Origin: Nemertoderma westbladi
Lineage: Eukaryota > Animalia > Xenacoelomorpha
Direction: 5' to 3'
NCBI GenBank assembly: GCA_032718475.1
Contig: JAUCBJ010006629.1
Location: forward strand, 71,242-135,241
Length of the DNA stretch: 64,000 nucleotides
Shown here: positions 1-64,000 of the stretch, one piece after another
Numbering within the stretch: position 1 is the stretch's first letter
Layout: each line of letters begins with the position of its first letter
Notes under the pieces: model-generated
What the model saw: the letters and a program-made list of their open reading frames with translations, nothing else
Databases searched by the model: none
What the model was told of the DNA's origin: nothing
Program-made: the position numbers and the translations under genes

Positions 1-89
1 GGAGGATCTGTGGAGGGTGTGGGAGGCGAAGTGGGAAGTATGGGGGGATCTGTGGAGGGTGTAGGAGACGGAGTGGGAAGTACAGGAGG
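1..89. repeat. Right end of another copy of the 42-bp G-rich tandem array
   Basis: Same GGAGGATCTGTGGAGGGTGTGGGA... unit as 4430-11367, followed by the same flank as at 11426. Confidence 0.9.
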
Positions 90-835
90 CATTTTGCAGA
101 TAAAAAGTGAATTTTAAAATGAATAACTAGTAAAAAAACACAAGTTACCGTATAAAAATATATACTAAGGTTGAGAACATTCACCATTATAGTACCAATT
201 TAATTTGGTTCAGGACAATTCGGTCCCGGACAATTCGGTCCCATAACATAAAATAAATGGGACCGAATTGTCCGGGACCGAATTGTCCTGCTTCCATTTT
301 TACATGTAGTTATAAAGTTGGAAACAATTTATTTTAATAACAAATTTAAATACTTATAAAATTGTACTTTTATAGCTAATAGGAATAGAACAGTTGTTAA
401 CAATAAAACAGGGGTAATATTGAAGGGGAACTTTTACATAGCCCGATGTGTGAGGCGTTTTTTTTTTTTTAATTTTGCAGCATTTTTTCAATAAATTTTT
501 TAGAGATTTTAAATGGTAGCTGCTGTAGAACAATTATAATATTATGTTAAAATAAAATAAAACAAGTCGGCAATTGAATCAAATAATATAATATAATAAT
601 TTGATAATATTTTTTTAAATGTTCAAGAAAAATGTCAGCTATTTGTTATTGAAAAAATTATGTTCTAGAACAAATATTTAATAATAAATTTAGTTATAAA
701 TTAATAAATAATTTTTTTCCCGAGAAAAAAACAAGGCTTGTATTAAAATAAACCATAAACCTCTAAAATGCGAGAAATAAGTTGTCACAAGTAATTGAAC
801 TATTGAAAAGATTTTCAAAATTTCGTGCTGGCACC
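89..835. repeat. Copy 1 of a locally duplicated AT-rich segment
   Basis: Near-identical to 11426-11668 plus 12713-13190 (GCATTTTGCxGATAAAAAGTGAA... through ...GAGAAATAAGTTGTCACAAG). Confidence 0.9.
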
Positions 836-1082
836 AAATTTTGCACACAGCACCGAAAAATACCATTTAGATACGCCTGGTGCAACTCGTATACAGTATA
901 TTCTATCGAAACCAGAAACACAAAAAACCCCTATTGCGTAAAAAACAAAATTGCAACAAAAAAGCAAAATTGGTAACAGTTGGCAAATTAGCGTGTTTCA
1001 GTACTATAGTCAGTGAAGTGAGTGTGAGAGATTAATTATACATTCCTAAAGAATGTAAAGATTGTGACGTTCCATAGTAATT

Positions 1083-1452
1083 TTTATTTTTTATTTATTA
1101 ATTTTTTTTGTTTGTACTAAATCTAAAACTAAAACTAAAAGATTAAAATTGTACATAAAATTAAACATATAGCTGCACCAATCCAACATCCCACCACCAA
1201 TCAGAACAATACAATTAAGACAAACCAATTAAACATACAGTTAAAAATGGTGCACCGTGGATTAATACCGGTCTGCGAGGTCATTCCCCCGCAGACCCGC
1301 ACCATCTCCAAAGCCCAGCGCCCTCCAGGGACGCCGGCCACCACGCAGACAGAGGGAGTTAGAGCGGAGAAGCGCGAACTGAAGCCGCCTCCGAACTCCC
1401 CCGAGAACGCAGGCTAGGCCACGTCCCCGCATCCCCTGCCGCCGAGCCACTG
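1083..1452 (-). mobile_element. 5'-truncated CRE-like (RLE-endonuclease) non-LTR retrotransposon 3' end
   Basis: Encodes VRRRLQFALLRSNSLCLRGGRRPWRALGFGDGAGL*, resembling the CRE-clade C-terminus. A-rich tail on the minus strand; imperfect TSD CATAGTAATT (1073-1082) / CATTGTAATT (1453-1462); paralog at 19271. Confidence 0.7.
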
Positions 1453-4028
1453 CATTGTAATTAGTATAAGTCATAAATAACTCTGTCTGATATTTAAAGC
1501 GCGCCATCTAAAGGAGCTGTTGGTATTTCCCTGGAAATAAACATAGTTTTTGTAGATTATATAGTAGAGATCAATCGAATAATACAAAGTAGCCTACTCC
1601 TCACTCTGGCCATAGACTTCAGTCTCCCAAACACAGTGGGTCATACGCCGCGCTAGACTGGCTTCTGCTGTGTTCATATTTTGTACGGGCTGTCAGACAT
1701 TATAAGACACGTAAATTAACAGGTAGGTTAAACTGTTGCATTAGCATTGTGCTTGCATTTCCTTTAGGAAATGCGTTTCTAGTATAAACGGAGTTTTAGA
1801 GAATAAAATAAGATATTATCATTATTATTTGTTCCAACGGCCCCTCTAAGGACTGATTCAGATCAACTATTACAACCATGGGAACATTCAAAAATAAGAG
1901 AGTTGCCAGATTTCAACATCCGATTCAACATGTAGTAAGTATTATGTACCAACATGGTGTCGGTATAAATCAGTCACACCCCCCCCCCCCCCCCCCCCCC
2001 CCCTCCCAACCTCTAACCTTTATAATAATTATTATATCCTGCGTTGTGATGGAACCCAATTATCATGACCATTCTACATTATTATCTTGGCAACATCCTA
2101 TTGACTATTATTATTGTACTTCAGCCCCTATGACATCTCTAATACATTGGATCGCCGTAGCTGGATTATACAAATAATCTATTTTTTGGCATCTCCCATC
2201 GTTTCACAGATACCAAACGTGATTTGAATACATTGTGTATACTGTAGCTAGGTAGGCAAAGTAAACATTCTAATATAGCCAACAATTATTACTGATGCTA
2301 CCTTATTGAATATAATATAGAGTGAAACGCCCCTTAATACAGAGTTTATTACTTATTGTCAATTCAGTTTTGCATTCTAATTATTAATTTAATTAATTAT
2401 TTAATTAACAACAACCATACTATAACGCAACCAATATAACAGCTCAACAAACTAGAACAAAAAGGTTAGTAGTTTCCAGAATCAACACAAATCTGTGATA
2501 TAGTTTATAATAATCATTATTAAATTACATTCATTAATGTTTATTGATCAGTTTTGTGCAAGTTGTCCACCCACCACCACTCATCTGCAAACTGAGACAC
2601 CTGGAAGAACTACGACTACACTAACCAGTATACATTCACGGATACATTCCTCAGTTCTAGGAGGTAAATGGAAAAAGTTCATAGACTGTCTGCAAGTTTG
2701 GGTGTGAATTACATACTACTGACTAACTGGTTCCTCAAGTCTGATGTTTTATATGTTGCAAAATAGTTTGCAAAATATGCTGGTTTGTTCAGTGACTGGT
2801 GAGGTGTGGAACAGGAAGACTCCTCTCTCTTGGCTGTTAAGTATACAGCAGGCTGGGAACACACTAACTCCCAAGGCTGAACACTACATTACATATCTAT
2901 CCAACCTTATCTTTAATCCCAATAGATCTACCTCATACACATTTGTACACTAAACCTACCATCGTTTTTGCATTCCTTCAGTAGAAATAAAATCAATTTG
3001 TAATATTATTATATTATATTTAGATTGTTCAACGATACACAAGATCGGATACAAAGTGTTTATAAACATTCCTCCCCCAGTTACCAACGTTCCGTGTTGT
3101 TCCATCTAATAACCTTCTGTTCCAGAACTTAACAACTGTAAATCAACCCAATGTAAGTTGTAATTTTGTTTTATATTTTATAATGTTACTTGTATTTTAG
3201 ATGTGCGAGGTAATAGATTTAATTCAAAAATTGTAACATTACTCAACACCGTTAGTAACAGCGAGTTGTTATTTAGCACTTTACAACTTTAGAGGCCATT
3301 ACAGCAATGTATTGGCCTGTACATTTATTATTGCATTTGGTGTTATTGTTTACGTGGTATCCCATGACGGCGTTAAGTAATGCCCACTAAGGGGGCATTA
3401 CCTACCGGTAGGCGGGGTATAGCTATTAATAACCAGTAGGGCCTAGCTATATTATTATAACATGGCTCCAAACGCCACCATAAATATAAGCTAAATTATT
3501 TATAACATAATTTATGTCAATTTTACAATTATTTATACAGCAACTAATATAATTTGTGCAGTTTCTATCACTTATAATATATATACAATCATTTCGTAAT
3601 GTTAAAATTTTGGAATAGAATTACATACATACTTGTTGCAAAGTACTTTACAGTGTTCTGATCCTCGTGGCTTTATTTTCACTCACTCACTAACGTTCGT
3701 TCGTGTAACAAAGCCACTCGGATCATCACACTGTAAAGTGCTACTTTAGACACAAGTATGTAAATAGTTTAATAAAATAATTAAAGCAATATTAATTAAG
3801 GTGATCGGTGTTGGTATACTGCAGGTATACCATAAATTAAACTGGAAAATCATATCTGAAACTATCTGAACCCAAACACTAAATAAATATGGGACCGAAT
3901 TTGTTTTAGGACCGAATTGTCCGGGACCGAATTGGCCGGGACCAAATTGTCCAGTTCCTGATAGAAACATAATTCGATGCAAAAATAAAATACTATGAAA
4001 ATTGAATAACAAATACTGTTAGCTACTT

Positions 4029-4215
4029 TAGGGTGCGTTCAGAAAGTATGTCACGCACAGGGGGGTCGAGCTTGCGTGACATTTTGTGACAAGGGGGAGG
4101 GGGGGGGGGGTCGAGCTGCGTGACATTATGTGAAAGGGGGGGGGGGGGGTCGAGCTTGCGTGACATTTTGTGACAGGGGGGGGGGGGGGGGTGTTGACTT
4201 TTGTGACGGTCACGG
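4029..4215. repeat. MITE-like end with ~50-bp G-tract tandem subrepeats
   Basis: Three copies of GGGG..GTCGAGC(T)TGCGTGACATT(T/A)TGTGA after TAGGGTGCGTTCAGAAAGTATGTCACGC. Confidence 0.4.
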
Positions 4216-4429
4216 CGATGTTCTACGGTATGCTTTAATGTTAGCTTGACTTTGACTAACACATTTGTAGATGAGTGGGAAACTTTAAGGAAAAAACAAT
4301 AAACTCAATAACATTGAATTTAATCCCTAACATTAACAGGCCACCCCTGTCTAGTCTGCCTTGTACATGTACAGGACTGTACATTGAAGCTGCTAAAGTA
4401 TGTATAGGCTTTTAGTAAGAACTACTTCA

Positions 4430-7400
4430 GTACAGGAGGATCTGTGGACGGTGTGGGAGACGGAGTGGGAAGTACAGGAGGATCTGTGGAGAGTGTGGGA
4501 GGCGGAGTGGAAAGTACAGGAGGATCTGTGGACGGTGTGGGAGGCGGAGTGGGAAGTACAGGAGGATCTTTGGAGGGTGTGGGAGGCGGAGTCGGAAGTA
4601 CAGGAGGATCTTTGGAGGGTGTGGGAGGCGGAGACGGAAGTACATGAGGATCTGTGGATGGTGTAGGAGACGGAGTGGGAGGTATGGGGGGATCTGTGGA
4701 GGGTGTAGGAGACGGAGTGGGAAGTACAGGAGGATCTTTGAAGGGTGTGGGAGGCGGAGTCGGAAGTACATGAGGATCTGTGGATGGTGTAGGAGACGGA
4801 GTGGGAGGTATGGGGGGATCTGTGGAGGGTGTAGGAGACGGAGTGGGAAGTACAGGAGGATCTTTGGAGGGTGTGGGAGGCGGAGTCGGAAGTACATGAG
4901 GATCTGTGGATGGTGTAGGAGACGGAGTGGGAGGTATGGGGGGATCTGTGGAGGGTGTAGGAGACGGAGTGGGAAGTACAGGAGGATCTGTGGAGGGTGT
5001 GGAAGGCGGAGTGGGAAGTACAGGAGGATCTTTGGAGGGTGTGGGAGACGGAGTGAAAAGTACAGGAGGATCTGTGGACGGTGTTTTTTTTTTGTTGACA
5101 AGCCGGCACAGCATTCTTAAAAATGCAGCTGCAATGCAGCATGCCGATCCTAGTAGTAGTGGACGGTGTGGGAGACGGAGTGGGAAGTACAGGAAGATCT
5201 GTGGACGGTGTGGGAGACGGAGTGGGAAGTACAGGAGGATCTTTGGAGGGTGTGGGAGACGGAGTGGGAGCTATGGGGGGATCTGTGGAGGGTGTGGGCG
5301 ACGGAGTGGGAAGTACAGGAGGATCTTTGGAGGGTGTGGGAGGCGGAGTCGGAAGTATGGGGGATCTGTGGATGGTGTAGGAGACGGAGTGGGAGGTATG
5401 GGGGGATCTGTGGAGGGTGTAGTAGACGGAGTGGGAAGTACAGGAGGAGCTTTGGAGGGTGTGGGAGACGGAGTGGAAAGTACAGGAGGATCTGTGTACG
5501 GTGTGGGAGACGGAGTGGGGAGTACAGGAGGATCTTTGGAGGGTGTGGGAGACGGAGTGGGAGGTATGGGGGGATCTGTGGAGGGTGTGGGAGACGGAGT
5601 GGGAAGTACAGGAGGATCTTTGGAGGGTGTGGGAGGCGGAGTCGGAAGTATGGGGGGATCTGTGGATGGTGTAGGAGACGGAGTGGGAGGTATGGGGGGA
5701 TCTGTGGAGGGTGTGGGAGGCGAAGTGGGAAGTATGGGGGGATCTGTGGACGGTGTGGGAGACGGAGTGGGAAGTACGGAGGTCTTGGAGGGTGTGGGAG
5801 CGGGTGGGAAGTACAGGAGGATCTTGGAGGTGTGGGACGGGTGGGAGTATGGGGGGATCTGTGGACGGTGTGGGAGACGGAGTGGGAAGTACAGGAGGAT
5901 CTTTGGAGGGTGTGGGAGGCGGTGTCGGAAGTATGGGGGGATCTGTGGATGGTGTAGGAGACGGAGTGGGAGGTATGGGGGGATCTGTGGAGTGGTGTAG
6001 GAGACGGAGTGGGAAATACAGGAGGATCTTTGGGGGGTGTGGGAGGCGGAGTCGGAAATATGGGGGGATCTGTGGATGGTGTAGGAGACGGAGTGGGAGG
6101 TATGGGGGGACCTGTGGACGGTGTGGGAGACGGAGTGGGAAGTACAGGAGGATCTTTGGAGGGTGTGGGAGGCGGTGTGGGAAGTATGGGGGGATCTGTG
6201 GATGGTGTAGGAGACGGAGTGGGAGGTATGGGGGGATCTGTGGATGGTGTAGGAGACGGAGTGGGAAATACAGGAGGATCTTTGGAGGGTGTAGGAGACG
6301 GAGTGGGAAGTACAGGAGGGTCTGTGGATGGTGTAGGAGACGGAGTGGGAGGTATGGCGGGATCTGTGGACGGCGTGGGAGACGGAGTGGGAAGTACAGG
6401 AGGATCTTTGGAGGGTGTGGGAGGCGGTGCGGGAAGTATGGGGGGATCTGTGGATGGTGTGGGAGACGGAGTGGGAGGTATGGGGGGATCTGTGGAGGGT
6501 GTGGGAGGCGAAGTGGGAAGTATGGGGGGATCTGTGGACGGTGTGGGAGACAGAGTGGGAAATACAGGAGGATCTTTGGAGGGTGTGGAAGGCGGTGTGG
6601 GAAGTATGGGGGGATCTGTGGATGGTGTAGAAGACGGAGTGGGAGGTATGGGGGGATCTGTGGAGTGTGTAGGAGACGGAGTGGGAAATACAGGAGGATC
6701 TTTGGGGGGTGTGGGAGGCGGAGTCGGAAATATGGGGGGATCTGTGGATGGTGTAGGAGACGGAGTGGGAGGTATGGGGGGACCTGTGGACGGTGTGGGA
6801 GACGGAGTGGGAAGTACAGGAGGATCTTTGGAGGGTGTGGGAGGCGGTGTGGGAAGTATGGGGGGATCTGTGGATGGTGTAGGAGACGGAGTGGGAGGTA
6901 TGGGGGGATCTGTGGATGGTGTAGGAGACGGAGTGGGAAATACAGGAGGATCTTTGGAGGGTGTGGGAGGCGGAGTCGGAAGTACATGGAGGGATCTGTG
7001 GATGGTGTAGGAGACGGAGTGGGAGGTATGGGGGGATCTGTGGACGGTGTGGGAGACGGAGTGGGAAGTACAGGAGGATCTTTGGAGGGTGTGGGAGGCG
7101 GTGTGGGAAGTATGGGGGATCTGTGGATGGTGTAGGAGACGGAGTGGGAGGTATGGGGGGATCTGTGGATGGTGTAGGAGACGGAGTGGGAAATACAGGA
7201 GGATCTTTGGAGGGTGTAGGAGACGGAGTGGGAAGTACAGGAGGGTCTGTGGATAGTGTAGGAGACGGAGTGGGAAGTACAGGAGGGTCTGTGGATGGTG
7301 TAGTAGACGGAGTGGGAAGTACAGGAGGAGCTTTGGAGGGTGTGGGAGACGGAGTGGAAAGTACAGGAGGATCTGTGTACGGTGTGGGAGACGGAGTGGG

Positions 7401-10400
7401 GAGTGCAGGAGGATCTTTGGAGGGTGTGGGAGAAGGAGTGGGAGGTATGGGGGGATCTGTGGAGGGTGTGGGAGACGGAGTGGGAATGACAGGAGGATCT
7501 TTGGATGGTGTAGAAGACGGAGTGGGAGGTATGGGGGGATCTGTGGAGTGTGTAGGAGACGGAGTGGGAAATACAGGAGGATCTTTGGGGGGTGTGGGAG
7601 GCGGAGTCGGAAATATGGGGGATCTGTGGATGGTGTAGGAGACGGAGTGGGAGGTATGGGGGGACCTGTGGACGGTGTGGGAGACGGAGTGGGAAGTACA
7701 GTAGGATCTTTGGAGGGTGTGGGAGGCGGTGTGGGAAGTATGGGGGGATCTGTGGATGGTGTAGGAGACGGAGTGGGAAATACAGGAGGATCTTTGGAGG
7801 GTGTAGGAGACGGAGTGGGAAGTACAGGAGGGTCTGTGGATGGTGTAGGAGACGGAGTGGGAGGTATGGCGGGATCTGTGGACGGCGTGGGAGACGGAGT
7901 GGGAAGTACAGGAGGATCTTTGGAGGGTGTGGGAGGCGGTGCGGGAAGTATGGGGGGATCTGTGGATGGTGTGGGAGACGGAGTGGGAGGTATGGGGGGA
8001 TCTGTGGAAGGTGTGGGAGACGGAGTGGGAAGTACAGGAGGATCTTTGGAGGGTATGGGAGGTGGAGTCGGAAGTATGGGGGGATCTGTGGATGGTGTAG
8101 GAGACGGAGTGGGAGTATGGGGGGAAGTGTGGAGGGTGTGGGAGGCGAAGTGGGAAGTATGGGGGGATCTGTGGACGGTGTGGGAGACGGAGTGGGAAGT
8201 ACAGGAGGATCTTTGGAGGGTGTGGGAGGCGGTGTGGGAAGTATGGGGGGATCTGTGGATGGTGTAGAAGACGGAGTGGGAGGTATGGGGGGATCTGTGG
8301 ATGGTGTAGGAGACGGAGTGGGAAATACAGGAGGATCTTTGGGGGGTGTGGGAGGCGGAGTCGGAAATATGGGGGGATCTGTGGATGGTGTAGGAGACGG
8401 AGTGGGAGGTATGGGGGGATCTGTGGACGGCGTGGGAGACGGAGTGGGAAGTACAGGAGGATCTTTGGAGGGTGTGGGAGGCGGTGCGGGAAGTATGGGG
8501 GGATCTGTGGATGGTGTGGGAGACGGAGTGGGAGGTATGGGGGGATCTGTGGAAGGTGTGGGAGATGGAGTGGGAAGTACAGGAGGATCTTTGGAGGGTA
8601 TGGGAGGCGGAGTCGGAAGTATGGGGGGATCTGTGGATGGTGTAGGAGACGGAGTGGGAGGTATGGGGGGATCTGTGGAAGGTGTGGGAGGCGGTGTGGG
8701 AAGTATGGGGGGATCTGTGGAGTGTGTAGGAGACGGAGTGGGAAATACAGGAGGATCTTTGGGGGGTGTGGGAGGCGGAGTCGGAAATATGGGGGGATCT
8801 GTGGATGGTGTAGGAGACGGAGTGGGAGGTATGGGGGGACCTGTGGACGGTGTGGGAGACGGAGTGGGAAGTACAGGAGGATCTTTGGAGGGTGTGGGAG
8901 GCGGTGTGGGAAGTATGGGGGGATCTGTGGATGGTGTAGGAGACGGAGTGGGAGGTATGGGGGGATCTGTGGATGGTGTAGGAGACGGAGTGGGAAATAC
9001 AGGAGGATCTTTGGAGGGTGTAGGAGACGGAGTGGGAAGTACAGGAGGGTCTGTGAATGGTGTAGGAGACGGAGTGGGAGGTATGGCGGGATCTGTGGAC
9101 GGCGTGGGAGACGGAGTGGGAAGTACAGGAGGATCTTTGGAGGGTGTGGGAGGCGGTGCGGGAAGTATGGGGGGATCTGTGGATGGTGTGGGAGACGGAG
9201 TGGGAGGTATGGGGGGATCTGTGGAAGGTGTGGGAGACGGAGTGGGAAGTACAGGAGGATCTTTGGAGGGTATGGGAGGCGGAGTCGGAAGTATGGGGGG
9301 ATCTGTGGATGGTGTAGGAGACGGAGTGGGAGGTATGGGGGGATCTGTGGAGGGTGTGGGAGGCGAAGTGGGAAGTATGGGGGGATCTGTGGACGGTGTG
9401 GGAGACGGGGTGGGAAGTACAGGAGGATCTTTGGAGGGTGTGGGAGGCGGTGTGGGAAGTATGGGGGGATCTGTGGATGGTGTAGGAGACGGAGTGGGAG
9501 GTATGGGGGGATCTGTGGATGGTGTAGGAGACGGAGTGGGAAATACAGGAGGATCTTTGGGGGGTGTGGGAGGCGGAGTCGGAAATATGGGGGGATCTGT
9601 GGATGGTGTAGGAGACGGAGTGGGAGGTATGGGGGGACCTGTGGACGGTGTGGGAGACGGAGTGGCAAGTACAGGAGGATCTTTGGAGGGTGTGGGAGGC
9701 GGTGTGGGACGTATGGGGGGATCTGTGGATGGTGTAGGAGACGGAGTGGGAAGTACAGGAGGATCTTTGGAGGGTGTGGGAGGCGGAGTCGGAAGTATGG
9801 GTGGATCTGTGGATGGTGTAGGAGACGGAGTGGGAGGTATGGGGGGGTCTGTGGAGTGTGTAGGAGACGGAGTGGGAAATACAGGAGGATCTTTGGGGGG
9901 TGTGGGAGGCGGAGTCGGAAATATGGGGGGATCTGTGGATGGTGTAGGAGACGGAGTGGGAGGTATGGGGGGACCTGTGGACGGTGTGGGAGACGGAGTG
10001 GGAAGTACAGGAGGATCTTTGGAGGGTGTGGGAGGCGGTGTGGGAAGTATGGGGGATCTGTGGATGGTGTAGGAGACGGAGTGGGAGGTATGGGGGGATC
10101 TGTGGATGGTGTAGGAGACGGAGTGGGAAATACAGGAGGATCTTTGGAGGGTGTAGGAGACGGAGTGGGAAGTACAGGAGGGTCTGTGGATGGTGTAGGA
10201 GACGGAGTGGGAGGTATGGCGGGATCTGTGGACGGCGTGGGAGACGGAGTGGGAAGTACAGGAGGATCTTTGGAGGGTGTGGGAGGCGGTGCGGGAAGTA
10301 TGGGGGGATCTGTGGATGGTGTGGGAGACGGAGTGGGAGGTATGGGGGGATCTGTGGAGGGTGTAGGAGATGGAGTGGGAGGTATGGGGGGATCTGTGGA

Positions 10401-11367
10401 GGGTGTGGGAGGCGAAGTGGGAAGTATGGGGGGATCTGTGGACGGTGTGGGAGACGGAGTGGGAAATACAGGAGGATCTTTGGAGGGTGTGGAAGGCGGT
10501 GTAGGAAGTATGGGGGGATCTGTGGATGGTGTCGAAGACGGAGTGGGAGGTATGGGGGGATCTGTGGAGTGTGTAGGAGACGGAGTGGGAAATACAGGAG
10601 GATCTTTGGGGGGTGTGGGAGGCGGAGTCGGAAATATGGGGGGATCTGTGGATGGTGTAGGAGACGGAGTGGGAGGTATGGGGGGACCTGTGGACGGTGT
10701 GGGAGACGGAGTGGGAAGTACAGGAGGATCTTTGGAGGGTGTGGGAGGCGGTGTGGGAAGTATGGGGGGATCTGTGGATGGTGTAGGAGACGGAGTGGGA
10801 GGTATGGGGGGATCTGTGGATGGTGTAGGAGACGGAGTGGGAGGTATGGGGGGGTCTGTGGAGTGTGTAGGAGACGGAGTGGGAAATACAGGAGGATCTT
10901 TGGGGGGTGTGGGAGGCGGAGTCGGAAATATGGGGGGATCTGTGGATGGTGTAGGAGACGGAGTGGGAGGTATGGGGGGACCTGTGGACGGTGTGGGAGA
11001 CGGAGTGGGAAGTACAGGAGGATCTTTGGAGGGTGTGGGAGGCGGTGTGGGAAGTATGGGGGGATCTGTGGATGGTGTAGGAGACGGAGTGGGAGGTATG
11101 GGGGGATCTGTGGATGGTGTAGGAGACGGAGTGGGAAATACAGGAGGATCTTTGGAGGGTGTAGGAGACGGAGTGGGAAGTACAGGAGGGTCTGTGGATG
11201 GTGTAGGAGACGGAGTGGGAGGTATGGCGGGATCTGTGGACGGCGTGGGAGACGGAGTGGGAAGTACAGGAGGATCTTTGGAGGGTGTGGGAGGCGGTGC
11301 GGGAAGTATGGGGGATCTGTGGATGGTGTGGGAGACGGAGTGGGAGGTATGGGGGGATCTGTGGAAG
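4430..11367 (-). repeat. 42-bp tandem array (~160 units), mucin-like [12 protein letters not shown](V/I)L reading on the minus strand
   Basis: Period 42 (TCTGTGGA at 4441, 4483, 4525). Nearly stop-free on the minus strand; frame switches occur mostly at G homopolymers. Confidence 0.95.
5085..5158. mobile_element. Tiny dispersed insert inside the 42-bp array
   Basis: T-run plus AAGCCGGCACAGCATTCTTAAAAATGCAGCTGCAATGCAGCATGCCGATCCTAGTAGT, flanked by duplicated GTGGACGGTGT. The core is identical at 15689-15746. Confidence 0.75.
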
Positions 11368-11425
11368 GGGTGTATCCGCATCCGGGTTTGTCCGCATATG
11401 CGGACAAAAAAGTATTTTATGTCCG

Positions 11426-13190
11426 CATTTTGCGGATAAAAAGTGAATTTTTTAATGAATAACTAGTAAAAAAACACTAGTTACCGTAGAAAAATATATA
11501 CTAAGGTTGAGAACATTCACCATTATAGTACCAATTTAATTTGGTTCAGGACAATTCGGTCCCATAACACAAAATAAATGGGACCGAATTGTCCGGGACC
11601 GAATTGTCCTGCTTCCATTTTTACATGTAGTTATAAAGTTGGAAACAATTTCTATTAATAACAAATTTATATTGCTCTATGCTTAACCCTTGGGCAGGAA
11701 CACCCTCAGGCTTCGCGCTCGGGTTGTTTCCTGCCCGCGGGTTAAATAACGGGGAAAATAACTAACTTCTGGGGAATAAGTAAGTTGTTACACATTTATT
11801 ATGGTATGCATTTCGATTATTTTTGTCCCTTAACAACTATTTACAGATTCTAAAAGGGCATTGTTTGGGGGAAGAGTTTACAAAATGGGGCTTGGAAAGT
11901 TTTGGGGGTGTTTATATTGATTTTTCCCAAGGGAATTGGAAAATTTTCGGTGTGTTTCACTTTAATTCATTAATTGCATAGGTGTTATTTTGCCCAAGGG
12001 AATAATAACACCCAAGCTCCAAGGTAAAACATTACTGTGTCATGTGTGTTGTACAGCTCTAGGCTTAATTCATCCAATCGCCGTAAGATTCGATCATCAA
12101 AAATCACCCGAATTTGTTAGTAAAAATTGATGTCAAACTTATTTAAATTGTTTACTTTCTAAAATTTCTATATTTTCCTATGTTGGCCGCTAGGGGTAAC
12201 ATATTGCATAAACTTCAAATTGGATATATAACTAAATTGGCTGAATTAATTGAATAGTATTTTTGGTGGACAAGTCATGTATCCATTACCCACAGACGGT
12301 ATTGTTCACATTAAATACATTTTATTAGTATAATTAAGAATTTAGTACATAGGAAAATAAAAGTTACAACTTTTTTCCACTATACTCGAGTTATTTTATT
12401 TCCCGAGCGCCAGCGAAGTTAATAAAGGGTCGAGAGAATATTGAAAAAAATGTGCTAGGCCCTACGTTTTTTGCATGAAATACAAAAGTAGTTGGTGGTC
12501 TGAATGCCTGATTTGCACCTGATGTGACACACAACAGACCTAAGACGAGTACAGCAGCATTACCGGTTCCTATGTTTGTATGTCAGTATGTAACACTTCA
12601 CTACTTCTAAGAGGGAATAACATGGTTATTTTGCCCTACTAGGGCAAAATAACTTTTATGGCCGTAGCCCAGCATTAGAGATAGTTATAATCCCGCTAAT
12701 AAATGTGTAACAAATAAAATTGTACTTTTATAGCTAATAGGAATAGAACAGTTGTTAACAATAAAACAGGGGTAATATTGAAGGGGCACTTTTACATAGC
12801 CCGATGTGTGAGGCGTTTTTTTTTTAATTTTGCAGCATTTTTTCAATAAATTTTTTAGAGATTTTAAATGGTAGCTGACTGTAGAACAATTATAATATTA
12901 TGTTCAAATAAAATAAAACAAGTCGGCAATTGAATCAAATAAACCATCGAAATGAACACTAATTAATTTTTGATAATATTTTTTTAAATGTTCAAGAAAA
13001 ATGTCAGCTATTTGTTATTGAAAAAATTATGTTCTAGAACAAATATTTAATAATAAAAACTTTTTTTTCCCGAGAAAAAAAACAAGGTTTGTATTAAAAT
13101 AAACCATAAACCTGTAAAACACGAGAAATAAGTTGTCACAAGCGATTGAACTATTGAAAGGATTTCAAATTTTGGTGCCGCACCAAAATT
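11426..13190. repeat. Copy 2 of the duplicated segment, with a ~1-kb insertion
   Basis: Matches 89-835 on both sides of 11670-12712. Confidence 0.9.
11670..12712. mobile_element. Non-autonomous DNA-element-like insertion absent from duplicate copy 1
   Basis: Missing at ~345. Inverted repeat TTGTTACACATTTATTA (11785) / TAATAAATGTGTAACAA (ends 12713); left hairpin TTAACCC..GGGCAGGAA...TTCCTGCCC..GGGTTAA. Confidence 0.55.
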
Positions 13191-13724
13191 TGGCCCACCG
13201 AGGAAAACAAGTTTGAAATTTCTAAATTAATTTATATGAATTCCTAATATCTAATTGCAAACTAATTCCATCCAATTAATCCATCTAATTCCTGCAAAAT
13301 AAACTAAATAAATTTTAGTTTGAAAAGGTTTTCTTCCGTATATTTATTAAATACCAAACCTTATACTAACTACGGTATGTAGCACAAATACTGGATGTTC
13401 AATATTCATGTTCTAGAACATATTTATTTTGTTCTAGAACATTTTATTTAAACTAACTAGTTGTCGCTACTTTTTAATCTCCTAGAACAAGTTCGTTATC
13501 AATTAAGGTTCTAGAACACTTTGTTTTACTGTAACATTAAAAATAAATTAAATATTATATTGATCGTTTATACAAACCGAATAAATAAAAACAGCTAGTA
13601 AATAATTACTGGCTACGCTGACTATCTAATAACAATTACTAGCGCTGTAATACTTATTAGTACTTTAGCAATTTAGCGGCAATTTACTTTATTTTATCTT
13701 TTAGATTCAATAATCCCCCTAACA

Positions 13725-14574
13725 ATGGCGCCGATCGAGGAACTCAAAATGATCCCGGGTACCGAGGAGGTTGTCTTTGTGTCTGACAACCTCCCCTGTA
13801 TCATAAACTCAACAACTCTCTACGAAAAGGAAGATCTACCGGGATCCGGAGGTTCTACCCGTTACTGGAGAGTCGCGGTTTCTACGGACGGGAACCGCGT
13901 TGCCTCGGGAACCGGTTGGGGGGGTCGGTGACTGTCTGGGAGCGGGAAGCGACCGGTTGGAGGGTCGTAGTGGAGGTACCGGGGGAGGAGTTAGTGGTTG
14001 GTGGGGGGGAGTATGAATAGGTGGGGAATAGATATAAATCCCTCCAACCGGGACGTCATTGCAACTTGTGGGGACGACGGGGGGATTTCTATTATATCAA
14101 TAACTGGGAGGAAATATAAGGTTACGAACTGGGTGGGGCATTCTGGGTCGGTTAACTGTATTCGGTTCGACTCGAACGGGTCCCGGTTGGCCAGCTGTTC
14201 GGAGGATAGAACAGTAAAAGTTTGGGTGACCGGAACCCGGGAGATGTTGTATCAATACCGGGGGCACAGTTGGGGGGTCTACAGTCTGGGTTGGGGTCCG
14301 GATGGGGAGTCAGTGGTGTCGGTAGATGAGGGAGGAGGGATCCATCGCTTCGTTGTTGGTACAGGGGAGACCTTGTGGAGACAGGAAGCAACTCCTGAGG
14401 TCCGGGGGATCGTATTGAGTCCGAACGGATCCAGAATCGCTGCTGTTGGGGTGAACACCGGGTTGATTTATATTCTAAATTCTGTAACTGGGGAGGTTAT
14501 CAACCGGATTGAAGGAACGGGGAGCGACATCCGTGCTGTCGATTTCTGTAAAGATGACCGGCATATTATTACAG
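13725..14574 (+). CDS. Coding exon 1 of host Roco gene: WD40 repeats (two compensating G7 frameshifts)
   Basis: GHSGSVNCIRFDSNGSRLASCSEDRTVKVW and GHSWGVYSLGWGPDG WD40 motifs. Upstream acceptor TTTTTAG at 13705; donor ACAG|GTAATT at 14574/14575. Confidence 0.8.
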
Positions 14575-15690
14575 GTAATTAATTAATAGACCTCTTTTAT
14601 TAAAACACGTTAAATTAATTAATTAGGCCTAGGGTCTAATTCAGTACCGTACCACGTACCATAGTAAGTAATAATCATTATAACACTTAAATGAATTAAT
14701 TACATTAATTATTATTCTTTAATTTAATTTTATTTAATTAATAATTTACTTACCGATATGATGCGGATTAACTGAACATTACCTTCACTGCCTCCTGCCA
14801 ATATTGGGTACCATGGGAACGAAATTAAAATTAGTCTAATAGGGGTATCAGAATATAGAACCATTACAACATAGTCTGCACTGTCAACACTGTAGTCGGA
14901 TAGTTTTAGGTGCGGTTTGGTTCCAGTAATAATGTAACATAAAAATAAACTAATAAACCAGCAATTAGCTTAATAATATTATGTATTCAGTTATCTGTTA
15001 GGTTGTTTGTTATTGGTTTGTATCAATGGCGTTTTAACCAACTGGTAGTTCTACTTAAATAAACAAACTATAATGGTACCAATAGGCGTACCGGTACTGC
15101 AATGCAGTAAAGTAACTGTAGAGAGAATACAACCGGTAATGTATAATAAAAACTTTCATTTTTAGGTCTGCCACACAGTCCCATTACTTAGGCATACAAC
15201 AAAGGCTTATTATAATAATATATTACACCTGTCATTTTAGATAAGAAGGGACATCCCTAACCCACACCCCACCTTATTTTTATACAATCTTTATCATACT
15301 TTATTTAACATGGGGCTACATAGAATTTTCTTTTTGGAATTTATAGACGTTTAACGTTTGCGATATCGCCCTCATTGCATTACGGCCATTCCTCATATTG
15401 GCCACAACGACATATTATTAGAAAGCTTGAGTTGTAAGGATTCCAAATATAAATATATTTTGAGTTTCGTTGAGAAACAGCTGAGATATAATACTGGCGT
15501 TCAAAGATTGTGATAAATTATCATTCGCTGGAAGTCATTTATTATTGTCATTTATTAGTGTTATTATTTTTATCATTTTTATAATAAAAATCCCATTTAT
15601 TTATCCTATTTATAATATATTATTATATTTATGTATGCATAGCTACACAAACATAAATAATATGTTACAGAAGGTTTTTGTGTTTACTAA

Positions 15691-15745
15691 GCCGGCACAG
15701 CATTCTTAAAAATGCAGCTGCAATGCAGCATGCCGATCCTAGTAG
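15691..15745. mobile_element. Second copy of the tiny insert, with 13-bp TSD
   Basis: TTGTGTTTACTAA at 15678-15690 and 15746-15758 flanks a core identical to 5102-5156. Confidence 0.8.
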
Positions 15746-16715
15746 TTGTGTTTACTAAACGGAATAACTGGTATATTATAATGAAAGATACTTCTTGCAA
15801 TCTTAGAACGCCCATATCTCATCTGTTTATCAACGAAATTGAGCTATTAATACATTTTTGGAATCCTCACAATGCAAGCTTTCAAATATATAAAAAATTA
15901 ATCACTATTGATGAGAAAAATGGCAACGAAACGAAGGCAACAATTTCGTAAAAGTCACTTTTATAAAACTTTTGTAAAAATTTAAATGTAAAATTGAAAA
16001 TTCCGGTTACATGGGGTCTTCTGCTCTGAGTTGAACTAATACAATTTTTAATAAGGCTTATTTCTGCGAGTTAAATTATCGTGCAGTAGGGAGCTGATTT
16101 TTGACTCATACGGTTTGGAATACTGTTTGGAACAACTTGACACTGTAGTATTTAGTTGTATGTAGCATTACAGTCTATTTTACATATTGCATGCATGAGT
16201 TTAACCTTCTTTCCCAACCTTCTTTAAATCGGAGCAAATTTGTTGAAATTTTTGAAACAGTTTCAAAACGAGTCAACTTAAACTTTGTAAAAAAAATTTT
16301 AAGGGGGGGGATACACCATTTTGGACCAAAATATTTTTACAATAAAAATATTTTTTTTTTGGTCTATTACAATGCACCATTGAATGGTGTTTCCAAATCT
16401 GATAACCGCTATTTCATAGCTCTTTTAGTTTTCAAGTTATAACAATTTCCATTTAGGAATTCCTATTGAAATTACTATTACTATGTATAATGAAAGGTCG
16501 ATTATCTCCAAATATTTTTGTTATTAAAGTGTCAACTTCAAAACCCTACTACTTCTACAATTTTTAAGTAATTAGTCTGAAACTTAAAAGTCTGAAAATT
16601 AGCCTGTGGGTGTCTAGATAGCCACCCTGCATAAAAGTATCAGACAACTTTGCGAAATTATTTGTTAATAAAATTTAATACTATTTATAACAAACCTAAA
16701 AATTTGCATAAATTT

Positions 16716-16733
16716 GCAGCGCCACCTAGCGGT
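16716..16733 (-). promoter_or_regulatory. CTCF-like motif
   Basis: Reverse complement ACCGCTAGGTGGCGCTGC closely fits the CTCF core consensus; binding cannot be shown from sequence. Confidence 0.35.
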
Positions 16734-17064
16734 GCAGAATTATTTTCACAAAATTTCGCCCGATAGTTATGTTGCCCCATCTTTAATCTATCACATAAAA
16801 AAACTTTCATGTGATTAGATTGCCTGTAAAATTGTTAGGGTTTTAAGCGCAACCAAGTTTTTTTTGTTGTTAACTAGTATTAACTAATATTAAATAGCGA
16901 AAAAAAAAATTTTGACCTGTCATGTAGAATAACATCTTAGGCACCTACCTATATGCCACATTTTAGCCAAAACCAAACAATTTTGAAACGCTGAGAGTGA
17001 TAAATCGAAGAGTTGTCCGAAAATGCTGTACCCCCCCCCCCCTTAATTGGTAGTTCGTCCGGTG

Positions 17065-17430
17065 TAACAGGCTGAGATAACTACCCACCAAATATGACTC
17101 CCCAGTCTTCTCAGTCTAGGCGGAGAACACCCCCAGTTTTTTTCCTAGATTTCTTAATTAACGGAAAGGAGCAGGTTACAATGGCAGGCTTTTCTAACCA
17201 AAACAATAAACGACAACTCATTAACATAGGTAACAGTTTAATTTTTGCAATATACGGAAATAGCACAGGTACGGATATTAATTATAACTCAATTAGGGAA
17301 GTTATCTCAGCCTAAGAGGAGTCATCTCAGCCTAAGGGGAGTCATAACTGGGTGTGGGGAGTGTTCTCAGCCTAGGCTGAGACGATTGGGGAGTCATTTC
17401 AAGAGGGAGTTACAGTATCTCAGCCTTGTA
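17065..17430. mobile_element. Fold-back/MITE-like element
   Basis: Inverted repeats AGGCTGAGATA / TATCTCAGCCT and GACTCCCCA..CTAGGC / GCCTAG..TGGGGAGTC. Confidence 0.45.
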
Positions 17431-17667
17431 AACCAGCACTATTGACTGCTATTAGACCGAAGTTTAAATTGGTAGTTCGTCTGGTCCAATATATTTGACC
17501 GAGTCCTACGTTCGAATTTATATGTGTGCAATCCAATCTGATCAAGGATTGTTTTTATAGCTTTGGAGACTGTTGGTACAAATCGTATAACACAATAAGT
17601 ATCGTCAGTAGGTTTGGGTGCTACTGTTGGAGCTAGCGGAGTGTTGGAGACTATTATCGACCACATC

Positions 17668-18090
17668 TCGCGGGTAGTTGTTTATATTAACAGTATACAG
17701 TATCGCGGGTAGTTGTTTATATTAACAGTATACAGTATCGTGGGTAGTTGTTTATATTAACAGTATACAGTATCGCGGGTAGTTGTTTATATTAACAGTA
17801 TACAGTATCGCGGGTATAGTTGTTTATATTAACAGTATACAGTATCGCGGGTAGTTGTTTATAGTAACAGTATACAGTATCGCGGGTAGTTGTTTATATT
17901 AACAGTATACAGTATCGCGGGTATAGTTGTTTATATTAACAGTATACAGTATCGCGGGTAGTTGTTTATATTAACAGTATACAGTATCGCGGGTAATTGT
18001 TGATATTAACAGTATACAGTATCGCGGGTAGTTGTTTATATTAACAGTATACAATATCGCGGGTAGTTGTTTATATTAACAGTATACAGT
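17668..18090. repeat. 35-bp minisatellite, 12 units, interrupted by the Polinton
   Basis: Unit TCGCGGGTAGTTGTTTATATTAACAGTATACAGTA; resumes in register at 57040-57083. Confidence 0.95.
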
Positions 18091-18576
18091 AGTAGTATAG
18101 AATGCTAGCCCACGGCATCAAGGTCACCCGTAGCCCATCATTACCATCCATTTCTAGTACTGCAGCCAATCAGAAGCCACCATTTCAACCTTTACCAGTG
18201 GTCGTTATTATTTCAACCAATCAGATGTCAGCATTTCATCCGTAACCATGGCAACTTCTCAAGTTCCCGCATCTTCCGCTAGAGGCGTTATTAGTCACCC
18301 AGCGCTAGTACTGCATCCAATCATAAGCCTTTATTTTACAGGTGTTCGAGTGTCTACACTTAGCATCAGGTAACGTCTACTATTTTTCAAATCGCTATTT
18401 ATCAGCGACCAGTATTTTCATATTTACCAACCTTTATTTTACAGACGCTAGAGGTGTCTACAGGTAACTTCTACTATTTTTCACCAGTAACTAAATTTAA
18501 TTTTGCAATTTATCAGATAACAAAATATTCAACAGGGTTCGAACTCGGGACTGTTATAACTCCTCACAACTCACCA
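18091..18576 (+). repeat. Left TIR (486 bp)
   Basis: Reverse complement of 56539-57039 with 4 substitutions seen and one 15-bp indel. Confidence 0.95.
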
Positions 18577-19035
18577 CTCACTCCCCCATCCAGCCTCAAG
18601 AGAAAAAGGCAATAAATATCCGAGTTATACCGTAGCTATTGAATTCTTCATCTTCAACTCTGGTGGCAGATGTTTATAAATAGCTTCTAGTTCGTTAACA
18701 TAATTACTATAGCATAGAATACATTAATTCGACTATTAATAATAATCGATTTCTTTTATCGATGTAACTGATCGGTCAACTAAGTTAAAATATAAGTTAG
18801 AATGACAGGGCTAGCATTGATCACGTTGCATCTGTTACTCGTTACTGCTATTTCACTCTCTAACTCACGCTAATGTAATAAATTTAGCTGTACACGTTGC
18901 ATCTGTTACACGAAGCTACTATATTCCTCACTGTAAGTCACTCTGCTGTATTAAAGCAACCATATAAACAGAAGTTTTACAATCTAATAATCATTTATTT
19001 AGTTTTTATTTTTCAAAATAGTTTTCATTCTAATT

Positions 19036-20481
19036 ATGGATTTATTTAAAAAAACTTCAAGCAATACTTGGAAATTTACATTTAATAAATATACCTGTAG
19101 TATTGTTTATGGCAAGTACTTTATATTACTCTCAAGCGATAGCAATGTAACAACGTGCTTCTCTTACCAGGATACACTCTACCTTCTAGACGTCTTAGAA
19201 ATATTAATCAACCGACAAAAGGAATCACCAGTTTCAAGAGGTAATATTTATCCTAATATAGAATTTACAACCGACGGCGTATGGTGCAATGAGGCAGAGA
19301 TTCTCATTCGCCATCTGGCCGAGACCCTTGTCACGAGACAAGCTGGGATGGCCGAGAGGGGCCTTGCCTGTGTGCAGGGTGGAGTTCGCCGGAGGATTCA
19401 ATTCGCCCTCCTCCGATCGAATTCTCTCTGCCTCAGAGGTGGTCGACGGTCTTGGCGCGGGTCGGGCTTTGGGGATGGGGCAGGTCTGCGGAGGTTCGAT
19501 TTGGCTACCCAATACTGATGAGTTGAATATGGGTGCAACATTATTGTTAAATTTTCTAAACTTTAATTAAATTTAACTCTTTATACAGTATGTATTTTCA
19601 TCATGTATAACCATCAATTATTGTATCCATATATTATATTATACCACGTTAATAAAAAAAAATTTACAAGAGGAAAGTTAAATATTTCCACCTGCATTAT
19701 AACTGAAAACGTATATATTCAGATGCAAGGCAAATGTCAAATTCTAAACAAATCACTCATTAATTTATTGCTTCAGAGTAAGACAGAAATATTAGAATTG
19801 TTATCACCACCACTCGAAATAATAAATCAGTGTTCTGTTGTTAATTTAACCAACCCATCTATTGTTGGTTTTGTAAGCAAATATAAAGGAACGACTTATA
19901 TGGGACTATGGGAGATTTCAGCTAGATATTCTGATGCTATTGGTCTTAGGTATTATAATGGGTTTAACTTAACAGCATCGGAAGTAAATTCATTGTGGTA
20001 TGAATGGAATTATGAAATTAGTAACGAAGGTGTCTTTTCAGAGCTAGATACGGACGATAAAGTAGCTTTATCTGACCGACTTAAAGTAAAAATAAATGTA
20101 CAAGAAAAAAAAGTAATTATTACAGACAAGGAAAGCAAATATTTACAGTTACATTACGATAAAGACATACCTCATATAGAGTTTCTCTATGATATGATGT
20201 TAAAGGTTTCATCAACTGATATAGCAGACGGTTTCGCGCTTCTATATCAACCAACTTGGAAGTTTAAGGTTAATAAGTCATGTCCAGAAGTAGTTTCATC
20301 CACATTTAATCCAAAGACATACATCGAAGAGACATCGAGTGATAGAAAGCGCAGATCTACATCTCAAACATCTTCCATTCCCGACAATGATTCTATACCT
20401 ACAAAGAAAATAAAAGTTACAAAAGCAAGTGAAGAGGTAGCAGATTACAATAAGGAACATATAAAAACAGTATCAGATTGA
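19036..20481 (+). pseudogene. Polinton PC4/Sub1-like ssDNA-binding domain protein (348 aa reconstructed), split by the CRE insertion
   Basis: Removing 19271-19669 gives an in-frame join PNIEFT-RGKLNIS. VSKYKGTTYMGLWE...GFNLTASEVNSL resembles the PC4 motif. Confidence 0.7.
19271..19660 (+). mobile_element. 5'-truncated CRE-like non-LTR retrotransposon
   Basis: DGVW..EA..LIRHLAE...VRRRIQFALLRSNSLCLRGGRRSW...DGAGL*, then 3' UTR and AATAAA/poly-A. TSD AATTTACAA at 19262-19270 and 19661-19669. Confidence 0.85.
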
Positions 20482-21032
20482 TTTATTATTAACTAGAGAC
20501 TTTTCTTTTTCAGTTTCACACTGACTTGTAAAGGTAACTTTTTAACACAAAGCGTGATTATTATAAAGTATTTGCATGTAAAGGTGACTTTATTGAGTAA
20601 ATATTGGTGATAGTTTAATGTGAGCATGGGATTATGTATAAAACATTCTCATGTAAATGCGTGAGTTTACACCACCATAATAAAACATTAGCGTGTAAAA
20701 CCTACTTTATCAATGAAAATTAAAAACGCATTATGTACATCTTGGTTTAGACTTGATTTTATTATAAAGAATTCAGTTGTAAAAGCAACTTTATTTATGA
20801 TGTTAGTTTCCCAATGAAACTGTTATTTATGATTGGTTGGTCTAAGTAGAAACTTGAAATATATATATAAAGAGCTCAACTGATTCAATCGAGCTCATTC
20901 TGAAAATATTAAATTAATTAAAGTTTAGATATTATATTTTATTTGTGTTGAGTAGCTTATGAATTTTTTTTTGATTATATATATATAACAATATTCATAT
21001 TAATTTTAAATTGTTTTTAGGATAATAAAGAT

Positions 21033-23784
21033 ATGGATAAACAATTGAAATGTCCATTTTGTCCTCTTCAAATTTCTAAACGAAATTATTTAACACATTT
21101 GAAATCGCATTTTGAAGAATACAATTGTTTTAATTGTCATGTGAAATGTTCACGTGAAGAAATTATGTAAACGACATGAAACGACTACGGGATGTAAAGA
21201 AATGAAGTTTTGCGTGTATGAAAAAACTTGCCCTACTTGTAATAAAGAGTATTTATATGAGAATTATTTACGTCACAACTGTCACCAACGTTATTATCAT
21301 GTTAGACCACCACAACGGAATCAAAACAATACTGTCGCATCTAGAAAAAGACTGAAATCTGGTCAAGGTCCATCAATTTTTAGCATCGAACGATCCTCAC
21401 ACGATAACCGTTTAGAAATCTATGTTTACAATCTTCCAAATGATGAAGATTTTCCTGATATTCATTCATCATTAATTAAAATTCTTCCCCATATTAAAAA
21501 CTTATTATTAGGAAAACTTAGCGAAATGAATGTACTTAGACCCTGGCTAGGTGTGAATATACTCATGTATCGATCACATTTTTCAGAGGGTGATCAAGAA
21601 GAAGCTTTCTATTTTAGTTCTTCAGGTGGTGCAGTTAATACCGTAGATTCACATGAAAGTTTTGACACATGGTTTGAGTATGTATTAGAAATATTGCAAA
21701 AAATAGCCATGTTTAACACTCGTGGCTCAGGGTGGCGCGTTAAATCTTTATTAAGAGTGGAAATTAAAGTAGCTGAATCCAAGTGTAGGTCACTGGAATA
21801 TAAGGGACACGGTTATATGGAGTTACCTAAGACTCTAGCGTGTAAACAATGTGTTATAAATATACAAACGGTTGATAATGATTGTTTTAAATGGGCAATT
21901 ATAGCCACAAAATTTAGTAGCAAAGTGAAGATAAACAAAAACCGTACTTCGCAGTACAAAAATTATATGAATCATTTTATTTTTGACAACGGCAACAAAG
22001 ATTATCCAACAGAATGGCAGCTTGCAATTAAACTTTTTGAAAAACAGAATTCTGCATATATAATTAATTTATTACTCTACGACAACAATCGAGTATCTAT
22101 ATTAAGACAGGCTCCATTTAGTAAAATCACTCCAGATAAAGAGTTATTGAATATATTACTTGTAAAAAATAAGAATACGAGTAAACAATCACATTATGTT
22201 TGCATAACTAACTTGAATCGTTTGATGAATACAACAGGTAAGCATATTAGATGTAGGAAATATTGCGAACGGTGTTTGTCGCATTTCTACAGAAATGTTC
22301 TAGAACGTCACCGTCTTGCTTGTTATCGAGGAAAAAGTCAAGTTGAGAAGCTACCGTCTGAAAAAAGAACTCACATTAGCTTTAGAAATTTAGACAGAAC
22401 ATTACCAGCATTGTTTGTAATATATTTTGACATAGAATCTATTTTGGAGCCAGCCACCAACAGTAAATTTATTCAGAATCATATTCCATGCGCTGTAAGT
22501 TATTTAATTGTTCCTAGTAGTGAATTAATCAATCCACCAAAATTTTCTTTGAAGACCTTTACAAAAACAATCGACAACAACTGTATTCAAGACTTTTTAG
22601 ACTCTGTATATAATGACATCACTCAATTATATAAGTGGGCAGAAACCCATACGCGAGAGAAGATTATACTTAACGATGTAGATAAGTTAAGTTTTTGGAA
22701 AGCTAAAACTTGCTTTTATTGCAATGTTTTATTTAAGGATAAGTCTGAGAAAAACAAACATCACTCACATATTACTGGTAACTATATAGCAGCTGCTTGT
22801 AACGCATGTAACCGTTCTTTATCGTTGAAACGACACATGTATATACTCGCTGCACACAACTGCAATCTCTACGATTTGCATTTTCTTTTACAAGTTGGTT
22901 TTACCAACAATAAATATTCTGATTGGGATATAAAGGTAATCCCTAAAAATTCTGAAAGGTATATTTCACTAAGTATGCATATACCAGTGAAAGATCAAAA
23001 ACAAAAAATCGAGCTACGTGTCTTAGACACATATCAATTTTTATCCTTTTCCCTAAGTACTTTAGTTGATTGTTCAACAAAGGATATAGACAGCGAGGAT
23101 ATAACATCAGTTCTACCAATTACTGAACAGCAAATGAAATATTTTTATCCAAATTTAAATAATGCAACAATTAAACGAAAAGGTATATTTCCCTACGAGT
23201 ATCTGACAGATTTAAATAAATTCAATGATTCGAAATTACCATCAATAGACAAATTTTATAGTAAATTAACACAAAATACCTGTACACCCGAGGAATATAG
23301 TTTTGCCAACGCATCATGGAGTCAGTTTGACTGCTCGAATCTCAAGGATTATCTTTTAGCATACTTAAAACTCGATGTTTGTCTCCTCGCCGATATATTT
23401 GAAAACTTTAGAAGAGTGTGTAGACAAAACTACGAATTAGAAGTAGTTTATTATTGTAGTATCGCAGCTTTCACTTATGATTGCGCTCTGAAATACAATA
23501 AATGTAAGTTAGCATTAATAAAGGATTACCAAACATATAGAGATTTTGAAGCATCTATTAGAGGTGGGGTTTCATTCTGTCGAAAGCATTACATAGAATC
23601 AAATATACCAGATACTGATAATTATGATTCAAGCAAGGAAGAGTGTCATATTTTCAATATAGATTTTAATTCCTTGTATTCTGGTAATTTAAGTAAAAAG
23701 CTACCTGTTTCAGGTTTTGAACAAGTCAACGTTACATATTTAGAGAATGCCGCTCCAGAAGAACTAATAAAATATTTAACCAAT
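21033..23784 (+). pseudogene. polB: Protein-primed family B DNA polymerase, N-terminal part (zinc fingers, exonuclease with endonuclease VII-like insert, motif A)
   Basis: ATG 21033, C2H2 fingers, +1 frameshift near 21160. Motifs RGSGW, YFDIES, CFYC..HHSHITG..ACNACN, HNCNLYD, KGIFPYEY, IRGG, DFNSLY; cut at the BEL TSD. Confidence 0.95.
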
Positions 23785-25949
23785 TGATAAACAACCGCGA
23801 CCTCTATACTAACAGCAGAACTGTTGAACAGACCAATACCCGTTAATATCCTTCTGCCAACCTAATAAGTTCTCGTCTAACCAATAAGACACGAAGACTG
23901 CTCTACTGTTAAGTAAAGGGGCTCAGGAGCGTGATATTACTAAATTGTAAGGGTTGCTAAATACAAACCGCTACTTACCGTTAGATGGCGCTAATCTGCC
24001 GTCCGCTAATATATTTTACTAAATTTACACAACTCCTGCAAAATCGCTTGTTCCTTTATCTACCGATTGCTCGATAGAGAGCTAACTGTTCGAATCTATG
24101 AGCCACGCAGGAATAACCAAAACAATAAACCCGAGTCGGCTCCCTAAGCTTACTTAAGACGAGTGCGAGAGGCCTTGCACTCAGAGTATTCTTACGCCTA
24201 ATTTTATCACTATTAAAGCACGCTATTACCTACGTCTTTCTAATCGCGAATACTGGAGGTTCCCTAACGTAATGTGTGAATGCGAGAATATTTAAAATAT
24301 CAAAATGGTACAGTATCTGTTTCTACATGGATAATACCACTCCGAGTCTAAAACTGCCCGCGACTGGCTTTAGGCCAGCAAAATTACTAGCGTATCGTGC
24401 GTACCGAATAGTGCGTTCTAGCTGATTGCCCGCTAATGCAAATAACCGCTCAGCGTGAATAGTTTACAGTACACTAATTATTACCTTAGCTACTCTCCGC
24501 TATGCTGCGTACTAATTCTTAATTTTTTAGTAATTAATTACAGTCACAAATATTTAACAGCGTACTAATTACTAAGAGTTCCAGAATACGTAATTCTAAT
24601 TTATCACGCAACAGGTTTCGCTAGTAATAGCCTAAATTGCCGTATTACTTTGACCTAATCAATAACTAATTATTGTAACTAAGAAATAGAAATCAATCAA
24701 AGGAAAAAGAGCGCCTATCTAAGCATTCGTAATCTTAGGCACACTTCAATAACACACCAATCAGCGTTAGAAATCACAGTTTACAATTGTGCAATTCACT
24801 ACTCGTACTCCACACTCAACGTTGTAATACGCGCAGGCCTCTCCCGGGTACATCTAGGATTCCTAACTAACCCAATTCCTGCCCCCCTAATACTAAATAG
24901 AGACAAAACCTGGATCATCAGCCCCCTAGATACTGTACCGGCGATCGGTCTGCGTGCCGCAGTGCAAGATACCCGCCCGCAATGGTGACCCTGGCCAGCG
25001 TTGCCCGCTTTGAATCCTCCACTCTCTCCTAGTCGCTCAACCCCCCGATGCGCCCACCGCCCACTGGCACCTTAGCCCTCCATGATGCTAATAGCTACCG
25101 TAGCGGCGCATTCAAATCACAAAGTCTGACAGTCTCAGGAATCCCTTGGGATTATTGCGCAGAAAAGAATCACATAGAACCATCAATCAAAGGTAGAAAT
25201 CATAGTTCGATTGTAATTTGCAGTAATCGAAGGAATTATTGAGAAACACAAGCAAAGTAATCGCACTAGCAAATCATTCAAGAAATTAATCAAAATTAGC
25301 AAATTGCAGAAAATACGATATCCTAATACAAAATTAGAGACAGCTCAGCAAGTAAATTGTAACAGGGGTGTGTCATGTGATAAGGCATGAACATATGAAC
25401 AAATATATGAACAACAAAAAGCCCTACCGGCACACCGCCAATTTATAGGTGATCCGGATGGGGTGATGCAATAAGGTGACTCAATCGCTCTCCCATTGGC
25501 TCTCCAGTCCATGCTAGCATTAAACCAACCTGGAAGCAGTTAATCCAATAAGGAGACCGGATTGTAGCCCTATGCCCTCAAATTATTACCATATATGGTA
25601 ATGGATCACGTCTCTGGCTGCTGAATGGCCAGGACAGCGTCCCTATATGCTAGCCCTATCAAACTAATATCAGCAAGCACAAAATCCAGGGTCCGAGTAA
25701 ACTCGCTACCCTGGAACTATCTACATATATCCTAATACAAAATTACGTAGGTAGGGCTACATACTATACAAAATGAATGGATGCAAAATATATGGGCGTT
25801 TTAACTTCCTTACCTAAATGTCACCACACTGCGCCTTATCTAAATAATTATACTGCACAACGGACTAATATTACGTACAGTATAACGGACTAATACTGCA
25901 TACTGCATAATGGACTAATACTGTGGATACAGCGCCATATACCGTAACA
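23785..25949 (-). repeat. 3' LTR (2165 bp), preceded on the sense strand by a short purine tract GGAGCGG
   Basis: Direct repeat of 41707-43835. Confidence 0.97.
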
Positions 25950-26385
25950 CCGCTCCAAGGGAAATCATATAATGTTTCCCTCCAATTGTAGAAGAGTATA
26001 AGGTGATGTATACAAAACAAAATAAATTTCTTCCAACCAATCTAAATAACATAATAATTCTACTATTTACAAATATTGCCATAGATATTGCATAATGAAT
26101 TACATACAAATTAAATTTACAAAATATTGTTTCTCGTTCATTCTTACTACATAATGATTACTACATACAAAATCAAATATAAAAATTTTGCTAGGGCAAG
26201 TGAAAGGAGTAAGCCAAACCCGCAGGTTTGTCTCCCCAATCACTTCCTTCGCCTCTTTCATAATATAAATTCAAATAACTCAACTAGTGTATACGAGTCT
26301 AGTCGAAAATTTTCAAATGCTACAATATACATCAGAGCGACGATGATGTATATATCTAGAGTCTGTCGCCCTGTGCCATAATGTA

Positions 26386-29300
26386 TTATCGACCCGCTCC
26401 TGGGTTCTTTGGGCTCGCTCCTCTCTTTCGTCCCCTTCCCAGATACACTAATCTACCTCTAGTCGACTCCGTTGACGGCGTCCGTGAGGCGTCACTCCCC
26501 GGAACCGGCGACGACGTTCCCTGAGCCCCGACAGATTCTCGGCTCGAACTTCTCCCTCGGCCTCGTCCCAATTGTCGCGCTCCCGTGGTCGCTTCCGCCA
26601 ACTCTTCCTTCTGCAGTTGCACACGCGCTTTCTCAGACGCCCCCTGCGCCTTGCGCTGCAACCGTTGAGCTTCTATAATGGAGTGGTAGTGGTCGTCCTT
26701 GACTTGACGCTTGTCTTGGACCCCTCCTCCTGGTTCCTTCCGCGAGCCTTGAGCTCCAGCGGTCGTCGCTGTGGTCGCTGCGATCCTTTGTTCCTGTATC
26801 CTCTCGGCGGTCAATGAACCCACTGGCACATGAGTCAACAAGAATTCGTTGCGGTATTGTATAGCCGCCATCCTCCAATCACCTCGCGCGCGTACCACTT
26901 TTCTAGTCTCCGTAAATACACCCTTCGTGATGCGATCGCAAATAGCAACGAAGTTCCATGTGTACTTATTGTCCATGTTCAATTGTCTGAAGTATTCTCG
27001 GACTACGATAACTCCAGTGTTCTGTGGAAGGTCTTGAGCAGTTAGGATGAGCTCCTGATATTGTGGTAGCGATTGAAGATATGGCTCGTACGCAACATGC
27101 GATGGGTCTACCGCCCAAAACCCATATCCCGCTTTAAATGGTAACCAACGCATCTGCGCTTGAATATGGTAATCCGCCACACTCTCCCACTTATCTAACA
27201 TCTCCCGAAGTAGGTTAGCGCTATGGTTTTGAAAGGAATCATCTCGCAGCTGACATCTCGCGCTACGGTGTCCTTTTACTCCACAATATCCACATTGAGA
27301 AATGAAGACGGTGCACGTGTGAAACGAATGGTCGGTCTCATTGCACCAACGACAGACCTTATGCGCCGCCTCTATTACCGCGTCGCACGACTTTAGATTG
27401 TGCCTTGTGCTGCCGCACAATTTGCACCTACGCGCTTGTGGAAACCAGGCCCTCTCGTATATGAGGTCTCCAATCGGTTTCGCACTTCCTTCCTTCCCAA
27501 TGTCTAATACGATGTCGTCCTCTCCGGTCAACGGTTGTCGATCCGGAACAAAGTAAACATCCTCGCCCTTGTCCTCTATCTCCAATATTTCCTCCCGCGT
27601 TCGTTTCGGATATGTCTTCTCCACCGGAAGATCTACTCCGAACACCTCTACTAACGTTTCCGGCCAGCCCTCCTTAACAGGTCTATCAGCCTCCGAGTGG
27701 AAGGGAGTACCAAACCCGCGGGTTTGATTCCCGAACCACTTCTCCAAAGCTTCTGGCGTCGGATATTCCATCGACGGTCGGTCTCCCAAATCTCCGATGT
27801 TCTGTCGATATACTCCTTCGAATATCGCTAATCCTCTCCTCACCATCGACGTATTCTCTAACGATTGGTTGAAGAACGGGGTTAAGAAACGCTTCATCAC
27901 GTCGGATTGGATTCCCCCTTTCGAGCGAACGTATTGATCTCCTCCGAATACCAATGGATGACGCTTCAAAACTCGCGCAACGATATCCGCTAATAAACAA
28001 GTCACCGTGTTCGACTCAAGCACCAAATAATATTGTAGCGACGCACGGGGTGGCGCGCAAATGTTCCAATACACTAACGCTTGCCGCTTGAAGTGGGATT
28101 TGAACTCCGCTCCCGGTGGCGTGTTGTATTCGCCATACGCCTCCTCGTACTTCTTTTGCGTCTTCAACTTAAAGTCCCAATTATACAACAAGTGTGCTAT
28201 AAAGCCCATACCAGTCTTGGCAGAGTTGGGATACTCCCTATAAATTCCAATATCCTGTGCCCATAGCAACAATAGCTTGGTGTCGACAAACGGTCTCGGC
28301 AATCTATCTTCCAGATCAGTCATGGCGTTGAAGTCGCTCTCCAAATCGCTCTGGACTCCCGATCCCACCTTGACGTAATCTTGGTTGAGAATAGCCTCTC
28401 TAACCTTCTTTGGTAACATCCTGGCGTCGATACGCTCCGCTCCGTGCATACCTCCTCGCCTGCATACCTCCAAAATCTGTTCCCTAGGATCCTTCCCTTT
28501 CCGATATTGTGTCGTTATGATGGGCTCCGGTCTCTCTCGATCCGCCCTCACACGCATAAACACATGAGTCACACCATCGGCCGCACGAATTTGAATACAC
28601 TTGCTGGTCAAACATTCCTGATGGGACCCTCCTTCATTGTCGTAGAACATCACTCTCCAATCTTGCAGTGATTCCTCCGTTTTCCTCCACTGACGCTGAA
28701 TCTCATCTGATGGGGTCCACATGCGCTCGATCGCCTTGTGGTCATCATATCGGGTATAAGAACCCTTCCTCCTCAGCCACGTCTGGTCTACTTCCTCGTC
28801 ATCTGGGAATGTAGCCACCGCGACCCATACCTTGATGTACTTATCCAACCATCCGAATAGCTTACTCTCCTTCCCCGGAGCTCCAATCTTGTCCAAAGTG
28901 TCGTAATCTGTGATCTGCATTGGGACATCACGCAAGAACTTCGCGCATAAAACTTCCCGTAGACAGTCAACGTTCCAATGGTCCGCCATTCTTACCATCG
29001 GCAAGAATCGTATCGCTTCTCGCGACTCCGGATGATCTACTAATATCGCAGGTTCGGTGCCGTCGGAATAATACACCGGTCCGGGTTGAGATACGACCTG
29101 TGGAACAAATCCGGTCACTCTCCTCGTCTCCTCTTGATGTCTATCCGCGGTCTTATTATACTCCGCTATCCTGTTCTCAAATAACTCTTTCGCCTTCGCC
29201 GCTCGCTCCTCCTGCCGCAACGCGTCTATGTCGTCCTGATGCTCAGGCGTGAGGCTTCTCACTCGGTGAGGTGAAGTAAACGTAGTCCAGGGACTCGAGA

Positions 29301-30093
29301 GCTCCAAACCCGCGGGTTTGGTACCCGAGTCCCGCGCCGCTTCGCGCCGCGCCTCTAGATCCTTATAGGCTCGGTACAGCGAAATGGCCGCTGCCGTCTC
29401 TATCAAACTGGGTGTCGAACAGGGTTTAATCTCCGTATACGGATCTAATGTCGTAACGGTCGGCGTAATGGGTCTCGGAGGTCGCTTTCCGCTGAAGTCG
29501 ATACTGATCATCGGGTTGCTCATCGGGTAACCTCCCTCGTTGTATCTAAGGAATTGGTGAGCTGGACATCGCGTTAATATCGGTTCCGGATGTTGCTCGT
29601 CTAATCGGTCGGGAATCGCCACGTCCTGTTTATTCATGCATTCACCACACTTGTAGAAGAGCTTGTATACGCTGAAGACTTTCGGCGTCTCCTGATCCTC
29701 GCCTCGAGTCCTCCGATACAGGTGCATTCCGTCGAACTGGTCTCGGACTGCAGGTAGAGGCTCCTCGTGTCGTAAATACATATTCATATGGTATAGTCGT
29801 GCGATTTCCTCGTCCGGATCTGCGCTAATGTCGCACACGTCCAAAGCAAAGTCGTAGGGATACCGCGTGCGATACTCTCTCCGCAAGACTTCCATCCGGT
29901 CCCCCAACGCTCTCATTCTTTCTCTCCGTAATTCTTTATCATAACTTGGTTTATACTTCCCGTTCAGCTCCATCACGGACCGCCCATGGTAGTAAACGTT
30001 AGAGTCTTTACATCCTGGTCGCGCGAATGGTAGCTCCGCCTCCTCTCTGGCAGTAAATCCTCTGCGCGGTTGCGCTCTAATATCCCTCTCCAT
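26386..30093 (-). CDS. BEL ORF3 (1235 aa): DEDDy/WRN-EXD-like 3'-5' exonuclease domain plus three CCHC zinc knuckles
   Basis: Exonuclease motifs MFYDNEG, CIQIR, LPKKVREAILNQDYVKVGSGVQSD, FVDTK, GMGFIAHLL, YWN..LQYYLVLES. Knuckles CKLCGSTRHNLKSC, CRWCNETDHSFHTC, CGYCGVKGHRSARC. Confidence 0.8.
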   Translation of the reverse strand: MERDIRAQPRRGFTAREEAELPFARPGCKDSNVYYHGRSVMELNGKYKPSYDKELRRERMRALGDRMEVLRREYRTRYPYDFALDVCDISADPDEEIARLYHMNMYLRHEEPLPAVRDQFDGMHLYRRTRGEDQETPKVFSVYKLFYKCGECMNKQDVAIPDRLDEQHPEPILTRCPAHQFLRYNEGGYPMSNPMISIDFSGKRPPRPITPTVTTLDPYTEIKPCSTPSLIETAAAISLYRAYKDLEARREAARDSGTKPAGLELSSPWTTFTSPHRVRSLTPEHQDDIDALRQEERAAKAKELFENRIAEYNKTADRHQEETRRVTGFVPQVVSQPGPVYYSDGTEPAILVDHPESREAIRFLPMVRMADHWNVDCLREVLCAKFLRDVPMQITDYDTLDKIGAPGKESKLFGWLDKYIKVWVAVATFPDDEEVDQTWLRRKGSYTRYDDHKAIERMWTPSDEIQRQWRKTEESLQDWRVMFYDNEGGSHQECLTSKCIQIRAADGVTHVFMRVRADRERPEPIITTQYRKGKDPREQILEVCRRGGMHGAERIDARMLPKKVREAILNQDYVKVGSGVQSDLESDFNAMTDLEDRLPRPFVDTKLLLLWAQDIGIYREYPNSAKTGMGFIAHLLYNWDFKLKTQKKYEEAYGEYNTPPGAEFKSHFKRQALVYWNICAPPRASLQYYLVLESNTVTCLLADIVARVLKRHPLVFGGDQYVRSKGGIQSDVMKRFLTPFFNQSLENTSMVRRGLAIFEGVYRQNIGDLGDRPSMEYPTPEALEKWFGNQTRGFGTPFHSEADRPVKEGWPETLVEVFGVDLPVEKTYPKRTREEILEIEDKGEDVYFVPDRQPLTGEDDIVLDIGKEGSAKPIGDLIYERAWFPQARRCKLCGSTRHNLKSCDAVIEAAHKVCRWCNETDHSFHTCTVFISQCGYCGVKGHRSARCQLRDDSFQNHSANLLREMLDKWESVADYHIQAQMRWLPFKAGYGFWAVDPSHVAYEPYLQSLPQYQELILTAQDLPQNTGVIVVREYFRQLNMDNKYTWNFVAICDRITKGVFTETRKVVRARGDWRMAAIQYRNEFLLTHVPVGSLTAERIQEQRIAATTATTAGAQGSRKEPGGGVQDKRQVKDDHYHSIIEAQRLQRKAQGASEKARVQLQKEELAEATTGARQLGRGRGRSSSRESVGAQGTSSPVPGSDASRTPSTESTRGRLVYLGRGRKRGASPKNPGAGR

Positions 30094-30849
30094 TATGTTA
30101 CGCGTATATACATATATATATATCCCAATAAGTGCCGTTACGTAACCAACTACACTGTGGGTAAATCAGTTAGATGTCGCCGAAAGACAGACCTCCCGAA
30201 CCCCCCCGCCTTCCAGCAGTTCAGGTTCGACTCTCTAGATCCCGTCTCTTCCTAACTAACTATCCTCTAACCTATTCCCATGCATAGCGCAAAAACTTTG
30301 GAGATAAACTGGCCGTGACCAACTCACTTTTTGATGCCCAAACTACTCCCATTACTCGTACTAAACTACAGTAGTTAGAAAGGACCATAGCCACAATACT
30401 CGACTATACCAAACCCACAGGTTTGATAATCGAACATCACACATCCTGCAAACTACTGAGTGGGGTCCGTGCACGCCTCTGGTGCTACTAACCTTTAGCA
30501 CCTTAGTTGCACTGTTGGCACCAATCTGTGGAAGTTGCTAAACTCAATTTACACTCCTACGTAATATAGCCGTCACCATGGTTTCTAAATGCTATTTTCC
30601 AGGCTTCACGACTTTTCAAATTACTGTTTATCTATAGACGAATTCAAAAACGCGTCTATACACAGCGTCTGGAATTGTCTTGGGTTCACTTCTAATTTTT
30701 AAAATTTTAAATTTTCCAAAATTTTGAAAATAAAATTTTGTTTTGATACCCACCAGACAAAACTCAACGCAAATCACCACAACCCCGCTCCTATGCATTT
30801 CATTGTATTTGCATACGAGGAATGCATACGAAGTGAGTTGCGTCCAACA

Positions 30850-33800
30850 CTAACTCTGTTTTGAGGCAGGAGACAAATTATAATCTCCCGTCTCGATACG
30901 TGTCTCCTCTAATAACACGATATCTTGGACCGGTCGGTCCAAGGTGTGCAAACCATTAGTTTTACACTTTTTTGGGTGCGGACACTTGCACCTAATTTTC
31001 ACAGTGACTGTGCGCACTATGTTTTGCACGTCTGGGTGTGTGTGCAAGATCACTCCTGTCTCCCAATACTTTCTCTTGACAATGGGTTCGGTTATCAACA
31101 CGTAATCTCCCCTTTGGAGACTCCGAACCGTTTTGTACCACTTTGTTCTGGTGGATATGGTGGGAAGATAGTATTCCCGCCAATATTCCCAGAATGTGTA
31201 CGCCACTAACTGTGTTACTTTCCAGCTCTTACGACTATATAGGTCGGCACTAATGGGTTCTGATGCCGGCACAAGAAATGCTGGACTCTGCATTAGCAAA
31301 TGATTCGGCGTTAATGCAACACCGTCTGGCAACATAGCTATCGGCCTCGAGTTTAGGGTATGCTCGATTTCAATGAAAGCTGTAACCAGTTCGTCATCGG
31401 TAAGTTGTTTGTTCACAGGCAACGTCTTAGCAATGGCCTGCTTTACAGAGCGAACTAAACGCTCCCAACTTCCTCCTCTCCAAGGACTTTCTGGAGTATT
31501 GAATCTCCATTCTACTCGTTGCGGCAAAAGTGCTGCAGAAATTTCCTTATTCTGTGCTGCTTTATGAGCCGCGTTCAACTCGCTATTCCCTCCGACAAAG
31601 TTTGTACCCTTGTCAGAGTAGAACGCCTTTACTAGTCCTCTCCTGGCCATAAATCTCTTCAAGGCCAGGAGCAGAGATTTGGTCGACATGTCTGCCACAC
31701 GCTCGATATGTATGGCTCTACTCGCCATACATGTCAGTAGCAGACCCCATCGCTTGTGGGTCAGCCGTCCACTCTTTGCTTCAATCGGACCAAAACAGTC
31801 CACCCCTGTATTCGTAAAGGGTGGGTCATATGCCTGCACTCTCGCTTCCGGGAGTTCAGCCATCTCCTGTTCCAATACTCTGGCGTTCACTCTCTTGCAA
31901 ACCAGACAGGCGTCGTACATAGTGCCTACTGCCCTGCTTGGCTGCAATAGAATGAATCGCTGTCTCGCTGCCGACAGACAGTGTAACCTTCCCGCGTGAT
32001 GCAACCTCTTATGTATATCCCATAGAATCGCTCTTTGCAATTCTATTGGGTGACTAGGGATTATCACTGGGAACCTAAACTGTGAGTTTATGTCGACAGT
32101 CTGGATTCTCGATCTATGACAAATTAAACCCTTATGGATTAATGGACTCCATTTTCTAAGGGGTTTATAGAGAACTGGTCGATGAGCCGATAATAGATGG
32201 AATTCTTTCGGGAAGGCACACATTTGATAATGCTTCAAATGCTTTAATTCCGCTTGATCAATCTCATCCTCTGTCAGAGGTCGTTTCAATTTCCGAATTC
32301 GCTCACTATTGGTGCTCAATGGTTCTCTCAAATGTTTCGAATGTTTTAAACAAAGGTACGAAACGTATCGGCTTAACCACGCAGTTCTTTTACAAATTGT
32401 CAGCCAAGAGGCAGACGAATTTAGTAATTTGTCATAAATACTGCATGACTCTAATGCCAGCGACGGTTGTCCTCTAACTAATGGAAGTTTCGAATCCAAA
32501 CCCGCAGGTTTGGAAACCAAAGGCTCCATTGTGTCGGTCATTTTCTGTCCGTCACTTACCAATTGTGACTGTCGTCTAGTCTGTAAGGGTGGTTTTACGT
32601 CGTAACTTACCCTTCCTGACCTAGTAGTCACGTAAGTCTGTTGGTCTGACAGGTCTCCGGGCCGCTCCAATAACTCTTCAGGCCGCTCCAATGACTCTTC
32701 AGGCCGCTCCAATGACTTAAGTTTGGCTTTAGACTTCGACTTAGAGACTTTCTCCACTTTGACTTCTGCATCTTCAGGCATCGGATTGGTCACTATCTTT
32801 AGTCGCTCTGGCCAATGTTCCTGTGTCCTCGTTAGAAAATCAGGTCCATGCAACCAAAACTCCTGCGACTCTTCCCGACAGAATTCCGCCGGCATTGCAC
32901 CTCTCGAAGTTATGTCGGCCGGGTTCAACACTCCCGGACAATGTCTCCATTGTTCCTTCGTCGAAAAATCAACGATCTGAGCGCGTCTATTGGCCACAAA
33001 TGTCTTTAGTGCATTATTGTCGGCCGCAATGTATACTAACACCAAGGATGCGTCCGTCCAATAGAATAAGGTCAATGTCGTGTCTAACTCCTCAGTTATT
33101 TGCTTACTTACCTCGACCGAAACTACAGCCGCCTGTAACTCTGCACGAGGGACAGTCATATATTTGACCGGCATTGTCTTTGATCTAGAAGTCACAAAGG
33201 CCGTCTCAAATTTGTCCTGACTTACCTCTCGGCGAAGGTAGGCTACCATACCAAAGCCGGTGTCACTTGCGTCACTGAATAAATGCAGTTCTAAATCAGC
33301 TGGAAATACCAGCTGATTCGGAAAGTAGGAACGGGGTACATCTATATTGTTCAATAGATGCAACTCGGCTTCCCACTCCCTCCACTGCTTTGCATGTATA
33401 GGAGATATTGGTTCGTCCCACTCTAAGTCGGACAACCAAATTTTCCTCATGCACGCTCGTGCCTGTAATATAACCGGACTGATAAAGTTCATCGGGTCAA
33501 ATAGTCTACTTAATGTCGATAAGCAAATTCTCTTTGTCAAAACTTTGTCTGGGCTACTGGGCTCAAATCTAACTCTTACCTGGAACTTATCTGAGTTCGG
33601 GTTCCAAGCGAGTCCCAGTACTCGCGCCATGGGGATTGGTTCTACCCCCAATTCTATGTCTCCGCTCCCGCGATCTTTTACCGGGAACGATTCTAATAGG
33701 GCCTCCGAATTAGTAGTGAACTTGGTCAGAGGAAATCCCCCTGTAGCCAAGCACTCTTGCAGGCCGTGAGCCACTTCTATGGCTTGTTCCGCTGTGTCCT

Positions 33801-36800
33801 TGGACACCAATCCGTCGTCCATATAGAAGTTTCTCAAGATGGACTCGATTACTTCTACTGGGTACTTACCAATCTGGGCTGTTGCCGTTTTCTTTAGAAC
33901 GAACAGCGTGCCATTCGGACTATCGCGGGCGCCAAATATCCTAACGTACATTTGGTATGTAACCACTGGGCCGGATAAGTCTTCATTCTCAAACCAGAGA
34001 AATCGAAGGCTATCCTGGTCTGCCTTACAGGCTCTTACCTGGTGGAACATCGCCTCGATGTCACAAGTAAATGCGAATCGCCGCTGTCTAAAACGCAACA
34101 GTATTCCAATCAAATAGTTATTCAGGTTGGGACCATCCATCAACTCTGAATTCAGGGACATACCTCTATAGACTGCTGCGCAGTCGTTGACTACTCGGAC
34201 TTTGTCTGGCTTGTCAGGGTGAGTCACATAGTGGTGTGGAAGGTAATAAGTCTGGTCTGTCACTAAGTCAGGGTCCTCTACCTTCCCAGCAAATCCCTTG
34301 GCGAAATAGTTGTTGATCTGGGCGCAATACTTCTCCCTAATGTCCGGATTCTTCAACAACCGAGCCCTTACTCCGTTTAATCTTTTCAAGGCTAAGCTGT
34401 AGTTGTTCTCCAACTTAGGTGGTTGTCGACGCCACAACATTCCAACTTCAAAATGTCCAGTCGGTAGCAGACGTATGGTGTCTTCCATCATCTCCAGCGA
34501 CCGTTTCTCATCAGTAGACATGGCTAGGTCATATCCACCGGGTTCCATTGCGTCCCTATCCAGCCATTCGACGGTTCTGGCTCCTGTCTCGAGGTCCTGG
34601 CGTATCAATTCCTTCTGTAATTCCTCCTCACTGTATTGGAAAATGTCTAGGTCTCGATATTTAGCCACTTGACCCTCCACTATGTCTGTATAAGTCAAAA
34701 CGTTAGTCAGATAAGTAGCGTGGGCCGCTGAACCAGACCCACGGGTCTGATAACAGTAGTCCTCGGGTTCACTATCTGTCCGGTCGTTGTGAAGCGGTTC
34801 CGACAACCTAACATTATCGGGAATCAACTCCTCGTCCGACTCGCTAAAGTCACTATAGTGGTCAATACAGGTTCTCCTAAACTCGTCTATGTCTGGTGGT
34901 TCTACTAACGGTGGTTGAGTTATAGGCTGTAATTCATCGTATCTGTCCATTGGCTTGTCGCCACCTGTAAACTCATAAGACATGGGTACTCGTGTATACC
35001 AACCTAGTATGGTCCTATGGGCATGTGGTCCATTGACATGCGGCTCAGCTGGTCTCGTTTCCCATATCTGGTGTGCGATCAGCTGTTCTGCACCAATTAA
35101 CATAGAAACATTCCTATAACCTACCTGGTGTCTGGGTATCCTGAGCTTGTCAAAATACTCCTGTGCTATGGGACTCATCGGCGGCACCTTACCTAACTGC
35201 CTGCCGAATCCCTTCATAGCTAGACACTTAAATCCGTCCAATGGCAAAGCTTTCCGTTCTTGTCGAGTGTGTTGGTCTCTCGGAAGTAGGGAATCTAGTT
35301 CCACCGAAATTCTGTGTCCCTTGAGGTCTCCTACCCCATGCATAGACTTCAACTCTATTTGGATCTCCTCGGCGTCCTGGAAGCTAGAAACAGCTCTCGC
35401 CACTTCCTCGTCGATATAAGATAATGTGGACGCAGTGTCCAACATCAAATATATTCGCTTCGATCCCTTATCGCCAGTGAGTTTCACCGGAATCACGCTA
35501 AATATTTCCGACGTGGCCGATGATAAATACGTCCGCGCGCTGGTCGATGAACTATCCGCGGTGAAACCTTGGCAGGTCACTTCTCTCGCGCTCGACTCGC
35601 CATCCTCGTCCGACGAACCTGGTTGGTAACCATCGTCCTGGATGCCAGTGTACGTATTCCTCCTTATCGATACGGGTTCTTTGCTCCCCTTCCTTTGAGG
35701 ATTTCGCTGTAAGTAACGGTCCGTTGGGGTGTGGAAATCCGCATGTAGCAACTTGTGATGTAGTCTGCCGCATTCCATGCATCCGTCCTTGCTGTTCGGG
35801 CACTGCCGCCGTATATGACCTGGCGCAAGACATGCCCAACAGGTGTCCAACGTCCGCACTTGAACTCTTCTCTGTTCCGAATTTAATTCTTTGAACCGTC
35901 TGCAACTATCTAACTTATGGTCGTCAGATCTTACCTCCTTTAGTAAACAGTATTGGCAACCTACAAATCCATCCGGCAACTCCTGTTGCTTTAACCTAGG
36001 TCTATCTAACCGCTCACCTGACCATACTCGCGAGTCTGATCTAAAGGCTGGGGTACTCGAATTATATCTGTCTACTGAGTTAAATGTCACAGTGGTCCTA
36101 TCATCGTCAAAACTTACCATAGACTTACCGGTAACAGGTTTAGACTCCCTCATATTCTCTTCTGAGAAGTTTGATTTCATCTCTGCTACTGCGTCTGTGG
36201 CTATCATGTCATGAATATGCTGAAGTGTCAACACCTTACCTTGGCCCTCCAACTTATTCTCTAATTTGCGCCATTTCTGTCTGTAACGCATGTTTAAACG
36301 TCTTATTACGCTTTTCAAAACTTCGGCGTGATCACCATGATGAGGTAGATTCACCGTCCTCAAGATGTCCAATGCGTTCGAAATAGCGTTCGCTAAGTTC
36401 AACAGCTCTAACGGAGTTGTAATCCTTCCGCCCTTACCCAAGTCTTCTACTATCGACTGCGCCATCTTGGTTTTATTCCCGTAGATGTCACTAAGCGTCT
36501 TCATCGCTAACTCAAATGCTCTTTCATTGCCGACGAAATTATCAGCAATGGCTCTAGGTTCTCGATGGAGCATCTGAAGCAAATAGTTGAACTTTTCGTT
36601 GGGAGTAAAGGTGCTGTTGGTTAGCTGCTCGTCGACATAGGTTTTGAAGGTCCTCCAATGTTTATGGTTACCCATAAACTTCTGGGGTTGCTGCGTCGGC
36701 AGTCCTTGCCTAGCAGCAAACTTACCTATGTCCCTAAGGGTTGCGTCGTTCCGGGTTAACAAATGGTTTAGTTCCGCAGGGTTGTTAAGTCTGGTCCTTT

Positions 36801-37269
36801 CCCGGTGGTTCCAACTTACCTGCTCCGCGTCCGTCCTTCTTTCCTTATAGTTTCGGGACTTCTGACGTCTCATTTCTTCCTCTTCATCGCTTGACTCAGT
36901 GTCAGTCCTTAGCGCTCGCGATGGTTTGCGCGCCGAGGCCCTGCGCTTGCGTCCTTCTGGGCTCCTCTCTGATGACTCCGAGGCGCACCCATGAGGCGGA
37001 CGCTGTCCCACCACCCCTGGGGCCAGTCTGACTGATGTTATTATCAGACCGGGCCGGAGGGTGGCCCGATGCTTCCCGGGCTCTGTTTTCGGTCCCCCGA
37101 TCACACCGGCACAGCTCGTCGAACGTGTAGCCAGATGGGCGGCTACTGTCAACTTACTGTGGCCTGACTGTACATTGAGCCAACTCAGAGAGTCAACCGG
37201 CGGGTGGACCAGTCGATAGCGATCAAGCACCAAGGTCGCCCTTGGGCCTAACCGACGGTCTTGTCCCAA
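30850..37269 (-). CDS. pol: BEL/Pao Gag(core)-Pol polyprotein; true start uncertain
   Basis: DUF1759-like KFMGNHKHWRTF..EKFNYL, three Cys-His boxes, protease LDTAS, RT YMDD, RNase H HLFSDAS, integrase GVDCFGP/SDKGTNF/WERLVRSVK and C-terminal FWEYWREYYLP. Confidence 0.95.
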   Translation of the reverse strand: MGQDRRLGPRATLVLDRYRLVHPPVDSLSWLNVQSGHSKLTVAAHLATRSTSCAGVIGGPKTEPGKHRATLRPGLIITSVRLAPGVVGQRPPHGCASESSERSPEGRKRRASARKPSRALRTDTESSDEEEEMRRQKSRNYKERRTDAEQVSWNHRERTRLNNPAELNHLLTRNDATLRDIGKFAARQGLPTQQPQKFMGNHKHWRTFKTYVDEQLTNSTFTPNEKFNYLLQMLHREPRAIADNFVGNERAFELAMKTLSDIYGNKTKMAQSIVEDLGKGGRITTPLELLNLANAISNALDILRTVNLPHHGDHAEVLKSVIRRLNMRYRQKWRKLENKLEGQGKVLTLQHIHDMIATDAVAEMKSNFSEENMRESKPVTGKSMVSFDDDRTTVTFNSVDRYNSSTPAFRSDSRVWSGERLDRPRLKQQELPDGFVGCQYCLLKEVRSDDHKLDSCRRFKELNSEQRRVQVRTLDTCWACLAPGHIRRQCPNSKDGCMECGRLHHKLLHADFHTPTDRYLQRNPQRKGSKEPVSIRRNTYTGIQDDGYQPGSSDEDGESSAREVTCQGFTADSSSTSARTYLSSATSEIFSVIPVKLTGDKGSKRIYLMLDTASTLSYIDEEVARAVSSFQDAEEIQIELKSMHGVGDLKGHRISVELDSLLPRDQHTRQERKALPLDGFKCLAMKGFGRQLGKVPPMSPIAQEYFDKLRIPRHQVGYRNVSMLIGAEQLIAHQIWETRPAEPHVNGPHAHRTILGWYTRVPMSYEFTGGDKPMDRYDELQPITQPPLVEPPDIDEFRRTCIDHYSDFSESDEELIPDNVRLSEPLHNDRTDSEPEDYCYQTRGSGSAAHATYLTNVLTYTDIVEGQVAKYRDLDIFQYSEEELQKELIRQDLETGARTVEWLDRDAMEPGGYDLAMSTDEKRSLEMMEDTIRLLPTGHFEVGMLWRRQPPKLENNYSLALKRLNGVRARLLKNPDIREKYCAQINNYFAKGFAGKVEDPDLVTDQTYYLPHHYVTHPDKPDKVRVVNDCAAVYRGMSLNSELMDGPNLNNYLIGILLRFRQRRFAFTCDIEAMFHQVRACKADQDSLRFLWFENEDLSGPVVTYQMYVRIFGARDSPNGTLFVLKKTATAQIGKYPVEVIESILRNFYMDDGLVSKDTAEQAIEVAHGLQECLATGGFPLTKFTTNSEALLESFPVKDRGSGDIELGVEPIPMARVLGLAWNPNSDKFQVRVRFEPSSPDKVLTKRICLSTLSRLFDPMNFISPVILQARACMRKIWLSDLEWDEPISPIHAKQWREWEAELHLLNNIDVPRSYFPNQLVFPADLELHLFSDASDTGFGMVAYLRREVSQDKFETAFVTSRSKTMPVKYMTVPRAELQAAVVSVEVSKQITEELDTTLTLFYWTDASLVLVYIAADNNALKTFVANRRAQIVDFSTKEQWRHCPGVLNPADITSRGAMPAEFCREESQEFWLHGPDFLTRTQEHWPERLKIVTNPMPEDAEVKVEKVSKSKSKAKLKSLERPEESLERPEELLERPGDLSDQQTYVTTRSGRVSYDVKPPLQTRRQSQLVSDGQKMTDTMEPLVSKPAGLDSKLPLVRGQPSLALESCSIYDKLLNSSASWLTICKRTAWLSRYVSYLCLKHSKHLREPLSTNSERIRKLKRPLTEDEIDQAELKHLKHYQMCAFPKEFHLLSAHRPVLYKPLRKWSPLIHKGLICHRSRIQTVDINSQFRFPVIIPSHPIELQRAILWDIHKRLHHAGRLHCLSAARQRFILLQPSRAVGTMYDACLVCKRVNARVLEQEMAELPEARVQAYDPPFTNTGVDCFGPIEAKSGRLTHKRWGLLLTCMASRAIHIERVADMSTKSLLLALKRFMARRGLVKAFYSDKGTNFVGGNSELNAAHKAAQNKEISAALLPQRVEWRFNTPESPWRGGSWERLVRSVKQAIAKTLPVNKQLTDDELVTAFIEIEHTLNSRPIAMLPDGVALTPNHLLMQSPAFLVPASEPISADLYSRKSWKVTQLVAYTFWEYWREYYLPTISTRTKWYKTVRSLQRGDYVLITEPIVKRKYWETGVILHTHPDVQNIVRTVTVKIRCKCPHPKKCKTNGLHTLDRPVQDIVLLEETRIETGDYNLSPASKQS

Positions 37270-38123
37270 GTGGGCTTGTGCTACCCAACATGGAATATTG
37301 ACACGTTTTCACCCGCCTCGCCGGCAGTATTGAGGGGAAGTAAGTTCCACAAACAATACTGACTATCTCGAAAGCTAGGAACAAGTAACCACTTACCAGT
37401 CCTATACACGTGTACTCAACAGATGTTCACAATATCAAGTACACTACGGTAAACACAAAATCGGACACATACCATGCACACACAGAGGACATAATCGTGA
37501 AAGACAAAATCGGTGTCAAAATCGGGAGGGACTAGTTGTATCGACTTGAGAGAGAATGAGAAAGTCGAGAGTACTTTATTTTACCGACAAGGTAAAATAA
37601 CTTGTGTGCACAAAGTATGCTGGGGCGCAGTAAAGTATGGTCCTACTAATACCAGCGGCGTCTTGTCCAACCGGCAAGGTTTCCCATACTCACTCGCAGT
37701 GGCCACACATACAATCACGTGTACTCACATACCCACAGCAACAGAAAGCTCATCTCAGACCTAAACACACTCCAAAAACCAATCAGCTGAACATGGAGAC
37801 AATAACATATAGTATCAAAAAAAACGGAACAGCTGACGGTCAATGGCACACATCCAAGCCCCAAAGCTAACTGCCACTGCTCGCCCACATACAAATCACA
37901 GTTCATACCACATGAACCACAAATCACGCCATGCCACCACCCCTACTGTGTACAGGACTGGCAGTACGGCAACAGGCCGACTAGACGGTACCACGGCACC
38001 ATGTCGATTCATGGTTCGCTAGACACGAGGGCCTTCAGTATCTCCCTTGCACTTAGAGGAAGCATTTAACTTTAACGTGTCCCCAGACCCTCACGAGTCC
38101 GCCGCCGCCTGTTTTGGGCACAC

Positions 38124-40511
38124 TTATAGAGACCTCACCTCCTTAGGCACCCAAGCTTCCTCAATAAATCTTTCTGCCGAATTTTCGAAATTGGGATTAT
38201 GGATATTCGGGACAGGCGTCCTTACCTGAGGTCTATGTGGTATAGTCTCCTCCGATATGCGTACTCGTTGACTAGGCTGGACTTTATCTAACTCAGGCCT
38301 GCTAGGATTAGAATTACTTCTTACCTGGGCTGCTTCCTTTAACCGTAGGTTGCTAAGCATGTCCGTTATAGGTTGGATGTGCGGCGATATAGCTTGCGCT
38401 AAACTAGCACTTAACTCGTCCCTCGTAATAAATTCCTGGCTAGGGTTCTGTTGTATAGTCGGCTCTATCTGAGTAATCCGCTGTCTCTCATATGATCCCT
38501 CTTCCGGTTTAACCCGGAAGTTCTCCGTCGAACTGGGTCGGCGCTCCGTCCGCGTATTCCAAACCCGCGGGTTCGGTTCGCCAAGTACTCGTCCTGTCGG
38601 AGTTTCTTCTCTAAATTCTCCGTTCGCTCGTTCGGTGTATAGTGGTGCGGTGTTCCGATGACGTAGATCCTGGGCGATAGGTGAAGCACTAATACCAACT
38701 GGCGTGCGATATGTAGAGAACGGTTTAACGATCCGTGTACTCGTAATAGCTGGACCGGGTATAGGAATTCTGGTCGTCATTGACTCGCGTATAGTCGGAG
38801 TTCTCGCTTCCTGTTCGGCCTTCTGCAGTGCGAACAGTTCTCGCAACTCTGTCCCTACACTCGCCCCACATTCTTCGATCATTCGCATCCCCTTCTCGGC
38901 GATTTCATTCGCCTTCCTAGTCCGTTCTTCGCTCTCTAAACTTAATCTCGCACTTTCCAACTGCGCCAGTTTACGCTCTTCTTCTTCCCTCGCTCGTCTC
39001 GCTGCGCTCTCTTCTTCCACTCGCGCCTTTTCTTCATACAATGCGCGTCTTCTTTTCTCGATCTCGAGTTCGCGTTCCTTGCGTCCGCGTTCGAGTTGAA
39101 GCTCGCGCTCCTTCTGTTCACGATCGAGTTTCTTGCGCTCGCGTTCGGCTTGGAGTTCGCGTTTCTTCGCTTCCTGTTCGCGTTCGAGTTGGAGTTCGCG
39201 TTTCTTCGCTTCCCGTTCGCATTCAAGTTGGAGTTCGCGTTTCTTCGCTTCCCGTTCGCATTCGAGTTGGAGTTCGCGTTCTCTCTGTTCGCGTTCGAGT
39301 TCCTCGCGCTCGCGCTCGGCTTGGAGTTCACGTTCCCTTTGCTCGCGTTCCGCTCGCTCGCGCTTACTTATCTCTTCCAACTCTCGTAACTCTGCGTCCA
39401 ACTTACGTGTGCGCTCCCGTTCCCGCTCGGCTTCCTTCCGTGCTTCCTGTGCACGCAAAACTTCCGCCTGCTGTTCGTCTAGTCGGCGTCTTCTCTCCTC
39501 CGCCGAGTTGTGAGAAACAAGGGATCTAGCACATATTACCTTACCTCGCGCGTGACTAACCTGGGAATCGCCGCTGTCTCTAGATGCGTCGTCGGGTGGA
39601 GTCAACGTCCTCTGTTGAATGTTCTCCGTCGTCGGTAGCACCTGGCCTGGTACCACCACTCCATTCTGCATCAGCCAGCTAGTAACTTCCCTCTGATAAC
39701 GGCGCTCTTCCTTATCTTGGATCTCTTCTCGCTCCACTAACTCTCTCAACTCTGCGTCACTCACTTGAGTCGCCTGCGTTTGTGATGCCCATAGCAGCCA
39801 GTTCTCCGTCCTAACTCGTCGGAATCGCTCCGATAACTCGCGGTGCTCTAACAAGGCTGCTAAAACCCTGTCGTAAATCCTCGTTGCTACGTCGCTCGAC
39901 TGAGACTCTACTGCCTTCTTCGCTAGGACTGCAAGCTCCTCTGTCTGCTTGAATAACGCTGAGTTATATCCTCTTCTAATCTCTACTAACTCTACCCTCC
40001 CGATGTTCGCTGGGTCAGCTAACATCTTCCTTACCTTGTCCGCCGTCCGAGTTATATGTCCGGCATGCGCGCGAAGTTTCTTCTTTATCGCGATATCAAG
40101 TTCTCTCTCGCTTACCTGACTCACACTCGGTGGACTTGAAGGATTATTTCGGGAACTACGGGTACTCCTAACAGCCGTCGGGACCACGGCACTTACCATA
40201 CCCACAGGTCTGGAAACCGGGCTCCGGGCTCTCGCTTCTGCTACACTACCCTCCCTATCACTCACCTCTGTCCGGGTTGCTGTACAATCCTTCCTTACAG
40301 TAGCGGTAGGGGATCCTAATACTATTACCTGAGGCTGCTGTTCTTCCTCACTAGTCACTGTCTCGTCCTCCTGTTCACTTACGTCAGCGTCGCTCGCTGC
40401 GTCGTCATAGTCGGCATTGTCATCAACAGTAATATTTACGCTATCGTCAGTCGGCGGTCCAGCCGCCGTCTCATAGCTGTCCTCTAGTGCCTCTTTGTCT
40501 GAGACACTCAT
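38124..40511 (-). CDS. BEL ORF1 (795 aa): acidic N-terminus and long E/R/K coiled coil, Gag N-terminal-like
   Basis: ATG-initiated open frame downstream of the 5' LTR; tandem RELQLE(C/R)EREAKK repeats. Confidence 0.8.
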   Translation of the reverse strand: MSVSDKEALEDSYETAAGPPTDDSVNITVDDNADYDDAASDADVSEQEDETVTSEEEQQPQVIVLGSPTATVRKDCTATRTEVSDREGSVAEARARSPVSRPVGMVSAVVPTAVRSTRSSRNNPSSPPSVSQVSERELDIAIKKKLRAHAGHITRTADKVRKMLADPANIGRVELVEIRRGYNSALFKQTEELAVLAKKAVESQSSDVATRIYDRVLAALLEHRELSERFRRVRTENWLLWASQTQATQVSDAELRELVEREEIQDKEERRYQREVTSWLMQNGVVVPGQVLPTTENIQQRTLTPPDDASRDSGDSQVSHARGKVICARSLVSHNSAEERRRRLDEQQAEVLRAQEARKEAERERERTRKLDAELRELEEISKRERAEREQRERELQAEREREELEREQRERELQLECEREAKKRELQLECEREAKKRELQLEREQEAKKRELQAERERKKLDREQKERELQLERGRKERELEIEKRRRALYEEKARVEEESAARRAREEEERKLAQLESARLSLESEERTRKANEIAEKGMRMIEECGASVGTELRELFALQKAEQEARTPTIRESMTTRIPIPGPAITSTRIVKPFSTYRTPVGISASPIAQDLRHRNTAPLYTERANGEFREETPTGRVLGEPNPRVWNTRTERRPSSTENFRVKPEEGSYERQRITQIEPTIQQNPSQEFITRDELSASLAQAISPHIQPITDMLSNLRLKEAAQVRSNSNPSRPELDKVQPSQRVRISEETIPHRPQVRTPVPNIHNPNFENSAERFIEEAWVPKEVRSL

Positions 40512-41695
40512 AGTCTAAATAATATTTGCCTTCCGGCAAAAATCTCGCAAAAGTTCGAGATATAATTATAATTTAACCGAAATACGGTCAAATTATTTGT
40601 CAAATAATCAGTTGGTCCAAATGTCAAATAAATTCGCAATGCAATATTGTGAATTTAATGGGGTATATAGTTATAGCAAATACTAACACAATATTTAAAC
40701 AAAAAATATTATTATATAGCTACTATATAGTATTAAATACCGGTATAGCACAAAATAACTTTGAATCTAATACAAAATATTCAAAATAAACTTGCCACCC
40801 GAATATTTCTAATTTTATATATATAGCTCCAATCAACGTAATTTTAATTTCAAATATTATATGTATCCACTAGCGCGTGGCTACATCTTCGGGTTGCGAC
40901 TCTCTCTAACTCTCTCTCTAACTTGAGCGATTCAAAAAACCATGGCCGGCTAAACCTAAATATCCTAACTAATAAATTGAGTTCAGCTTCGCAGTTAAAC
41001 AACCGGTAATTTTTTACTGCTTCCACAAACACAGTGGTGCCAACAGAACAACTAACCTTGTTTGCTGTGAGATTCCACGTCCGCGTCCAAAGATTCAGGC
41101 CCTTCGCTGATTGCAAACCGAACCCGCAGACCCACACGAACCCCAAACTCAGAAGTTCCGTCTTGCCATGTATCTCCAGATGGTATAAAATAACTAAGCG
41201 GTTACCTAACATACCGGTACAAAACTCTAGAATTTTACAAAATAATTTTGACCGAAAACTGAATTCTCGCAAACCTAGCTAAAATTTTCAAAAAACTTAC
41301 TAATTACTGTTTGCCCTAAGGCCTAAGGAACTGCTGTATTCGCAATTAGCAAAACGCACTACCGTACATTCACTGTATGCAGCACAGTAAGTAAAACAGT
41401 ACACCAACCTAACAGCCTAATGATACTGTGTGTGGTACGGCAAACAAATGTCCTTCTACCGTCCGCAGTAACAACAATCAGCCTAATGTACTACTGTACT
41501 ATTGTACGCAGCCAGTGAATACAGTAATCTAAACTAACAGCCTAATAGAATAAATATACTCAATGTCTTACTGTACGCTAGCCTATAGCCTACAGCAGAC
41601 GATCACGTGCTCTAACTTATTACTTAATACTGTGATACTACTAATCAGCCTAAGAATACTCTATTGACTGTACGCTACAGCCTACAGCCAATAAA

Positions 41696-41706
41696 GCGCG
41701 TATTAC
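41696..41706 (-). other. Primer-binding-site position: GTAATACGCGC, non-tRNA and complementary to the LTR-internal 11-mer at 42746-42756
   Basis: Directly abuts the terminal CA of the 5' LTR; no TGG; exact 11-bp inverted repeat. Confidence 0.6.
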
Positions 41707-43835
41707 TGATAAACAACCGCGACCTCTATACTAACAGCAGAACTGTTGAACAGACCAATACCCGTTAATATCCTTCTGCCAACCTAATAAGTTCTCGTCT
41801 AACCAATAAGACACGAAGACTGCTCTACTGTTAAGTAAAGGGGCTCAGGAGCGTGATATTACTAAATTGTAAGGGTTGCTAAATACAAACCGCTACTTAC
41901 CGTTAGATGGCGCTAATCTGCCGTCCGCTAATATATTTTACTAAATTTACACAACTCCTGCAAAATCGCTTGTTCCTTTCTCTACCGATTGCTCGATAGA
42001 GAGCTAACTGTTCGAATCTATGAGCCACGCAGGAATAACCAAAACAATAAACCCGAGTCGGCTCCCTAAGCTTACTTAAGACGAGTGCGAGAGGCCTTGC
42101 ACTCAGAGTATTCTTACGCCTAATTTTATCACTATTAAAGCACGCTATTACCTACGTCTTTCTAATCGCGAATACTGGAGGTTCCCTAACGTAATGTGTG
42201 AATGCGAGAATATTTAAAATATCAAAATGGTACAGTATCTGTTTCTACGTGGATAATACCACTCCGAGTCTAAAACTGCCCGCGACTGGCTTTAGGCCAG
42301 CAAAATTACTAGCGTATCGTGCGTACCGAATAGTGCGTTCTAGCTGATTGCCCGCTAATGCAAATAACCGCTCAGCGTGAATAGTTTACAGTACACTAAT
42401 TATTACCTTAGCTACTCTCCGCTATGCTGCGTACTAATTCTTAATTTTTTACTAATTAATTACAGTCACAAATATTTAACAGCGTACTAATTACTAAGAG
42501 TTCCAGAATACGTAATTCTAATTTATCACGCAACAGGTTTCGCTAGTAATAGCCTAAATTGCCGTATTACTTTGACCTAATCAATAACTAATTATTGTAA
42601 CTAAGAAATAGAAATCAATCAAAGGAAAAAGAGCGCCTATCTAAGCATTCGTAATCTTAGGCACACTTCAATAACACACCAATCAGCGTTAGAAATCACA
42701 GTTTACAATTGTGCAATTCACTACTCGTACTCCACACTCAACGTTGTAATACGCGCAGGCCTCTCCCGGGTACATCTAGGATTCCTAACTAACCCAATTC
42801 CTGCCCCCCTAATACTAAATAGAGACAAAACCTGGATCATCAGCCCCCTAGATACTGTACCGGCGATCGGTCTGCGTGCCGCAGTGCAAGATACCCGCCC
42901 GCAACGGTGACCCTGGCCAGCGTTGCCCGCTTTGAATCCTCCGCTCTCTCCTAGTCGCTCAACCCCCCGATGCGCCCACCGCCCACTGGCACCTTAGCCC
43001 TCCATGATGCTAATAGCTACCGTAGCGGCGCATGCAAATCACAAAGTCTGACAGTCTCAGGAATCCCTTGGGATTATTGCGCAGAAAAGAATCACATAGA
43101 ACCATCAATCAAAGGTAGAAATCATAGTTCGATTGTAATTTGCAGTAATCGAAGGAATTATTGAGAAACACAAGCAAAGTAATCGCACTAGCAAATTATT
43201 CCAAGAAATTAATCAAAATTAGCAAATTGCAGAAAATACGATATCCTAATACAAAATTAGAGACAGCTCAGCAAGTAAATTGTAACAGGGGTGTGTCATG
43301 TGATAAGGCATGAACATATGAACAAATATATGAACAACAAAAAGCCCTACCGGCACACCGCCAATTTATAGGTGATCCGGATGGGGTGATGCAATAAGGT
43401 GACTCAATCGCTCTCCCATTGGCTCTCCAGTCCATGCTAGCATTAAACCAACCTGGAAGCAGTTAATCCAATAAGGAGACCGGATTGTAGCCCTATGCCC
43501 TCAAATTATTACCATATATGGTAATGGATCACGTCTCTGGCTGCTGAATGGCCAGGACAGCGTCCCTATATGCTAGCCCTATCAAACTAATATCAGCAAG
43601 CACAAAATCCAGGGTCCGAGTAAACTCGCTACCCTGGAACTATCTACATATATCCTAATACAAAATTACGTAGGTAGGGCTACATACTATACAAAATGAA
43701 TGGATGCAAAATATATGGGCGTTTTAACTTCCTTACCTAAATGTCACCACACTGCGCCTTATAATACTACATGGACTAATACTGCATACTGCATAATGGA
43801 CTAATACTGTGGATACAGCGCCATATACCGTAACA
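41707..43835 (-). repeat. 5' LTR (2129 bp)
   Basis: Sense TGTTACGG...TTTATCA; about 7 substitutions and 2 indels versus the 3' LTR. Confidence 0.97.
43330..43422 (-). promoter_or_regulatory. Candidate LTR promoter
   Basis: Sense CCAAT (43422-43418), AP-1-like TGAGTCA (43406-43400) and TATAAA (43370-43365). Confidence 0.45.
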
Positions 43836-43840
43836 CCAAT

Positions 43841-45064
43841 CTTGATACTGAAGGGGATATTGGGTTTTTCTTAATTTGCGATTTGAAATATCCCAAAGAT
43901 ATTCATGATCGTACATTAGAACTACCCTTAGCCCCAGAACATTTAAGTGTAAATGAGACAATGCTTTCACCATATATGAGGGAACAATATAACAATGTTT
44001 GTAAACAAAGAGGTACTAATAGCAAGTATAAGATGTGTACCCCAAAACTTATGTTGACACAATTCGATAAAGAATTCTATCATGTAAATTTGAAACTGTT
44101 AAAATTTTATATAAAACAAGGTTTAATTGTTACTAAGCTCCATAAATTATATTCTTTCCATCAAGACTTTGTATTTGAACCCTATATAGATTTTAATATT
44201 AATCAAAGGCGTTTAGCAAAAACGTATATTGAAACAGCTGTTGTGAAGCTTTTGAATAATTCGTTATTTGGAAAAACGATTGAAAAAATAAGAGACCGAT
44301 GCAACTTTCGTATCGCTAATAGTAAAGAGAAGTGCGATTTGTTGGTCAAACGTATAAATCACGAAAATTTCATGATTTATAACGATTCCTTATCGGGACA
44401 TTTATTAGTGAAAGACTCTGTAACTCTCGATAAGCCGGTCTATGTAGGTAGTACTGTCTTGGACTTGGCTAAATTGGATATGTATGAGTTGTATTACAAT
44501 AAATTGCTACCTATTGAGAAAGAATTAAACTGCCGAATTTAAATTGTAGCATCAGATACGGACTCTTTAATAGGTTGTTACTATAATACATCGCAGAATA
44601 ATTTTTTAAAAGCCTTAATTAAAAATAATATTCTAGATACATCCAATTACCCCAAGGATCACCCTCTCTACAGCGATAAAAATAAATCCAGGCTCTATTA
44701 CTGCAAAGACGAACTAGCCTCACGTGAAATTAAACAAGCGGTATTTTTAAGACCAAAATTATATTCAATTTTAGAATGGAATGAATCCAATATACGACGG
44801 GCGAAAGGAATAACAAGAGCTGTCGTGGATAAAAATATTTGCCACGAAGATTATTTGAGGGCATATTACGATAACGAAGAAATTTCTAAGGGGATGCACC
44901 AATTTCAGAGTAAATTACATAAGGTGTATACAGTAGCACGTGATAAGTTTGCTCTCAGCGCATTTGATGATAAACTTTATTGGGTTAATAAAAATCATTC
45001 GCTTCCCTGGGGTCACTATCAAACAAAGGTTGAAAAAGAAAAACAATATACCTATTTATCGTGA
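43841..45064 (+). pseudogene. polB: pPolB C-terminal part with in-frame TAA at 44540-44542
   Basis: Joins the N-part in frame (YLTN-LDTEGDIGFFLICDLKYP). Motifs KLLNNSLFGK, RI*IVASDTDS, DTSNYP, KDE, RPKLY, AKGI, LSAFDDK. Confidence 0.95.
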
Positions 45065-45072
45065 GCCAAACA

Positions 45073-45618
45073 ATGAACTATCAGATAGTCAATAAGAATG
45101 TAAGTTGCCAGCAAGTGTCAGCGATTAATTTTAAAAAATTAAAAAATCAATTATCTGGTAAACACATACTCAAACCAAATCAGTTTATATATAAGATATT
45201 TGGTGCCACATTATTAATATTTAAAAATGGTCATATTACATTATTAGGCAGTAAGTATAATTTCCAAAAAGTAAAAAAGCATATATTTGATAAAACTAGT
45301 ATTAATTTGATTTTAAAATCTGTTAATTTATGTACTTATATTTTTAGTATTAAGTCTGTAGTCTATAGGTTATTGATAAACAATACCGGGTTTTATGTTG
45401 TCTTTGATAATGTGCAACTTCAAGTTATATATGAACCTGAAATTTTTAATAATTGCAAAATAAGAATAAATCTTACCGTAATCATTTGCTGCTTTCATAC
45501 CGGTAAATGTACTTTAATGTGTTCACCTAGCAAATTTCATATTTATTACCCTATATTTAGTAAACTTGTTAATTATTTATTAATGTTTGGTGTTGTGACT
45601 TTAGGTGTTGGTGATTAG
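45073..45618 (+). CDS. TATA-binding-protein-like protein
   Basis: Two TBP-type half repeats: YQIVN...ATLLIFKNGHITLLGSK and IYEPEIFN...ICCFHTGKCTL, compared with TBP TALIFSSGKMVCTGAK and SYEPELFP...LIFVSGKVVL. Confidence 0.7.
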   Translation: MNYQIVNKNVSCQQVSAINFKKLKNQLSGKHILKPNQFIYKIFGATLLIFKNGHITLLGSKYNFQKVKKHIFDKTSINLILKSVNLCTYIFSIKSVVYRLLINNTGFYVVFDNVQLQVIYEPEIFNNCKIRINLTVIICCFHTGKCTLMCSPSKFHIYYPIFSKLVNYLLMFGVVTLGVGD

Positions 45619-45704
45619 AAGGTGAAAATTAAACATTATTATTTTTCAATCAATCTATCGGTAGTTAGGGAAAACTAACCTCGTTTGAATAAGCATGACT
45701 CTCA

Positions 45705-47005
45705 CGGGTTGACTGCGTGCCTAGCTGCGTGGCTGGCTGGCTGACTGCATGACCGACCGCGAGGCTGGCTGCGTGCCGCGAGGCTGACTGCGTGCTGCGA
45801 GGCTGCTGCGTGCCGCGAGGCTGGCTGCGAGGCTGGCAGCGATGCTGCTCTGACTGCGTGGTTGACCGCATCCCATGACTGCGTACACATCTGATTATAT
45901 CCGACTCACGATATTGTATACAATGACTTAGTTTGTTACTGCGGGTGCTGTTACATTAATACGGTGGTACCGGTACCGTACTGCAGTACAATGCTAATCA
46001 AAGGAAATCAGTATGCTCTATCTGATTATACTGTTACATCAAGAACAGTGACAGTACTGCAGTACTGTATTGTTTGGGTAGGGGATCTAATCCCTATATG
46101 TGAGACTCCTGCATGTAATCTAGGTTATGACAGCAGTATGCTAATCAAGGTTCGGGTAGACAGCAGTATCCTTATAGGTGAAAAAAACAAATGCTATTGC
46201 ATCAGATTACTGCTGTACTGATAAAGTGGATGACAGTTGTGGATAGGAGCTGCGAGGTTGACCGCATCCCCGCAACGTGGCTGACTGCATACACATCTGA
46301 TTGTAACTAGCTCACGATATTGTATACATTGGTTTAGTTTGTTACTGCAGGTACTATCGTACCGGTACTGCAGTACGATGCTAATCAAAGGAAATCAGTA
46401 TGCTCTATCTGATTATGCTGTTACATCAAGAACAACGACAGTACTGCAGTACTGTATTGTTTAGGTAGGGGATCTAATCCCTATATGTGAGACCCCTGCA
46501 TGTAATCTAGGTTATGACAGCAGTATGCTAATCAAGGTTCGGGTAGACAGCAGTATCCTTATAGGTGAAAAAAAAAACAAGTGCTATTGCATCAGATTAC
46601 TGCTGTACTGATAAAGTGGATGACAGTTGTGGATAGGAGCTGCGAGGCTAGCTGTGAGGTTGACTGCATCCTCGCAACGTGGCTGACTGCGTACACATCT
46701 GATTGTAACTAGCTCACGATATTGTATACATTGGTTTAGTTTGTTACTGCAGGTACTGTCGTACCGGTACTGCAGTACAATGCTAATCAAAGGAAATCAG
46801 TATGCTTTATCTGATTATGATGTTACATCAAGAACAGCGACAGTACAGCAGTACTGTATTGTTTGGATAGGTGATCTAATCCCTATATGTGAGACCCCTG
46901 CATGCATCAGATTACTGCTGTACCGATACCACTAGACAGAAACTACAGTGTTGGAAGAGTAAAACACTACCGGTACTGATAAAGTGGATGACAGTTGTAG
47001 ATAGG
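45705..47005. repeat. Polinton internal non-coding repeats: short GCGAGGCTG(G/A)CT units then ~2.8 copies of a ~400-bp unit
   Basis: TACACATCTGATT at 45884, 46290 and 46692; ORFs 46194 and 46584 are near-identical by-products. Confidence 0.9.
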
Positions 47006-47357
47006 CCTATAATTTATCAGTACCGGTACCAACAGGTTATCATTACACCCTATACAGATTATGTTGCATTTTCTGACTAATATTACTAGTCAACTACTGT
47101 ATGTGTTATTAGTTTGCGATGTATAGGCTGTTTCACAATACCAGTACATCTATATTAGAATGATATCGAGAATACTTACAGTACATGTTACGTCTACATC
47201 ATATTGTTAAATGTGTATGGTTAACCTAGCGCAATTGACTCTTTTTTAGAGAACTTGTTGTAAAAAATTATATTTTATTATATTTTTTATATTAACATCA
47301 AGATCATCACTAAAATAAAATTATATAATCCCATCACATTACATGCTTAGAGTAAAC

Positions 47358-47930
47358 CTACAGTACATCTTTCACCGCAGTTATTTCTTTCTGTTTATCA
47401 ATATCAACAGTCGCAGTTAAACGCTTCAATTCATAGCCCCCGACTCTTTTCGCTGAGCAGTACCGCAGACAGTTATCCTCTGTGTTTAAGTGAAACGCGC
47501 ATACTGTAGTAAATTGATCGTGGAACCGGCATGGGGTTAAATAATCGTGATATTGCTTATATATTCCCAATTTCTCCACCGAATTTGGCTCGAGAACATC
47601 GAGTTGGGAAACTAATATTGCCTGCTTCATCAACCCAAATACATGAATATTTTTTTTATATTTTAAATGTCTCTTCATATATTTTTTAAAGTCGTCTTGA
47701 GAAATGTCTCCATAGGCCCAGGGCAAGTGAGAAGTCATATCACGTAAATTGTTTACGTGAGCTGCATCTAAAGCTGATAATTTAATATTAGGCGGGCCTT
47801 TAATTAAAAACGTCTTTACATTAGTTTTGGTGTAATTAGAATCGAAAATAGCAAATTCTTTAAATACTACCGGATACTCCTTATTGTCTATCTTATAATA
47901 TTGAAAATCAACAAAAATAATATTATCCAT
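47358..47930 (-). CDS. DEDD-fold / Maelstrom-like nuclease-family Polinton protein
   Basis: IIFVDFQ...FKEFA...FLIKGP...HLPWAYGD...IHVFG..K and a C-terminal C..H..C cluster. Confidence 0.55.
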   Translation of the reverse strand: MDNIIFVDFQYYKIDNKEYPVVFKEFAIFDSNYTKTNVKTFLIKGPPNIKLSALDAAHVNNLRDMTSHLPWAYGDISQDDFKKYMKRHLKYKKNIHVFGLMKQAILVSQLDVLEPNSVEKLGIYKQYHDYLTPCRFHDQFTTVCAFHLNTEDNCLRYCSAKRVGGYELKRLTATVDIDKQKEITAVKDVL

Positions 47931-47961
47931 TTTATCTGATACATAAAAGCTAAATGATTAA

Positions 47962-48417
47962 TTACAAAGTTTGTTGGTTTAATTTATAATAATTAACAAG
48001 CCAATTATATAATATTATTTCATTTATTTCCACATTATTTGTAAACGCACTCATTGGATAGTTTGTGTCAATTCGATTTACTAAGTAATAGAGACAGTAC
48101 AGACCGCATGTGGTCCTCCTGGGGTCTTGAAATTGTTTGCGGGTAGTACGCCATCTTGCGGAATTTTTCTCAAGCCATTTTTCGATACATCTGTTTGGAT
48201 ATTTTGGTCCAAACGAGTCAAATACTTCAGCTTCATTATCTCGTATATATATAGCAATCCAATGAACCCCGGGTAGATGCTGTTTATCGGTGTTTACTAT
48301 TAAACCATAATCTCTCCGCTTATTATTATTATCTAATTTAGGTAATTTGTTAGCTGGAAACGCTCCCAAATAGTGACCACCCACTGGAAACATATCAAGG
48401 TCCTCTGTAGATAACAT
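47962..48417 (-). CDS. Adenain-like cysteine maturation protease
   Basis: VNTD...GVHW, FDSFG, Q...TTCGLYC (His-Asp-Gln-Cys). Confidence 0.93.
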   Translation of the reverse strand: MLSTEDLDMFPVGGHYLGAFPANKLPKLDNNNKRRDYGLIVNTDKQHLPGVHWIAIYIRDNEAEVFDSFGPKYPNRCIEKWLEKNSARWRTTRKQFQDPRRTTCGLYCLYYLVNRIDTNYPMSAFTNNVEINEIILYNWLVNYYKLNQQTL

Positions 48418-48419
48418 AC

Positions 48420-49679
48420 TTAATCGATATGTATTTCTTTCCTGCTATTTAAACTTAATGATTGATCATAAATATTAAAAACGATTACATTTATGGTCTC
48501 AACCAGCGGTTCGGCAAATCTTAATTTTAATTGTCCGTTAGTATATATCGAGGGTTGCGGATCTCTAACATAACCGTCGGCTGTTAGGTCCCAGGATAGG
48601 AGGAGGCAATTACCTAAGTAGGTTTCATGGTCTATATTATTTCCCCCATAACCGTTAATATATGTATTAATGTTCTTCATTAATTGTGTATACTCAAAAA
48701 TATAAGTTCCGTCTGTAAAATTAGGCTCGTATATTACACCTCCTACAGGAAGACCGTCTACAATCAGTTCCGCGCGTCTAAGGTTAAAATGTTCAAATTT
48801 CAATGGGTTACTAATTAATTCTCCTGAATAAGCGTTATTTGTTATGAAGCCAATAATAACTAATTTGGGTTTTTTACCATCAAATATGTTTGTTTGGGTG
48901 TAATTTGTGGTTTGAGCGGGAATAGTAAATGTAGTCACCTCTTTCTTTTGGAATTGATATTCAATATCGTAACTCTCTAAACCTTTTAGGTGACTGCTTT
49001 CTATTACCGGATTAACCTCCATTCTAGGGATTAGGATCTTTAATTCATCTAATTCTAGCCGAAGATTTGTCACGGCATTTGCGTTTGGAGTGATTTTAAA
49101 AATAAACGAATTTGATACTTTTCTAAAATGCATTCTTAAATCATACCCAGGTTGTATTATTTTACTTTCAGTATCAAAATCAATCGTCAACCCACTTACA
49201 AATTGCATTTGTTTACTAAAGGCATCGTCAATAGGATGCGTGCCGGGGTCAATTTCATTTCCATGTTCAGACAAAGGTTGTTGAAAACCACCCGCCCCCA
49301 GTAACCCGTTTTTATCCTCGTAAGTTGTAAATAATAAATTGGATAAGTACGACTTGTAGAAATAATGGTTATTGCTATTTTCAACCTGCTTCTCATTAAG
49401 GTCTATTTTAATATCACTCCACATAGTTTCAGCGGGGTAATTCAGCATATATATATGAGAGTTTTCAAGTCGCCTATCCCAGCGTACAGTACATTTTGTA
49501 ATTAATAACGCATCTTGCAGTTTCGTATAGAATTCATTGGATCTTGGGACAAGGAACGTGACCTCCCTAGATTCACTTCGGAGATTGGATACTGGGTAAA
49601 TTGTTTCATAATGCTTTGCTTTAAATTCAGTCTGTATTGGCTGTGTAGAAAATAAATCTAATTCCTTAATAATTGACAT
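48420..49679 (-). CDS. Major capsid protein (double jelly-roll, PY/hexon-like)
   Basis: 419 aa; ELDLF..QPIQT, YFYKSYLSNLL, IFDGKKPKLVIIGF, NPLKFEHFNL, WDLTAD, LRFAEPL. Confidence 0.9.
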   Translation of the reverse strand: MSIIKELDLFSTQPIQTEFKAKHYETIYPVSNLRSESREVTFLVPRSNEFYTKLQDALLITKCTVRWDRRLENSHIYMLNYPAETMWSDIKIDLNEKQVENSNNHYFYKSYLSNLLFTTYEDKNGLLGAGGFQQPLSEHGNEIDPGTHPIDDAFSKQMQFVSGLTIDFDTESKIIQPGYDLRMHFRKVSNSFIFKITPNANAVTNLRLELDELKILIPRMEVNPVIESSHLKGLESYDIEYQFQKKEVTTFTIPAQTTNYTQTNIFDGKKPKLVIIGFITNNAYSGELISNPLKFEHFNLRRAELIVDGLPVGGVIYEPNFTDGTYIFEYTQLMKNINTYINGYGGNNIDHETYLGNCLLLSWDLTADGYVRDPQPSIYTNGQLKLRFAEPLVETINVIVFNIYDQSLSLNSRKEIHID

Positions 49680-49681
49680 TA

Positions 49682-50245
49682 TTAAAAAATACTTTTTTCG
49701 CAGTGTTTCAGTTTGCCTTTTTTCATTTTTCTCTTTTTACTACGTCGATGATGTATGTTCATAGACATTGGTCTAGCGGGTCGCTTTAAATCTCTGTAAA
49801 CTTTTTCTACAACAGATCTGGTTGATGGTTTCATTTTATTTAATGCTTTATTAATAACTGTATTTGCCTGCTGATGTAAGACCCGCTTACCTTTTGGTAT
49901 TACGTGTTGTCTCATAAATTTTGTGGTAAATGGTAAAGCTTTTTGTAACACTTTTTTAGCTAATGGTTTACCAAATTTTTTCAATGTAGATAAAGCGTCT
50001 GTAAATATACCTTCCCCGTGTTGATTTGCCCGCATACCTCTAGGATAACGTTGAAAACGACGTTGTTTTAAGTTTGGACCAAATGCGTCAATTTGTTGAC
50101 CGTAAGGGTCAATATATGAACCACCTCGAAAAACAGGAACTTGCGTCGAGCCTCTGGTACTTCTTCCGCCTTTAAAAACAGCAAGATTAGAGTCTGAACC
50201 CCCATATTGAGGTTTACTGTATCTTTGAAATAAATCGGAATCCAT
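49682..50245 (-). CDS. Basic core-protein precursor (PZ-like)
   Basis: QYGGS, FKGGR, FRGGS and QHGEG protease-site-like motifs; K/R-rich C-terminus ending SIF. Confidence 0.7.
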   Translation of the reverse strand: MDSDLFQRYSKPQYGGSDSNLAVFKGGRSTRGSTQVPVFRGGSYIDPYGQQIDAFGPNLKQRRFQRYPRGMRANQHGEGIFTDALSTLKKFGKPLAKKVLQKALPFTTKFMRQHVIPKGKRVLHQQANTVINKALNKMKPSTRSVVEKVYRDLKRPARPMSMNIHHRRSKKRKMKKGKLKHCEKSIF

Positions 50246-50246
50246 T

Positions 50247-51092
50247 TTAATTTATTCGTTTAAAGTGTAAGGTAATACAAGTTGTCCCGTATTCAAAATT
50301 CAAATCTTTTCCTTGTTTGTCTGTTATTTCAATATGAATGTATGTTATCTTATATGATTTTTTTACAGGGATATAATGAATTGTATCCTTGGCAAATTCT
50401 TTATTTATTACGCTACCATATTTCACGTCATCAGGTATCGCCACGCGACGAAGTAAAGCTAAACCAAATTCATTAATATATTGATTTTCAATTATATTAG
50501 TAGTCACGTACATGTTCGACTTAGGTTCTGGAATAGAGTTGGGAGGTTGAGGGCATAAAAATACCATCTGGTAAGATTTTTCTTCATTTCCGATAACCTT
50601 TATTAAATAACCCTTTATGTTATTTTTCGTCTTCAAAATAATTTTAAAATTTGGATTTAAATTCGCGCCGAGATTATTTTCAGTAATTCCAAAATAATAG
50701 GCTAATTGTTGACCTATAAATAACTCTCGCACAGTTTTCCCTAAAATAAATTGCAACCTATTTTGCTGAGTATTTTCAACTATTTGTAATTTATCTTTCA
50801 ACGCCCCAGTGTTAAAATAATCTATAATGTCATTGATACTGTAGAACAAGCCGGATGGAAGTGTATCCTCAAAATTTTTTTTTCCTTTTTTTAATAAAAT
50901 AACATTCTCTACATTGTTATACATGGACGGCAACGTAGCTAAGTAAAATATACTTTTTATACCTACCACCCAGTTTTCGTTTGGATTTATAGGTAAGGCA
51001 CCGTGAAAATTGATTTGATAATTACTGGCGTTATTGCGAGGAAAATCAATTGGACATGAGTTACTCGGCAGCCTTACGTAGAATTCATCCAT
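50247..51092 (-). CDS. Minor capsid/penton-like protein 1 (PX-like)
   Basis: FYVRLPSNS...NNASNY, WVVGI, MYVTTNIIE, LLRRV, YIPV, ITDKQG, TLHFK. Confidence 0.85.
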   Translation of the reverse strand: MDEFYVRLPSNSCPIDFPRNNASNYQINFHGALPINPNENWVVGIKSIFYLATLPSMYNNVENVILLKKGKKNFEDTLPSGLFYSINDIIDYFNTGALKDKLQIVENTQQNRLQFILGKTVRELFIGQQLAYYFGITENNLGANLNPNFKIILKTKNNIKGYLIKVIGNEEKSYQMVFLCPQPPNSIPEPKSNMYVTTNIIENQYINEFGLALLRRVAIPDDVKYGSVINKEFAKDTIHYIPVKKSYKITYIHIEITDKQGKDLNFEYGTTCITLHFKRIN

Positions 51093-51957
51093 CGCTACCA
51101 CCACGTATTAACTTAAGTGTTACAACAGTGCGACCTCCGTTGAAGTTAATTAGTTGCCCCTGTCCGTCACGTAAAGTAATTAATATTGTTTTTAGTTTTT
51201 TATTCAACAAAGGATAATAGCAAATGCTCTCGTATTCGTGATTAATATATTTTCGATTTAATTGCGTTAAAGGACAGGTTCTTAAGAGCGGTGCTAAAGC
51301 GTCGCCAACAAATGAGCTCTCAATAATATCTGTATATATGAAGATTGTATTTTTATTACGTGTTATATTCGTGGGATTAGGAAAATCTAAAATGCCAATT
51401 TCTGAAATTTTTGGTCCGCTATAATTTAAAATTAATATTGGCTGTTCTATATTGCTTAATTCATCTACTGTAGTGGTACTGTATATATCCCAATTCGGAA
51501 TATCCGGATGATTCTGATCCAATAACGGTTTTAAGCCTAGAATTTGTATTAAATCACCGCGGAGACTTAATTGTATTTTTTTCAACTTTTTAGGAAATTT
51601 AAATTTAATTCTAGAATTATTTGTATAAAAAATGAATTCGAAATCTCTATATTTCGCTTCAGAATTAAACAGTTTATTTATATCATCAATAATGACTTGA
51701 ATAGAGTTATGCATACCAGGAAATAAACTGAATAATTTAGCATCTTTTGCATCGACGCCGATTGACAGCGAGATTTGAGTTTGCAGCGTAATATTACTGT
51801 ATGTTGCTTGATATTGAAGTTCGGCAAGACCAATTTTGGCGTTTGGACCAATATATAATTCTTCGGCTAAATCAACAGTAAACTCGCTAGGATTATTATT
51901 GGGGTAAGTGCTTAATGAACTATCTGACAGTAGAGTGATATATGTATCTGTGGCCAT
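51085..51957 (-). CDS. Minor capsid/penton-like protein 2 (PX-like paralog)
   Basis: YITLLSDSS..YPNNNPSEF, IGLAEL, IFIYTDIIE..VGD..APLLR, YYPL, LRDGQG. Confidence 0.85.
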   Translation of the reverse strand: MATDTYITLLSDSSLSTYPNNNPSEFTVDLAEELYIGPNAKIGLAELQYQATYSNITLQTQISLSIGVDAKDAKLFSLFPGMHNSIQVIIDDINKLFNSEAKYRDFEFIFYTNNSRIKFKFPKKLKKIQLSLRGDLIQILGLKPLLDQNHPDIPNWDIYSTTTVDELSNIEQPILILNYSGPKISEIGILDFPNPTNITRNKNTIFIYTDIIESSFVGDALAPLLRTCPLTQLNRKYINHEYESICYYPLLNKKLKTILITLRDGQGQLINFNGGRTVVTLKLIRGGSDG

Positions 51958-52194
51958 TATTTAAGCTCGCTCTCTCTACTTGACTCCATTGTACATACAG
52001 TATAATGTTAAATAATAGACATCTGTGACCACGTTCATTGCCGCATCTTCTACAGAATATGCGTGGGATCAATATTTTACTGGCTTTATTTAAAGCGGGT
52101 GAACTATATAGTATAGTAATATCATTCGAGTTAATATTGATTAATTACGGTCATATGCAACCAAAATGAATTAATATACAGTAGAAACCTAAGC

Positions 52195-53283
52195 TTATTG
52201 AATGTGTTGCACCCAAGACTGTTTCTTGGATCCGATGAATCGGACTAAATATTCTTTCTTCCCATTGCGCACACGTTCTTTAAGTTTGCCAATATTTTTG
52301 TCAATCGGAAGATAAATATTACTGTTCGGGTGGACCTTTTGGAGTTCGTATGAATAAAATGAGCCTTTTATTATAGCTCCAGCGCTGTCCTTAATATCGA
52401 ACATTACCGCTGGTACTCTATCCAATCTAACACGATGAATAATAAATAATTCACGTGTCCATTGTTCTCGATAGCCTTTAGCAAAAGCAGTACGGGCGAT
52501 AGATAATCGTACTGTATCTCTAACTTTAAATTTTATTTTCTTGTGATTTATCTGTCTATATTTCCCATATAATCTATTCATTAATTCAGTTTCATTAAAT
52601 TTATTAACTTCAATGGGTGTCATTTTTATTGTTCTATGATACGACCTATTATAAGCTGAGATAAGCTTAGGTAAAATTTTTATCCAAACATTATTTCCCC
52701 TCTGAGTGAAAATTTTGAACATCTTTGTTTTTAATGTGCGATTGAATCTCTCAACAATAGCCGCCTTATTCACAGAGTACATTACGTAATACTGTATACC
52801 TAACGTATCTAAATATTTCCTTACAGATTTATTTAGAAACTCAGAACCTTGATCCGTGGCGATTCTCTTTGGTTTACCCTTTTGGAATATTTTTTGCAAT
52901 ATACTAATAATCTCAATACCTGTTTTTGTTTTCATACCATAGCCAAAAGCAAGCCGACTGAAGGCATCAATGCACGTCAATATATAGTTATAATTATTAT
53001 TTTGCGATTTATATTGCTGCATATCCACCAAATCTATCATATATATATCTTTTAACCCTCCCGTAAATATTTTAGATGTTGGATAATGTTGTCTACGTGG
53101 TGCGTGAAGGGTGTATGTATTTTGCCCGCTCAACCATTTCTGGGCTTGAGCTGGTTTGATGTTTGCGGCTTTTGCTAATTTTGCGACACTTGCAAATCCC
53201 GCAGGAGATGAAGGATCTAAATAAATTCTTGACAGTTTTTTGTCTAAGCTTCGAGTTAAAATCGGTTTCATCTTGCGAGGCAT
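52195..53283 (-). CDS. Retroviral-like (rve) integrase with C-terminal chromodomain-like tail
   Basis: DDE motifs IDLVDM / TDQGSEF / VERFNRTLK; YNRSYHRTIKMTP; EYLVRFIG...SWV. Confidence 0.95.
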   Translation of the reverse strand: MPRKMKPILTRSLDKKLSRIYLDPSSPAGFASVAKLAKAANIKPAQAQKWLSGQNTYTLHAPRRQHYPTSKIFTGGLKDIYMIDLVDMQQYKSQNNNYNYILTCIDAFSRLAFGYGMKTKTGIEIISILQKIFQKGKPKRIATDQGSEFLNKSVRKYLDTLGIQYYVMYSVNKAAIVERFNRTLKTKMFKIFTQRGNNVWIKILPKLISAYNRSYHRTIKMTPIEVNKFNETELMNRLYGKYRQINHKKIKFKVRDTVRLSIARTAFAKGYREQWTRELFIIHRVRLDRVPAVMFDIKDSAGAIIKGSFYSYELQKVHPNSNIYLPIDKNIGKLKERVRNGKKEYLVRFIGSKKQSWVQHIQ

Positions 53284-53334
53284 CTTTTCGACAACCACAA
53301 GTAATATGTATATTCAAATCTCTTATAAAGGGCA

Positions 53335-53508
53335 TCACCGTAAGAACAACTGAAATTTTTTTTTAATTATTTTCTTTGACGTTGATGTTTTGAAGGGTTT
53401 TCTTTTTGTAGTATTTACTCTAGGTATATCTTGTGGTTTTAAATCAGTAGCTAACGGTTTACTCGATACTAAATATAATTTTCTAAATGTTACTCCTGTT
53501 TTAACCAT
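53335..53508 (-). CDS. Small basic 57-aa ORF (not in the ORF track), possible shortened PW-like protein
   Basis: MVKTGVTFRKLYLVSSK...KKIIKKKFQLFLR*; fills the gap between neighbouring genes and is preceded by TAATAATA. Confidence 0.45.
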   Translation of the reverse strand: MVKTGVTFRKLYLVSSKPLATDLKPQDIPRVNTTKRKPFKTSTSKKIIKKKFQLFLR

Positions 53509-53516
53509 TATTATTA

Positions 53517-53900
53517 TTACCGTCTACGGTTAATTTTTTTCGCAATAGCCGCTCCAGCGGCAGCGGCCCCCGCACTCGCGGCAAGTTTCGCACCAATGCC
53601 GAGTAAGGGTATTAGAAACGGAAGTATGCCTCCAGATTGATTGCTTAACTTTTTTCTGTAACTTGATATATTTTTTGTCTTACGGTTGAGGGATTTCAAT
53701 ACCTTCTTATATCGCCGAATATTTCTAAATGAATGCGGGGTCAATTGTACGTTACCATTTAGAACATTTAATGCGGTATTTACAATGAGCCGTATTAATT
53801 CGTTACTGGCGGTATGGTTAATAAAATAAGTTCTTTGTTGAGGGGTAGCGCTGCGTAGAAATTCCAGTTCGTTTCGATATTTCTGCACAAGTCTATTCAT
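53517..53900 (-). CDS. Conserved Polinton virion-associated protein (PM-like)
   Basis: ALNVLNGNVQLT...YK..L..L, then QSGG followed by hydrophobic ILPFLIPLLG. Confidence 0.7.
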   Translation of the reverse strand: MNRLVQKYRNELEFLRSATPQQRTYFINHTASNELIRLIVNTALNVLNGNVQLTPHSFRNIRRYKKVLKSLNRKTKNISSYRKKLSNQSGGILPFLIPLLGIGAKLAASAGAAAAGAAIAKKINRRR

Positions 53901-53940
53901 TGTTGCAACATTATTGAAAATTGTTACAAAATATTAATTA

Positions 53941-54618
53941 TTAATTATTATTATTATTATTATTTTCGCTACGTTTATAGTCAATGTAATTTTTAATGTA
54001 ACAATTATGATTACGAAATATATCCGATCTAAATCTTAAATGTTCGGGTGTTTCCTGCCGTAAATCAATTAAGAAATGTGAAAATGGCTCAATTGTTGCA
54101 TCTTGATAAGAATCAACTAAAAATTTGGTCTGCCCTGGTAACATTTGCTTCGCGAAATTTAAAACCGATAGACTGTCTCTTGGATTTTTCATTAATACTA
54201 AAGTATGGCTATTAATTGATCTTGTGCGGTTATGCTTCCCACCGTAAAACATGTTTTGCGTTATAAAACAAATAAATATATTGGAATGATGAGCTACCTT
54301 AGTAAACAATACAGTTAATGCTGTACTGGACTCAGTTTCTGTTAACAAATCATCTATAATTAATAAATCTCGACTATTCACTAAAGTATCTATATTTTCA
54401 GGCAAGCCTTTGTAAAGGTGAGTAATACCAGGAATAGTTGGTGGATTGCTCCCGTAACAATATAATACTCGCAAGGGGGCTTCGTTGAAGCAGCCATTCT
54501 TGTGTTTAATTAAATTCCCCACAAAGGTTGACTTTCCGGAACCAGATGGGCCAGAAATTATCATACTTGTTCCCATTTGAAAGTTTAAATTATATGGGCC
54601 TGAATTAAAGTCAGCCAT
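53941..54618 (-). CDS. A32/FtsK-type DNA packaging ATPase
   Basis: Walker A GPSGSGKS, Walker B LLIIDD, ITQN, KNPRD. Confidence 0.95.
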   Translation of the reverse strand: MADFNSGPYNLNFQMGTSMIISGPSGSGKSTFVGNLIKHKNGCFNEAPLRVLYCYGSNPPTIPGITHLYKGLPENIDTLVNSRDLLIIDDLLTETESSTALTVLFTKVAHHSNIFICFITQNMFYGGKHNRTRSINSHTLVLMKNPRDSLSVLNFAKQMLPGQTKFLVDSYQDATIEPFSHFLIDLRQETPEHLRFRSDIFRNHNCYIKNYIDYKRSENNNNNNN

Positions 54619-54834
54619 TTATTATTATTATTAAGATATATCAACAATATAATATAATATAATATCAATATCAATATCAATAAACCATCACCATTACTAT
54701 GTATATAACAATAATTGATGGAACTACAATATTAGAGTACTGTATATTTAATTAACATATGACACCACTACTGTATGTGACGCTCGCTGCAACAAAAGGT
54801 GCTATTTCCAATTATAGTATAGACTGATGTAATT

Positions 54835-55287
54835 TCAAGCATGGTGAGCATCTTTATACGCGAAATAATGATAGGTAACATCGGCGGTTTGGAAATCACT
54901 TCCCGAGAATTTCGCGCTTATGATTTTTTTATGTTCGCTGCTAAAAAAATAAGGAATATAATAGCAACACCTTCGAACTACGTTTCTATAAAAAATATTC
55001 TCCAATATTGTAAATAAATCTCCAGGATCATTACTTTTCGCAGAAATATAAGTTATATTGCGAAGCTCTTTCCAATAAAAGGGTTGGTATCTTGCCAACT
55101 TTATATTAAACTTAGATATGGGTGCGCGACAAATAGGACAAATTTTAGAACAATAATTATTCATTTCGGAATATTGTACAATACATTGTACGCAAGTTGC
55201 ATGTTTATTTTCACATTTATAATAATCTCGATGTTGTTGCAATAAATTAGAATAGCAAACTGGACATTTTTCATTTAACATATCCAT
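54835..55287 (-). CDS. RING-finger protein (putative E3 ligase)
   Basis: CPVC...CENKHATCVQC...CPICR. Confidence 0.75.
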   Translation of the reverse strand: MDMLNEKCPVCYSNLLQQHRDYYKCENKHATCVQCIVQYSEMNNYCSKICPICRAPISKFNIKLARYQPFYWKELRNITYISAKSNDPGDLFTILENIFYRNVVRRCCYYIPYFFSSEHKKIISAKFSGSDFQTADVTYHYFAYKDAHHA

Positions 55288-55457
55288 CTTCCAAATTTTA
55301 AAGTAAATTGAAAATAATTACCACAATACACAACAACAACAACAACAACAAACAAAACTGTTATACTGTATATACAAATACTACTACAATTTTCGATTAT
55401 TTAAAAATAGTAAAATTTTATATATAATCATAAAATATTTATAATATAGGGGAAAAG

Positions 55458-55883
55458 TCAAGAATCAATGATATTATCCGATGATTCTTCAGTTTCGACA
55501 AAGGATTCTTTTGAAATCATTACAATAAAGAAAGACATAATTTCATAGAGGTTATGTCGATTTAGCCGTATTTCAAACTTTTCACCAGCTTCGTTGTATT
55601 GTGTAATAACAATAAACCCCTCTATCATGGATAATAGTAAGATGTTGATTAATTTTCCCTCTTGCTCAACTTTCCGGTTGTAATCTAAGAGATGAATACT
55701 ATTATCAGAAGCATCAATATCGATTGAGCTTAAAACTTTCCTGGCTTTTTCAGAAAACTCAATTTTATATTTATCATCTCCCTGACGGTAAATTGTATAA
55801 TCAATAACAATATAGACTTGACCATCTTCTGCAAAAAATGAATGCCTTACTATTGGCATAAGCATATCGGAATCGGAAGACAT
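55458..55883 (-). CDS. Hypothetical acidic Polinton protein (141 aa)
   Basis: ATG ORF co-oriented with the structural cluster; upstream TATA-like run (~55980) and CCAAT (~56050). Confidence 0.55.
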   Translation of the reverse strand: MSSDSDMLMPIVRHSFFAEDGQVYIVIDYTIYRQGDDKYKIEFSEKARKVLSSIDIDASDNSIHLLDYNRKVEQEGKLINILLLSMIEGFIVITQYNEAGEKFEIRLNRHNLYEIMSFFIVMISKESFVETEESSDNIIDS

Positions 55884-56538
55884 TATTTAATTTATTTTAT
55901 TGTAAATCAAACAAACAAAGTAAAAACTTTTTAAACTAAAACCATTACAAATGATTAATTGTGATTAAAGCATGAGATTATATATAAGATATTTTCAAAA
56001 ATAATACAGGTCTTAAACTGAAAAAAATAGCCTAAATTCAGTTTATTGATTGGTTGATTAGCCGGTAGGGAACTACTGTACAGTACAGTACAATTAAATA
56101 AAAAATTACGGACAAGGTTGAGTAACTATGGAAATGTTCGTATACGTGTAGCTGGAAACGTGGCGGAATTTCACGTATCCTACCGCTGGACTGGTAGGCT
56201 GCTTGGTTTGGTGACAGCCGTCGAGGAGTAGCGGTGGGTAAATAATCGTTGAGTTGGCAATCGATATAATATAATATATAATATGTGTGTAGTTGGCTAC
56301 GTTGTTGTCATCATCATATACAGTATACAGCGGTGGTGATGTGGCGAAAAGGGGAATAATTGGTGGGTGGGTAACAGCTGTGGATTGAGTGGTGATGTGT
56401 TGGAGGCTAGCCATGCATAGAGAGGTTAGGCTACGCGAAGATGAATATGCAATGGTTGGTGAAAAATTGCGATTTGAAAAATAGTAGACGTTACCTGATG
56501 CTAAGTGTAGACATCTCGAACACCTGTAAAATAAAGAT

Positions 56539-57039
56539 TGGTGAGTTGTGAGGAGTTATAACGGTCCCGAGTTCGAACCCTGTTGAATATTTTGTTATCT
56601 GAAAAATTGCAAAATTAAATTTAGTTACTGGTGAAAAATAGCGATTTGAAAAATAGTAGAAGTTACCTGTAGACACCTCTAGCGTCTGTAAAATAAAGGT
56701 TGGTAAATATGAAAATACTGGTCGCTGAAAAATAGCGATTTGAAAAATAGTAGACGTTACCTGATGCTAAGTGTAGACACTCGAACACCTGTAAAATAAA
56801 GGCTTATGATTGGATGCAGTACTAGCGCTGGGTGACTAATAACGCCTCTAGCGGAAGATGCGGGAACTTGAGAAGTTGCCATGGTTACGGATGAAATGCT
56901 GACATCTGATTGGTTGAAATAATAACGACCACTGGTAAAGGTTGAAATGGTGGCTTCTGATTGGCTGCAGTACTAGAAATGGACGGTAATGATGGGCTAC
57001 GGGTGACCTTGATGCCGTGGGCTAGCATTCTATACTACT
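56539..57039 (-). repeat. Right TIR (501 bp), preceded by an extra ~75-bp subrepeat at 56461-56536
   Basis: Reverse complement of 18091-18576. Confidence 0.95.
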
Positions 57040-57083
57040 TACAGTATCGCGGGTAGTTGTTTATATTAACAGTATACAGTATC
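57040..57083. repeat. TSD and final unit of the 35-bp minisatellite
   Basis: TACAGT ATCGCGGGTAGTTGTTTATATTAACAGTATACAGTATC. Confidence 0.95.
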
Positions 57084-57159
57084 AGTGAGATATTGTATTT
57101 CAGCTTCATACTTCGGCTCAGAAATATTGCAAAAAACTTATTTTTGTAATTTTAACCAT

Positions 57160-57256
57160 CCTATTGTCCCGCCTATTATCCCGCCTATTGTCCCGCCTAT
57201 GGTCCTGCCTATTGTCCCGCCTATTGTCCTGCCTATTGTCTCGACTATTGTCCCGT
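57160..57256. repeat. 12-bp tandem repeat CCTATTGTCCCG, ~8 units
   Basis: Read directly from the sequence. Confidence 0.85.
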
Positions 57257-57744
57257 TTATCATTGCAATAATCCTTTTTTTACCTACCTTTTATATACCT
57301 TTTTTTGCAATAATAATTAACTATAAGAAAGTTTTAGATGTCAGTTATATTCGAGGAAAAATTCAGGGTTGGAGCAAGTTAAATATTATTAATCAAATTT
57401 CAAATATAATGACAAATATATTTCGGTAGCACAGTGCTATCATTATCACTAAAGTACAAATTCTAATATAAATTGAAGAATTGACTAACGTAACGTATGA
57501 CTTGTTATCTGTTGAAAATTTCACTAAAAACAGAATAAATGTTGTAACCAAAAAACAGAAGACATAGGCAGGGAAACGTATAGGGACCGTAGGTGCATAT
57601 TGGAGAGCCTAACGAATTATATTTATAATTATATTTGTAATTTGATTAATAATATTTAACTTGCTCCAACCCACAATTTTCCATCATAATATTGGATGTC
57701 AACTCAGTGGAAAGACAGCTTAATGATAATTATACTTTATGCAG

Positions 57745-60700
57745 GAGATGATGGCGGCACAATTACAGTAATTGATACGTTCAGTAAAGATCAAACTGAA
57801 ACAAAGAAAAGTATCAAACAGGTGGAAAGTATATTGGAGAAAACTGAAGAATTAAAGGAAATTGTTGAGTATATTGGATGGGTTGGTCCCATAAATAAAC
57901 CACTTCAAGGTAAGATAACTGATATAATTATATCTACTGTTGATGTTCTTTCAGATAAAGAGAAAGAACTTTACTTTAGACTGGATGCAGATATTTCTGA
58001 GTTAACAACCCAGAATCTAGTTAGTATTTGGGGTTTAAATGAAGTTTCAACAATAGAAATTGTTAATAAATTCCAAGACATGGGACTTATGATTATGAAT
58101 ATAACTGGATCAAATACACTGAAACTTCCAAAATTTTTAATTAATTATATAAAAGAACAAAAACTGCCGATAGAGATACTGGCGAGAGGCCCAGAAGCAT
58201 TGGCTGCTTATAAAGCAGCTCTTTCTAAAGGGACTACATGGATACTGAAAACCCGGTTAATGTTAGTGGGACAAGAGAGGGCTGGTAAAACTAGTTTGAA
58301 GAAGTCCCTTATTGGTCAACCGTTTGATATAAATGAACCAATAACTGATGGTATTGACTCATCTGCTAACTGTATTATAAATACCGGACAAAACACAGAT
58401 TGGACCAACATGAAAGAAGAGCCTGAGACAGCTGTTGATGTCGTCATTACTAAGGAAATTGCAAAAACAGTTCTAGAAAGAAAACAAGTTGCAGTTGATG
58501 AGTCTGATATTTCTGGAACTTCAGCAATGGGTATTGGTATTGCGACACCCTCAGTTGCAACATCTTCATCTTCTACTGATGATCAACCTAAGATTGCTAC
58601 TTCAACTTCAAGTTATGGTGCTGAGAAAGTTCAAAAGGATAGTTTGTGGAGGCGGGTAGTTTCAGTATTACCTGGTTTAAAGACAAAATATAATAGCTTT
58701 ATAACAACTTTATTAACTGGTGAGAATGAAAGTAAACCTATTGAAGAAAATCGTTCTAGGCAACCCATAAGGGAAGCTATGGAAAATGATATTCCTGGCA
58801 ACATCACAAAGGGAGTAGAGGATATATTGTTATCTGGTAAACCTCAAGATATTCTGGCTAAATTTAATGAGGAAGACAGTCGCTTTTCTCTACAGATAGT
58901 CGATTTTGGTGGCCAATGTATTTATTACACAACCCATCAGATATTTTTGAGCAGACGAGCTATTTATATAATTGTATTTAATCTCTTGGAAAATCTTGAA
59001 AAAACTCCAGATATTATTTTCAGATCTGATGAAAACAATATTAATGAGTTTGTTTTCGGTGAGATTAAGAATATTGAGTTTATTGAATTCTGGTTAAAAA
59101 ATATTTATTCATTTGGTACAAAAATAGAAGTAAATTCTTGTCCACCTGTTTTTGTAGTTGGAACTCATAAAGGCAGCTTACATGCTGATCCTGATACTCA
59201 ATCTGTAATAGCAAGTAAAATATTTGAAAAGATTAAGACCCATTTGGGTAAATCTTCATATACAGATAATCTAATTAAAGATTACATTGCTATAGAGAAT
59301 AATATAGAGATTATAAATAGTGGAGAGAAAGGACTTGAAAATTTACAGGCCGATATTGTCAAGGAAATGGTAAATTTTAAGGAGGAAATACCTTTGCAAT
59401 ATCTAAAATTTGACCAACTTGTGTCTCAATTAATTAGGGATGGTAAAGTTTATATTGACATTGACTTGCTAGAGATTAAATTAAAGGATATTGATGTTGA
59501 AATGGATAACATTGGTTTGAAAACCATGTTAGAATTTTACCACGATTTGGGTACAATAATTTACTTTGACGATGAATATCTAAGGGATACTGTTATACTG
59601 AGCCCAGAATGGTTGAGTGGAATGTTTACCAAAATAATAACTGTAAAAGACAAAATAAAGAAACAACATTTTACATTCTGGAAGGACCTGGATAACAATG
59701 GTATATTACATGAAGAACTCCTTGATTATCTGTGGGAAGGCGTTCTTGATAAAAAACAATTTATGTTGAATATTCTAGAACGTTTTGATTTATTATGTGA
59801 ACGAGTTTTACCAACAACCGAAAGAACATTGCAAGATGATGTAAAGTTGGCTTATTATGTACCTTGCCGCCTTAAATCTGTTAGATATACTCCATTCACA
59901 CCAAGACAATGTAAAGTTGAATTTTATATTACATTCAAGAGTTTCTTACCGCAAGGATTGTACTACCGTTTAATTAAGAGAACTATTGATTTGTCCTACA
60001 TTGTAGGGAATAGGGTAATTCAACCTAAACTTTACCACAGAGTTGCTCAAATATTTTTAGATTTTAATCATCAGGTAATTTTGGAAAGATCTTCTATTTC
60101 ATTAAATTGGATTAAAGTTCAGGTAGTTAGATCTGAGATGTTTAGTTCGGGCGATGAACAAACTGAAAGTAAACTTGCACCAGATCCGGATATTGTTAAT
60201 AAAGTAAATCATTTTATTAATACTTCATTGAAGGAAATTATTACCCAAATGAGATTTAAAAATATTTCATTTGATTTCGAAATAAAATGTGAATGTAATG
60301 CTAAATGCGATCAACATAGATTACTTGACTGCAATGAAGAAGGATGTTTTCACTTTGTTAAACTGGCTGATATTTTATCAAATGATTTTGTTGAATGTCA
60401 ATTTAATAACTCTGTTAGAAGTCGATTTATTAGTGGAAAATTCCCTGTTGTTGGGAGATTTAGCTCACATTGGTTAAACATTACAACTAACCAAGATGAC
60501 CTTATTGATAGACTGGAAATCTCAGAGTTACTTGTATACTTAGCAAGTAAGGGGGCTATATCAAAGGAAGTTTTAGCTGTTATTGAATCTAAGTCGAATT
60601 TGTTGAGTAAGAATAAGATTTTGTTGGAGTCAATAAAATGGGGATCAGAAAATAATTACAAAGTATTTATTGAAGCATTATATGTAACCAATCAACCGCT

Positions 60701-61148
60701 TTTGGTTGAAATTTTGCATGAAAAAATCAAAATGGAAGACCAAATGTTCCCTGATATTCTAACAAAGTATAAATATATGTTAATGAAAAATTTAGAACAA
60801 ACTAAATTTGTTGCACAACTTCTTATTAACAGAAAAGTTATAAGTAAATCTATCCTAGAAATAATAGAATGCAAAGAATCAATAGATAGTAAGAATGTTG
60901 TACTTATAAACGCAGTAATGAAAAGATCTTACAAGGATTTTCTATCTTTTTGTAAATGTCTTCGTGTCACCAACCAACATCATTTAGCTGATACTCTAGA
61001 GGAAGCAACCAAAGGTTATGATGCGGATATTGTAGACATTACCAATCAAGCTGATGAAGTTGCTGATATAGATAATACCAATCAAGGTGGAGAGGCCGCT
61101 GGGGTTATAGACGTTACCAATCAACCGGTGGAGAGGCTGTTGTTATAG
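57745..61148 (+). CDS. Coding exon 2 of host Roco gene: end of WD40, winged-helix-like segment, Roc GTPase, COR, two CARDs
   Basis: Acceptor CTTTATGCAG| in phase 1. Roc: GQERAGKTS, TDGI, DFGGQ, VGTHK. COR: LEFYHDLGTI..VILSPEWL, YYVPCRL, LPQGLYYRL. Two CARD-like units end FIEALYVTNQPLL and FCKCLRVTNQHHLA. Confidence 0.88.
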
Positions 61149-61984
61149 ACATTGCCAATCAATGTAATGTAGCTGTTGTTATTGATGTTACCAATCAATG
61201 TGTCTGGAATTGGATTGTAGACAATTCTAATCATAATTTTTTAAAAACATCTAATTAATAAAATTGAATTTTGTATAAGAACTCTAATTAATTGAAGACG
61301 ATACAGACTGCTATTAAAGTGGTTATATTATTAAAATTATTCAATATAAAGTCAGGTGTCATTAAAACCTTAATTGCAGATTCAATAATAGCTAGTAATT
61401 TAAATAAACGATAAACTATAAGTTTTATATAGTGGTCAGCAGACTGGAAAGGTTTACCTATCAGTTGAAGGCTTTCACTTAGCTCAAGCTAACAAATTAC
61501 ACAGATTGACGGTAAGAATTCATACTTTGTGTCACTTCCTGGCCTTTTTTCTCGAGAATATCACAAAAACTTGGTCAGCTGAGACCATCTGTCGATCAAT
61601 GATTACATGCAAAATAAATATAATATTTAATTTATTGTTACCAGTTTTTATGTTCAACCTACTGGTTTAGTTAGTACTTCAGTTGCTTGAATTAATAATA
61701 GCACAGTTGTTGACTTAAATTGCATTAATAATTTTTATAATAATATATGCATTCATTTTTTGTGGTTGAAAAATTTGAATCAACTGAGTGATAAATATTA
61801 GTAGTGTTAGATGATAGACGCGATAAAATTTTACAATTTATGATCTTATTTGTAGAGAAGTGGTGACGAAGTACAACAACATGGTAGAAACTATTCTATT
61901 CGGAAACTGCCAGAAACGAAAATCTATGCGAAGTCCGTCGGACTGGAAACTCTTTCAGAAAAGTGTTGGGCTAAAATTCTGAAT

Positions 61985-63301
61985 CAGAAGACTGCCAGAC
62001 TGTGAAACTCTAACAGAAGACTGCCAGACTGTGAAACTCTAACAGAAGACTGCTAGACTGTGAAACTCTAACAGAAGACTGTCAGACTGTGAAACTCTAA
62101 CAGAAGACTGCCAGACTGTGAAACTCTAACAGAAGACTGCTAGACTGTGAAACTCTAACAGAAGACTGCCAGACTGTTAAAATCTAACAGAAGACTGCCA
62201 AACTGTGAAACTCTAACAGAAGACTGCCAGACTGTGAAACTCTAACAGAAGACTGTCAGACTGTGAAACTCTAACAGAAGACTGCCAGACTGTGAAACTC
62301 TAACAGAAGACTGCCAAACTGTGAAACTCTAACAGAAGACTGCCAGACTGTGAAACTCTAACAGAGGACTGCCAGACTGTGAAACTCTAACAGAAGACTG
62401 CCAGACTGTGAAACTCTAACAGAAGACTGCCAGACTGTGAAACTCTAACAGAAGACTGCCAGACTGTGAAACTCTAACAGAAGACTGCCAGACTGTGAAA
62501 CTCTAACAGATGACTGCCAAACTGTGAAACTCTAACAGAAGACTGCCAGACTGTGAAACTCTAACAGAGGACTGCCAGACTGTGAATCTCTAACAGAAGA
62601 CTGCCAGACTGTGAAACTCTAACAGAAGACTGCCAGACTGTGAAACTCTAACAGAAGACTGCCAGACTGTGAAACTCTAACAGAAGACTGCCAGACTGTG
62701 AAACTCTAACAGAAGACTGCCAGACTGTGAAACTCTAATAGAAAACTGCCAGACTGTGAAACTCTAACAGAAGACTGCCAGACTGTGAAACTCTAACAGA
62801 AGACTGACAGACTGTGAAACTCTAACAGAAGACTGCCAGACTGTGAAACTCTAACAGAAGACTGAAAGACTGTGAAACTCTAACAGAAGACTGCCAGACT
62901 GTGAAACTCTAACAGAAGACTGACAGACTGTGGAACTCTAACAGAAGACTGACAGACTGTGAAAATCTAACAGAAGACTGCCAGACTGTGAAACTCTAAC
63001 AGAAGACTGCCAGACTGTGAAACTCTAACAGAAGACTGCCAGAATGTGAAACTCTAACAGAAGACTGCCAGACTGTGAAACTCTAACAGAAGACTGCCAG
63101 ACTGTGAAACTCTAACAGAAGACTGACAGACTGTGAAACTCTAACAGAAGACTGCCAGACTGTGAAACTCTAACAGAAGACTGCCAGACTGTGAAACTCT
63201 AACAGAAGACTGCCAGAATGTGAAACTCTAACAGAAGACTGCCAGACTGTGAAACTGTAACAGAAGACTGCCAGACTGTGAAACTCTAACAGAAGACTGC
63301 C
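61985..63301. repeat. 29-bp minisatellite, ~45 units
   Basis: Unit CAGAAGACTGCCAGACTGTGAAACTCTAA. Confidence 0.97.
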
Positions 63302-63602
63302 ACCATCTTTGAAACAACTTTGAAGCTGGTATCGTTCAGGAATTTATAAAAGACTCTATACGTTACGTTGTATTTGGAACCGCATTCTGAGAACTTAAAT
63401 ATGGAACTATAATTACTGGTAAGTATAATAATTACCTGTAGGCACTAGGAACCCCTATCTGGGAACTGAAATTGAACTTAATTACTGGTCAGGTTTGATG
63501 CGAACAAGCGCGAAATCGCGCAAATTCCGCGTCTACTAACGCATGAACTGTCTCCTTGAATGTCTTACTACCAATCTTACAACAAAAAAACATTCACTGG
63601 AA

Positions 63603-63670
63603 TGGGGGGATTGAACTCAGTACCTAGTCAGTACCACAACTCAGTACCAGTCACACGCTCTGCCAACTGA
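63603..63670 (-). mobile_element. Degenerate tRNA-derived SINE head
   Basis: Minus strand TCAGTTGGCAGAGCG (A-box-like) ... GAGTTCAATCCCC (B-box-like); no acceptor stem seen. Confidence 0.4.
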
Positions 63671-63818
63671 ATCAATCGTATCAATCGAAATCAACGTATC
63701 AATCCCTAATACCAAAACCTAAGATGAAATTCAACGGAATCAATACTAGAGGTTCCGTAGATAACTAGATCTGGACTGACGTCATGTGTACTTATCCAGC
63801 AGTCATGAACGCTAGTAA

Positions 63819-64000
63819 GCGTTCATGGAGGGTGGTTGATACAGGTGGTAGTTATTGTAACATAAAGACCGGCGTTCATGGAGGGTGGTTGATACAGGTG
63901 GTAGTTATTGTAACATAAAGACCGGCGTTCATGGAGGGTGGTTGATACAGGTGGTAGTTATTGTAACATAAAGACCGGCGTTCATGGAGGGTGGTTGATA
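63819..64000. repeat. 53-bp minisatellite running off the window end
   Basis: GTTCATGGAGGGTGG at 63821, 63874, 63927 and 63980. Confidence 0.95.

Follow-up and report, generated by a model that had tools for sequence, protein, structure and literature searches.

A putative WD40–winged helix–Roc–COR–CARD gene of Nemertoderma westbladi, split by a transposon-filled intron

We analyzed a stretch of 64,000 nt (here referred to as "the window") from Nemertoderma westbladi (Xenacoelomorpha; GCA_032718475.1, contig JAUCBJ010006629.1, 71,242–135,241 of the forward strand) and found an animal gene in two parts, 43 kb apart, with a virus-like transposon between them. As far as the sequence tells, the spliced product is likely a WD40–winged helix–Roc–COR–CARD–CARD protein. 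We infer the splicing, expression and function of this gene, and on balance we favour the reading that it is an invertebrate Roco gene whose exons are spliced across the transposon-filled intron and whose product is predicted to be a cytosolic immune or cell-death sensor. The domain order agrees with the original prediction and is supported by Pfam, by the junction score and by a winged-helix profile. The join of about 1420 amino acids proposed there corresponds to 1417 codons of exons 1 and 2, but it is unreadable from the assembled sequence, which carries two frame breaks in exon 1. The features are listed in Table 1.

Table 1. Features of the split gene and its intron, in positions of the window.
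Feature	Position	Strand	Basis or remark
Upstream pyrimidine tract and TAG acceptor	13670..13704	+	20 nt 5' of the ATG
Exon 1, coding part, WD40 propeller	13725..14574	+	Pfam WD40; repeat scan, frame breaks masked as X
First frame break, G7 run	13918..13924	+	WD40 reading moves out of the ATG frame
Second frame break, G7 run	14003..14009	+	WD40 reading back in the ATG frame
Putative GT-AG intron, phase 1	14575..57744	+	43,170 nt; 4,215 nt once the Polinton and one target-site copy are taken out
35-nt minisatellite, 12 copies, insertion target of the Polinton	17668..18090		Array resumes at 57040-57081
Polinton/Maverick	18091..57039		Terminal inverted repeats of ~490 nt; 6-nt target duplication
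BEL/Pao LTR retrotransposon nested in the Polinton	23785..43835	-	2.17-kb LTRs, 97.8% alike; 5-nt target duplication
Exon 2 start, missing end of last WD40 repeat	57745..57790	+	Junction rank; repeat score
Helical linker	57792..57875	+	Low-confidence model; heptad pattern not clear
Putative winged helix of AP-ATPase (Apaf-1, plant NLR) type	57918..58160	+	Weak profile match; conserved His absent
Roc GTPase, insertion of ~170 residues after switch I	58161..59366	+	G1 58269, G3 58902, G4 59160
COR	59391..60281	+	COR-A by Pfam; COR-B by relatives and model
Cys/His-rich segment, clade-conserved	60282..60446	+	8 Cys/His positions in 67-97% of ungapped relatives
Two tandem CARDs	60480..61010	+	Pfam CARD match in two stretches (E 1.6e-13 with the segment excised)
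Short repeat-derived tail and stop	61029..61148	+	AATAAA at 61257

Exon 2 (57745–61148) is a single open frame of 1152 codons at 32% GC, without stop or break. Its Pfam matches are Roc (E 2.2e-11), COR-A (9.6e-13) and CARD in two stretches (1.1e-10), which agrees with the Roc, COR and two CARDs first predicted for it, and the GTPase motifs are intact: G1 to G5 were all located in Roc, and the Trp before G3 is replaced by Val. The window protein keeps 68 of the 75 columns conserved in its clade. Roc is directly followed by COR, as in Roco proteins, according to both Pfam and Foldseek; the Foldseek matches of the Roc-COR model are LRRK1 (E 3.6e-18) and the Roco of Chlorobium tepidum. The Cys/His-rich segment after COR likely forms a zinc-binding module.

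The donor (CAG/GTAATT after 14574) and the acceptor (TGCAG/ before 57745) are both present and both in phase 1, as originally proposed. Among 1431 open downstream AG sites, the acceptor at 57745 ranked first by the position-specific WD40 score (+7.9 bits, next -3.4, z 4.6). The proposal that the join completes a WD40 repeat thus stands above chance, but the junction scored lower than all 185 training repeats, and with the local HMM the site was only sixth of 1162. The last WD40 repeat scored 4.9 bits without the start of exon 2 and 10.3 bits with it. Three AATAAA sites lie less than 500 nt after the donor, and these were counted against the splicing reading.

Very improbable, in our view, is the alternative that exon 2 stands alone as a gene, or is joined to another WD40 exon, with exon 1 belonging to a separate or mis-assembled gene. 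Exon 1 breaks off in mid-repeat, and the strands it lacks are precisely those with which exon 2 opens, in the matching phase. No WD40 frame other than exon 1 was found either in the flanks or in the parts of the intron outside the elements. The two exons do differ sharply in composition (GC3 56% in exon 1 versus 24% in exon 2), and the open frame of exon 2 reaches 18 codons 5' of the acceptor, with two in-frame Met codons there and more Met inside the winged helix. An assembler could also collapse two Polinton copies lying in the same minisatellite; however, the minisatellite array and the target duplication match on both sides and run through both ends of the Polinton, and therefore the two sides were once adjacent. 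Additional coding exons in the flanks or intron were rejected after a Pfam scan of 73 flanking or intronic frames, in which no family reached its cut-off. A further exon, untranslated or coding (in phase 1, in frame), probably lies upstream of the acceptor at 13704.

Exon 1 has a GC content of 52%, and its last piece matches Pfam WD40 (E 1.6e-23). Six WD40 repeats were detected by the repeat scan with X placed at the frame breaks, and the first 45 residues are a candidate seventh blade by eye only (repeat score -16.9). Searching with the exon 1 protein returned 21 generic WD40 proteins with 23–39% identity. The exon had been taken for a single open frame, which does not hold, as the assembled ATG frame meets a stop at codon 69 (13929–13931). 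After 13918 it is the shifted frame that completes a WD40 repeat (10.8 bits versus -7.4 and -11.5). The two breaks, which the original prediction overlooked, are less than 90 nt apart and coincide with the only two G7 runs of exon 1; both G6 runs are in frame. Programmed frameshifting was rejected, as it would need two opposite shifts.

The frame breaks may be read errors, or else they mark a dead gene. Because exon 1 has two of them, the gene may be dead, and we consider it possible, though rather unlikely, that the locus is a pseudogene or null allele: the exons would once have been one gene, the breaks would be real, and the 39-kb insertion would block full-length transcription. The early stop, the closeness of the two breaks and the Polinton with its nested LTR element in the intron are all consistent with this, and homopolymers are true mutation hot spots; G runs slip in living cells, too. 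However, exon 2 has remained without stop or frame break over all its codons at low GC with its motifs retained, the breaks fall at exactly the two longest G runs, which is the pattern of long-read errors, and the LTR element is antisense to the gene. Under the favoured reading of a spliced sensor gene, the breaks would be read or assembly errors, or would be too recent for the remaining sequence to have decayed.

The winged helix was recognized with a profile of bacterial AP-ATPase winged helices, the second profile tried and chosen by eye, whose best PDB match is Apaf-1 363–448 (E 2.7e-7). This profile covered the segment nearly end to end at 12.4 bits, which was reached by none of 4772 shuffles; with hhalign, 77 columns were aligned (0 of 100 shuffles). 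Against the 544 frames of the whole window, its E value was 0.35. The atlas neighbours of the segment include WHD_ROQ1 and WHD_MalT at 0.83. The domain was not detected by Pfam, PDB phmmer, BLASTP or a coral STAND profile, and the best hit of a plasmid tblastn had an E value of 2. A search with Pfam PF21296 had no match in three bacterial genomes, nor in its own controls. A single-sequence model of the region reached a pLDDT of 37.6, with no Foldseek match at E 0.001. Thus, for the Apaf-1-like winged helix of the original prediction there is a weak, shuffle-controlled profile match, on which Pfam, phmmer, the coral profile and AlphaFold are silent. In the AlphaFold model, which the same prediction had named as a check, Roc was mostly at pLDDT 75–90 outside its insertion, but the winged helix and the CARDs were not confidently folded (mostly <50). 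Clear heptads were absent from the segment preceding the winged helix, and a coiled coil there was rejected. At the end of the domain, all 15 reference profile rows and Apaf-1 have His-Asp, which we take to be the "MHD" motif, while the window protein has Pro-Lys. The domain was likely captured from an Apaf-1-like gene and is best seen as a remnant, which would serve as spacer or latch outside any ATP-driven ring.

We then compared the protein with its relatives. The best relative had an E value of 4e-115, and identity to the closest group was 30–36%. The domains found beside Roc-COR in these relatives are Death, DED, CARD, TIR, NACHT, NB-ARC, HEPN, FIIND, GT4 and Neuralized, and across the clade the partners amount to more than a dozen sensor or effector modules, mostly immune and apoptotic ones. 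In 52 of 62 related loci, Roc-COR begins as a phase-1 exon cassette. From these sequence comparisons, the Roc-COR of the window falls within a promiscuous clade of invertebrate Rocos whose sensor and death-fold partners are exchanged, and a large clade with a phase-1 exon and many partners is what an innate-immune receptor family looks like. In a quick tree, the window Roc-COR grouped with animal rows, apart from prokaryotic AP-GTPase rows, and fell in a group of 24 rows made up of such relatives (SH-aLRT 98), where it forms a long, compositionally odd branch with no sister, outside the 12-row clade of Neuralized-Roc-COR-Death-TIR proteins. WD40 was found in none of 238 Roc-bearing proteins, of which only 60 have at least 150 residues before Roc, and in none of 80 related loci. 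There was no close relative among 41 pattern matches in metagenomes, and no description of an animal clade of phase-1 Roc-COR cassettes in the literature searched.

Among the closest proteins by sequence are the Neuralized-Roc-COR-Death-TIR proteins (Saccoglossus "neuralized PATS1", Ptychodera, Owenia, Mytilus, Nucella) and the DED/Death-Roc-COR proteins of amphioxus. They share with the window protein the Roc start motif, the long Roc insertion, the Cys/His module after COR and a C-terminal death-fold, but in the window protein WD40 and the winged helix replace Neuralized or DED, and two CARDs replace Death-TIR, so that neither an N-terminal Neuralized nor a C-terminal Death-TIR is present. 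In coral-type fusions (STAND-winged helix-Roc: P0235, P0220; NACHT-Roc: P0210, P0228), STAND modules, winged helix included, stand directly before the Roc of this clade; unlike in the window protein, the ATPase is kept and the winged helix is of another, non-matching family. LRRK2 and LRRK1 have the Roc-COR fold, and LRRK2 also has WD40, but C-terminal after the kinase; they lack CARD and are 12–16% identical.

Parts of this architecture are already in print: propeller-Roc-TIR proteins from prokaryotes and Rocos with CARD from Trichoplax. The prokaryotic AP-GTPase (Roco) proteins described as counter-invader proteins have the same order of repeat sensor, Roc, COR and variable effector (Kaur et al. 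2021, PMC8195603), and the idea that Roc-COR stands in for the STAND NTPase between sensor and effector is found there. These are prokaryotic and mostly LRR-bearing, with TIR, caspase, GT4 and other effectors; the source data of Figure 6 of PMC8195603 hold 41 text matches (about 20 rows) to a beta-propeller with AP-GTPase (and TIR), and "COR+CARD" had no match in the searched data files of that paper. At least 17 Rocos with CARD, Death, TPR, LRR and AAA domains are reported from Trichoplax (PMC4104024), which are thus animal Rocos bearing CARD; WD40 or a winged helix is not named with them in the text seen of that paper.

Under the favoured reading of an immune or cell-death sensor, the WD40 propeller would bind a ligand or host partner, and binding would shift the nucleotide cycle of Roc-COR. 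The bacterial model Roco of C. tepidum is described as a dimer when empty or GDP-bound and as a monomer with GTP (PMC5714945), and the earlier statement that Roco proteins dimerise through COR is in this respect incomplete. By analogy, the most likely direction is that a resting dimer, GDP-bound or empty, holds the CARDs and the GTP state frees them. The CARD pair might then recruit a CARD-caspase or an adaptor.

Apaf-1 is CARD-NB-ARC-WHD-WD40. CARD, winged helix and WD40 are all shared with the window protein, but in reverse order (the CARDs are not N-terminal and the WD40 not C-terminal), with about one propeller instead of two, and without the conserved His or the NB-ARC ATPase; neither NB-ARC nor NACHT was matched by Pfam in the exons or flanking frames. 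An apoptosome-type ring is unlikely because the protein has no STAND ATPase and its winged helix is without the invariant His, and a true apoptosome was rejected for want of an ATPase. Roc-COR forms dimers, not rings. Of the "inverted apoptosome" proposed earlier, the logic of sensor, switch and CARD is plausible, and the STAND ATPase and the winged-helix His are missing.

A quite unlikely alternative is that the protein, like LRRK2 or the Rocos of Dictyostelium, is a scaffold for trafficking or the cytoskeleton, with the CARDs as plain adaptors rather than death or immune effectors. The protein has no kinase, its winged helix is of AP-ATPase type and the partners in its clade point to immunity and apoptosis; yet we only infer ligand sensing, WD40 propellers are general scaffolds, and the characterised Rocos covered in PMC4104024 act in chemotaxis, the cytoskeleton and vesicle traffic.

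More tentatively, and with considerable doubt, we suggest that Roc-COR could be a third platform of invertebrate intracellular receptors beside NLRs and Apaf-1, a phase-1 cassette shuffled between sensors and death-fold effectors. The gene of the window would be a live member, with a winged helix from an Apaf-1-like gene as latch and a GTP switch, instead of an ATP ring, firing the tandem CARD. Work on animal Rocos has mostly concerned LRRK2 and DAPK1, whose output is a kinase and in which there is dispute over what the GTPase does. A Roco with tandem CARDs and no kinase would offer a direct read-out of the nucleotide state in which a caspase or adaptor is recruited. Should the frame breaks prove real, the locus would be no more than a decayed example of Roc-COR shuffling.

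The large element of the intron is identified as a Polinton by its terminal inverted repeats and target duplication. No Pfam, PHROG or PDB match to a protein-primed family B polymerase or to capsid proteins was found in it, and its packaging ATPase matched weakly (Pox_A32, E 0.002, under the family cut-off). Pfam identified a retroviral-like integrase (rve, E 2.3e-11) and an adenovirus-type protease (Peptidase_C5, 2.5e-5). The putative polymerase gene appears broken, with motifs A, B and C recognized by eye across three pieces.

The two coding pieces of the candidate gene share phase 1 at donor and acceptor, and when joined they give a coding length of 1417 codons with an intron of 43,170 nt. 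The last piece of exon 1 matches WD40 in Pfam (E 1.6e-23), and exon 2 matches Roc (2.2e-11), COR-A (9.6e-13) and two CARD stretches (1.1e-10), so the predicted domain order stands for these modules, but exon 1 is not one open frame. The donor falls within a WD40 repeat, and translation past it reaches a stop two codons on. We scored the last 11 repeat positions at each downstream AG that keeps the frame open, using a matrix built from 254 WD40 repeats in 21 database proteins. Site 57745 ranked first of 1431 (+7.9 bits; runner-up -3.4; z 4.6), which supports the original prediction that donor 14574 and this acceptor complete a WD40 repeat. Every one of the 185 complete training repeats scores higher (the lowest reaches 11.4), and by a local HMM the site is less sharp (rank 6 of 1162). 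The intron structure agrees with the join, nested elements lying inside a continuing minisatellite. The GC3 of 56% in exon 1 versus 24% in exon 2 counts against it. We regard unjoined exons as very improbable. A strong acceptor close to the ATG suggests a further upstream exon; none was found within the window, where 73 flanking or intronic frames had no Pfam family at cut-off.

The Polinton was inserted into a 35-nt minisatellite whose array resumes on the far side, and the intron minus the Polinton and the nested BEL/Pao element measures 4,215 nt. Other features of the locus are listed in the table; one minus-strand frame of the 42-nt array reads as a mucin-like Pro/Thr/Ser repeat.

Features of the candidate gene, its intron and its flanks (window coordinates)
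Feature	Position	Strand	Remarks
Exon 1, WD40-coding stretch	ATG 13725 to donor after 14574	+	Sequence and Pfam
Exon 2, open frame of 1152 codons	57690-61148; acceptor before 57745	+	Sequence and Pfam
Upstream acceptor	13670-13704	+	Phase 1, in frame, 20 nt 5' of ATG
Cys/His-rich module after COR-B	60282-60446	+	Conserved clade-wide; no Pfam family
Polinton	18091-57039		Inverted repeats ~490 nt, 96-99% alike; 6-nt target duplication
Polinton polymerase gene, broken	21145-45064	+	Split by the LTR element past motif A; an in-frame stop precedes motif C (motifs assigned by eye)
TATA-binding protein family frame in Polinton	45034-45618	+	Pfam TBP, E 1.1e-7, above cut-off
Direct repeat of ~400 nt in Polinton	45854-46904
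BEL/Pao element	23785-43835	-	Nested in Polinton; unusually long (20 kb; LTRs 2.17 kb, 97.8% alike); 5-nt duplication
Extra BEL/Pao frame, 1259 codons	26386-30165		Three CCHC knuckles; no Pfam match
Second extra BEL/Pao frame, 796 codons	38124-40514		No Pfam match
Small inverted-repeat element	57353-57685		Directly 5' of exon 2
29-nt array, 45 copies	61985-63302		3' of gene
42-nt array, 165 copies	4438-11372		All three minus-strand frames open
Duplicate of 42-nt array end and DNA beyond	1-843

The ATG frame of exon 1 ends in a stop at codon 69, which the original prediction missed. The WD40 reading switches frame at the G run at 13918 and restores the ATG frame at the G run at 14003, and in the shifted frame after 13918 the repeat end scores 10.8 bits versus -7.4 and -11.5 in the remaining frames. 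In all, six WD40 repeats score, and a possible seventh blade at the N-terminus was seen by eye only. G runs also slip in vivo, and this and the early stop would suit a pseudogene; however, the breaks sit just at the sole two G7 runs of exon 1, while its two G6 runs stay in frame, a pattern that fits read errors, and exon 2 is without decay, with G1-G5 present and 68 of 75 conserved columns (conservation of 85% or more across 35 relatives) retained. A pseudogene is rather unlikely.

The winged helix, predicted to be Apaf-1-like, has no match in Pfam or by PDB phmmer. A profile of coral STAND winged helices (n=72) gave the segment 0.9 bits, equalled by 384 of 1960 shuffles, and AlphaFold did not provide the expected fold, the region being mostly below pLDDT 50. 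What stands is the likeness to a winged-helix profile from bacterial AP-ATPases, built from 16 loci less one that held a stop, whose best PDB match is Apaf-1 residues 363-448 (E 2.7e-7), followed by plant NRC proteins. After removal of two frameshifted rows, which left 13, the segment aligns with profile positions 9-95 of 97 at 12.4 bits, a score reached by none of 4772 scored shuffles (5000 made), and hhalign aligned 77 columns with a probability of 25% (0/100 shuffles). Among the window's 544 frames it tops this profile, yet with E 0.35, and Pro-Lys stands where the profile has an invariant His-Asp pair. Sequence support for a putative AP-ATPase-type winged helix is only moderate, because another family had been tried before this one, which was chosen by eye. 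The top Atlas match (0.92) is an unnamed cluster, equal in length and size to the top match for the winged helix of P0235, a relative ordered STAND ATPase - winged helix - Roc; the named neighbours at 0.83 (WHD_ROQ1, WHD_MalT, HTH_77, DUF7779) are leads only.

We searched 1.84 billion representatives with exon 2 residues 1-218 and obtained 597 matches, the best 150 of which align via the Roc start. In a separate search, which gave 89 matches, the top ones were Neuralized-Roc-COR-Death-TIR proteins from hemichordates, molluscs and an annelid, together with amphioxus DED/Death Rocos. According to Pfam, run on 52 of the best 150 matches to residues 1-218, the domains before Roc include Neuralized, DED, CARD-FN3, NACHT, NB-ARC, ankyrin, TAZ, HEPN, Macro, Ets, SH3, OTU, C2H2 and Ras, and those behind it Death, TIR, CARD, kinase or trypsin. 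STAND NTPases of NB-ARC or NACHT type are fused straight before Roc in P0235, which retains the winged helix, and in P0220, P0210 and P0228, although these four may be gene-model fusions. Neither WD40 nor a winged helix of the window protein's type occurs in 238 Roc-bearing matches, only 60 of which have at least 150 residues before Roc. A quick tree of 48 Roc-COR segments puts the window protein on a long, sister-less branch within a 24-row group of these relatives (SH-aLRT 98). The relatives and the mobile elements point to an invertebrate host. It belongs to the Roco family, not the Apaf-1 family, and its architecture was not found elsewhere in this analysis.

In this clade a single long exon encodes Roc-COR, and its phase-1 acceptor lies just 5' of a conserved Pro-x-Glu-Ile motif. 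We surveyed the best 80 of 486 related metagenome stretches (median 5 kb), none of which had WD40 in its flanks. In 52 of 62 loci with a readable Roc start, a YAG precedes the conserved Pro by no more than 15 nt, always in phase 1, counts to which redundant loci and a conserved Val codon contribute; AAG takes that place in most of the remaining 10 (by eye), and a stop occurs within 45 codons upstream in 56 of the 62. Such a phase-1 cassette would explain the many partner domains. The window gene's phase-1 acceptor sits 140 codons further upstream, which makes the linker and winged helix additions within the exon.

Both the architecture and the cassette stand out, although earlier examples of the logic exist and the gene itself is possibly broken. 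Prokaryotic systems ordered LRR - AP-GTPase - COR - effector are described in PMC8195603, which also notes STAND NTPases displaced by AP-GTPase and catalogues beta-propeller proteins with AP-GTPase (some with TIR). Trichoplax has at least 17 Rocos, with CARD, Death, TPR and AAA domains (PMC4104024), Aplysia has Roco-TIR-Death proteins (PMC9334734), and PMC11378527 reports frequent WD40 repeats at Roco N-termini and exon-shuffled LRRs in brown algal Rocos. Neither an animal WD40 - winged helix - Roc - COR - CARD - CARD protein nor an account of the cassette was found in the mostly open-access literature searched.

The Roc-COR model is confident and matches LRRK1 and the C. tepidum Roco, which is a dimer when empty or GDP-bound and a monomer with GTP (PMC5714945). 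Ligand bound by the propeller would turn this switch, and a resting dimer as off and a GTP state as on is only slightly ahead of the reverse. The CARD pair, once released or clustered, might then recruit a caspase or adaptor; CARD signalling proceeds by CARD-CARD binding. The proposed inverted apoptosome-like sensor keeps its WD40, Roc-COR and CARD parts, but an apoptosome ring is unlikely because there is no ATPase. A non-immune scaffold appears improbable, and we lean towards a live sensor gene.

Follow-up and report, generated by a model that had tools for sequence, protein, structure and literature searches.

A recent 20-kb BEL/Pao element that probably primes reverse transcription with its own LTR RNA and carries a predicted exonuclease gene that is probably accessory

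The window, a 64,000-nucleotide stretch of Nemertoderma westbladi DNA (contig JAUCBJ010006629.1), contains a recent 20-kb BEL/Pao element that in our favoured and reasonably probable reading primes reverse transcription with its own LTR RNA through an 11-base pairing, while the predicted exonuclease encoded by its third gene is probably an accessory unneeded for priming. Judged from sequence, self-priming looks to be clade-wide and independent of this third gene, ORF3.

The element occupies positions 23785–43835 of the minus strand (20,051 bp, TG..CA ends) and is flanked by a 5-bp target duplication, CCAAT. Its 5′ LTR (41707–43835, minus strand; 2,129 nt, TG..CA) is followed by a body that ends in a short purine tract, GGAGCGG, a weak PPT candidate directly before the 3′ LTR (25950–25956, minus strand), and the 3′ LTR itself spans 23785–25949 (minus strand; 2,165 nt). 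The host locus is a Maverick/Polinton-like element (18091–57039, no strand assigned) with terminal inverted repeats, a TACAGT duplication, an integrase, an ATPase and an adenoviral-type protease, and the insertion splits its long ORF at 23787/43836; we take this ORF to be PolB-like from its motifs, Pfam having returned no match for it. The first-pass annotation had called the BEL element young and intact. Its two LTRs differ at 8 of 2,128 aligned columns, besides small indels. “Intact” is too strong because gag-pol lies in two ORFs with a non-coding stretch between them and because other copies lack about 1.2 kb.

ORF1 (38124–40511, minus strand; 795 aa) is charged and repetitive and matched neither Pfam nor the fetched proteins; it is likely the N-terminal part of Gag, since relatives have 250–540 extra N-terminal residues. 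Between it and the start codon of ORF2 lies the non-coding stretch (36874–38123, minus strand), of which about 1.2 kb is missing from other genomic copies, as seen in contigs of two DNA runs and of one run guessed to be RNA. In run X5, this portion is far deeper than the element, and it is likely a separate repeat. ORF2 (30850–36873, minus strand; 2,007 aa) encodes DUF1759, Cys-His knuckles, a protease motif, RT (YMDD), Peptidase_A17, an integrase and DUF5641, so that the LTR-flanked gag-pol has the PR-RT-RH-IN order and the Pao-type RT of BEL/Pao. Its domain order, Peptidase_A17, DUF1759, DUF5641 and 5-bp duplication are those of Belpaoviridae, which the ICTV describes as tRNA-primed from an 18-nt site complementary to a host tRNA 3′ end (tRNA-Arg/Gly), with genomes of 4.2–10 kb and LTRs of 0.2–1.2 kb (PMC8742986). 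In contrast, the window element measures 20 kb with LTRs of 2.1 kb, its third gene is an exonuclease and not env, and it has no such 18-nt site. Because the tRNA primer site is missing, we treat it as a variant form within this RT lineage and not as a textbook BEL/Pao element.

The primer-binding site (41696–41706, minus strand) abuts the 5′ LTR directly: GTAATACGCGC (41706–41696) begins at the first base past the LTR and has no TGG. Its best match among 83 distinct tRNA genes, an incomplete set not from this host, was 7 nt, and a control element gave a 16-nt match to tRNA-Lys with the same set; Rfam returned nothing meaningful, and no tRNA genes were found within the window. The site is an exact complement of 11 contiguous bases of the element's own LTR, at 42756–42746 in the 5′ copy (42746–42756, minus strand; about 585 nt past the predicted transcription start) and at 24834–24824 in the 3′ copy (24824–24834, minus strand), a feature of the Tf1/sushi group. 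This pairing makes priming by self RNA likely. Both of the underlying claims of the first-pass annotation, a primer site of non-tRNA type and its complementarity to an LTR-internal 11-mer, were therefore confirmed, the latter with p of about 0.001–0.004: matches of at least 11 nt at +1 occurred in a fraction of 0.0008–0.0024 of 5,000 Markov-shuffled LTRs (four Markov orders), or of 0.004–0.005 when +1 to +4 were allowed, and 0 of 2,000 shuffles of the primer site reached 11 nt. Among 40 of the 80 variant rows, none fell in either 11-mer, which says nothing about conservation because the other half is hidden. In one contig of run X3, the core of the sequence standing in place of the 11-mer differs.

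The same signature recurs among relatives. In a quick tree of 28 rows, built with no named reference elements and with the window on a long branch (1.42), the RT groups with L001–L007 and with marine-invertebrate BEL proteins (SH-aLRT 98), to which its RT region is 37–43% identical, and the tRNA-site elements L047, L048 and L050 stand apart. Screening 19 loci for LTR pairs left nine with no usable pair (L051–L053, L055–L060; L058 was resolved as L007). In six clade members (L002–L007) both the LTR and the primer site can be read, L001 and L008–L011 being too short. These relatives, which belong to five families in three assemblies, are distant (33–38% identity, best match), and where the LTRs of L004 and L007 end was set partly by hand. 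A TGG primer site is absent from all six. L003 pairs its primer site with its own LTR contiguously (11/11), L004, L005, L006 and L007 do so at 11/11 across a GT..AG junction with GTAAGT or GTGAGT donors, and L002 reaches 10/11 across a GT-AG junction. Most relatives therefore appear, from their sequences, to assemble the primer by splicing out an LTR intron, and the primer of the window element is contiguous; a splice-made primer within the window's own LTR was rejected (best 8 nt, p 0.83). Under a loose splice null, the five junction cases had per-element p values of 0.003–0.18. A strict null gave p ≤ 0.0015 for L004–L006, with L002 scoring 8 (p 0.027); it removed the L007 junction, which left a best score of 8 (p 0.057), and the tRNA-site control L047 yielded a 7-mer (p 0.048). 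Because the signature recurs across the RT clade, tRNA-independent self-priming is supported more strongly than the first-pass annotation could establish. Searches of viral contigs with pol were empty.

These relatives also bear on whether the pairing might be a chance match or a structural stem, with some host RNA, for instance a fragment of a tRNA, serving as the primer. None of four predicted folds contains the 11-bp duplex (pair probability 0), and a fold forced to include it is less stable by 5 or 22 kcal/mol, varying with the length folded; moreover, another part of the LTR is complementary to 12 nt of the leader, and the tRNAs compared were not the host's own. Nevertheless, +1 is precisely where the match begins, five other elements show the 11-base length again in different letters, and in the sister pair L005/L006 the change is matched on both sides (donor CAC versus TAA, primer sites GTG versus TTA), so that we rate a non-primer role as rather improbable, if slightly less so than the other alternatives considered below. 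The leader (41324–41662, minus strand) is itself predicted to form nested stems that pair with LTR positions 42106–42188 in a U5-leader-like manner.

In the self-priming reading, an RNA starting near 43340, the start predicted from the sole sense TATAAA of the LTR (43365–43370, minus strand), would carry the 11-mer, which would anneal to the primer site with the assistance of Gag. The element's RT/RNase H would then most likely cut where the duplex ends on its 3′ side, as happens in Tf1, and so leave a 3′-OH at the U5 boundary; next most likely, host exonucleases would trim a short LTR transcript. The primer would be contiguous in the window element and is apparently spliced together from an LTR intron in most relatives. 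In the five splice-junction relatives, AATAAA/ATTAAA follows the primer 3′ end within about 30 nt, which makes it plausible that the primer is cut or trimmed out of a short LTR transcript. In the window LTR, by contrast, no AATAAA closely follows the 11-mer, and about 1 kb of LTR lies beyond the primer. The earlier observation that the LTR has no sense AATAAA/ATTAAA is correct, but it is no evidence because the absence is within chance (base composition predicts no more than about 0.8 and 1.0 occurrences), and the variant hexamer AGTAAA occurs at 42453 and 41942.

A stricter parallel to Tf1, in which RNase H frees the 11-base primer (PMC7175516), would have the transcript start at 42756 and its first 11 bases released in the same way. 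The shared 11-base length, the pyrimidine-purine context at 42757/42756 and the divergence of variant contigs from 42754–42755 onward are consistent with such a start. There is, however, no TATA near −30, the sole sense TATAAA lying 614 nt upstream, and exon 1 of the splice-junction relatives holds just 3–6 primer bases, which would demand an implausibly short exon 1 if the primer were simply a 5′ end. We accordingly consider this geometry unlikely.

ORF3 (26386–30093, minus strand; 1,235 aa) is an accessory gene with no predicted membrane helix (maximal hydropathy 1.34). Residues of about 478–720 (27934–28662, minus strand) form a predicted DnaQ/DEDD-type 3′–5′ exonuclease domain (Atlas PF01612 cluster, 0.91), and three CCHC zinc knuckles of the form C-X2-C-X4-H-X4-C begin at residues 890, 914 and 934 (aa 890–947; 27253–27426, minus strand), followed by a motif common to 8/8 relatives. 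ORF3 found no match in Pfam, in a single-sequence search of PDB or in a word-indexed protein search, and a full HMMER scan recovered eight remote relatives, named at most “hypothetical”; its first 440 residues carry no assigned domain. The low-confidence ORF3 model (pLDDT 47) is closest to Nibbler among the matches listed (Z 7.8, rmsd 4.2, 170 aligned), and the 50 matches listed are exonucleases or polymerases with such domains; Foldseek returned nothing for this model at E 0.001 or better, a threshold at which the ORF3 relative P0124 has 28 structure matches, with Nibbler at E 3e-6. Of the D-E-D-D catalytic acids that, with a tyrosine, mark DEDDy exonucleases, ExoII (D583) aligns and ExoIII is E693 instead of D (relatives: 2/8 E, 5/8 D, 1/8 gap), whereas ExoI (D485/E487) was assigned by eye, MAFFT placing the region in another register and a profile of the relatives' ExoI finding no match in ORF3. 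Of the DEDDy exonuclease with RNA-binding knuckles proposed in the first-pass annotation, the DnaQ/DEDD-type fold and the knuckles hold up, and the D-x-E stays a by-eye assignment. ORF3 is most likely an RNA-binding 3′–5′ exoribonuclease of Nibbler/RNase D type whose substrate would be either RNA of the element or small RNAs of the host; Nibbler is a small-RNA 3′ trimmer. The DnaQ/DEDD fold is shared with Nibbler, EXD2, WRN exonuclease and Trypanosoma RNase D (PDB 7jw2, 6k17, 2fbx, 7c45), the last of which also joins it to a CCHC knuckle, but identity to the window's model is about 10–13% and the activity of ORF3 is predicted only. No ORF3-family loci were found in viral contigs and no locus of the window's own ORF3 in metagenomes. 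An alignment scan gave four short loci from metagenomes: one, L061 (2.4 kb), is a genuine relative with no LTR, and the other three are gag knuckles. Five contaminated assemblies yielded knuckle matches only.

Could ORF3 make the primer, by trimming the unpaired 3′ tail of an annealed LTR-containing RNA back to the duplex, as had been suggested? Its predicted Nibbler-like fold and its three RNA-binding knuckles would suit such a role, as would the position of the relatives' primer just before a poly(A) signal, and a specialised enzyme could be of use in an LTR that runs on for about 1 kb past the primer and has no canonical signal. Yet the ORF3 profile has no match in any of the six readable clade members, in which only about 0.15–0.8 kb separates the end of pol from the 3′ LTR. 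Since all six have neither TGG nor ORF3, the presence of ORF3 and the loss of the tRNA site do not go together, an association that the first-pass annotation had proposed to test, and because these relatives self-pair likewise, ORF3 is probably an accessory and not the primer maker. The matched change expected of the two pairing sequences does occur, in L005/L006, but in elements that lack ORF3. Moreover, catalytic competence is putative, given the status of ExoI, and unrelated rotifer LTR lineages as well as Penelope-like elements also carry DEDDy ORF3s (PMC5408684). Primer making by ORF3 is therefore unlikely: of the earlier model, tRNA-independent self-priming fits the clade and a 3′-tail geometry fits its splice-junction members, and nothing ties the trimming to ORF3. 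A broader version, to which we likewise give little weight, is that a BEL lineage swapped the tRNA for an LTR-derived, mostly splice-built primer and that a giant intron-less family captured a Nibbler-like exonuclease trimming the LTR transcript to the 11-bp duplex; if true, ORF3 would be an element-encoded primer-maturation enzyme and a third route to the minus-strand primer.

In having a primer site that complements 11 bases of its own LTR RNA and no tRNA, the window element resembles Tf1/Tf2, Tj1, Tf1/sushi, plant Tcn1 and TAR (PMC7175516, PMC4600332, PMC6317226). Those elements are Ty3/gypsy or copia, whereas the window pol is Pao-type, and the primer of Tf1 and Tj1 is the mRNA 5′ end, whereas that of the window element is probably internal and that of most relatives apparently splice-assembled. 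The window element would work like the Tf1/sushi group but is no member, its RT being Pao-type and not Ty3/gypsy. We found no report of self-priming for BEL/Pao in the open-access literature. If true, the self-priming BEL clade would represent an independent origin of tRNA-free priming, and a splice-made primer would link the initiation of reverse transcription with splicing by the host; the window element would add an intron-less, double-size, multi-copy example.

For ORF3, the nearest parallels by description are the RNase D-like third genes downstream of pol in the bdelloid rotifer elements Juno/Vesta and Athena/Terminons, which likewise have no membrane helix and one altered catalytic acid (PMC5408684). 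The window protein differs in its BEL/Pao host element, its length of 1,235 aa and its three CCHC knuckles, and it extends the occurrence of DEDD ORF3s beyond rotifers and beyond Ty3/gypsy.

The LTR retrotransposon occupies 23785-43835 (20,051 bp, minus strand); its termini are TG..CA, and a CCAAT target duplication flanks it. Its LTRs, 2,129 and 2,165 nt long, are mismatched at 8 of 2,128 aligned positions, and the insertion is therefore recent. Domains found in ORF2 include DUF1759, Peptidase_A17, an integrase zinc-binding domain and DUF5641. Its RT region shares 37-43% identity with the best-listed 120 of 713 hits, and the named ones among these come from corals, anemones, echinoderms, molluscs and further marine invertebrates; the element is a BEL/Pao retrotransposon. 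The family is multi-copy and variable, 8 kb of the element being covered by 13,328 and 5,524 contigs in two DNA runs. The copy had been called intact in the first-pass annotation, which is not plainly so: gag-pol is split over two ORFs, and about 1.2 kb between them is absent from other copies (contigs in sequencing runs X1, X3 and X4). The missing sequence belongs to a stretch from ORF1 to ORF2 (36874-38123) that is richer in T and matched none of the retrieved proteins and no other part of the window. In run X5, depth over this stretch is ~1,000-3,200 versus 30-70 over ORF1, which suggests a separate repeat, although depth summed over contigs is a hint only. Preceding the 3' LTR is a purine tract (GGAGCGG, 25950-25956), unusually short compared with the G-rich tracts of related BEL loci (L002-L007).

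The primer site, the 11 bases following the 5' LTR (41706-41696), lacks TGG and is the exact complement of an LTR stretch at 42756-42746 (the 11-mer). The earlier reading that the element has no tRNA-type PBS and that the PBS position instead complements an LTR-internal 11-mer is thereby borne out. The pairing begins at +1; among 5,000 Markov-shuffled LTRs, a fraction of 0.0008-0.0024 had an equally long match there, and primer-site shuffles never reached one (0/2,000). The best match of the primer site to 83 distinct tRNA genes (bacterial, with some from other animals' contigs) was 7 nt, and the same set gave a 16-nt match to tRNA-Lys for the control L054. Predicted folds count against the primer reading, as the 11-bp duplex is absent from them and imposing it carries a penalty of 5 or 22 kcal/mol. 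Three nested stems enclosing the primer site are predicted between the leader (41324-41662) and the LTR (42106-42188). The reported lack of sense AATAAA or ATTAAA in the LTR was confirmed, but with ~0.8 and 1.0 expected it lies within chance and loses its significance. The sole sense TATAAA in the LTR is at 43370, and the 11-mer therefore probably lies ~585 nt inside the transcript.

For comparison we used LTR-bearing BEL elements on animal contigs contaminating three bacterial assemblies. Several bacterial genome bins (G001-G005) hold eukaryote-type contigs with BEL retrotransposons and tandem tRNA arrays, likely host contamination. In a quick RT-RH tree (36 sequences), the window's element, on a long branch, groups with L001-L007 and marine proteins (SH-aLRT 98); three loci with TGG sites (L047, L048 and L050) and L054 fall outside this clade. 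LTR and primer site are both readable in six clade members, whose sites never start with TGG (0/6). Contiguous 11-mer pairing recurs in L003 only, the other readable relatives reaching 8. The primer sites of L004, L005, L006 and L007 pair at 11/11 positions, and that of L002 at 10/11, with sequence of the element's own LTR joined across a GT..AG junction. The donor sequence is GTAAGT or GTGAGT, and a T-rich tract leads up to acceptors with a final CAG. The primer sites of L002 and L004-L007 are thus predicted to pair with an exon-exon junction inside the LTR. Under a strict null, p was at most 0.0015 for L003-L006, 0.027 for L002 and 0.057 for L007 with its junction filtered out (0.003 in the other, loose splice null); values for the three controls with tRNA sites were 0.048, 0.32 and 0.98. 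Compensatory change, a check proposed earlier, appeared in L005 and L006: at a shared donor, two of the three exonic bases differ between them, and their primer sites differ correspondingly.

Within the element's own family, the 11-mer of one X3 contig is preserved at both ends but changed in its five central bases, three further X3 contigs keep the 11-mer and diverge downstream, two joints resume at 42754-42755, and run X5 has low cover at the 11-mer and at the leader. We treat this variation as a lead only. At an X3 loose end at 42755, seen in one contig, the variant 11-mer is followed by one base and then a perfect sense-strand GTAAGT donor-like motif, a hint that some subfamilies may carry an intron right after the primer.

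The first-pass annotation had proposed that an LTR-RNA self-primer is trimmed back to the duplex by the exonuclease of ORF3. The six clade members have no room for this gene and no match to the ORF3 profile (0/6), so the expected co-occurrence of ORF3 with loss of the TGG-PBS fails here. Because these six ORF3-less members pair and lack TGG, self-pairing is a clade trait without need of ORF3; self-priming is supported, its coupling to ORF3 is not. Beyond the pairing, we infer that an LTR-initiated RNA would most likely supply the 11-mer, which would anneal to the primer site, and that RT/RNase H would cut the duplex at its 3' edge, the cut described for Tf1 (PMC7175516). In relatives of the splice type, the primer is followed within ~30 nt by a poly(A) hexamer, so a plausible primer is a short LTR transcript that has been spliced and then cut or trimmed at its tail. 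With this the originally proposed geometry survives, though the clade does not need ORF3.

ORF3 (26386-30093) gave no match in single-sequence searches of Pfam, PDB and a word-indexed protein search. A full HMMER scan recovered eight relatives (514-727 aa) that share with it an exonuclease-like region, three knuckles and a motif after them; a six-relative profile matches ORF3 at aa 559-718. With ORF3's own predicted model, which is poor (pLDDT 47), Foldseek returned no match at E 0.001. A wide structural search with this model yielded exonuclease-domain proteins throughout among the matches listed, of which Nibbler ranked top (Z 7.8, rmsd 4.2, 170 aligned). The model of one relative, P0124, had 28 matches at E 0.001 or better, including Nibbler, EXD2, WRN and Rrp6, and the Atlas returned a PF01612 cluster at 0.91. 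An exonuclease-type fold is thus supported. Of the extra DEDDy exonuclease with knuckles described earlier, the fold and the three knuckles stand and the activity is unsupported, as ExoIII has E in place of D and ExoI was assigned by eye only. The eight relatives and a metagenome locus (P0121-P0128 and L061) form an unnamed protein family with a DEDD-type exonuclease, three CCHC knuckles and a conserved following motif, present in several sequence collections.

The best reading of ORF3 is an accessory exonuclease that binds RNA and resembles the ORF3 products of the rotifer elements Juno and Vesta; such proteins are found in Penelope-like elements too, and the authors of PMC5408684 had already proposed for them 3'-end processing of element RNA or a part in silencing. 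A coupled system with ORF3 as primer trimmer appears quite unlikely. Searches of the open-access literature listed no report of self-priming or of a DEDDy ORF3 in BEL/Pao; the supplements of PMC3118150 contain many BEL sequences and might show how common self-pairing is. The element is a new variant that combines known features, probable self-priming of the Tf1 kind, here within a BEL lineage, and an accessory exonuclease of rotifer type, and it is unusually large.

The insertion lies within a Maverick/Polinton-like element (18091-57039) with terminal inverted repeats (393-nt arms, 99% complementary), a TACAGT duplication and genes for an integrase, an ATPase and an adenoviral-type protease. 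Further ORFs are TBP-like (45073-45618) and RING-like (54835-55287). The BEL insertion splits a long ORF, which from its motifs we take to be PolB-like. A 190-aa Maverick ORF (47358-47930, minus strand) without a Pfam hit starts with a D-x-Q motif in a context that by eye is DEDD-like. Elsewhere, ~7 kb of a strongly G-skewed 42-bp tandem repeat (4309-11440) has short inverted repeats on either side, near 3902 and at 11538-11611, and an apparently intronless gene at 57696-61148 (plus strand) encodes a Roc-COR protein of 1,150 aa that carries two CARD domains.

Follow-up and report, generated by a model that had tools for sequence, protein, structure and literature searches.

A predicted internal self-primer in an animal BEL/Pao retrotransposon and candidate splice-built primers among its relatives

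LTR retrotransposons are described as using three primer types, of which self-priming is placed in Tf1/sushi, Tcn1 and TAR (accessible text of PMC6317226). In Tf1, RNase H cuts the RNA after base 11 (accessible text of PMC7175516), and priming of this type is described in the available parts of PMC7175516, PMC4600332 and 10.1101/2022.12.06.519325. The Belpaoviridae profile gives an 18-nt tRNA-Arg or tRNA-Gly primer-binding site (PBS), LTRs of 0.2–1.2 kb and genomes of 4.2–10 kb (PMC8742986). As far as the accessible parts of these sources go, self-priming has so far been reported only in some Gypsy and Copia lineages, and BEL/Pao elements are catalogued as tRNA-primed. We found no report of self-priming or splice-made primers in BEL/Pao in a literature search whose scope left out most subscription journals and the Repbase notes. 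The available parts of PMC554778, PMC3118150, PMC6238403 and PMC8556966 yielded no mention of a PBS, and those of PMC8220671, PMC3601003 and PMC3286476 no information on BEL priming.

We analysed a stretch of 64,000 nt from the xenacoelomorph Nemertoderma westbladi (contig JAUCBJ010006629.1; hereafter, the window), which carries an element of 20,051 nt (about 20 kb) on the minus strand (43835-23785). Its 5' LTR (41707..43835, minus strand, 2129 nt, TG..CA) was delimited by self-BLAST and alignment. The 3' LTR (23785..25949, minus strand, 2165 nt) is about 37 nt longer near its start and otherwise 99.6% identical, the identity of the pair being measured over 2056 nt. The target-site duplication ATTGG lies upstream at 43836..43840 and downstream at 23780..23784 (both minus strand; self-BLAST and reading of the flanks). 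Because the TG..CA termini, ATTGG on both flanks and the 99.6% repeat identity define the LTR ends, these are independent of the pairing discussed below. The 5' LTR end has further support in two contigs of run X4, which depart from the alignment at 41706 and 41707 into unlike flanks. We regard the element as young. Many variant copies of its family are present in contigs of runs X1 and X3, and two scans of viral contigs found no relatives.

The open Gag-Pol frame (30850..37308, minus strand; 2152 aa stop to stop, first Met at 36873) matches DUF1759 (PF03564), Pao peptidase A17 (PF05380) and DUF5641 (PF18701) above the Pfam cut-off and an integrase zinc finger just below it, and the RT motif YMDD can be read from its translation. 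We retrieved 633 Gag-Pol homologues, and the 120 listed all carry PF05380. Among the matches listed, the best are BEL/Pao polyproteins with 36–42% identity, and the named ones come from cnidarians, molluscs, echinoderms, a barnacle and a fish. By its predicted Pol, the element is a member of BEL/Pao, an identity already given in the earlier note on this DNA. It has the BEL-type Gag-Pol domains, arranged as capsid, protease, RT, RNase H and integrase, and the TG..CA LTRs, the target duplication and the purine tract of this group; the candidate polypurine tract, GGAGCGG, abuts the 3' LTR (25950..25956, minus strand). Two further genes flank Gag-Pol. ORF0 (38124..40511, minus strand) encodes 795 aa, charged and coiled-coil-like, with no Pfam family and no BLAST match among the 120 BEL polyproteins. 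About 1.25 kb of non-coding sequence separates it from the first Gag-Pol Met, and it may be a detached N-terminus of Gag. ORF3 (26386..30093, minus strand) is intact, encodes 1235 aa with three CCHC knuckles (residues 890-947), matches no family and found no homologue among 7987 candidates. It occupies the usual place of env, a role that we rejected because it lacks a hydrophobic membrane segment, and is an unexplained extra gene.

The element is inserted inside a Polinton/Maverick-like element (17668-57087). The latter has inverted terminal repeats at 18084-18579 and at 56536-57047, a tandem array of 35-nt units at its left end and an rve integrase (53313-52195). The BEL insertion interrupts a reading frame (parts 21145-23787 and about 43841-44542) with a DFNSLYS motif, which we take to be that of a family-B polymerase; the first part (21145-23787) gave no Pfam or PDB match. 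Other cargo of the Polinton-like element comprises a TBP-like ORF (45034-45618, plus strand; PF00352 above cut-off), a RING-finger-like ORF (54835-55317, minus strand) and a weak P-loop ORF (53941-54618, minus strand). Elsewhere, the window contains an uninterrupted frame of 1152 aa (57690-61148, plus strand) with a Roc-COR-CARD organization, whose nearest relatives (32–36%) are found among the multi-domain ROCO proteins of echinoderms, hemichordates, nemerteans and molluscs. It also contains tandem arrays with units of 42, 29 and 53 nt (4309-11460, 61893-63302 and 63819-64000, respectively). In the 42-nt array, frames stay open over more than 2000 codons.

The 5' LTR, whose final base is 41707, is followed with a 0-nt spacer by the sequence GTAATACGCGC (41696..41706, minus strand), which we propose as PBS. 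It is perfectly complementary to an 11-nt segment of the LTR itself, GCGCGTATTAC (42746..42756, minus strand; LTR nt 1080-1090, 1039 nt before the LTR end), the predicted self-primer, of which the 3' LTR carries a second copy (24824..24834, minus strand). The earlier note had drawn attention to this self-complementarity, and the two copies are indeed exact. At up to one mismatch, GTAATACGCGC and its two complements are the only three matches in the window. The duplex is exactly 11 bp, with a mismatch on either side, and one of its edges falls exactly on the LTR boundary; at other leader offsets (7 to 39), pairing never exceeds 8 nt. Dinucleotide shuffles reach an 11-nt match in 12 of 3000 cases (2129-nt LTR, PBS offsets 0–5 allowed), so the chance of about 5e-4 put forward earlier was somewhat low. 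Taken alone, the pairing in the window is thus suggestive. When 17 foreign PBSs were compared with the window LTR, none had a contiguous match of at least 10 nt. We searched for a TGG-type tRNA PBS at offsets 0–5 after the 5' LTR and found none; the 18-nt tRNA-Arg or tRNA-Gly PBS of BEL/Pao is therefore not seen here. Neither a tRNA gene in the window nor an Rfam match around the LTR was found, which led us to reject an element-encoded tRNA as primer. Among the differences listed between copies (40 of 262 and 40 of 68), none falls inside either 11-mer; X4 covers both sites partly. Two diverged contigs leave the alignment at the primer segment (42689-42755), with joints at 42689-42754 in X3 and 42709-42755 in X4, and may carry another primer or an intron.

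The rest of the 5' leader (40515..41695, minus strand) contains seven copies of TAGGCT, a motif with no copy in the internal region beyond it. These cluster with four copies of TACAGT just after the PBS (41706-41400, minus strand), together with a strong hairpin. The predicted RNA hairpin (41658..41697, minus strand) sits at the 3' edge of the PBS and overlaps its last 2 nt. It is stable (−24.1 kcal/mol, z −4.7) and was matched by 1 of 200 shuffles. Cluster and hairpin are possible packaging or dimer signals.

We then compared the element with others of its superfamily. A scan of metagenome contigs gave 510 confirmed BEL loci, of which the best 80 were taken. We examined 23 loci with a terminal repeat and kept 18 whose LTR end is fixed by the repeat; L006 was dropped as belonging to the same family as L007, and L029, L030, L054 and L057 because their ends are unfixed. 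Excluding L045 (same family as L033) from the counts leaves 17 relatives and the window element, i.e. 18 elements. Pairing was scored when the leader start, at offset 0–5, was perfectly complementary to the element's own LTR over at least 10 nt. This occurred in 16 of the 18 elements; the corresponding numbers were 28 of 306 for swapped pairs and 12 of 360 for leader windows farther downstream. Under stricter splice rules, chosen after the data had been seen, the count remained 16/18 against 14/306 swapped pairs (8/298 when same-clade pairs are removed), 2/360 downstream leader windows and 2/18 on the wrong strand. Loss of the complementarity among relatives had been set beforehand as a refuting test; it is retained, with letters specific to each family. 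The last 10 nt of the 20 predicted primers comprise 17 distinct sequences; 18 of the 20 primers, including that of the window, end in AC and two in AT. Likewise, 18 of 20 PBSs begin with GT, including that of the window. The duplex always ends within 0–4 nt of the LTR boundary. Distant families retain the pairing, at the very edge of the LTR, with changed letters. No tested relative exceeds 42% identity to the Pol of the window element (about 40% Pol identity in the set), and this Pol sits on a long branch; hence, the relatives provide distant support. Because most testable distant relatives keep the pairing with different letters, the group is likely to self-prime.

Two of the 18 elements do not fit. 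One is L051, without a match and with an uncertain LTR end. The other, L066, carries the only clear TGG-type PBS in the set. This element (L066:235-6625) has a 171-nt LTR and groups in the tree close to self-complementary elements, so the priming mode has switched at least once; we take its PBS to be initiator-Met-like. A scan of the other 61 loci, most of which are too short for this comparison, added four families (L001, L030, L058 and L073) and recovered two known ones. Contiguous matches of 10–11 nt (L018, L034, L038, L040, L052, L058 and L073) were set aside as chance, since every CA had been tried as LTR end. A looser scan of 23 loci gave matches in seven, namely three known families, L034 (13 nt, weak donor) and the doubtful L019, L038 and L064; 16 had none. 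By eye, L007, L014, L017, L063 and L073 have a spacer of 2–4 nt between LTR and PBS and often 2–3 extra letters that separate the purine tract from the 3' LTR. Several elements with no spacer (L030, L033 and the window element were compared) have no such extra letters.

The complement is not always contiguous. In 12 of the 16 pairing elements, it appears only across a predicted GT-AG intron inside the LTR, in two pieces; the window element, L037, L070 and L075 have contiguous, intron-less primers. The search for split matches required only a GT after the first piece and an AG before the second. Yet the best split matches show nine GTAAG donors out of 12, one GTACGT and one GTTCGT, and their acceptors are pyrimidine-rich. 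L047 had a weak donor at first assignment; a GTAAGT donor gives it a 15-nt primer, which brings the GTAAG donors to 10 among 12. For comparison, the 891 GT sites of these LTRs include 25 GTAAG, and comparable donors occur in 17 of 142 null split matches. The 11 introns measured are 71–186 nt long, T-rich and lower in GC than their own LTRs. Intron signals are present in both DNA LTRs in the four elements checked. The part of the primer in the first exon spans 4–10 nt in the relatives. We also searched for the joined (spliced) junctions of 16 intron-bearing families, and found none in their own loci and two matches in unrelated ones. A split primer was rejected for the window LTR, where the best candidate reaches 8 nt, has a weak donor and does not exceed the null.

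The earlier note had called the primer Tf1-like. What holds of this is self-priming without a tRNA; the primer is probably internal to the RNA, rather than its first 11 nt, to judge from the sequences around it. Across 20 elements, pairing between the 22-nt stretch preceding the primer and the 25-nt stretch following the PBS is better than in swapped pairs (p 0.001), and this upstream helix scores in the top decile within the element's own LTR in 9 of 19 cases. In the window element itself, the upstream helix is not significant (rank 7 of 20, 34th percentile). Such co-pairing fits an internal primer. It could be a functional helix or a relic of reverse transcriptase running past the primer, and in both cases the primer would be attached to upstream RNA. 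The alternative is a strict Tf1 mode, in which transcription would start at 42756 and the 11-mer, as 5' end of the RNA, would fold back in cis on the PBS. This has in its favour the length of 11 nt and the geometry, the same as described for Tf1 (accessible text of PMC7175516), and the sharp 5' edge of the duplex. Furthermore, the sequence after the window primer can form one possible downstream helix with the leader after the PBS, at rank 1 of 20 although only at the 11th percentile within its own LTR; the other helix is lacking (rank 19 of 20). Yet Tf1-type helices downstream of the primer give no signal across the 20 elements (permutation p 0.87 and 0.92), the upstream co-pairing extends across the set, and a fold beginning at the primer gives a duplex probability near 0. 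The only TATAAA hexamer of the LTR, a candidate promoter (43365..43370, minus strand), is 614 nt upstream of the primer segment, in line with the earlier remark that the TATA box is far upstream. TATA-like boxes 124–135 nt upstream of the primer were seen in three of 18 relatives, a weak signal. In the relatives, a transcript starting at the primer would have a first exon of merely 4–10 nt, too short for a plausible capped exon. We therefore consider the strict Tf1 mode unlikely. As for the 3' side, A(A/T)TAAA occurs 13–97 nt past the primer end in 14 of 18 relatives (raw count), with a variant signal in the other four. The placement of the window 11-mer within R is putative only, as a search of the window LTR for AATAAA or ATTAAA found neither.

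RNA folding was computed for eight relatives whose 5' LTR is complete. With the intron removed and 30 nt of upstream sequence, the full duplex has a mean probability of at least 0.5 in seven of the eight, and six remain at or above 0.5 with 100 nt upstream. With the intron retained, the 3' half of the duplex pairs at 0.11 or less in all eight. In the window element, the duplex probability is near 0 in three of three whole folds (1.1–1.7 kb, folds over 1 kb being unreliable), and these models count against easy cis pairing there. It forms only in a co-fold of the two local regions, which gives 10 of the 11 pairs and a 6-bp upstream helix beyond the leader hairpin, with about −12 kcal/mol net.

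We propose that a stretch of the element's own LTR RNA primes reverse transcription from an internal position, with no tRNA-type PBS, a reading in which we have good confidence. A functional role for the complementarity between PBS and LTR is very likely, and self-priming in place of tRNA priming is strongly supported by the comparisons of sequence. The LTR RNA would anneal to the PBS, and the RNase H of the element would nick the RNA just 3' of the duplex, as in Tf1. Reverse transcriptase would then extend from the terminal C directly into the LTR end. The PBS would be recopied from the primer in each cycle, which would keep the two matched. In most relatives, the primer would exist only after splicing of the LTR intron. 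Since both DNA LTRs keep the intron, one copy in the RNA would have to be spliced, to serve as primer, and another unspliced, to serve as template. A last intron, when spliced, promotes use of the poly(A) site close to it. The poly(A) signal closely follows the acceptor here, so splicing would favour an RNA end at this place, and we lean slightly towards the 3'-LTR copy, or a short LTR-only transcript, as the spliced copy rather than the 5' one. Transcripts that undergo splicing in the 5' LTR would tend to stop at that point, leaving genomes with an unspliced 5' copy and a spliced 3' one, which would explain the persistence of the intron. Alternatively, priming could occur in cis from a spliced 5' copy, which the modelled folds indicate to be feasible. 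The window element would be an intron-less form of the internal self-primer, in which either LTR copy could pair.

Two other explanations leave the LTR RNA out of priming. A host RNA fragment, such as a tRNA half or another small RNA, might be the primer, the LTR match being chance or a relic. Priming by host tRNA-Arg or tRNA-Gly is what ICTV gives for the family (PMC8742986), half-tRNA priming is known in Copia lineages (accessible text of PMC6317226), the relative L066 has a TGG-type PBS, and a chance match of 0.4% is not negligible in a large scan. Against this, the PBS letters vary by family and track the element's own LTR, a variation that a conserved host RNA would not produce. The window PBS shares its initial GT with most of the set and has no TGG at offsets 0–5, and there is no tRNA gene or Rfam match in the window or the LTR region. 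Hence, we regard a host fragment as very improbable. Nor do we give much credence to a duplex that is real but serves dimerisation, packaging or the control of splicing or poly(A), with priming achieved otherwise. In its favour, the pairing of the relatives goes together with splice sites and a poly(A) signal close by, and the window leader has a strong hairpin and repeated motifs beside the PBS. However, the duplex always stops within 0–4 nt of the LTR boundary, the one position at which a minus-strand primer has to end, no other PBS is found there, and the conserved terminal AC suggests a processed 3' end.

We used an RT/RNase H tree of 21 classified elements, unrooted and without references of named clades; six loci with short matches were excluded from the larger tree. 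The four elements with contiguous primers need three changes on the tree, and a topology that unites them in a single clade is rejected (AU p 8e-19). L070 and L037/L075 branch from within intron-bearing groups, a position suggestive of intron loss. The branch leading to the window element has a length of 2.04; on such a long branch of an unrooted tree, intron loss and an ancestral intron-less state are both compatible and cannot be told apart. More broadly, we tentatively suggest, at a little under even chances, that a wide BEL/Pao lineage of animals has exchanged the tRNA for a primer that the host spliceosome assembles. Only a spliced LTR copy (at the 3' end of the genome or in a short LTR transcript) would prime, and the unspliced template would hand on the intron. 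L070, L037/L075 and the window element would then represent separate intron-less forms, indicating that a contiguous internal primer can serve as well.

If the proposal is true, self-priming reaches a third LTR superfamily and many animal elements, and internal and splice-made primers join the three known primer types. The first step of replication would come under the control of host splicing. These elements would presumably escape silencing by tRNA fragments, and it would be explained why PBS finders miss them. The proposal makes sharp predictions on the exact junction, the exact nick and the exact start of the strong-stop product. The window contributes an intron-less and highly diverged example with very long LTRs, while the other loci contribute the test across families.

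Among known systems, the element resembles the Belpaoviridae in its Gag-Pol with DUF1759, Pao peptidase and DUF5641, its integrase at the end, its TG..CA LTRs, 5-nt duplication and purine tract. It differs from their profile in having no tRNA PBS, LTRs of 2.1 kb, a length of 20 kb and two additional ORFs. The TAR lineage of Ty1/copia (Houba, Osr-1) is similar in that self-priming was predicted from sequence outside the Tf1 group (accessible text of PMC6317226); however, TAR elements are plant Copia, and the same text describes no intron-built primer for them. The closest likeness is with Tf1/Tf2 of Schizosaccharomyces pombe, Tf1/sushi and the Tcn1 chromoviruses (Ty3/gypsy), which, as far as the accessible descriptions go, lack a tRNA PBS and use 11 nt of their own LTR RNA complementary to a PBS adjacent to the LTR. 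The window element has such an own-LTR-complementary PBS and no tRNA site. In contrast to that group, its superfamily is BEL/Pao, with a BEL/Pao Pol in place of a chromovirus one and no Pfam chromodomain, and its primer, located 1039 nt ahead of the LTR end, is probably internal. Our set as a whole gives no signal for the two helices that flank the primer duplex in the three-duplex pretzel of Tf1 (available part of 10.1101/2022.12.06.519325), and shows extra pairing upstream of the primer instead. Most relatives need splicing to obtain their primer, a step that the accessible accounts of Tf1 do not describe. The element is thus no member of the Tf1 group, but its priming step probably proceeds in the same way as that of Tf1.

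What the first reader, a model, noticed from the sequence alone, without database searches (positions are those of the whole stretch)
45073..45618. Polinton-encoded TATA-binding-protein-like gene directly behind polB
Seen: ~181-aa ORF starting 8 bp after the polB stop, with two TBP-like half-domains (LLIFKNGHITLLG; YEPEIF...CFHTGKC). Established: TBP homologs occur in large DNA viruses, but TBP is not among the core Polinton genes. Inference: a viral late-transcription factor redirecting host Pol II to the AT-rich (TAA)n leaders of the capsid cluster, or a decoy of host TBP.
Basis: partly seen in the sequence, partly recalled or inferred. Interest (0 to 1): 0.75.

Follow-up and report, generated by a model that had tools for sequence, protein, structure and literature searches.

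The report
Polinton virus's own remodelled TATA-binding protein
A virus-like Polinton element integrated in a likely animal genome carries, right behind its DNA polymerase gene, its own heavily altered version of the cell's TATA-binding protein, which likely marks viral promoters and is predicted to borrow the host's TFIIB and RNA polymerase II to switch on capsid genes.

Summary
Observation confirmed. A 181-codon ORF starts 8 bp after the pPolB stop in a TIR-bounded Polinton (18091-57039, 6-bp target duplication). It passes Pfam's TBP cut-off, each half hits TBP separately, and it beats all 2,000 shuffles. Related copies in sequencing runs show purifying selection (19 of 33 differences at third positions, no stops), and an ~83%-identical copy keeps the gene behind polB. 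This copy's polB is broken (20-kb BEL/Pao insertion, a stop). The protein keeps three DNA-bending phenylalanines (fourth ambiguous) and both TFIIB-contact glutamates, but only 17 of 41 conserved TBP columns; its DNA face is more polar and helix H2 is shorter. No viral TFIIB was detected. Best reading: a viral promoter factor that recruits host TFIIB/Pol II (inferred, 0.55). The proposed (TAA)n targets are not supported; a TAC[A/T]GTA motif enriched in the virion module is a weak candidate. Not categorically new: viral TBPs are known, Starrett 2021 labels a TBP in one figure of Polinton-like elements, and this scan noted Polinton TBPs before on other DNA (28 notes, at least 3 genomes). None was found in 82 other Polinton loci.

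The parts
45073..45618 (+). TBP-like gene, 181 aa (P0001), pI 9.7
   Evidence: Pfam TBP above cut-off; shuffles; model and Foldseek; composition
45079..45258 (+). N-terminal TBP lobe (residues 3-62): N7, F38 (register ambiguous), F50, G53, G59; stirrup/strand 3 shortened by 5 residues
   Evidence: pLDDT 77-92 over residues 11-80
45418..45543 (+). Core of the C-terminal TBP lobe (residues 116-157): YEPE stirrup (E121, E123), F125, F141, G144; PG and TGAK motifs lost
   Evidence: pLDDT 56-73 here, under 50 at 82-92 and 103-109
43836..45064 (+). 3' part of protein-primed PolB; in-frame stop at 44540-44542; terminal stop 45062-45064
   Evidence: matches PolB C-ends of 10 other Polinton loci, E 1e-6 to 1e-38
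21202..23787 (+). 5' part of pPolB, cut by the retroelement; weak endonuclease VII hit (E 0.42)
   Evidence: BLASTP to the intact PolB of L127 E 2e-62
21033..21170 (+). Short zinc-finger-like ORF in another frame just ahead of polB (likely a detached N-terminus; read by eye)
23785..43835 (-). 20-kb BEL/Pao LTR retroelement inserted in polB; LTRs about 2.1 kb, 97.8% identical; 5-bp target duplication
18091..18579 (+). Left terminal inverted repeat, begins AGTAGT; preceded by the 6-bp target duplication
56536..57039 (-). Right terminal inverted repeat (99% complementary over 393 nt); followed by the 6-bp target duplication
53941..54618 (-). Packaging ATPase
   Evidence: P-loop; Pox_A32 E 0.002, under cut-off; matches ATPases of other Polinton loci
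52195..53283 (-). Retrovirus-type integrase
   Evidence: Pfam rve 44.3 bits, cut-off 32.6
50247..51957 (-). Two ORFs (290 and 281 aa), likely minor capsid proteins (inferred from position and look; no Pfam hit)
48420..49679 (-). Major capsid protein
   Evidence: 45 homologues, best E 4e-43, two named capsid/major capsid protein
47962..48417 (-). Adenain-type cysteine protease
   Evidence: Pfam Peptidase_C5 24.9 bits, cut-off 21.3
53517..53900 (-). 127-aa ORF with pX-like C-terminus
   Evidence: Adeno_PX E 0.013, under cut-off
54698..54775 (-). Candidate non-canonical boxes ahead of the ATPase (TATACATA at -87, TATACAGT at -128, a further TACAGTA at -158); no canonical TATA on the sense strand here
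   Evidence: post-hoc, weak
55978..55986 (-).
54835..55287 (-). RING-finger-like ORF
   Evidence: zf-RING_2 E 0.005, under cut-off
45757..46904 (.). Non-coding repeat spacer between the convergent replication and virion modules

Best explanation
The ORF encodes a two-lobed, strongly diverged TBP-family protein that belongs to this Polinton family, and it likely works as a viral promoter-binding factor that is predicted to bend AT-rich DNA and would recruit the host's TFIIB and RNA polymerase II to the element's own virion genes. Shown: TBP homology of both halves, position behind polB in two subfamilies, purifying selection, retention of F50, F125, F141 and of the YEPE glutamates. Inferred: early co-expression with polB (8-nt gap, ATTAAA 10 nt after the TBP stop); DNA bending by the phenylalanines; host TFIIB recruitment (acidic stirrup kept, no viral TFIIB detected); escape from TFIIA/Mot1/TAF1-type control (helix H2 about 8-10 residues shorter, N-stirrup cut); altered sequence preference (V71, V122, P191, L205, V213 equivalents replaced by N, T, N, C, T). 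The target sequence is unknown.
For: Homology; ESM Atlas, 30 of 30 nearest clusters carry Pfam TBP, best 0.95, though recognition 1990 is below the tool's 2300 mark. Model from a TBP-seeded alignment: pLDDT 67.8, TBP topology, 44 PDB matches at E<=0.001, all 40 rows shown for them TBP. Selection: 33 pooled differences, 19 at third positions (p 0.004), 11 of 27 changed codons silent against 19% expected (p 0.008), no stop; none alters N7, F38, F50, G53, Y120, P122, E123, F125, F141 or G144, and the change at E121 stays acidic. A 650-bp contig about 83% identical carries the polB end and the ORF together (X4 record 19). Residue map. PMC7221094 (passages): the L5.1 Phe marks TATA-type binding; the two C-lobe glutamates bind TFIIB, are kept in only about 40% of viral TBPs, and almost all TBP-bearing viruses examined have their own TFIIB. 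No TFIIB family hit among the element's ORFs. PMC12529657 (passages): herpesviral ORF24 needs the TBP-like Phe residues and has a polar DNA face, a precedent for re-specified binding.
Against: No binding, expression or timing data. The good model is circular (seeded with TBPs); the single-sequence model was pLDDT 38.5 with no Foldseek match at E<=0.001. Only 17 of 41 strongly conserved TBP columns are kept; the second Asn, both PG motifs and the C-lobe TGAK are lost in the MAFFT register, and residues 82-109 are poorly modelled. No convincing shared promoter: TATACA 5 observed against 2.0 expected in intergenic DNA (p 0.046, rank 104 of 990 hexamers); canonical TATA boxes, which host TBP could read, lie before three genes. 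The gene is absent from 82 other Polinton loci, so Polintons make capsids without it. The selection test uses truncated, pooled difference tables (57 rows not shown). phmmer found no relative in 1.84 billion representatives or the 5.8-billion set, so cross-family conservation could not be tested.
Confidence: 0.55

Rival explanations
1. Decoy or competitor: the protein soaks up host TFIIB/Brf or occupies host TATA boxes to damp host (defence) transcription, rather than activating viral genes.
For: The TFIIB-contact glutamates are among the best-kept features while much of the DNA face has drifted; no clear viral promoter motif was found.
Against: TFIIB binds the TBP-DNA complex (established, recalled), so a decoy needs DNA binding anyway; the surfaces by which host inhibitors (Mot1, TAF1, NC2) would be titrated are the ones shortened (PMC7221094 passages). 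Characterised viral TBP-like proteins activate viral late genes (PMC12529657).
Confidence: 0.17
2. A DNA-architectural role outside transcription: it bends DNA at or near the termini to help protein-primed replication or integration, as host NFI/Oct-1 do for adenovirus (recalled).
For: It sits in the replication module, 8 nt behind pPolB, in both subfamilies; very basic (21 K+R, 5 D+E).
Against: The TIRs hold no TATAWAW and no TAC[A/T]GTA (the motif check covered the right TIR); two of its five acidic residues are the TFIIB-contact glutamates, which such a role would not need.
Confidence: 0.12
3. It recruits a Pol III factor (Brf1/Brf2) or acts as a general booster of the element's ordinary TATA promoters with unchanged specificity.
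For: Brf1/2 use the same C-lobe glutamate (PMC7221094 passage); canonical TATA boxes are enriched in the element's intergenic DNA (14 observed, 6.7 expected, p 0.014).
Against: Brf1 also needs the basic N-lobe helix, which is shortened here; five hydrophobic minor-groove positions have turned polar.
Confidence: 0.1
4. A captured host TBP copy that is decaying and has no function.
For: About 20% identity to TBPs; many invariant residues lost; this copy's polB is dead.
Against: Intronless open frame kept across copies down to about 83% identity, with excess silent changes and no stops; losses spare the Phe and Glu signatures.
Confidence: 0.06

Closest known systems
Cellular TBP family (Pfam PF00352; yeast 1ytb, human 1cdw, archaeal 1mp9)
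   Same: Two lobes, N7 (yeast N69), F50 (F116), F125 (F190), F141 (F207), YEPE stirrup, F-x-x-G turns; passes the Pfam cut-off.
   Different: About 20% identity; 17 of 41 conserved columns kept; first-lobe stirrup/strand shortened, first Phe ambiguous; helix H2 shorter; PG and TGAK motifs lost; more polar DNA face; encoded by a mobile element.
Beta/gamma-herpesvirus vTBP (KSHV ORF24 and homologues; PMC12529657, passages read)
   Same: Viral TBP fold with kept Phe residues and a polar DNA face, in a virus that depends on host Pol II; proposed late-gene role.
   Different: ORF24 is a large multidomain protein in a six-member viral complex, lacks the TFIIB-contact glutamates and is modelled as incompatible with TFIIB; this protein is a bare 181-aa saddle that keeps them, with no partner genes detected.
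TBP-like proteins of Nucleocytoviricota and other large dsDNA viruses (PMC7221094, passages; BFVD matches)
   Same: Divergent viral TBP with the L5.1 Phe kept and the N-lobe regulatory signature lost.
   Different: Those viruses almost always encode their own TFIIB (and most their own polymerase, recalled); this roughly 19-kb element shows neither. No sequence-level relative among them (best phmmer score 15.5 bits among the 25 of 26 viral-contig loci from which a TBP ORF was extracted).
'TBP' gene in MELD viruses with adintovirus-like PolB (Starrett et al. 2021, PMC8502044, Fig. 5 legend)
   Same: A TBP-like gene in a mid-size Polinton-like element.
   Different: Only a legend label in the section on non-animal datasets, no analysis; the figure is not held, so which element bears it and whether it is related could not be seen.
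Polintons/Mavericks (adintoviruses)
   Same: TIRs with (AGT)2 ends, 6-bp target duplication, pPolB, rve integrase, ATPase, adenain protease, capsid genes.
   Different: Carries a TBP-like gene between pPolB and the virion module; in 8 of 10 other loci with a polB end the ATPase follows directly. The transcription factor reported for some Polintons is VLTF3 (PMC11131425, passage).

Membership tests
TBP family (PF00352) | Profile score above the curated cut-off | tested here: met
   32.2 bits against 22.9
TBP family (PF00352) | Two TBP lobes in one chain | tested here: met
   Each half hits PF00352 separately; two domains with a local profile
TBP family (PF00352) | Saddle fold | tested here: inconclusive
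   TBP-seeded model matches TBPs (TM 0.48-0.61, rmsd 4.7-7.2) but is circular; single-sequence model unusable
TBP family (PF00352) | L5.1 Phe in both lobes (yeast F116, F207) | tested here: met
   F50 and F141
Canonical cellular TBP | All four intercalating Phe | tested here: inconclusive
   F125 aligns to F190; F38 aligns to F99 only with a 3-residue gap straight after it
Canonical cellular TBP | C-lobe glutamates that bind TFIIB (human E284/E286) | tested here: met
   E121, E123 in YEPE; acidic in the variant copies seen
Canonical cellular TBP | Hydrophobic minor-groove face, both Asn, PG and TGAK motifs | tested here: not met
   V71->N9, V122->T56, T124->L58, P191->N126, L205->C139, V213->T147, T215->M149, G216->C150; N159 aligns to S95 in MAFFT (N85 is an alternative by eye)
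Canonical cellular TBP | Full-length basic helix H2 of the N-lobe | tested here: not met
   About 10-residue gap at the start of H2; positions 133 and 135 have no counterpart
TBP family (PF00352) | Binds and bends TATA-type DNA | not testable with these tools
   Needs a binding assay
Herpesvirus vTBP (ORF24/UL87) | Large protein with Pol II-binding N-domain and CTD, in a six-gene complex, lacking the TFIIB glutamates | tested here: not met
   181 aa, glutamates kept, no such partner families among the element's ORFs
Orthogonal viral TBP-TFIIB systems (PMC7221094) | A TFIIB-like gene in the same genome | tested here: not met
   No TFIIB hit in Pfam or NCBIfam for the element's ORFs; a remote one among four unassigned ORFs is not excluded
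Polinton/Maverick | TIRs with (AG)3 or (AGT)2 ends and a 6-bp target duplication | tested here: met
   AGTAGT ends, TACAGT duplication (criterion from PMC8097293, passage)
Polinton/Maverick | pPolB, rve integrase, packaging ATPase, cysteine protease, major capsid protein | tested here: met
   pPolB broken in this copy
Polinton/Maverick | Minor capsid protein | tested here: inconclusive
   Two candidate ORFs without a family hit
Alpha or Beta adintovirus | PolB class and N-terminal OTU domain | not tested
   No phylogeny made; no Pfam DNA_pol_B_2 hit

The most novel reading that the evidence does not exclude
A one-gene transcription switch: a roughly 19-kb Polinton has re-tooled TBP so that its polar saddle reads a non-canonical box (candidate: ATACAGTA, concentrated in the virion module) while keeping the glutamates that load host TFIIB. 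This would be a natural, minimal, re-specified TBP that gives Polintons a true early-to-late programme without viral TFIIB, polymerase or co-activator complex.
Probability: 0.22. Interest if true: 0.85.

Novelty: new variant of a known kind. Interest (0 to 1): 0.55.

Why it matters
How Polintons time capsid-gene expression, and whether they run a real viral cycle, is open; a selected, element-encoded TBP-like factor makes that testable with one small protein. It also departs from the published pattern for viral TBPs (TFIIB contacts lost, own TFIIB encoded; PMC7221094): here the contacts are kept and no TFIIB is seen, which predicts direct use of host TFIIB. A naturally re-specified 181-aa TBP would also be a compact probe of TATA recognition. 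The interest is tempered because viral TBPs are a known kind, one label exists in print for Polinton-like elements, and the target and function are unproven.

Tried and rejected
No genome is held for this window, so copy number and copy-level dN/dS could not be computed. Sequence searches with the protein found no relative: 0 hits among 60 candidates at E<=0.001 and at E<=10, 0 in 1.84 billion representatives, no TBP by phmmer in the PDB, none in viral or metagenome contigs, 0 families in NCBIfam, 0 look-alikes among earlier findings by sequence. Profile-profile comparison with 15 archaeal TBPs was weak (probability 19.6%, E 0.0012). The single-sequence AlphaFold model was unusable; its Foldseek list had nothing at E<=0.001, though the row with the highest probability (0.72, E 0.17) was RNase H3 4py5, a known single TBP-lobe relative (PMC7221094 legend). 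VIA-align searches did not complete. No RNA holder was listed; run X5 (RNA is a guess, another organism label, small share) is no evidence on expression. None of 26 viral-contig TBP loci lay beside Polinton genes. (TAA)n leaders rejected as TBP sites: they abut the ATG, a TAA lies within a few bases of the ATG in 7 of 11 minus-strand genes here and in 69 of 427 ORFs of other Polinton loci, and several are the upstream gene's stop. TATACA alone is not convincing (rank 104 of 990). A PC4-like motif in the 292-aa ORF, seen by eye, was not supported by a local PC4-like profile. No complex prediction was run: only archaeal stand-ins for TFIIB and no DNA could be supplied. No tree was made: about 20% identity would give a long-branch placement.

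Full report
OBSERVATION. The polB terminal TGA ends at 45064, 8 nt before the ATG. Pfam TBP (PF00352) scores 32.2 bits against a cut-off of 22.9, E 9.6e-8, in two stretches. Residues 1-76 and 77-181 hit TBP separately (E 2.6e-4, 5.9e-3). A profile built from 10 archaeal and 2 giant-virus TBPs fetched here gives 23.1 bits, against at most 9.3 for 2,000 shuffles and -1.0 for the reversed sequence. In the ESM Atlas all 30 nearest clusters carry Pfam TBP (best 0.95; recognition 1990, under the tool's 2300 mark). Single-sequence searches find no relative anywhere: the protein is about 20% identical to TBPs.

THE ELEMENT. The gene lies in a Polinton/Maverick at 18091-57039: inverted repeats of about 490 bp starting AGTAGT (99% complementary over 393 nt) and a perfect 6-bp duplication TACAGT, the end motif and duplication used to define Mavericks in PMC8097293 (passage). 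It inserted at the end of a host 35-bp tandem array. The minus strand carries ATPase, a pX-like ORF, rve integrase, two likely minor capsid ORFs (by position; no family hit), major capsid protein and adenain protease. The plus strand carries two unassigned ORFs, pPolB and the TBP-like gene. pPolB is broken in this copy: a 20-kb BEL/Pao element (23785-43835; LTRs 97.8% identical; 5-bp duplication) splits it, there is an in-frame stop at 44540-44542, and a zinc-finger-like ORF stands in another frame ahead of it. Without the insert the element measures about 18.9 kb. The host is likely an animal (inference from the ROCO-CARD gene and BEL/Pao element, and coral capsid homologues).

IS THE GENE SELECTED? 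Five of 7 listed runs hold the stretch; four from four studies were laid. Hundreds of variant contigs (526 in X1, 271 in X3) point to a multi-copy family; summed depth is not a copy number. In X4 one 364-bp contig differs at 8 places and one 650-bp contig at 51 of 293 (about 83% identical); the latter also carries the polB 3' end (85 letters), so the adjacency holds in a second subfamily. I pooled the 33 listed differences inside the ORF (25 from the 40 rows shown, where 57 more rows were cut; 8 new from the 12 rows): 19 fall on third positions (p 0.004), 11 of 27 changed codons are silent against 19% expected (p 0.008), none makes a stop. No insertion or deletion inside the ORF is listed, though one contig of depth 12.5 shows a 3-letter gap over 45067-45193. 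None of the listed changes alters N7, F38, F50, G53, Y120, P122, E123, F125, F141 or G144; the one at E121 stays acidic. The tables are truncated and pooled, so this is moderate, not exact, evidence of purifying selection.

ANATOMY. Yeast numbers come from the giant-virus TBP of L124, whose residues 9-180 match yeast 66-237 at equal length; the functional labels F116, E284/E286, E188, V213, T215 are from the papers read, F99/F190/F207, N69/N159 and P191 partly recalled. Kept: N7 (N69), L48, F50 (F116), G53, G59, K61, Y120-E121-P122-E123 (Y185-E188), F125 (F190), F141 (F207), G144. F38 aligns with F99 only with a 3-residue gap behind it, so the fourth Phe is ambiguous. Lost: both PG motifs, the C-lobe TGAK, V71 (N9), V122 (T56), T124 (L58), P191 (N126), L205 (C139), V213 (T147), T215 (M149); helix H2 is about 8-10 residues short; the register of residues 76-115 is uncertain. 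In all 17 of 41 columns conserved at 80% or more in 23 reference TBPs are kept, one being the first Met. The protein has 21 K+R and 5 D+E, two of the five being the stirrup glutamates. AlphaFold2 on the TBP-seeded alignment gives pLDDT 67.8 (77-92 over residues 11-80, under 50 at 82-92 and 103-109) and Foldseek returns 44 PDB matches at E<=0.001, all 40 rows shown being TBP (TM 0.48-0.61), and viral TBP-like proteins in BFVD. This is circular and only shows compatibility; the unseeded model failed.

TARGET. Canonical boxes lie before the 141-aa ORF, the RING ORF and polB, none on the sense strand before the ATPase or integrase, where TATACA variants stand at -128, -87 and -29. TATACA is only marginally enriched (5 against 2.0, p 0.046, rank 104 of 990). 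The strongest word is TAC[A/T]GTA: 18 copies in the 9.2-kb virion module (12 sense, 6 antisense; TACAGTA 12 against 0.76 in shuffles), 1.96 per kb, against 0.18 in the left arm, 0.33-0.47 in host flanks, 0.60 in the retroelement and 0.14 in 82 other Polinton loci. Against it: 8 of the 12 sense copies are inside coding sequence at 400-850 nt from the next start, it occurs in both orientations, it is also the element's own target site and part of the host tandem unit, and the copy upstream of the TBP gene is not kept in most other copies. It is a lead, prompted by earlier scan notes on promoter boxes, not a finding.

DISTRIBUTION. Of 82 Polinton loci fetched with a capsid alignment (2 viral contigs; the best 80 of 521 metagenome matches; 443 kb, 3,877 ORFs) none has a TBP-like ORF (best E 0.42, against 5e-6 for this gene in the same search). 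Ten hold a polB end; in 8 the ATPase follows. These loci are mostly partial and belong to a capsid cluster only 20-29% identical to this one, so the gene is lineage-limited, not shown unique. Earlier notes of this scan report Polinton TBP genes in at least 3 other genomes (28 notes, 8 seen), mostly shorter (438-465 nt), several with a shared non-standard box; none resembles this protein by shared words. One note describes loss of partner surfaces; here the TFIIB stirrup is kept. These are unchecked AI notes and are not counted as support.

MECHANISM. Most likely (0.55): the gene is expressed with polB (inferred from the 8-nt gap and an ATTAAA at 45628); the protein bends AT-rich DNA through its phenylalanines, loads host TFIIB through E121/E123, and, lacking a full H2, escapes TFIIA/Mot1/TAF1-type control; its polar face shifts its preference toward viral promoters. 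PMC7221094 (passages) reports that viral TBPs keep the L5.1 Phe, keep the first TFIIB glutamate in about 40% of cases, lose the N-lobe signature, and almost always come with a viral TFIIB. This element keeps both glutamates and shows no TFIIB. KSHV ORF24 (PMC12529657, passages) shows that a polar, Phe-dependent viral saddle can read a variant box, but lacks those glutamates. Rivals: decoy (0.17), terminal DNA bending for replication or integration (0.12; no TATAWAW in either TIR), Brf-type or unchanged-specificity booster (0.10), decaying capture (0.06).

WHAT IS IN PRINT. Nine library searches found one mention of TBP in a Polinton-like element: the Fig. 5 legend of Starrett et al. (PMC8502044; I read passages and sections 3.1 and 3.4, and searched the one supplement held, without a hit; the figure is not held; preprint 10.1101/697771, passages, supplements closed). 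TBP/TATA do not occur in the main texts of PMC10748475, PMC11161782, PMC8097293, PMC11131425 (one small supplement also searched) or 10.64898/2026.06.19.733378 (term searches only). PMC10675990 mentions TBPs in mirusvirus-related elements (passage). Subscription journals, Repbase and unseen supplements may hold more.

VERDICT. A real, selected, strongly remodelled TBP-family gene of an animal-type Polinton: a member of the TBP family, not a canonical TBP and not a herpesviral vTBP. New variant of a known kind; interest 0.55. Function and target remain inferred.

Noticed in passing
window 23785-43835: Unusually long (20 kb) BEL/Pao LTR element with 2.1-kb LTRs and two extra long ORFs (1235 aa at 26386-30093 and 795 aa at 38124-40511, minus strand) without convincing Pfam hits, besides the 2007-aa gag-pol.
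   Followed up: partly
window 47358-56535: The quasi-palindrome TAC[A/T]GTA is about 5 times denser in the virion module than in host flanks and is also the Polinton's own target site and part of the host 35-bp tandem unit.
   Followed up: partly
window 17668-18091: The Polinton inserted at the end of a 12-copy 35-bp tandem array; the unit continues for a few bases beyond the right end.
   Followed up: partly
window 4309-11400: About 7 kb of 42-bp tandem repeats, strongly G-skewed, open as a 2334-aa ORF on the minus strand (4393-11397).
   Followed up: no
window 57696-61148: Intronless 1150-aa Roc-COR-CARD (ROCO) gene just right of the Polinton, a likely innate-immune/apoptosis gene.
   Followed up: no
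window 19603-20481: 292-aa ORF ahead of polB with a PC4-like motif by eye; a local PC4-like profile from other Polintons did not detect it.
   Followed up: partly
window 45757-46904: Non-coding spacer of about 400-bp imperfect direct repeats plus a GC-rich 19-bp array between the convergent modules; possibly an inserted repeat or an origin/terminator region.
   Followed up: no
window 53335-53523: Small basic ORF (about 58 aa) between the pX-like gene and the integrase, preceded by a (TAA)n run; possible core protein.
   Followed up: no
L128 510-3317: A Polinton-like viral contig with three tandem minor-capsid-like ORFs and an 1868-aa PolB.
   Followed up: no
L121 869-2566: A giant-virus-type contig with a 566-aa protein whose N-terminal part is TBP-like and is followed by repeated basic motifs.
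   Followed up: no
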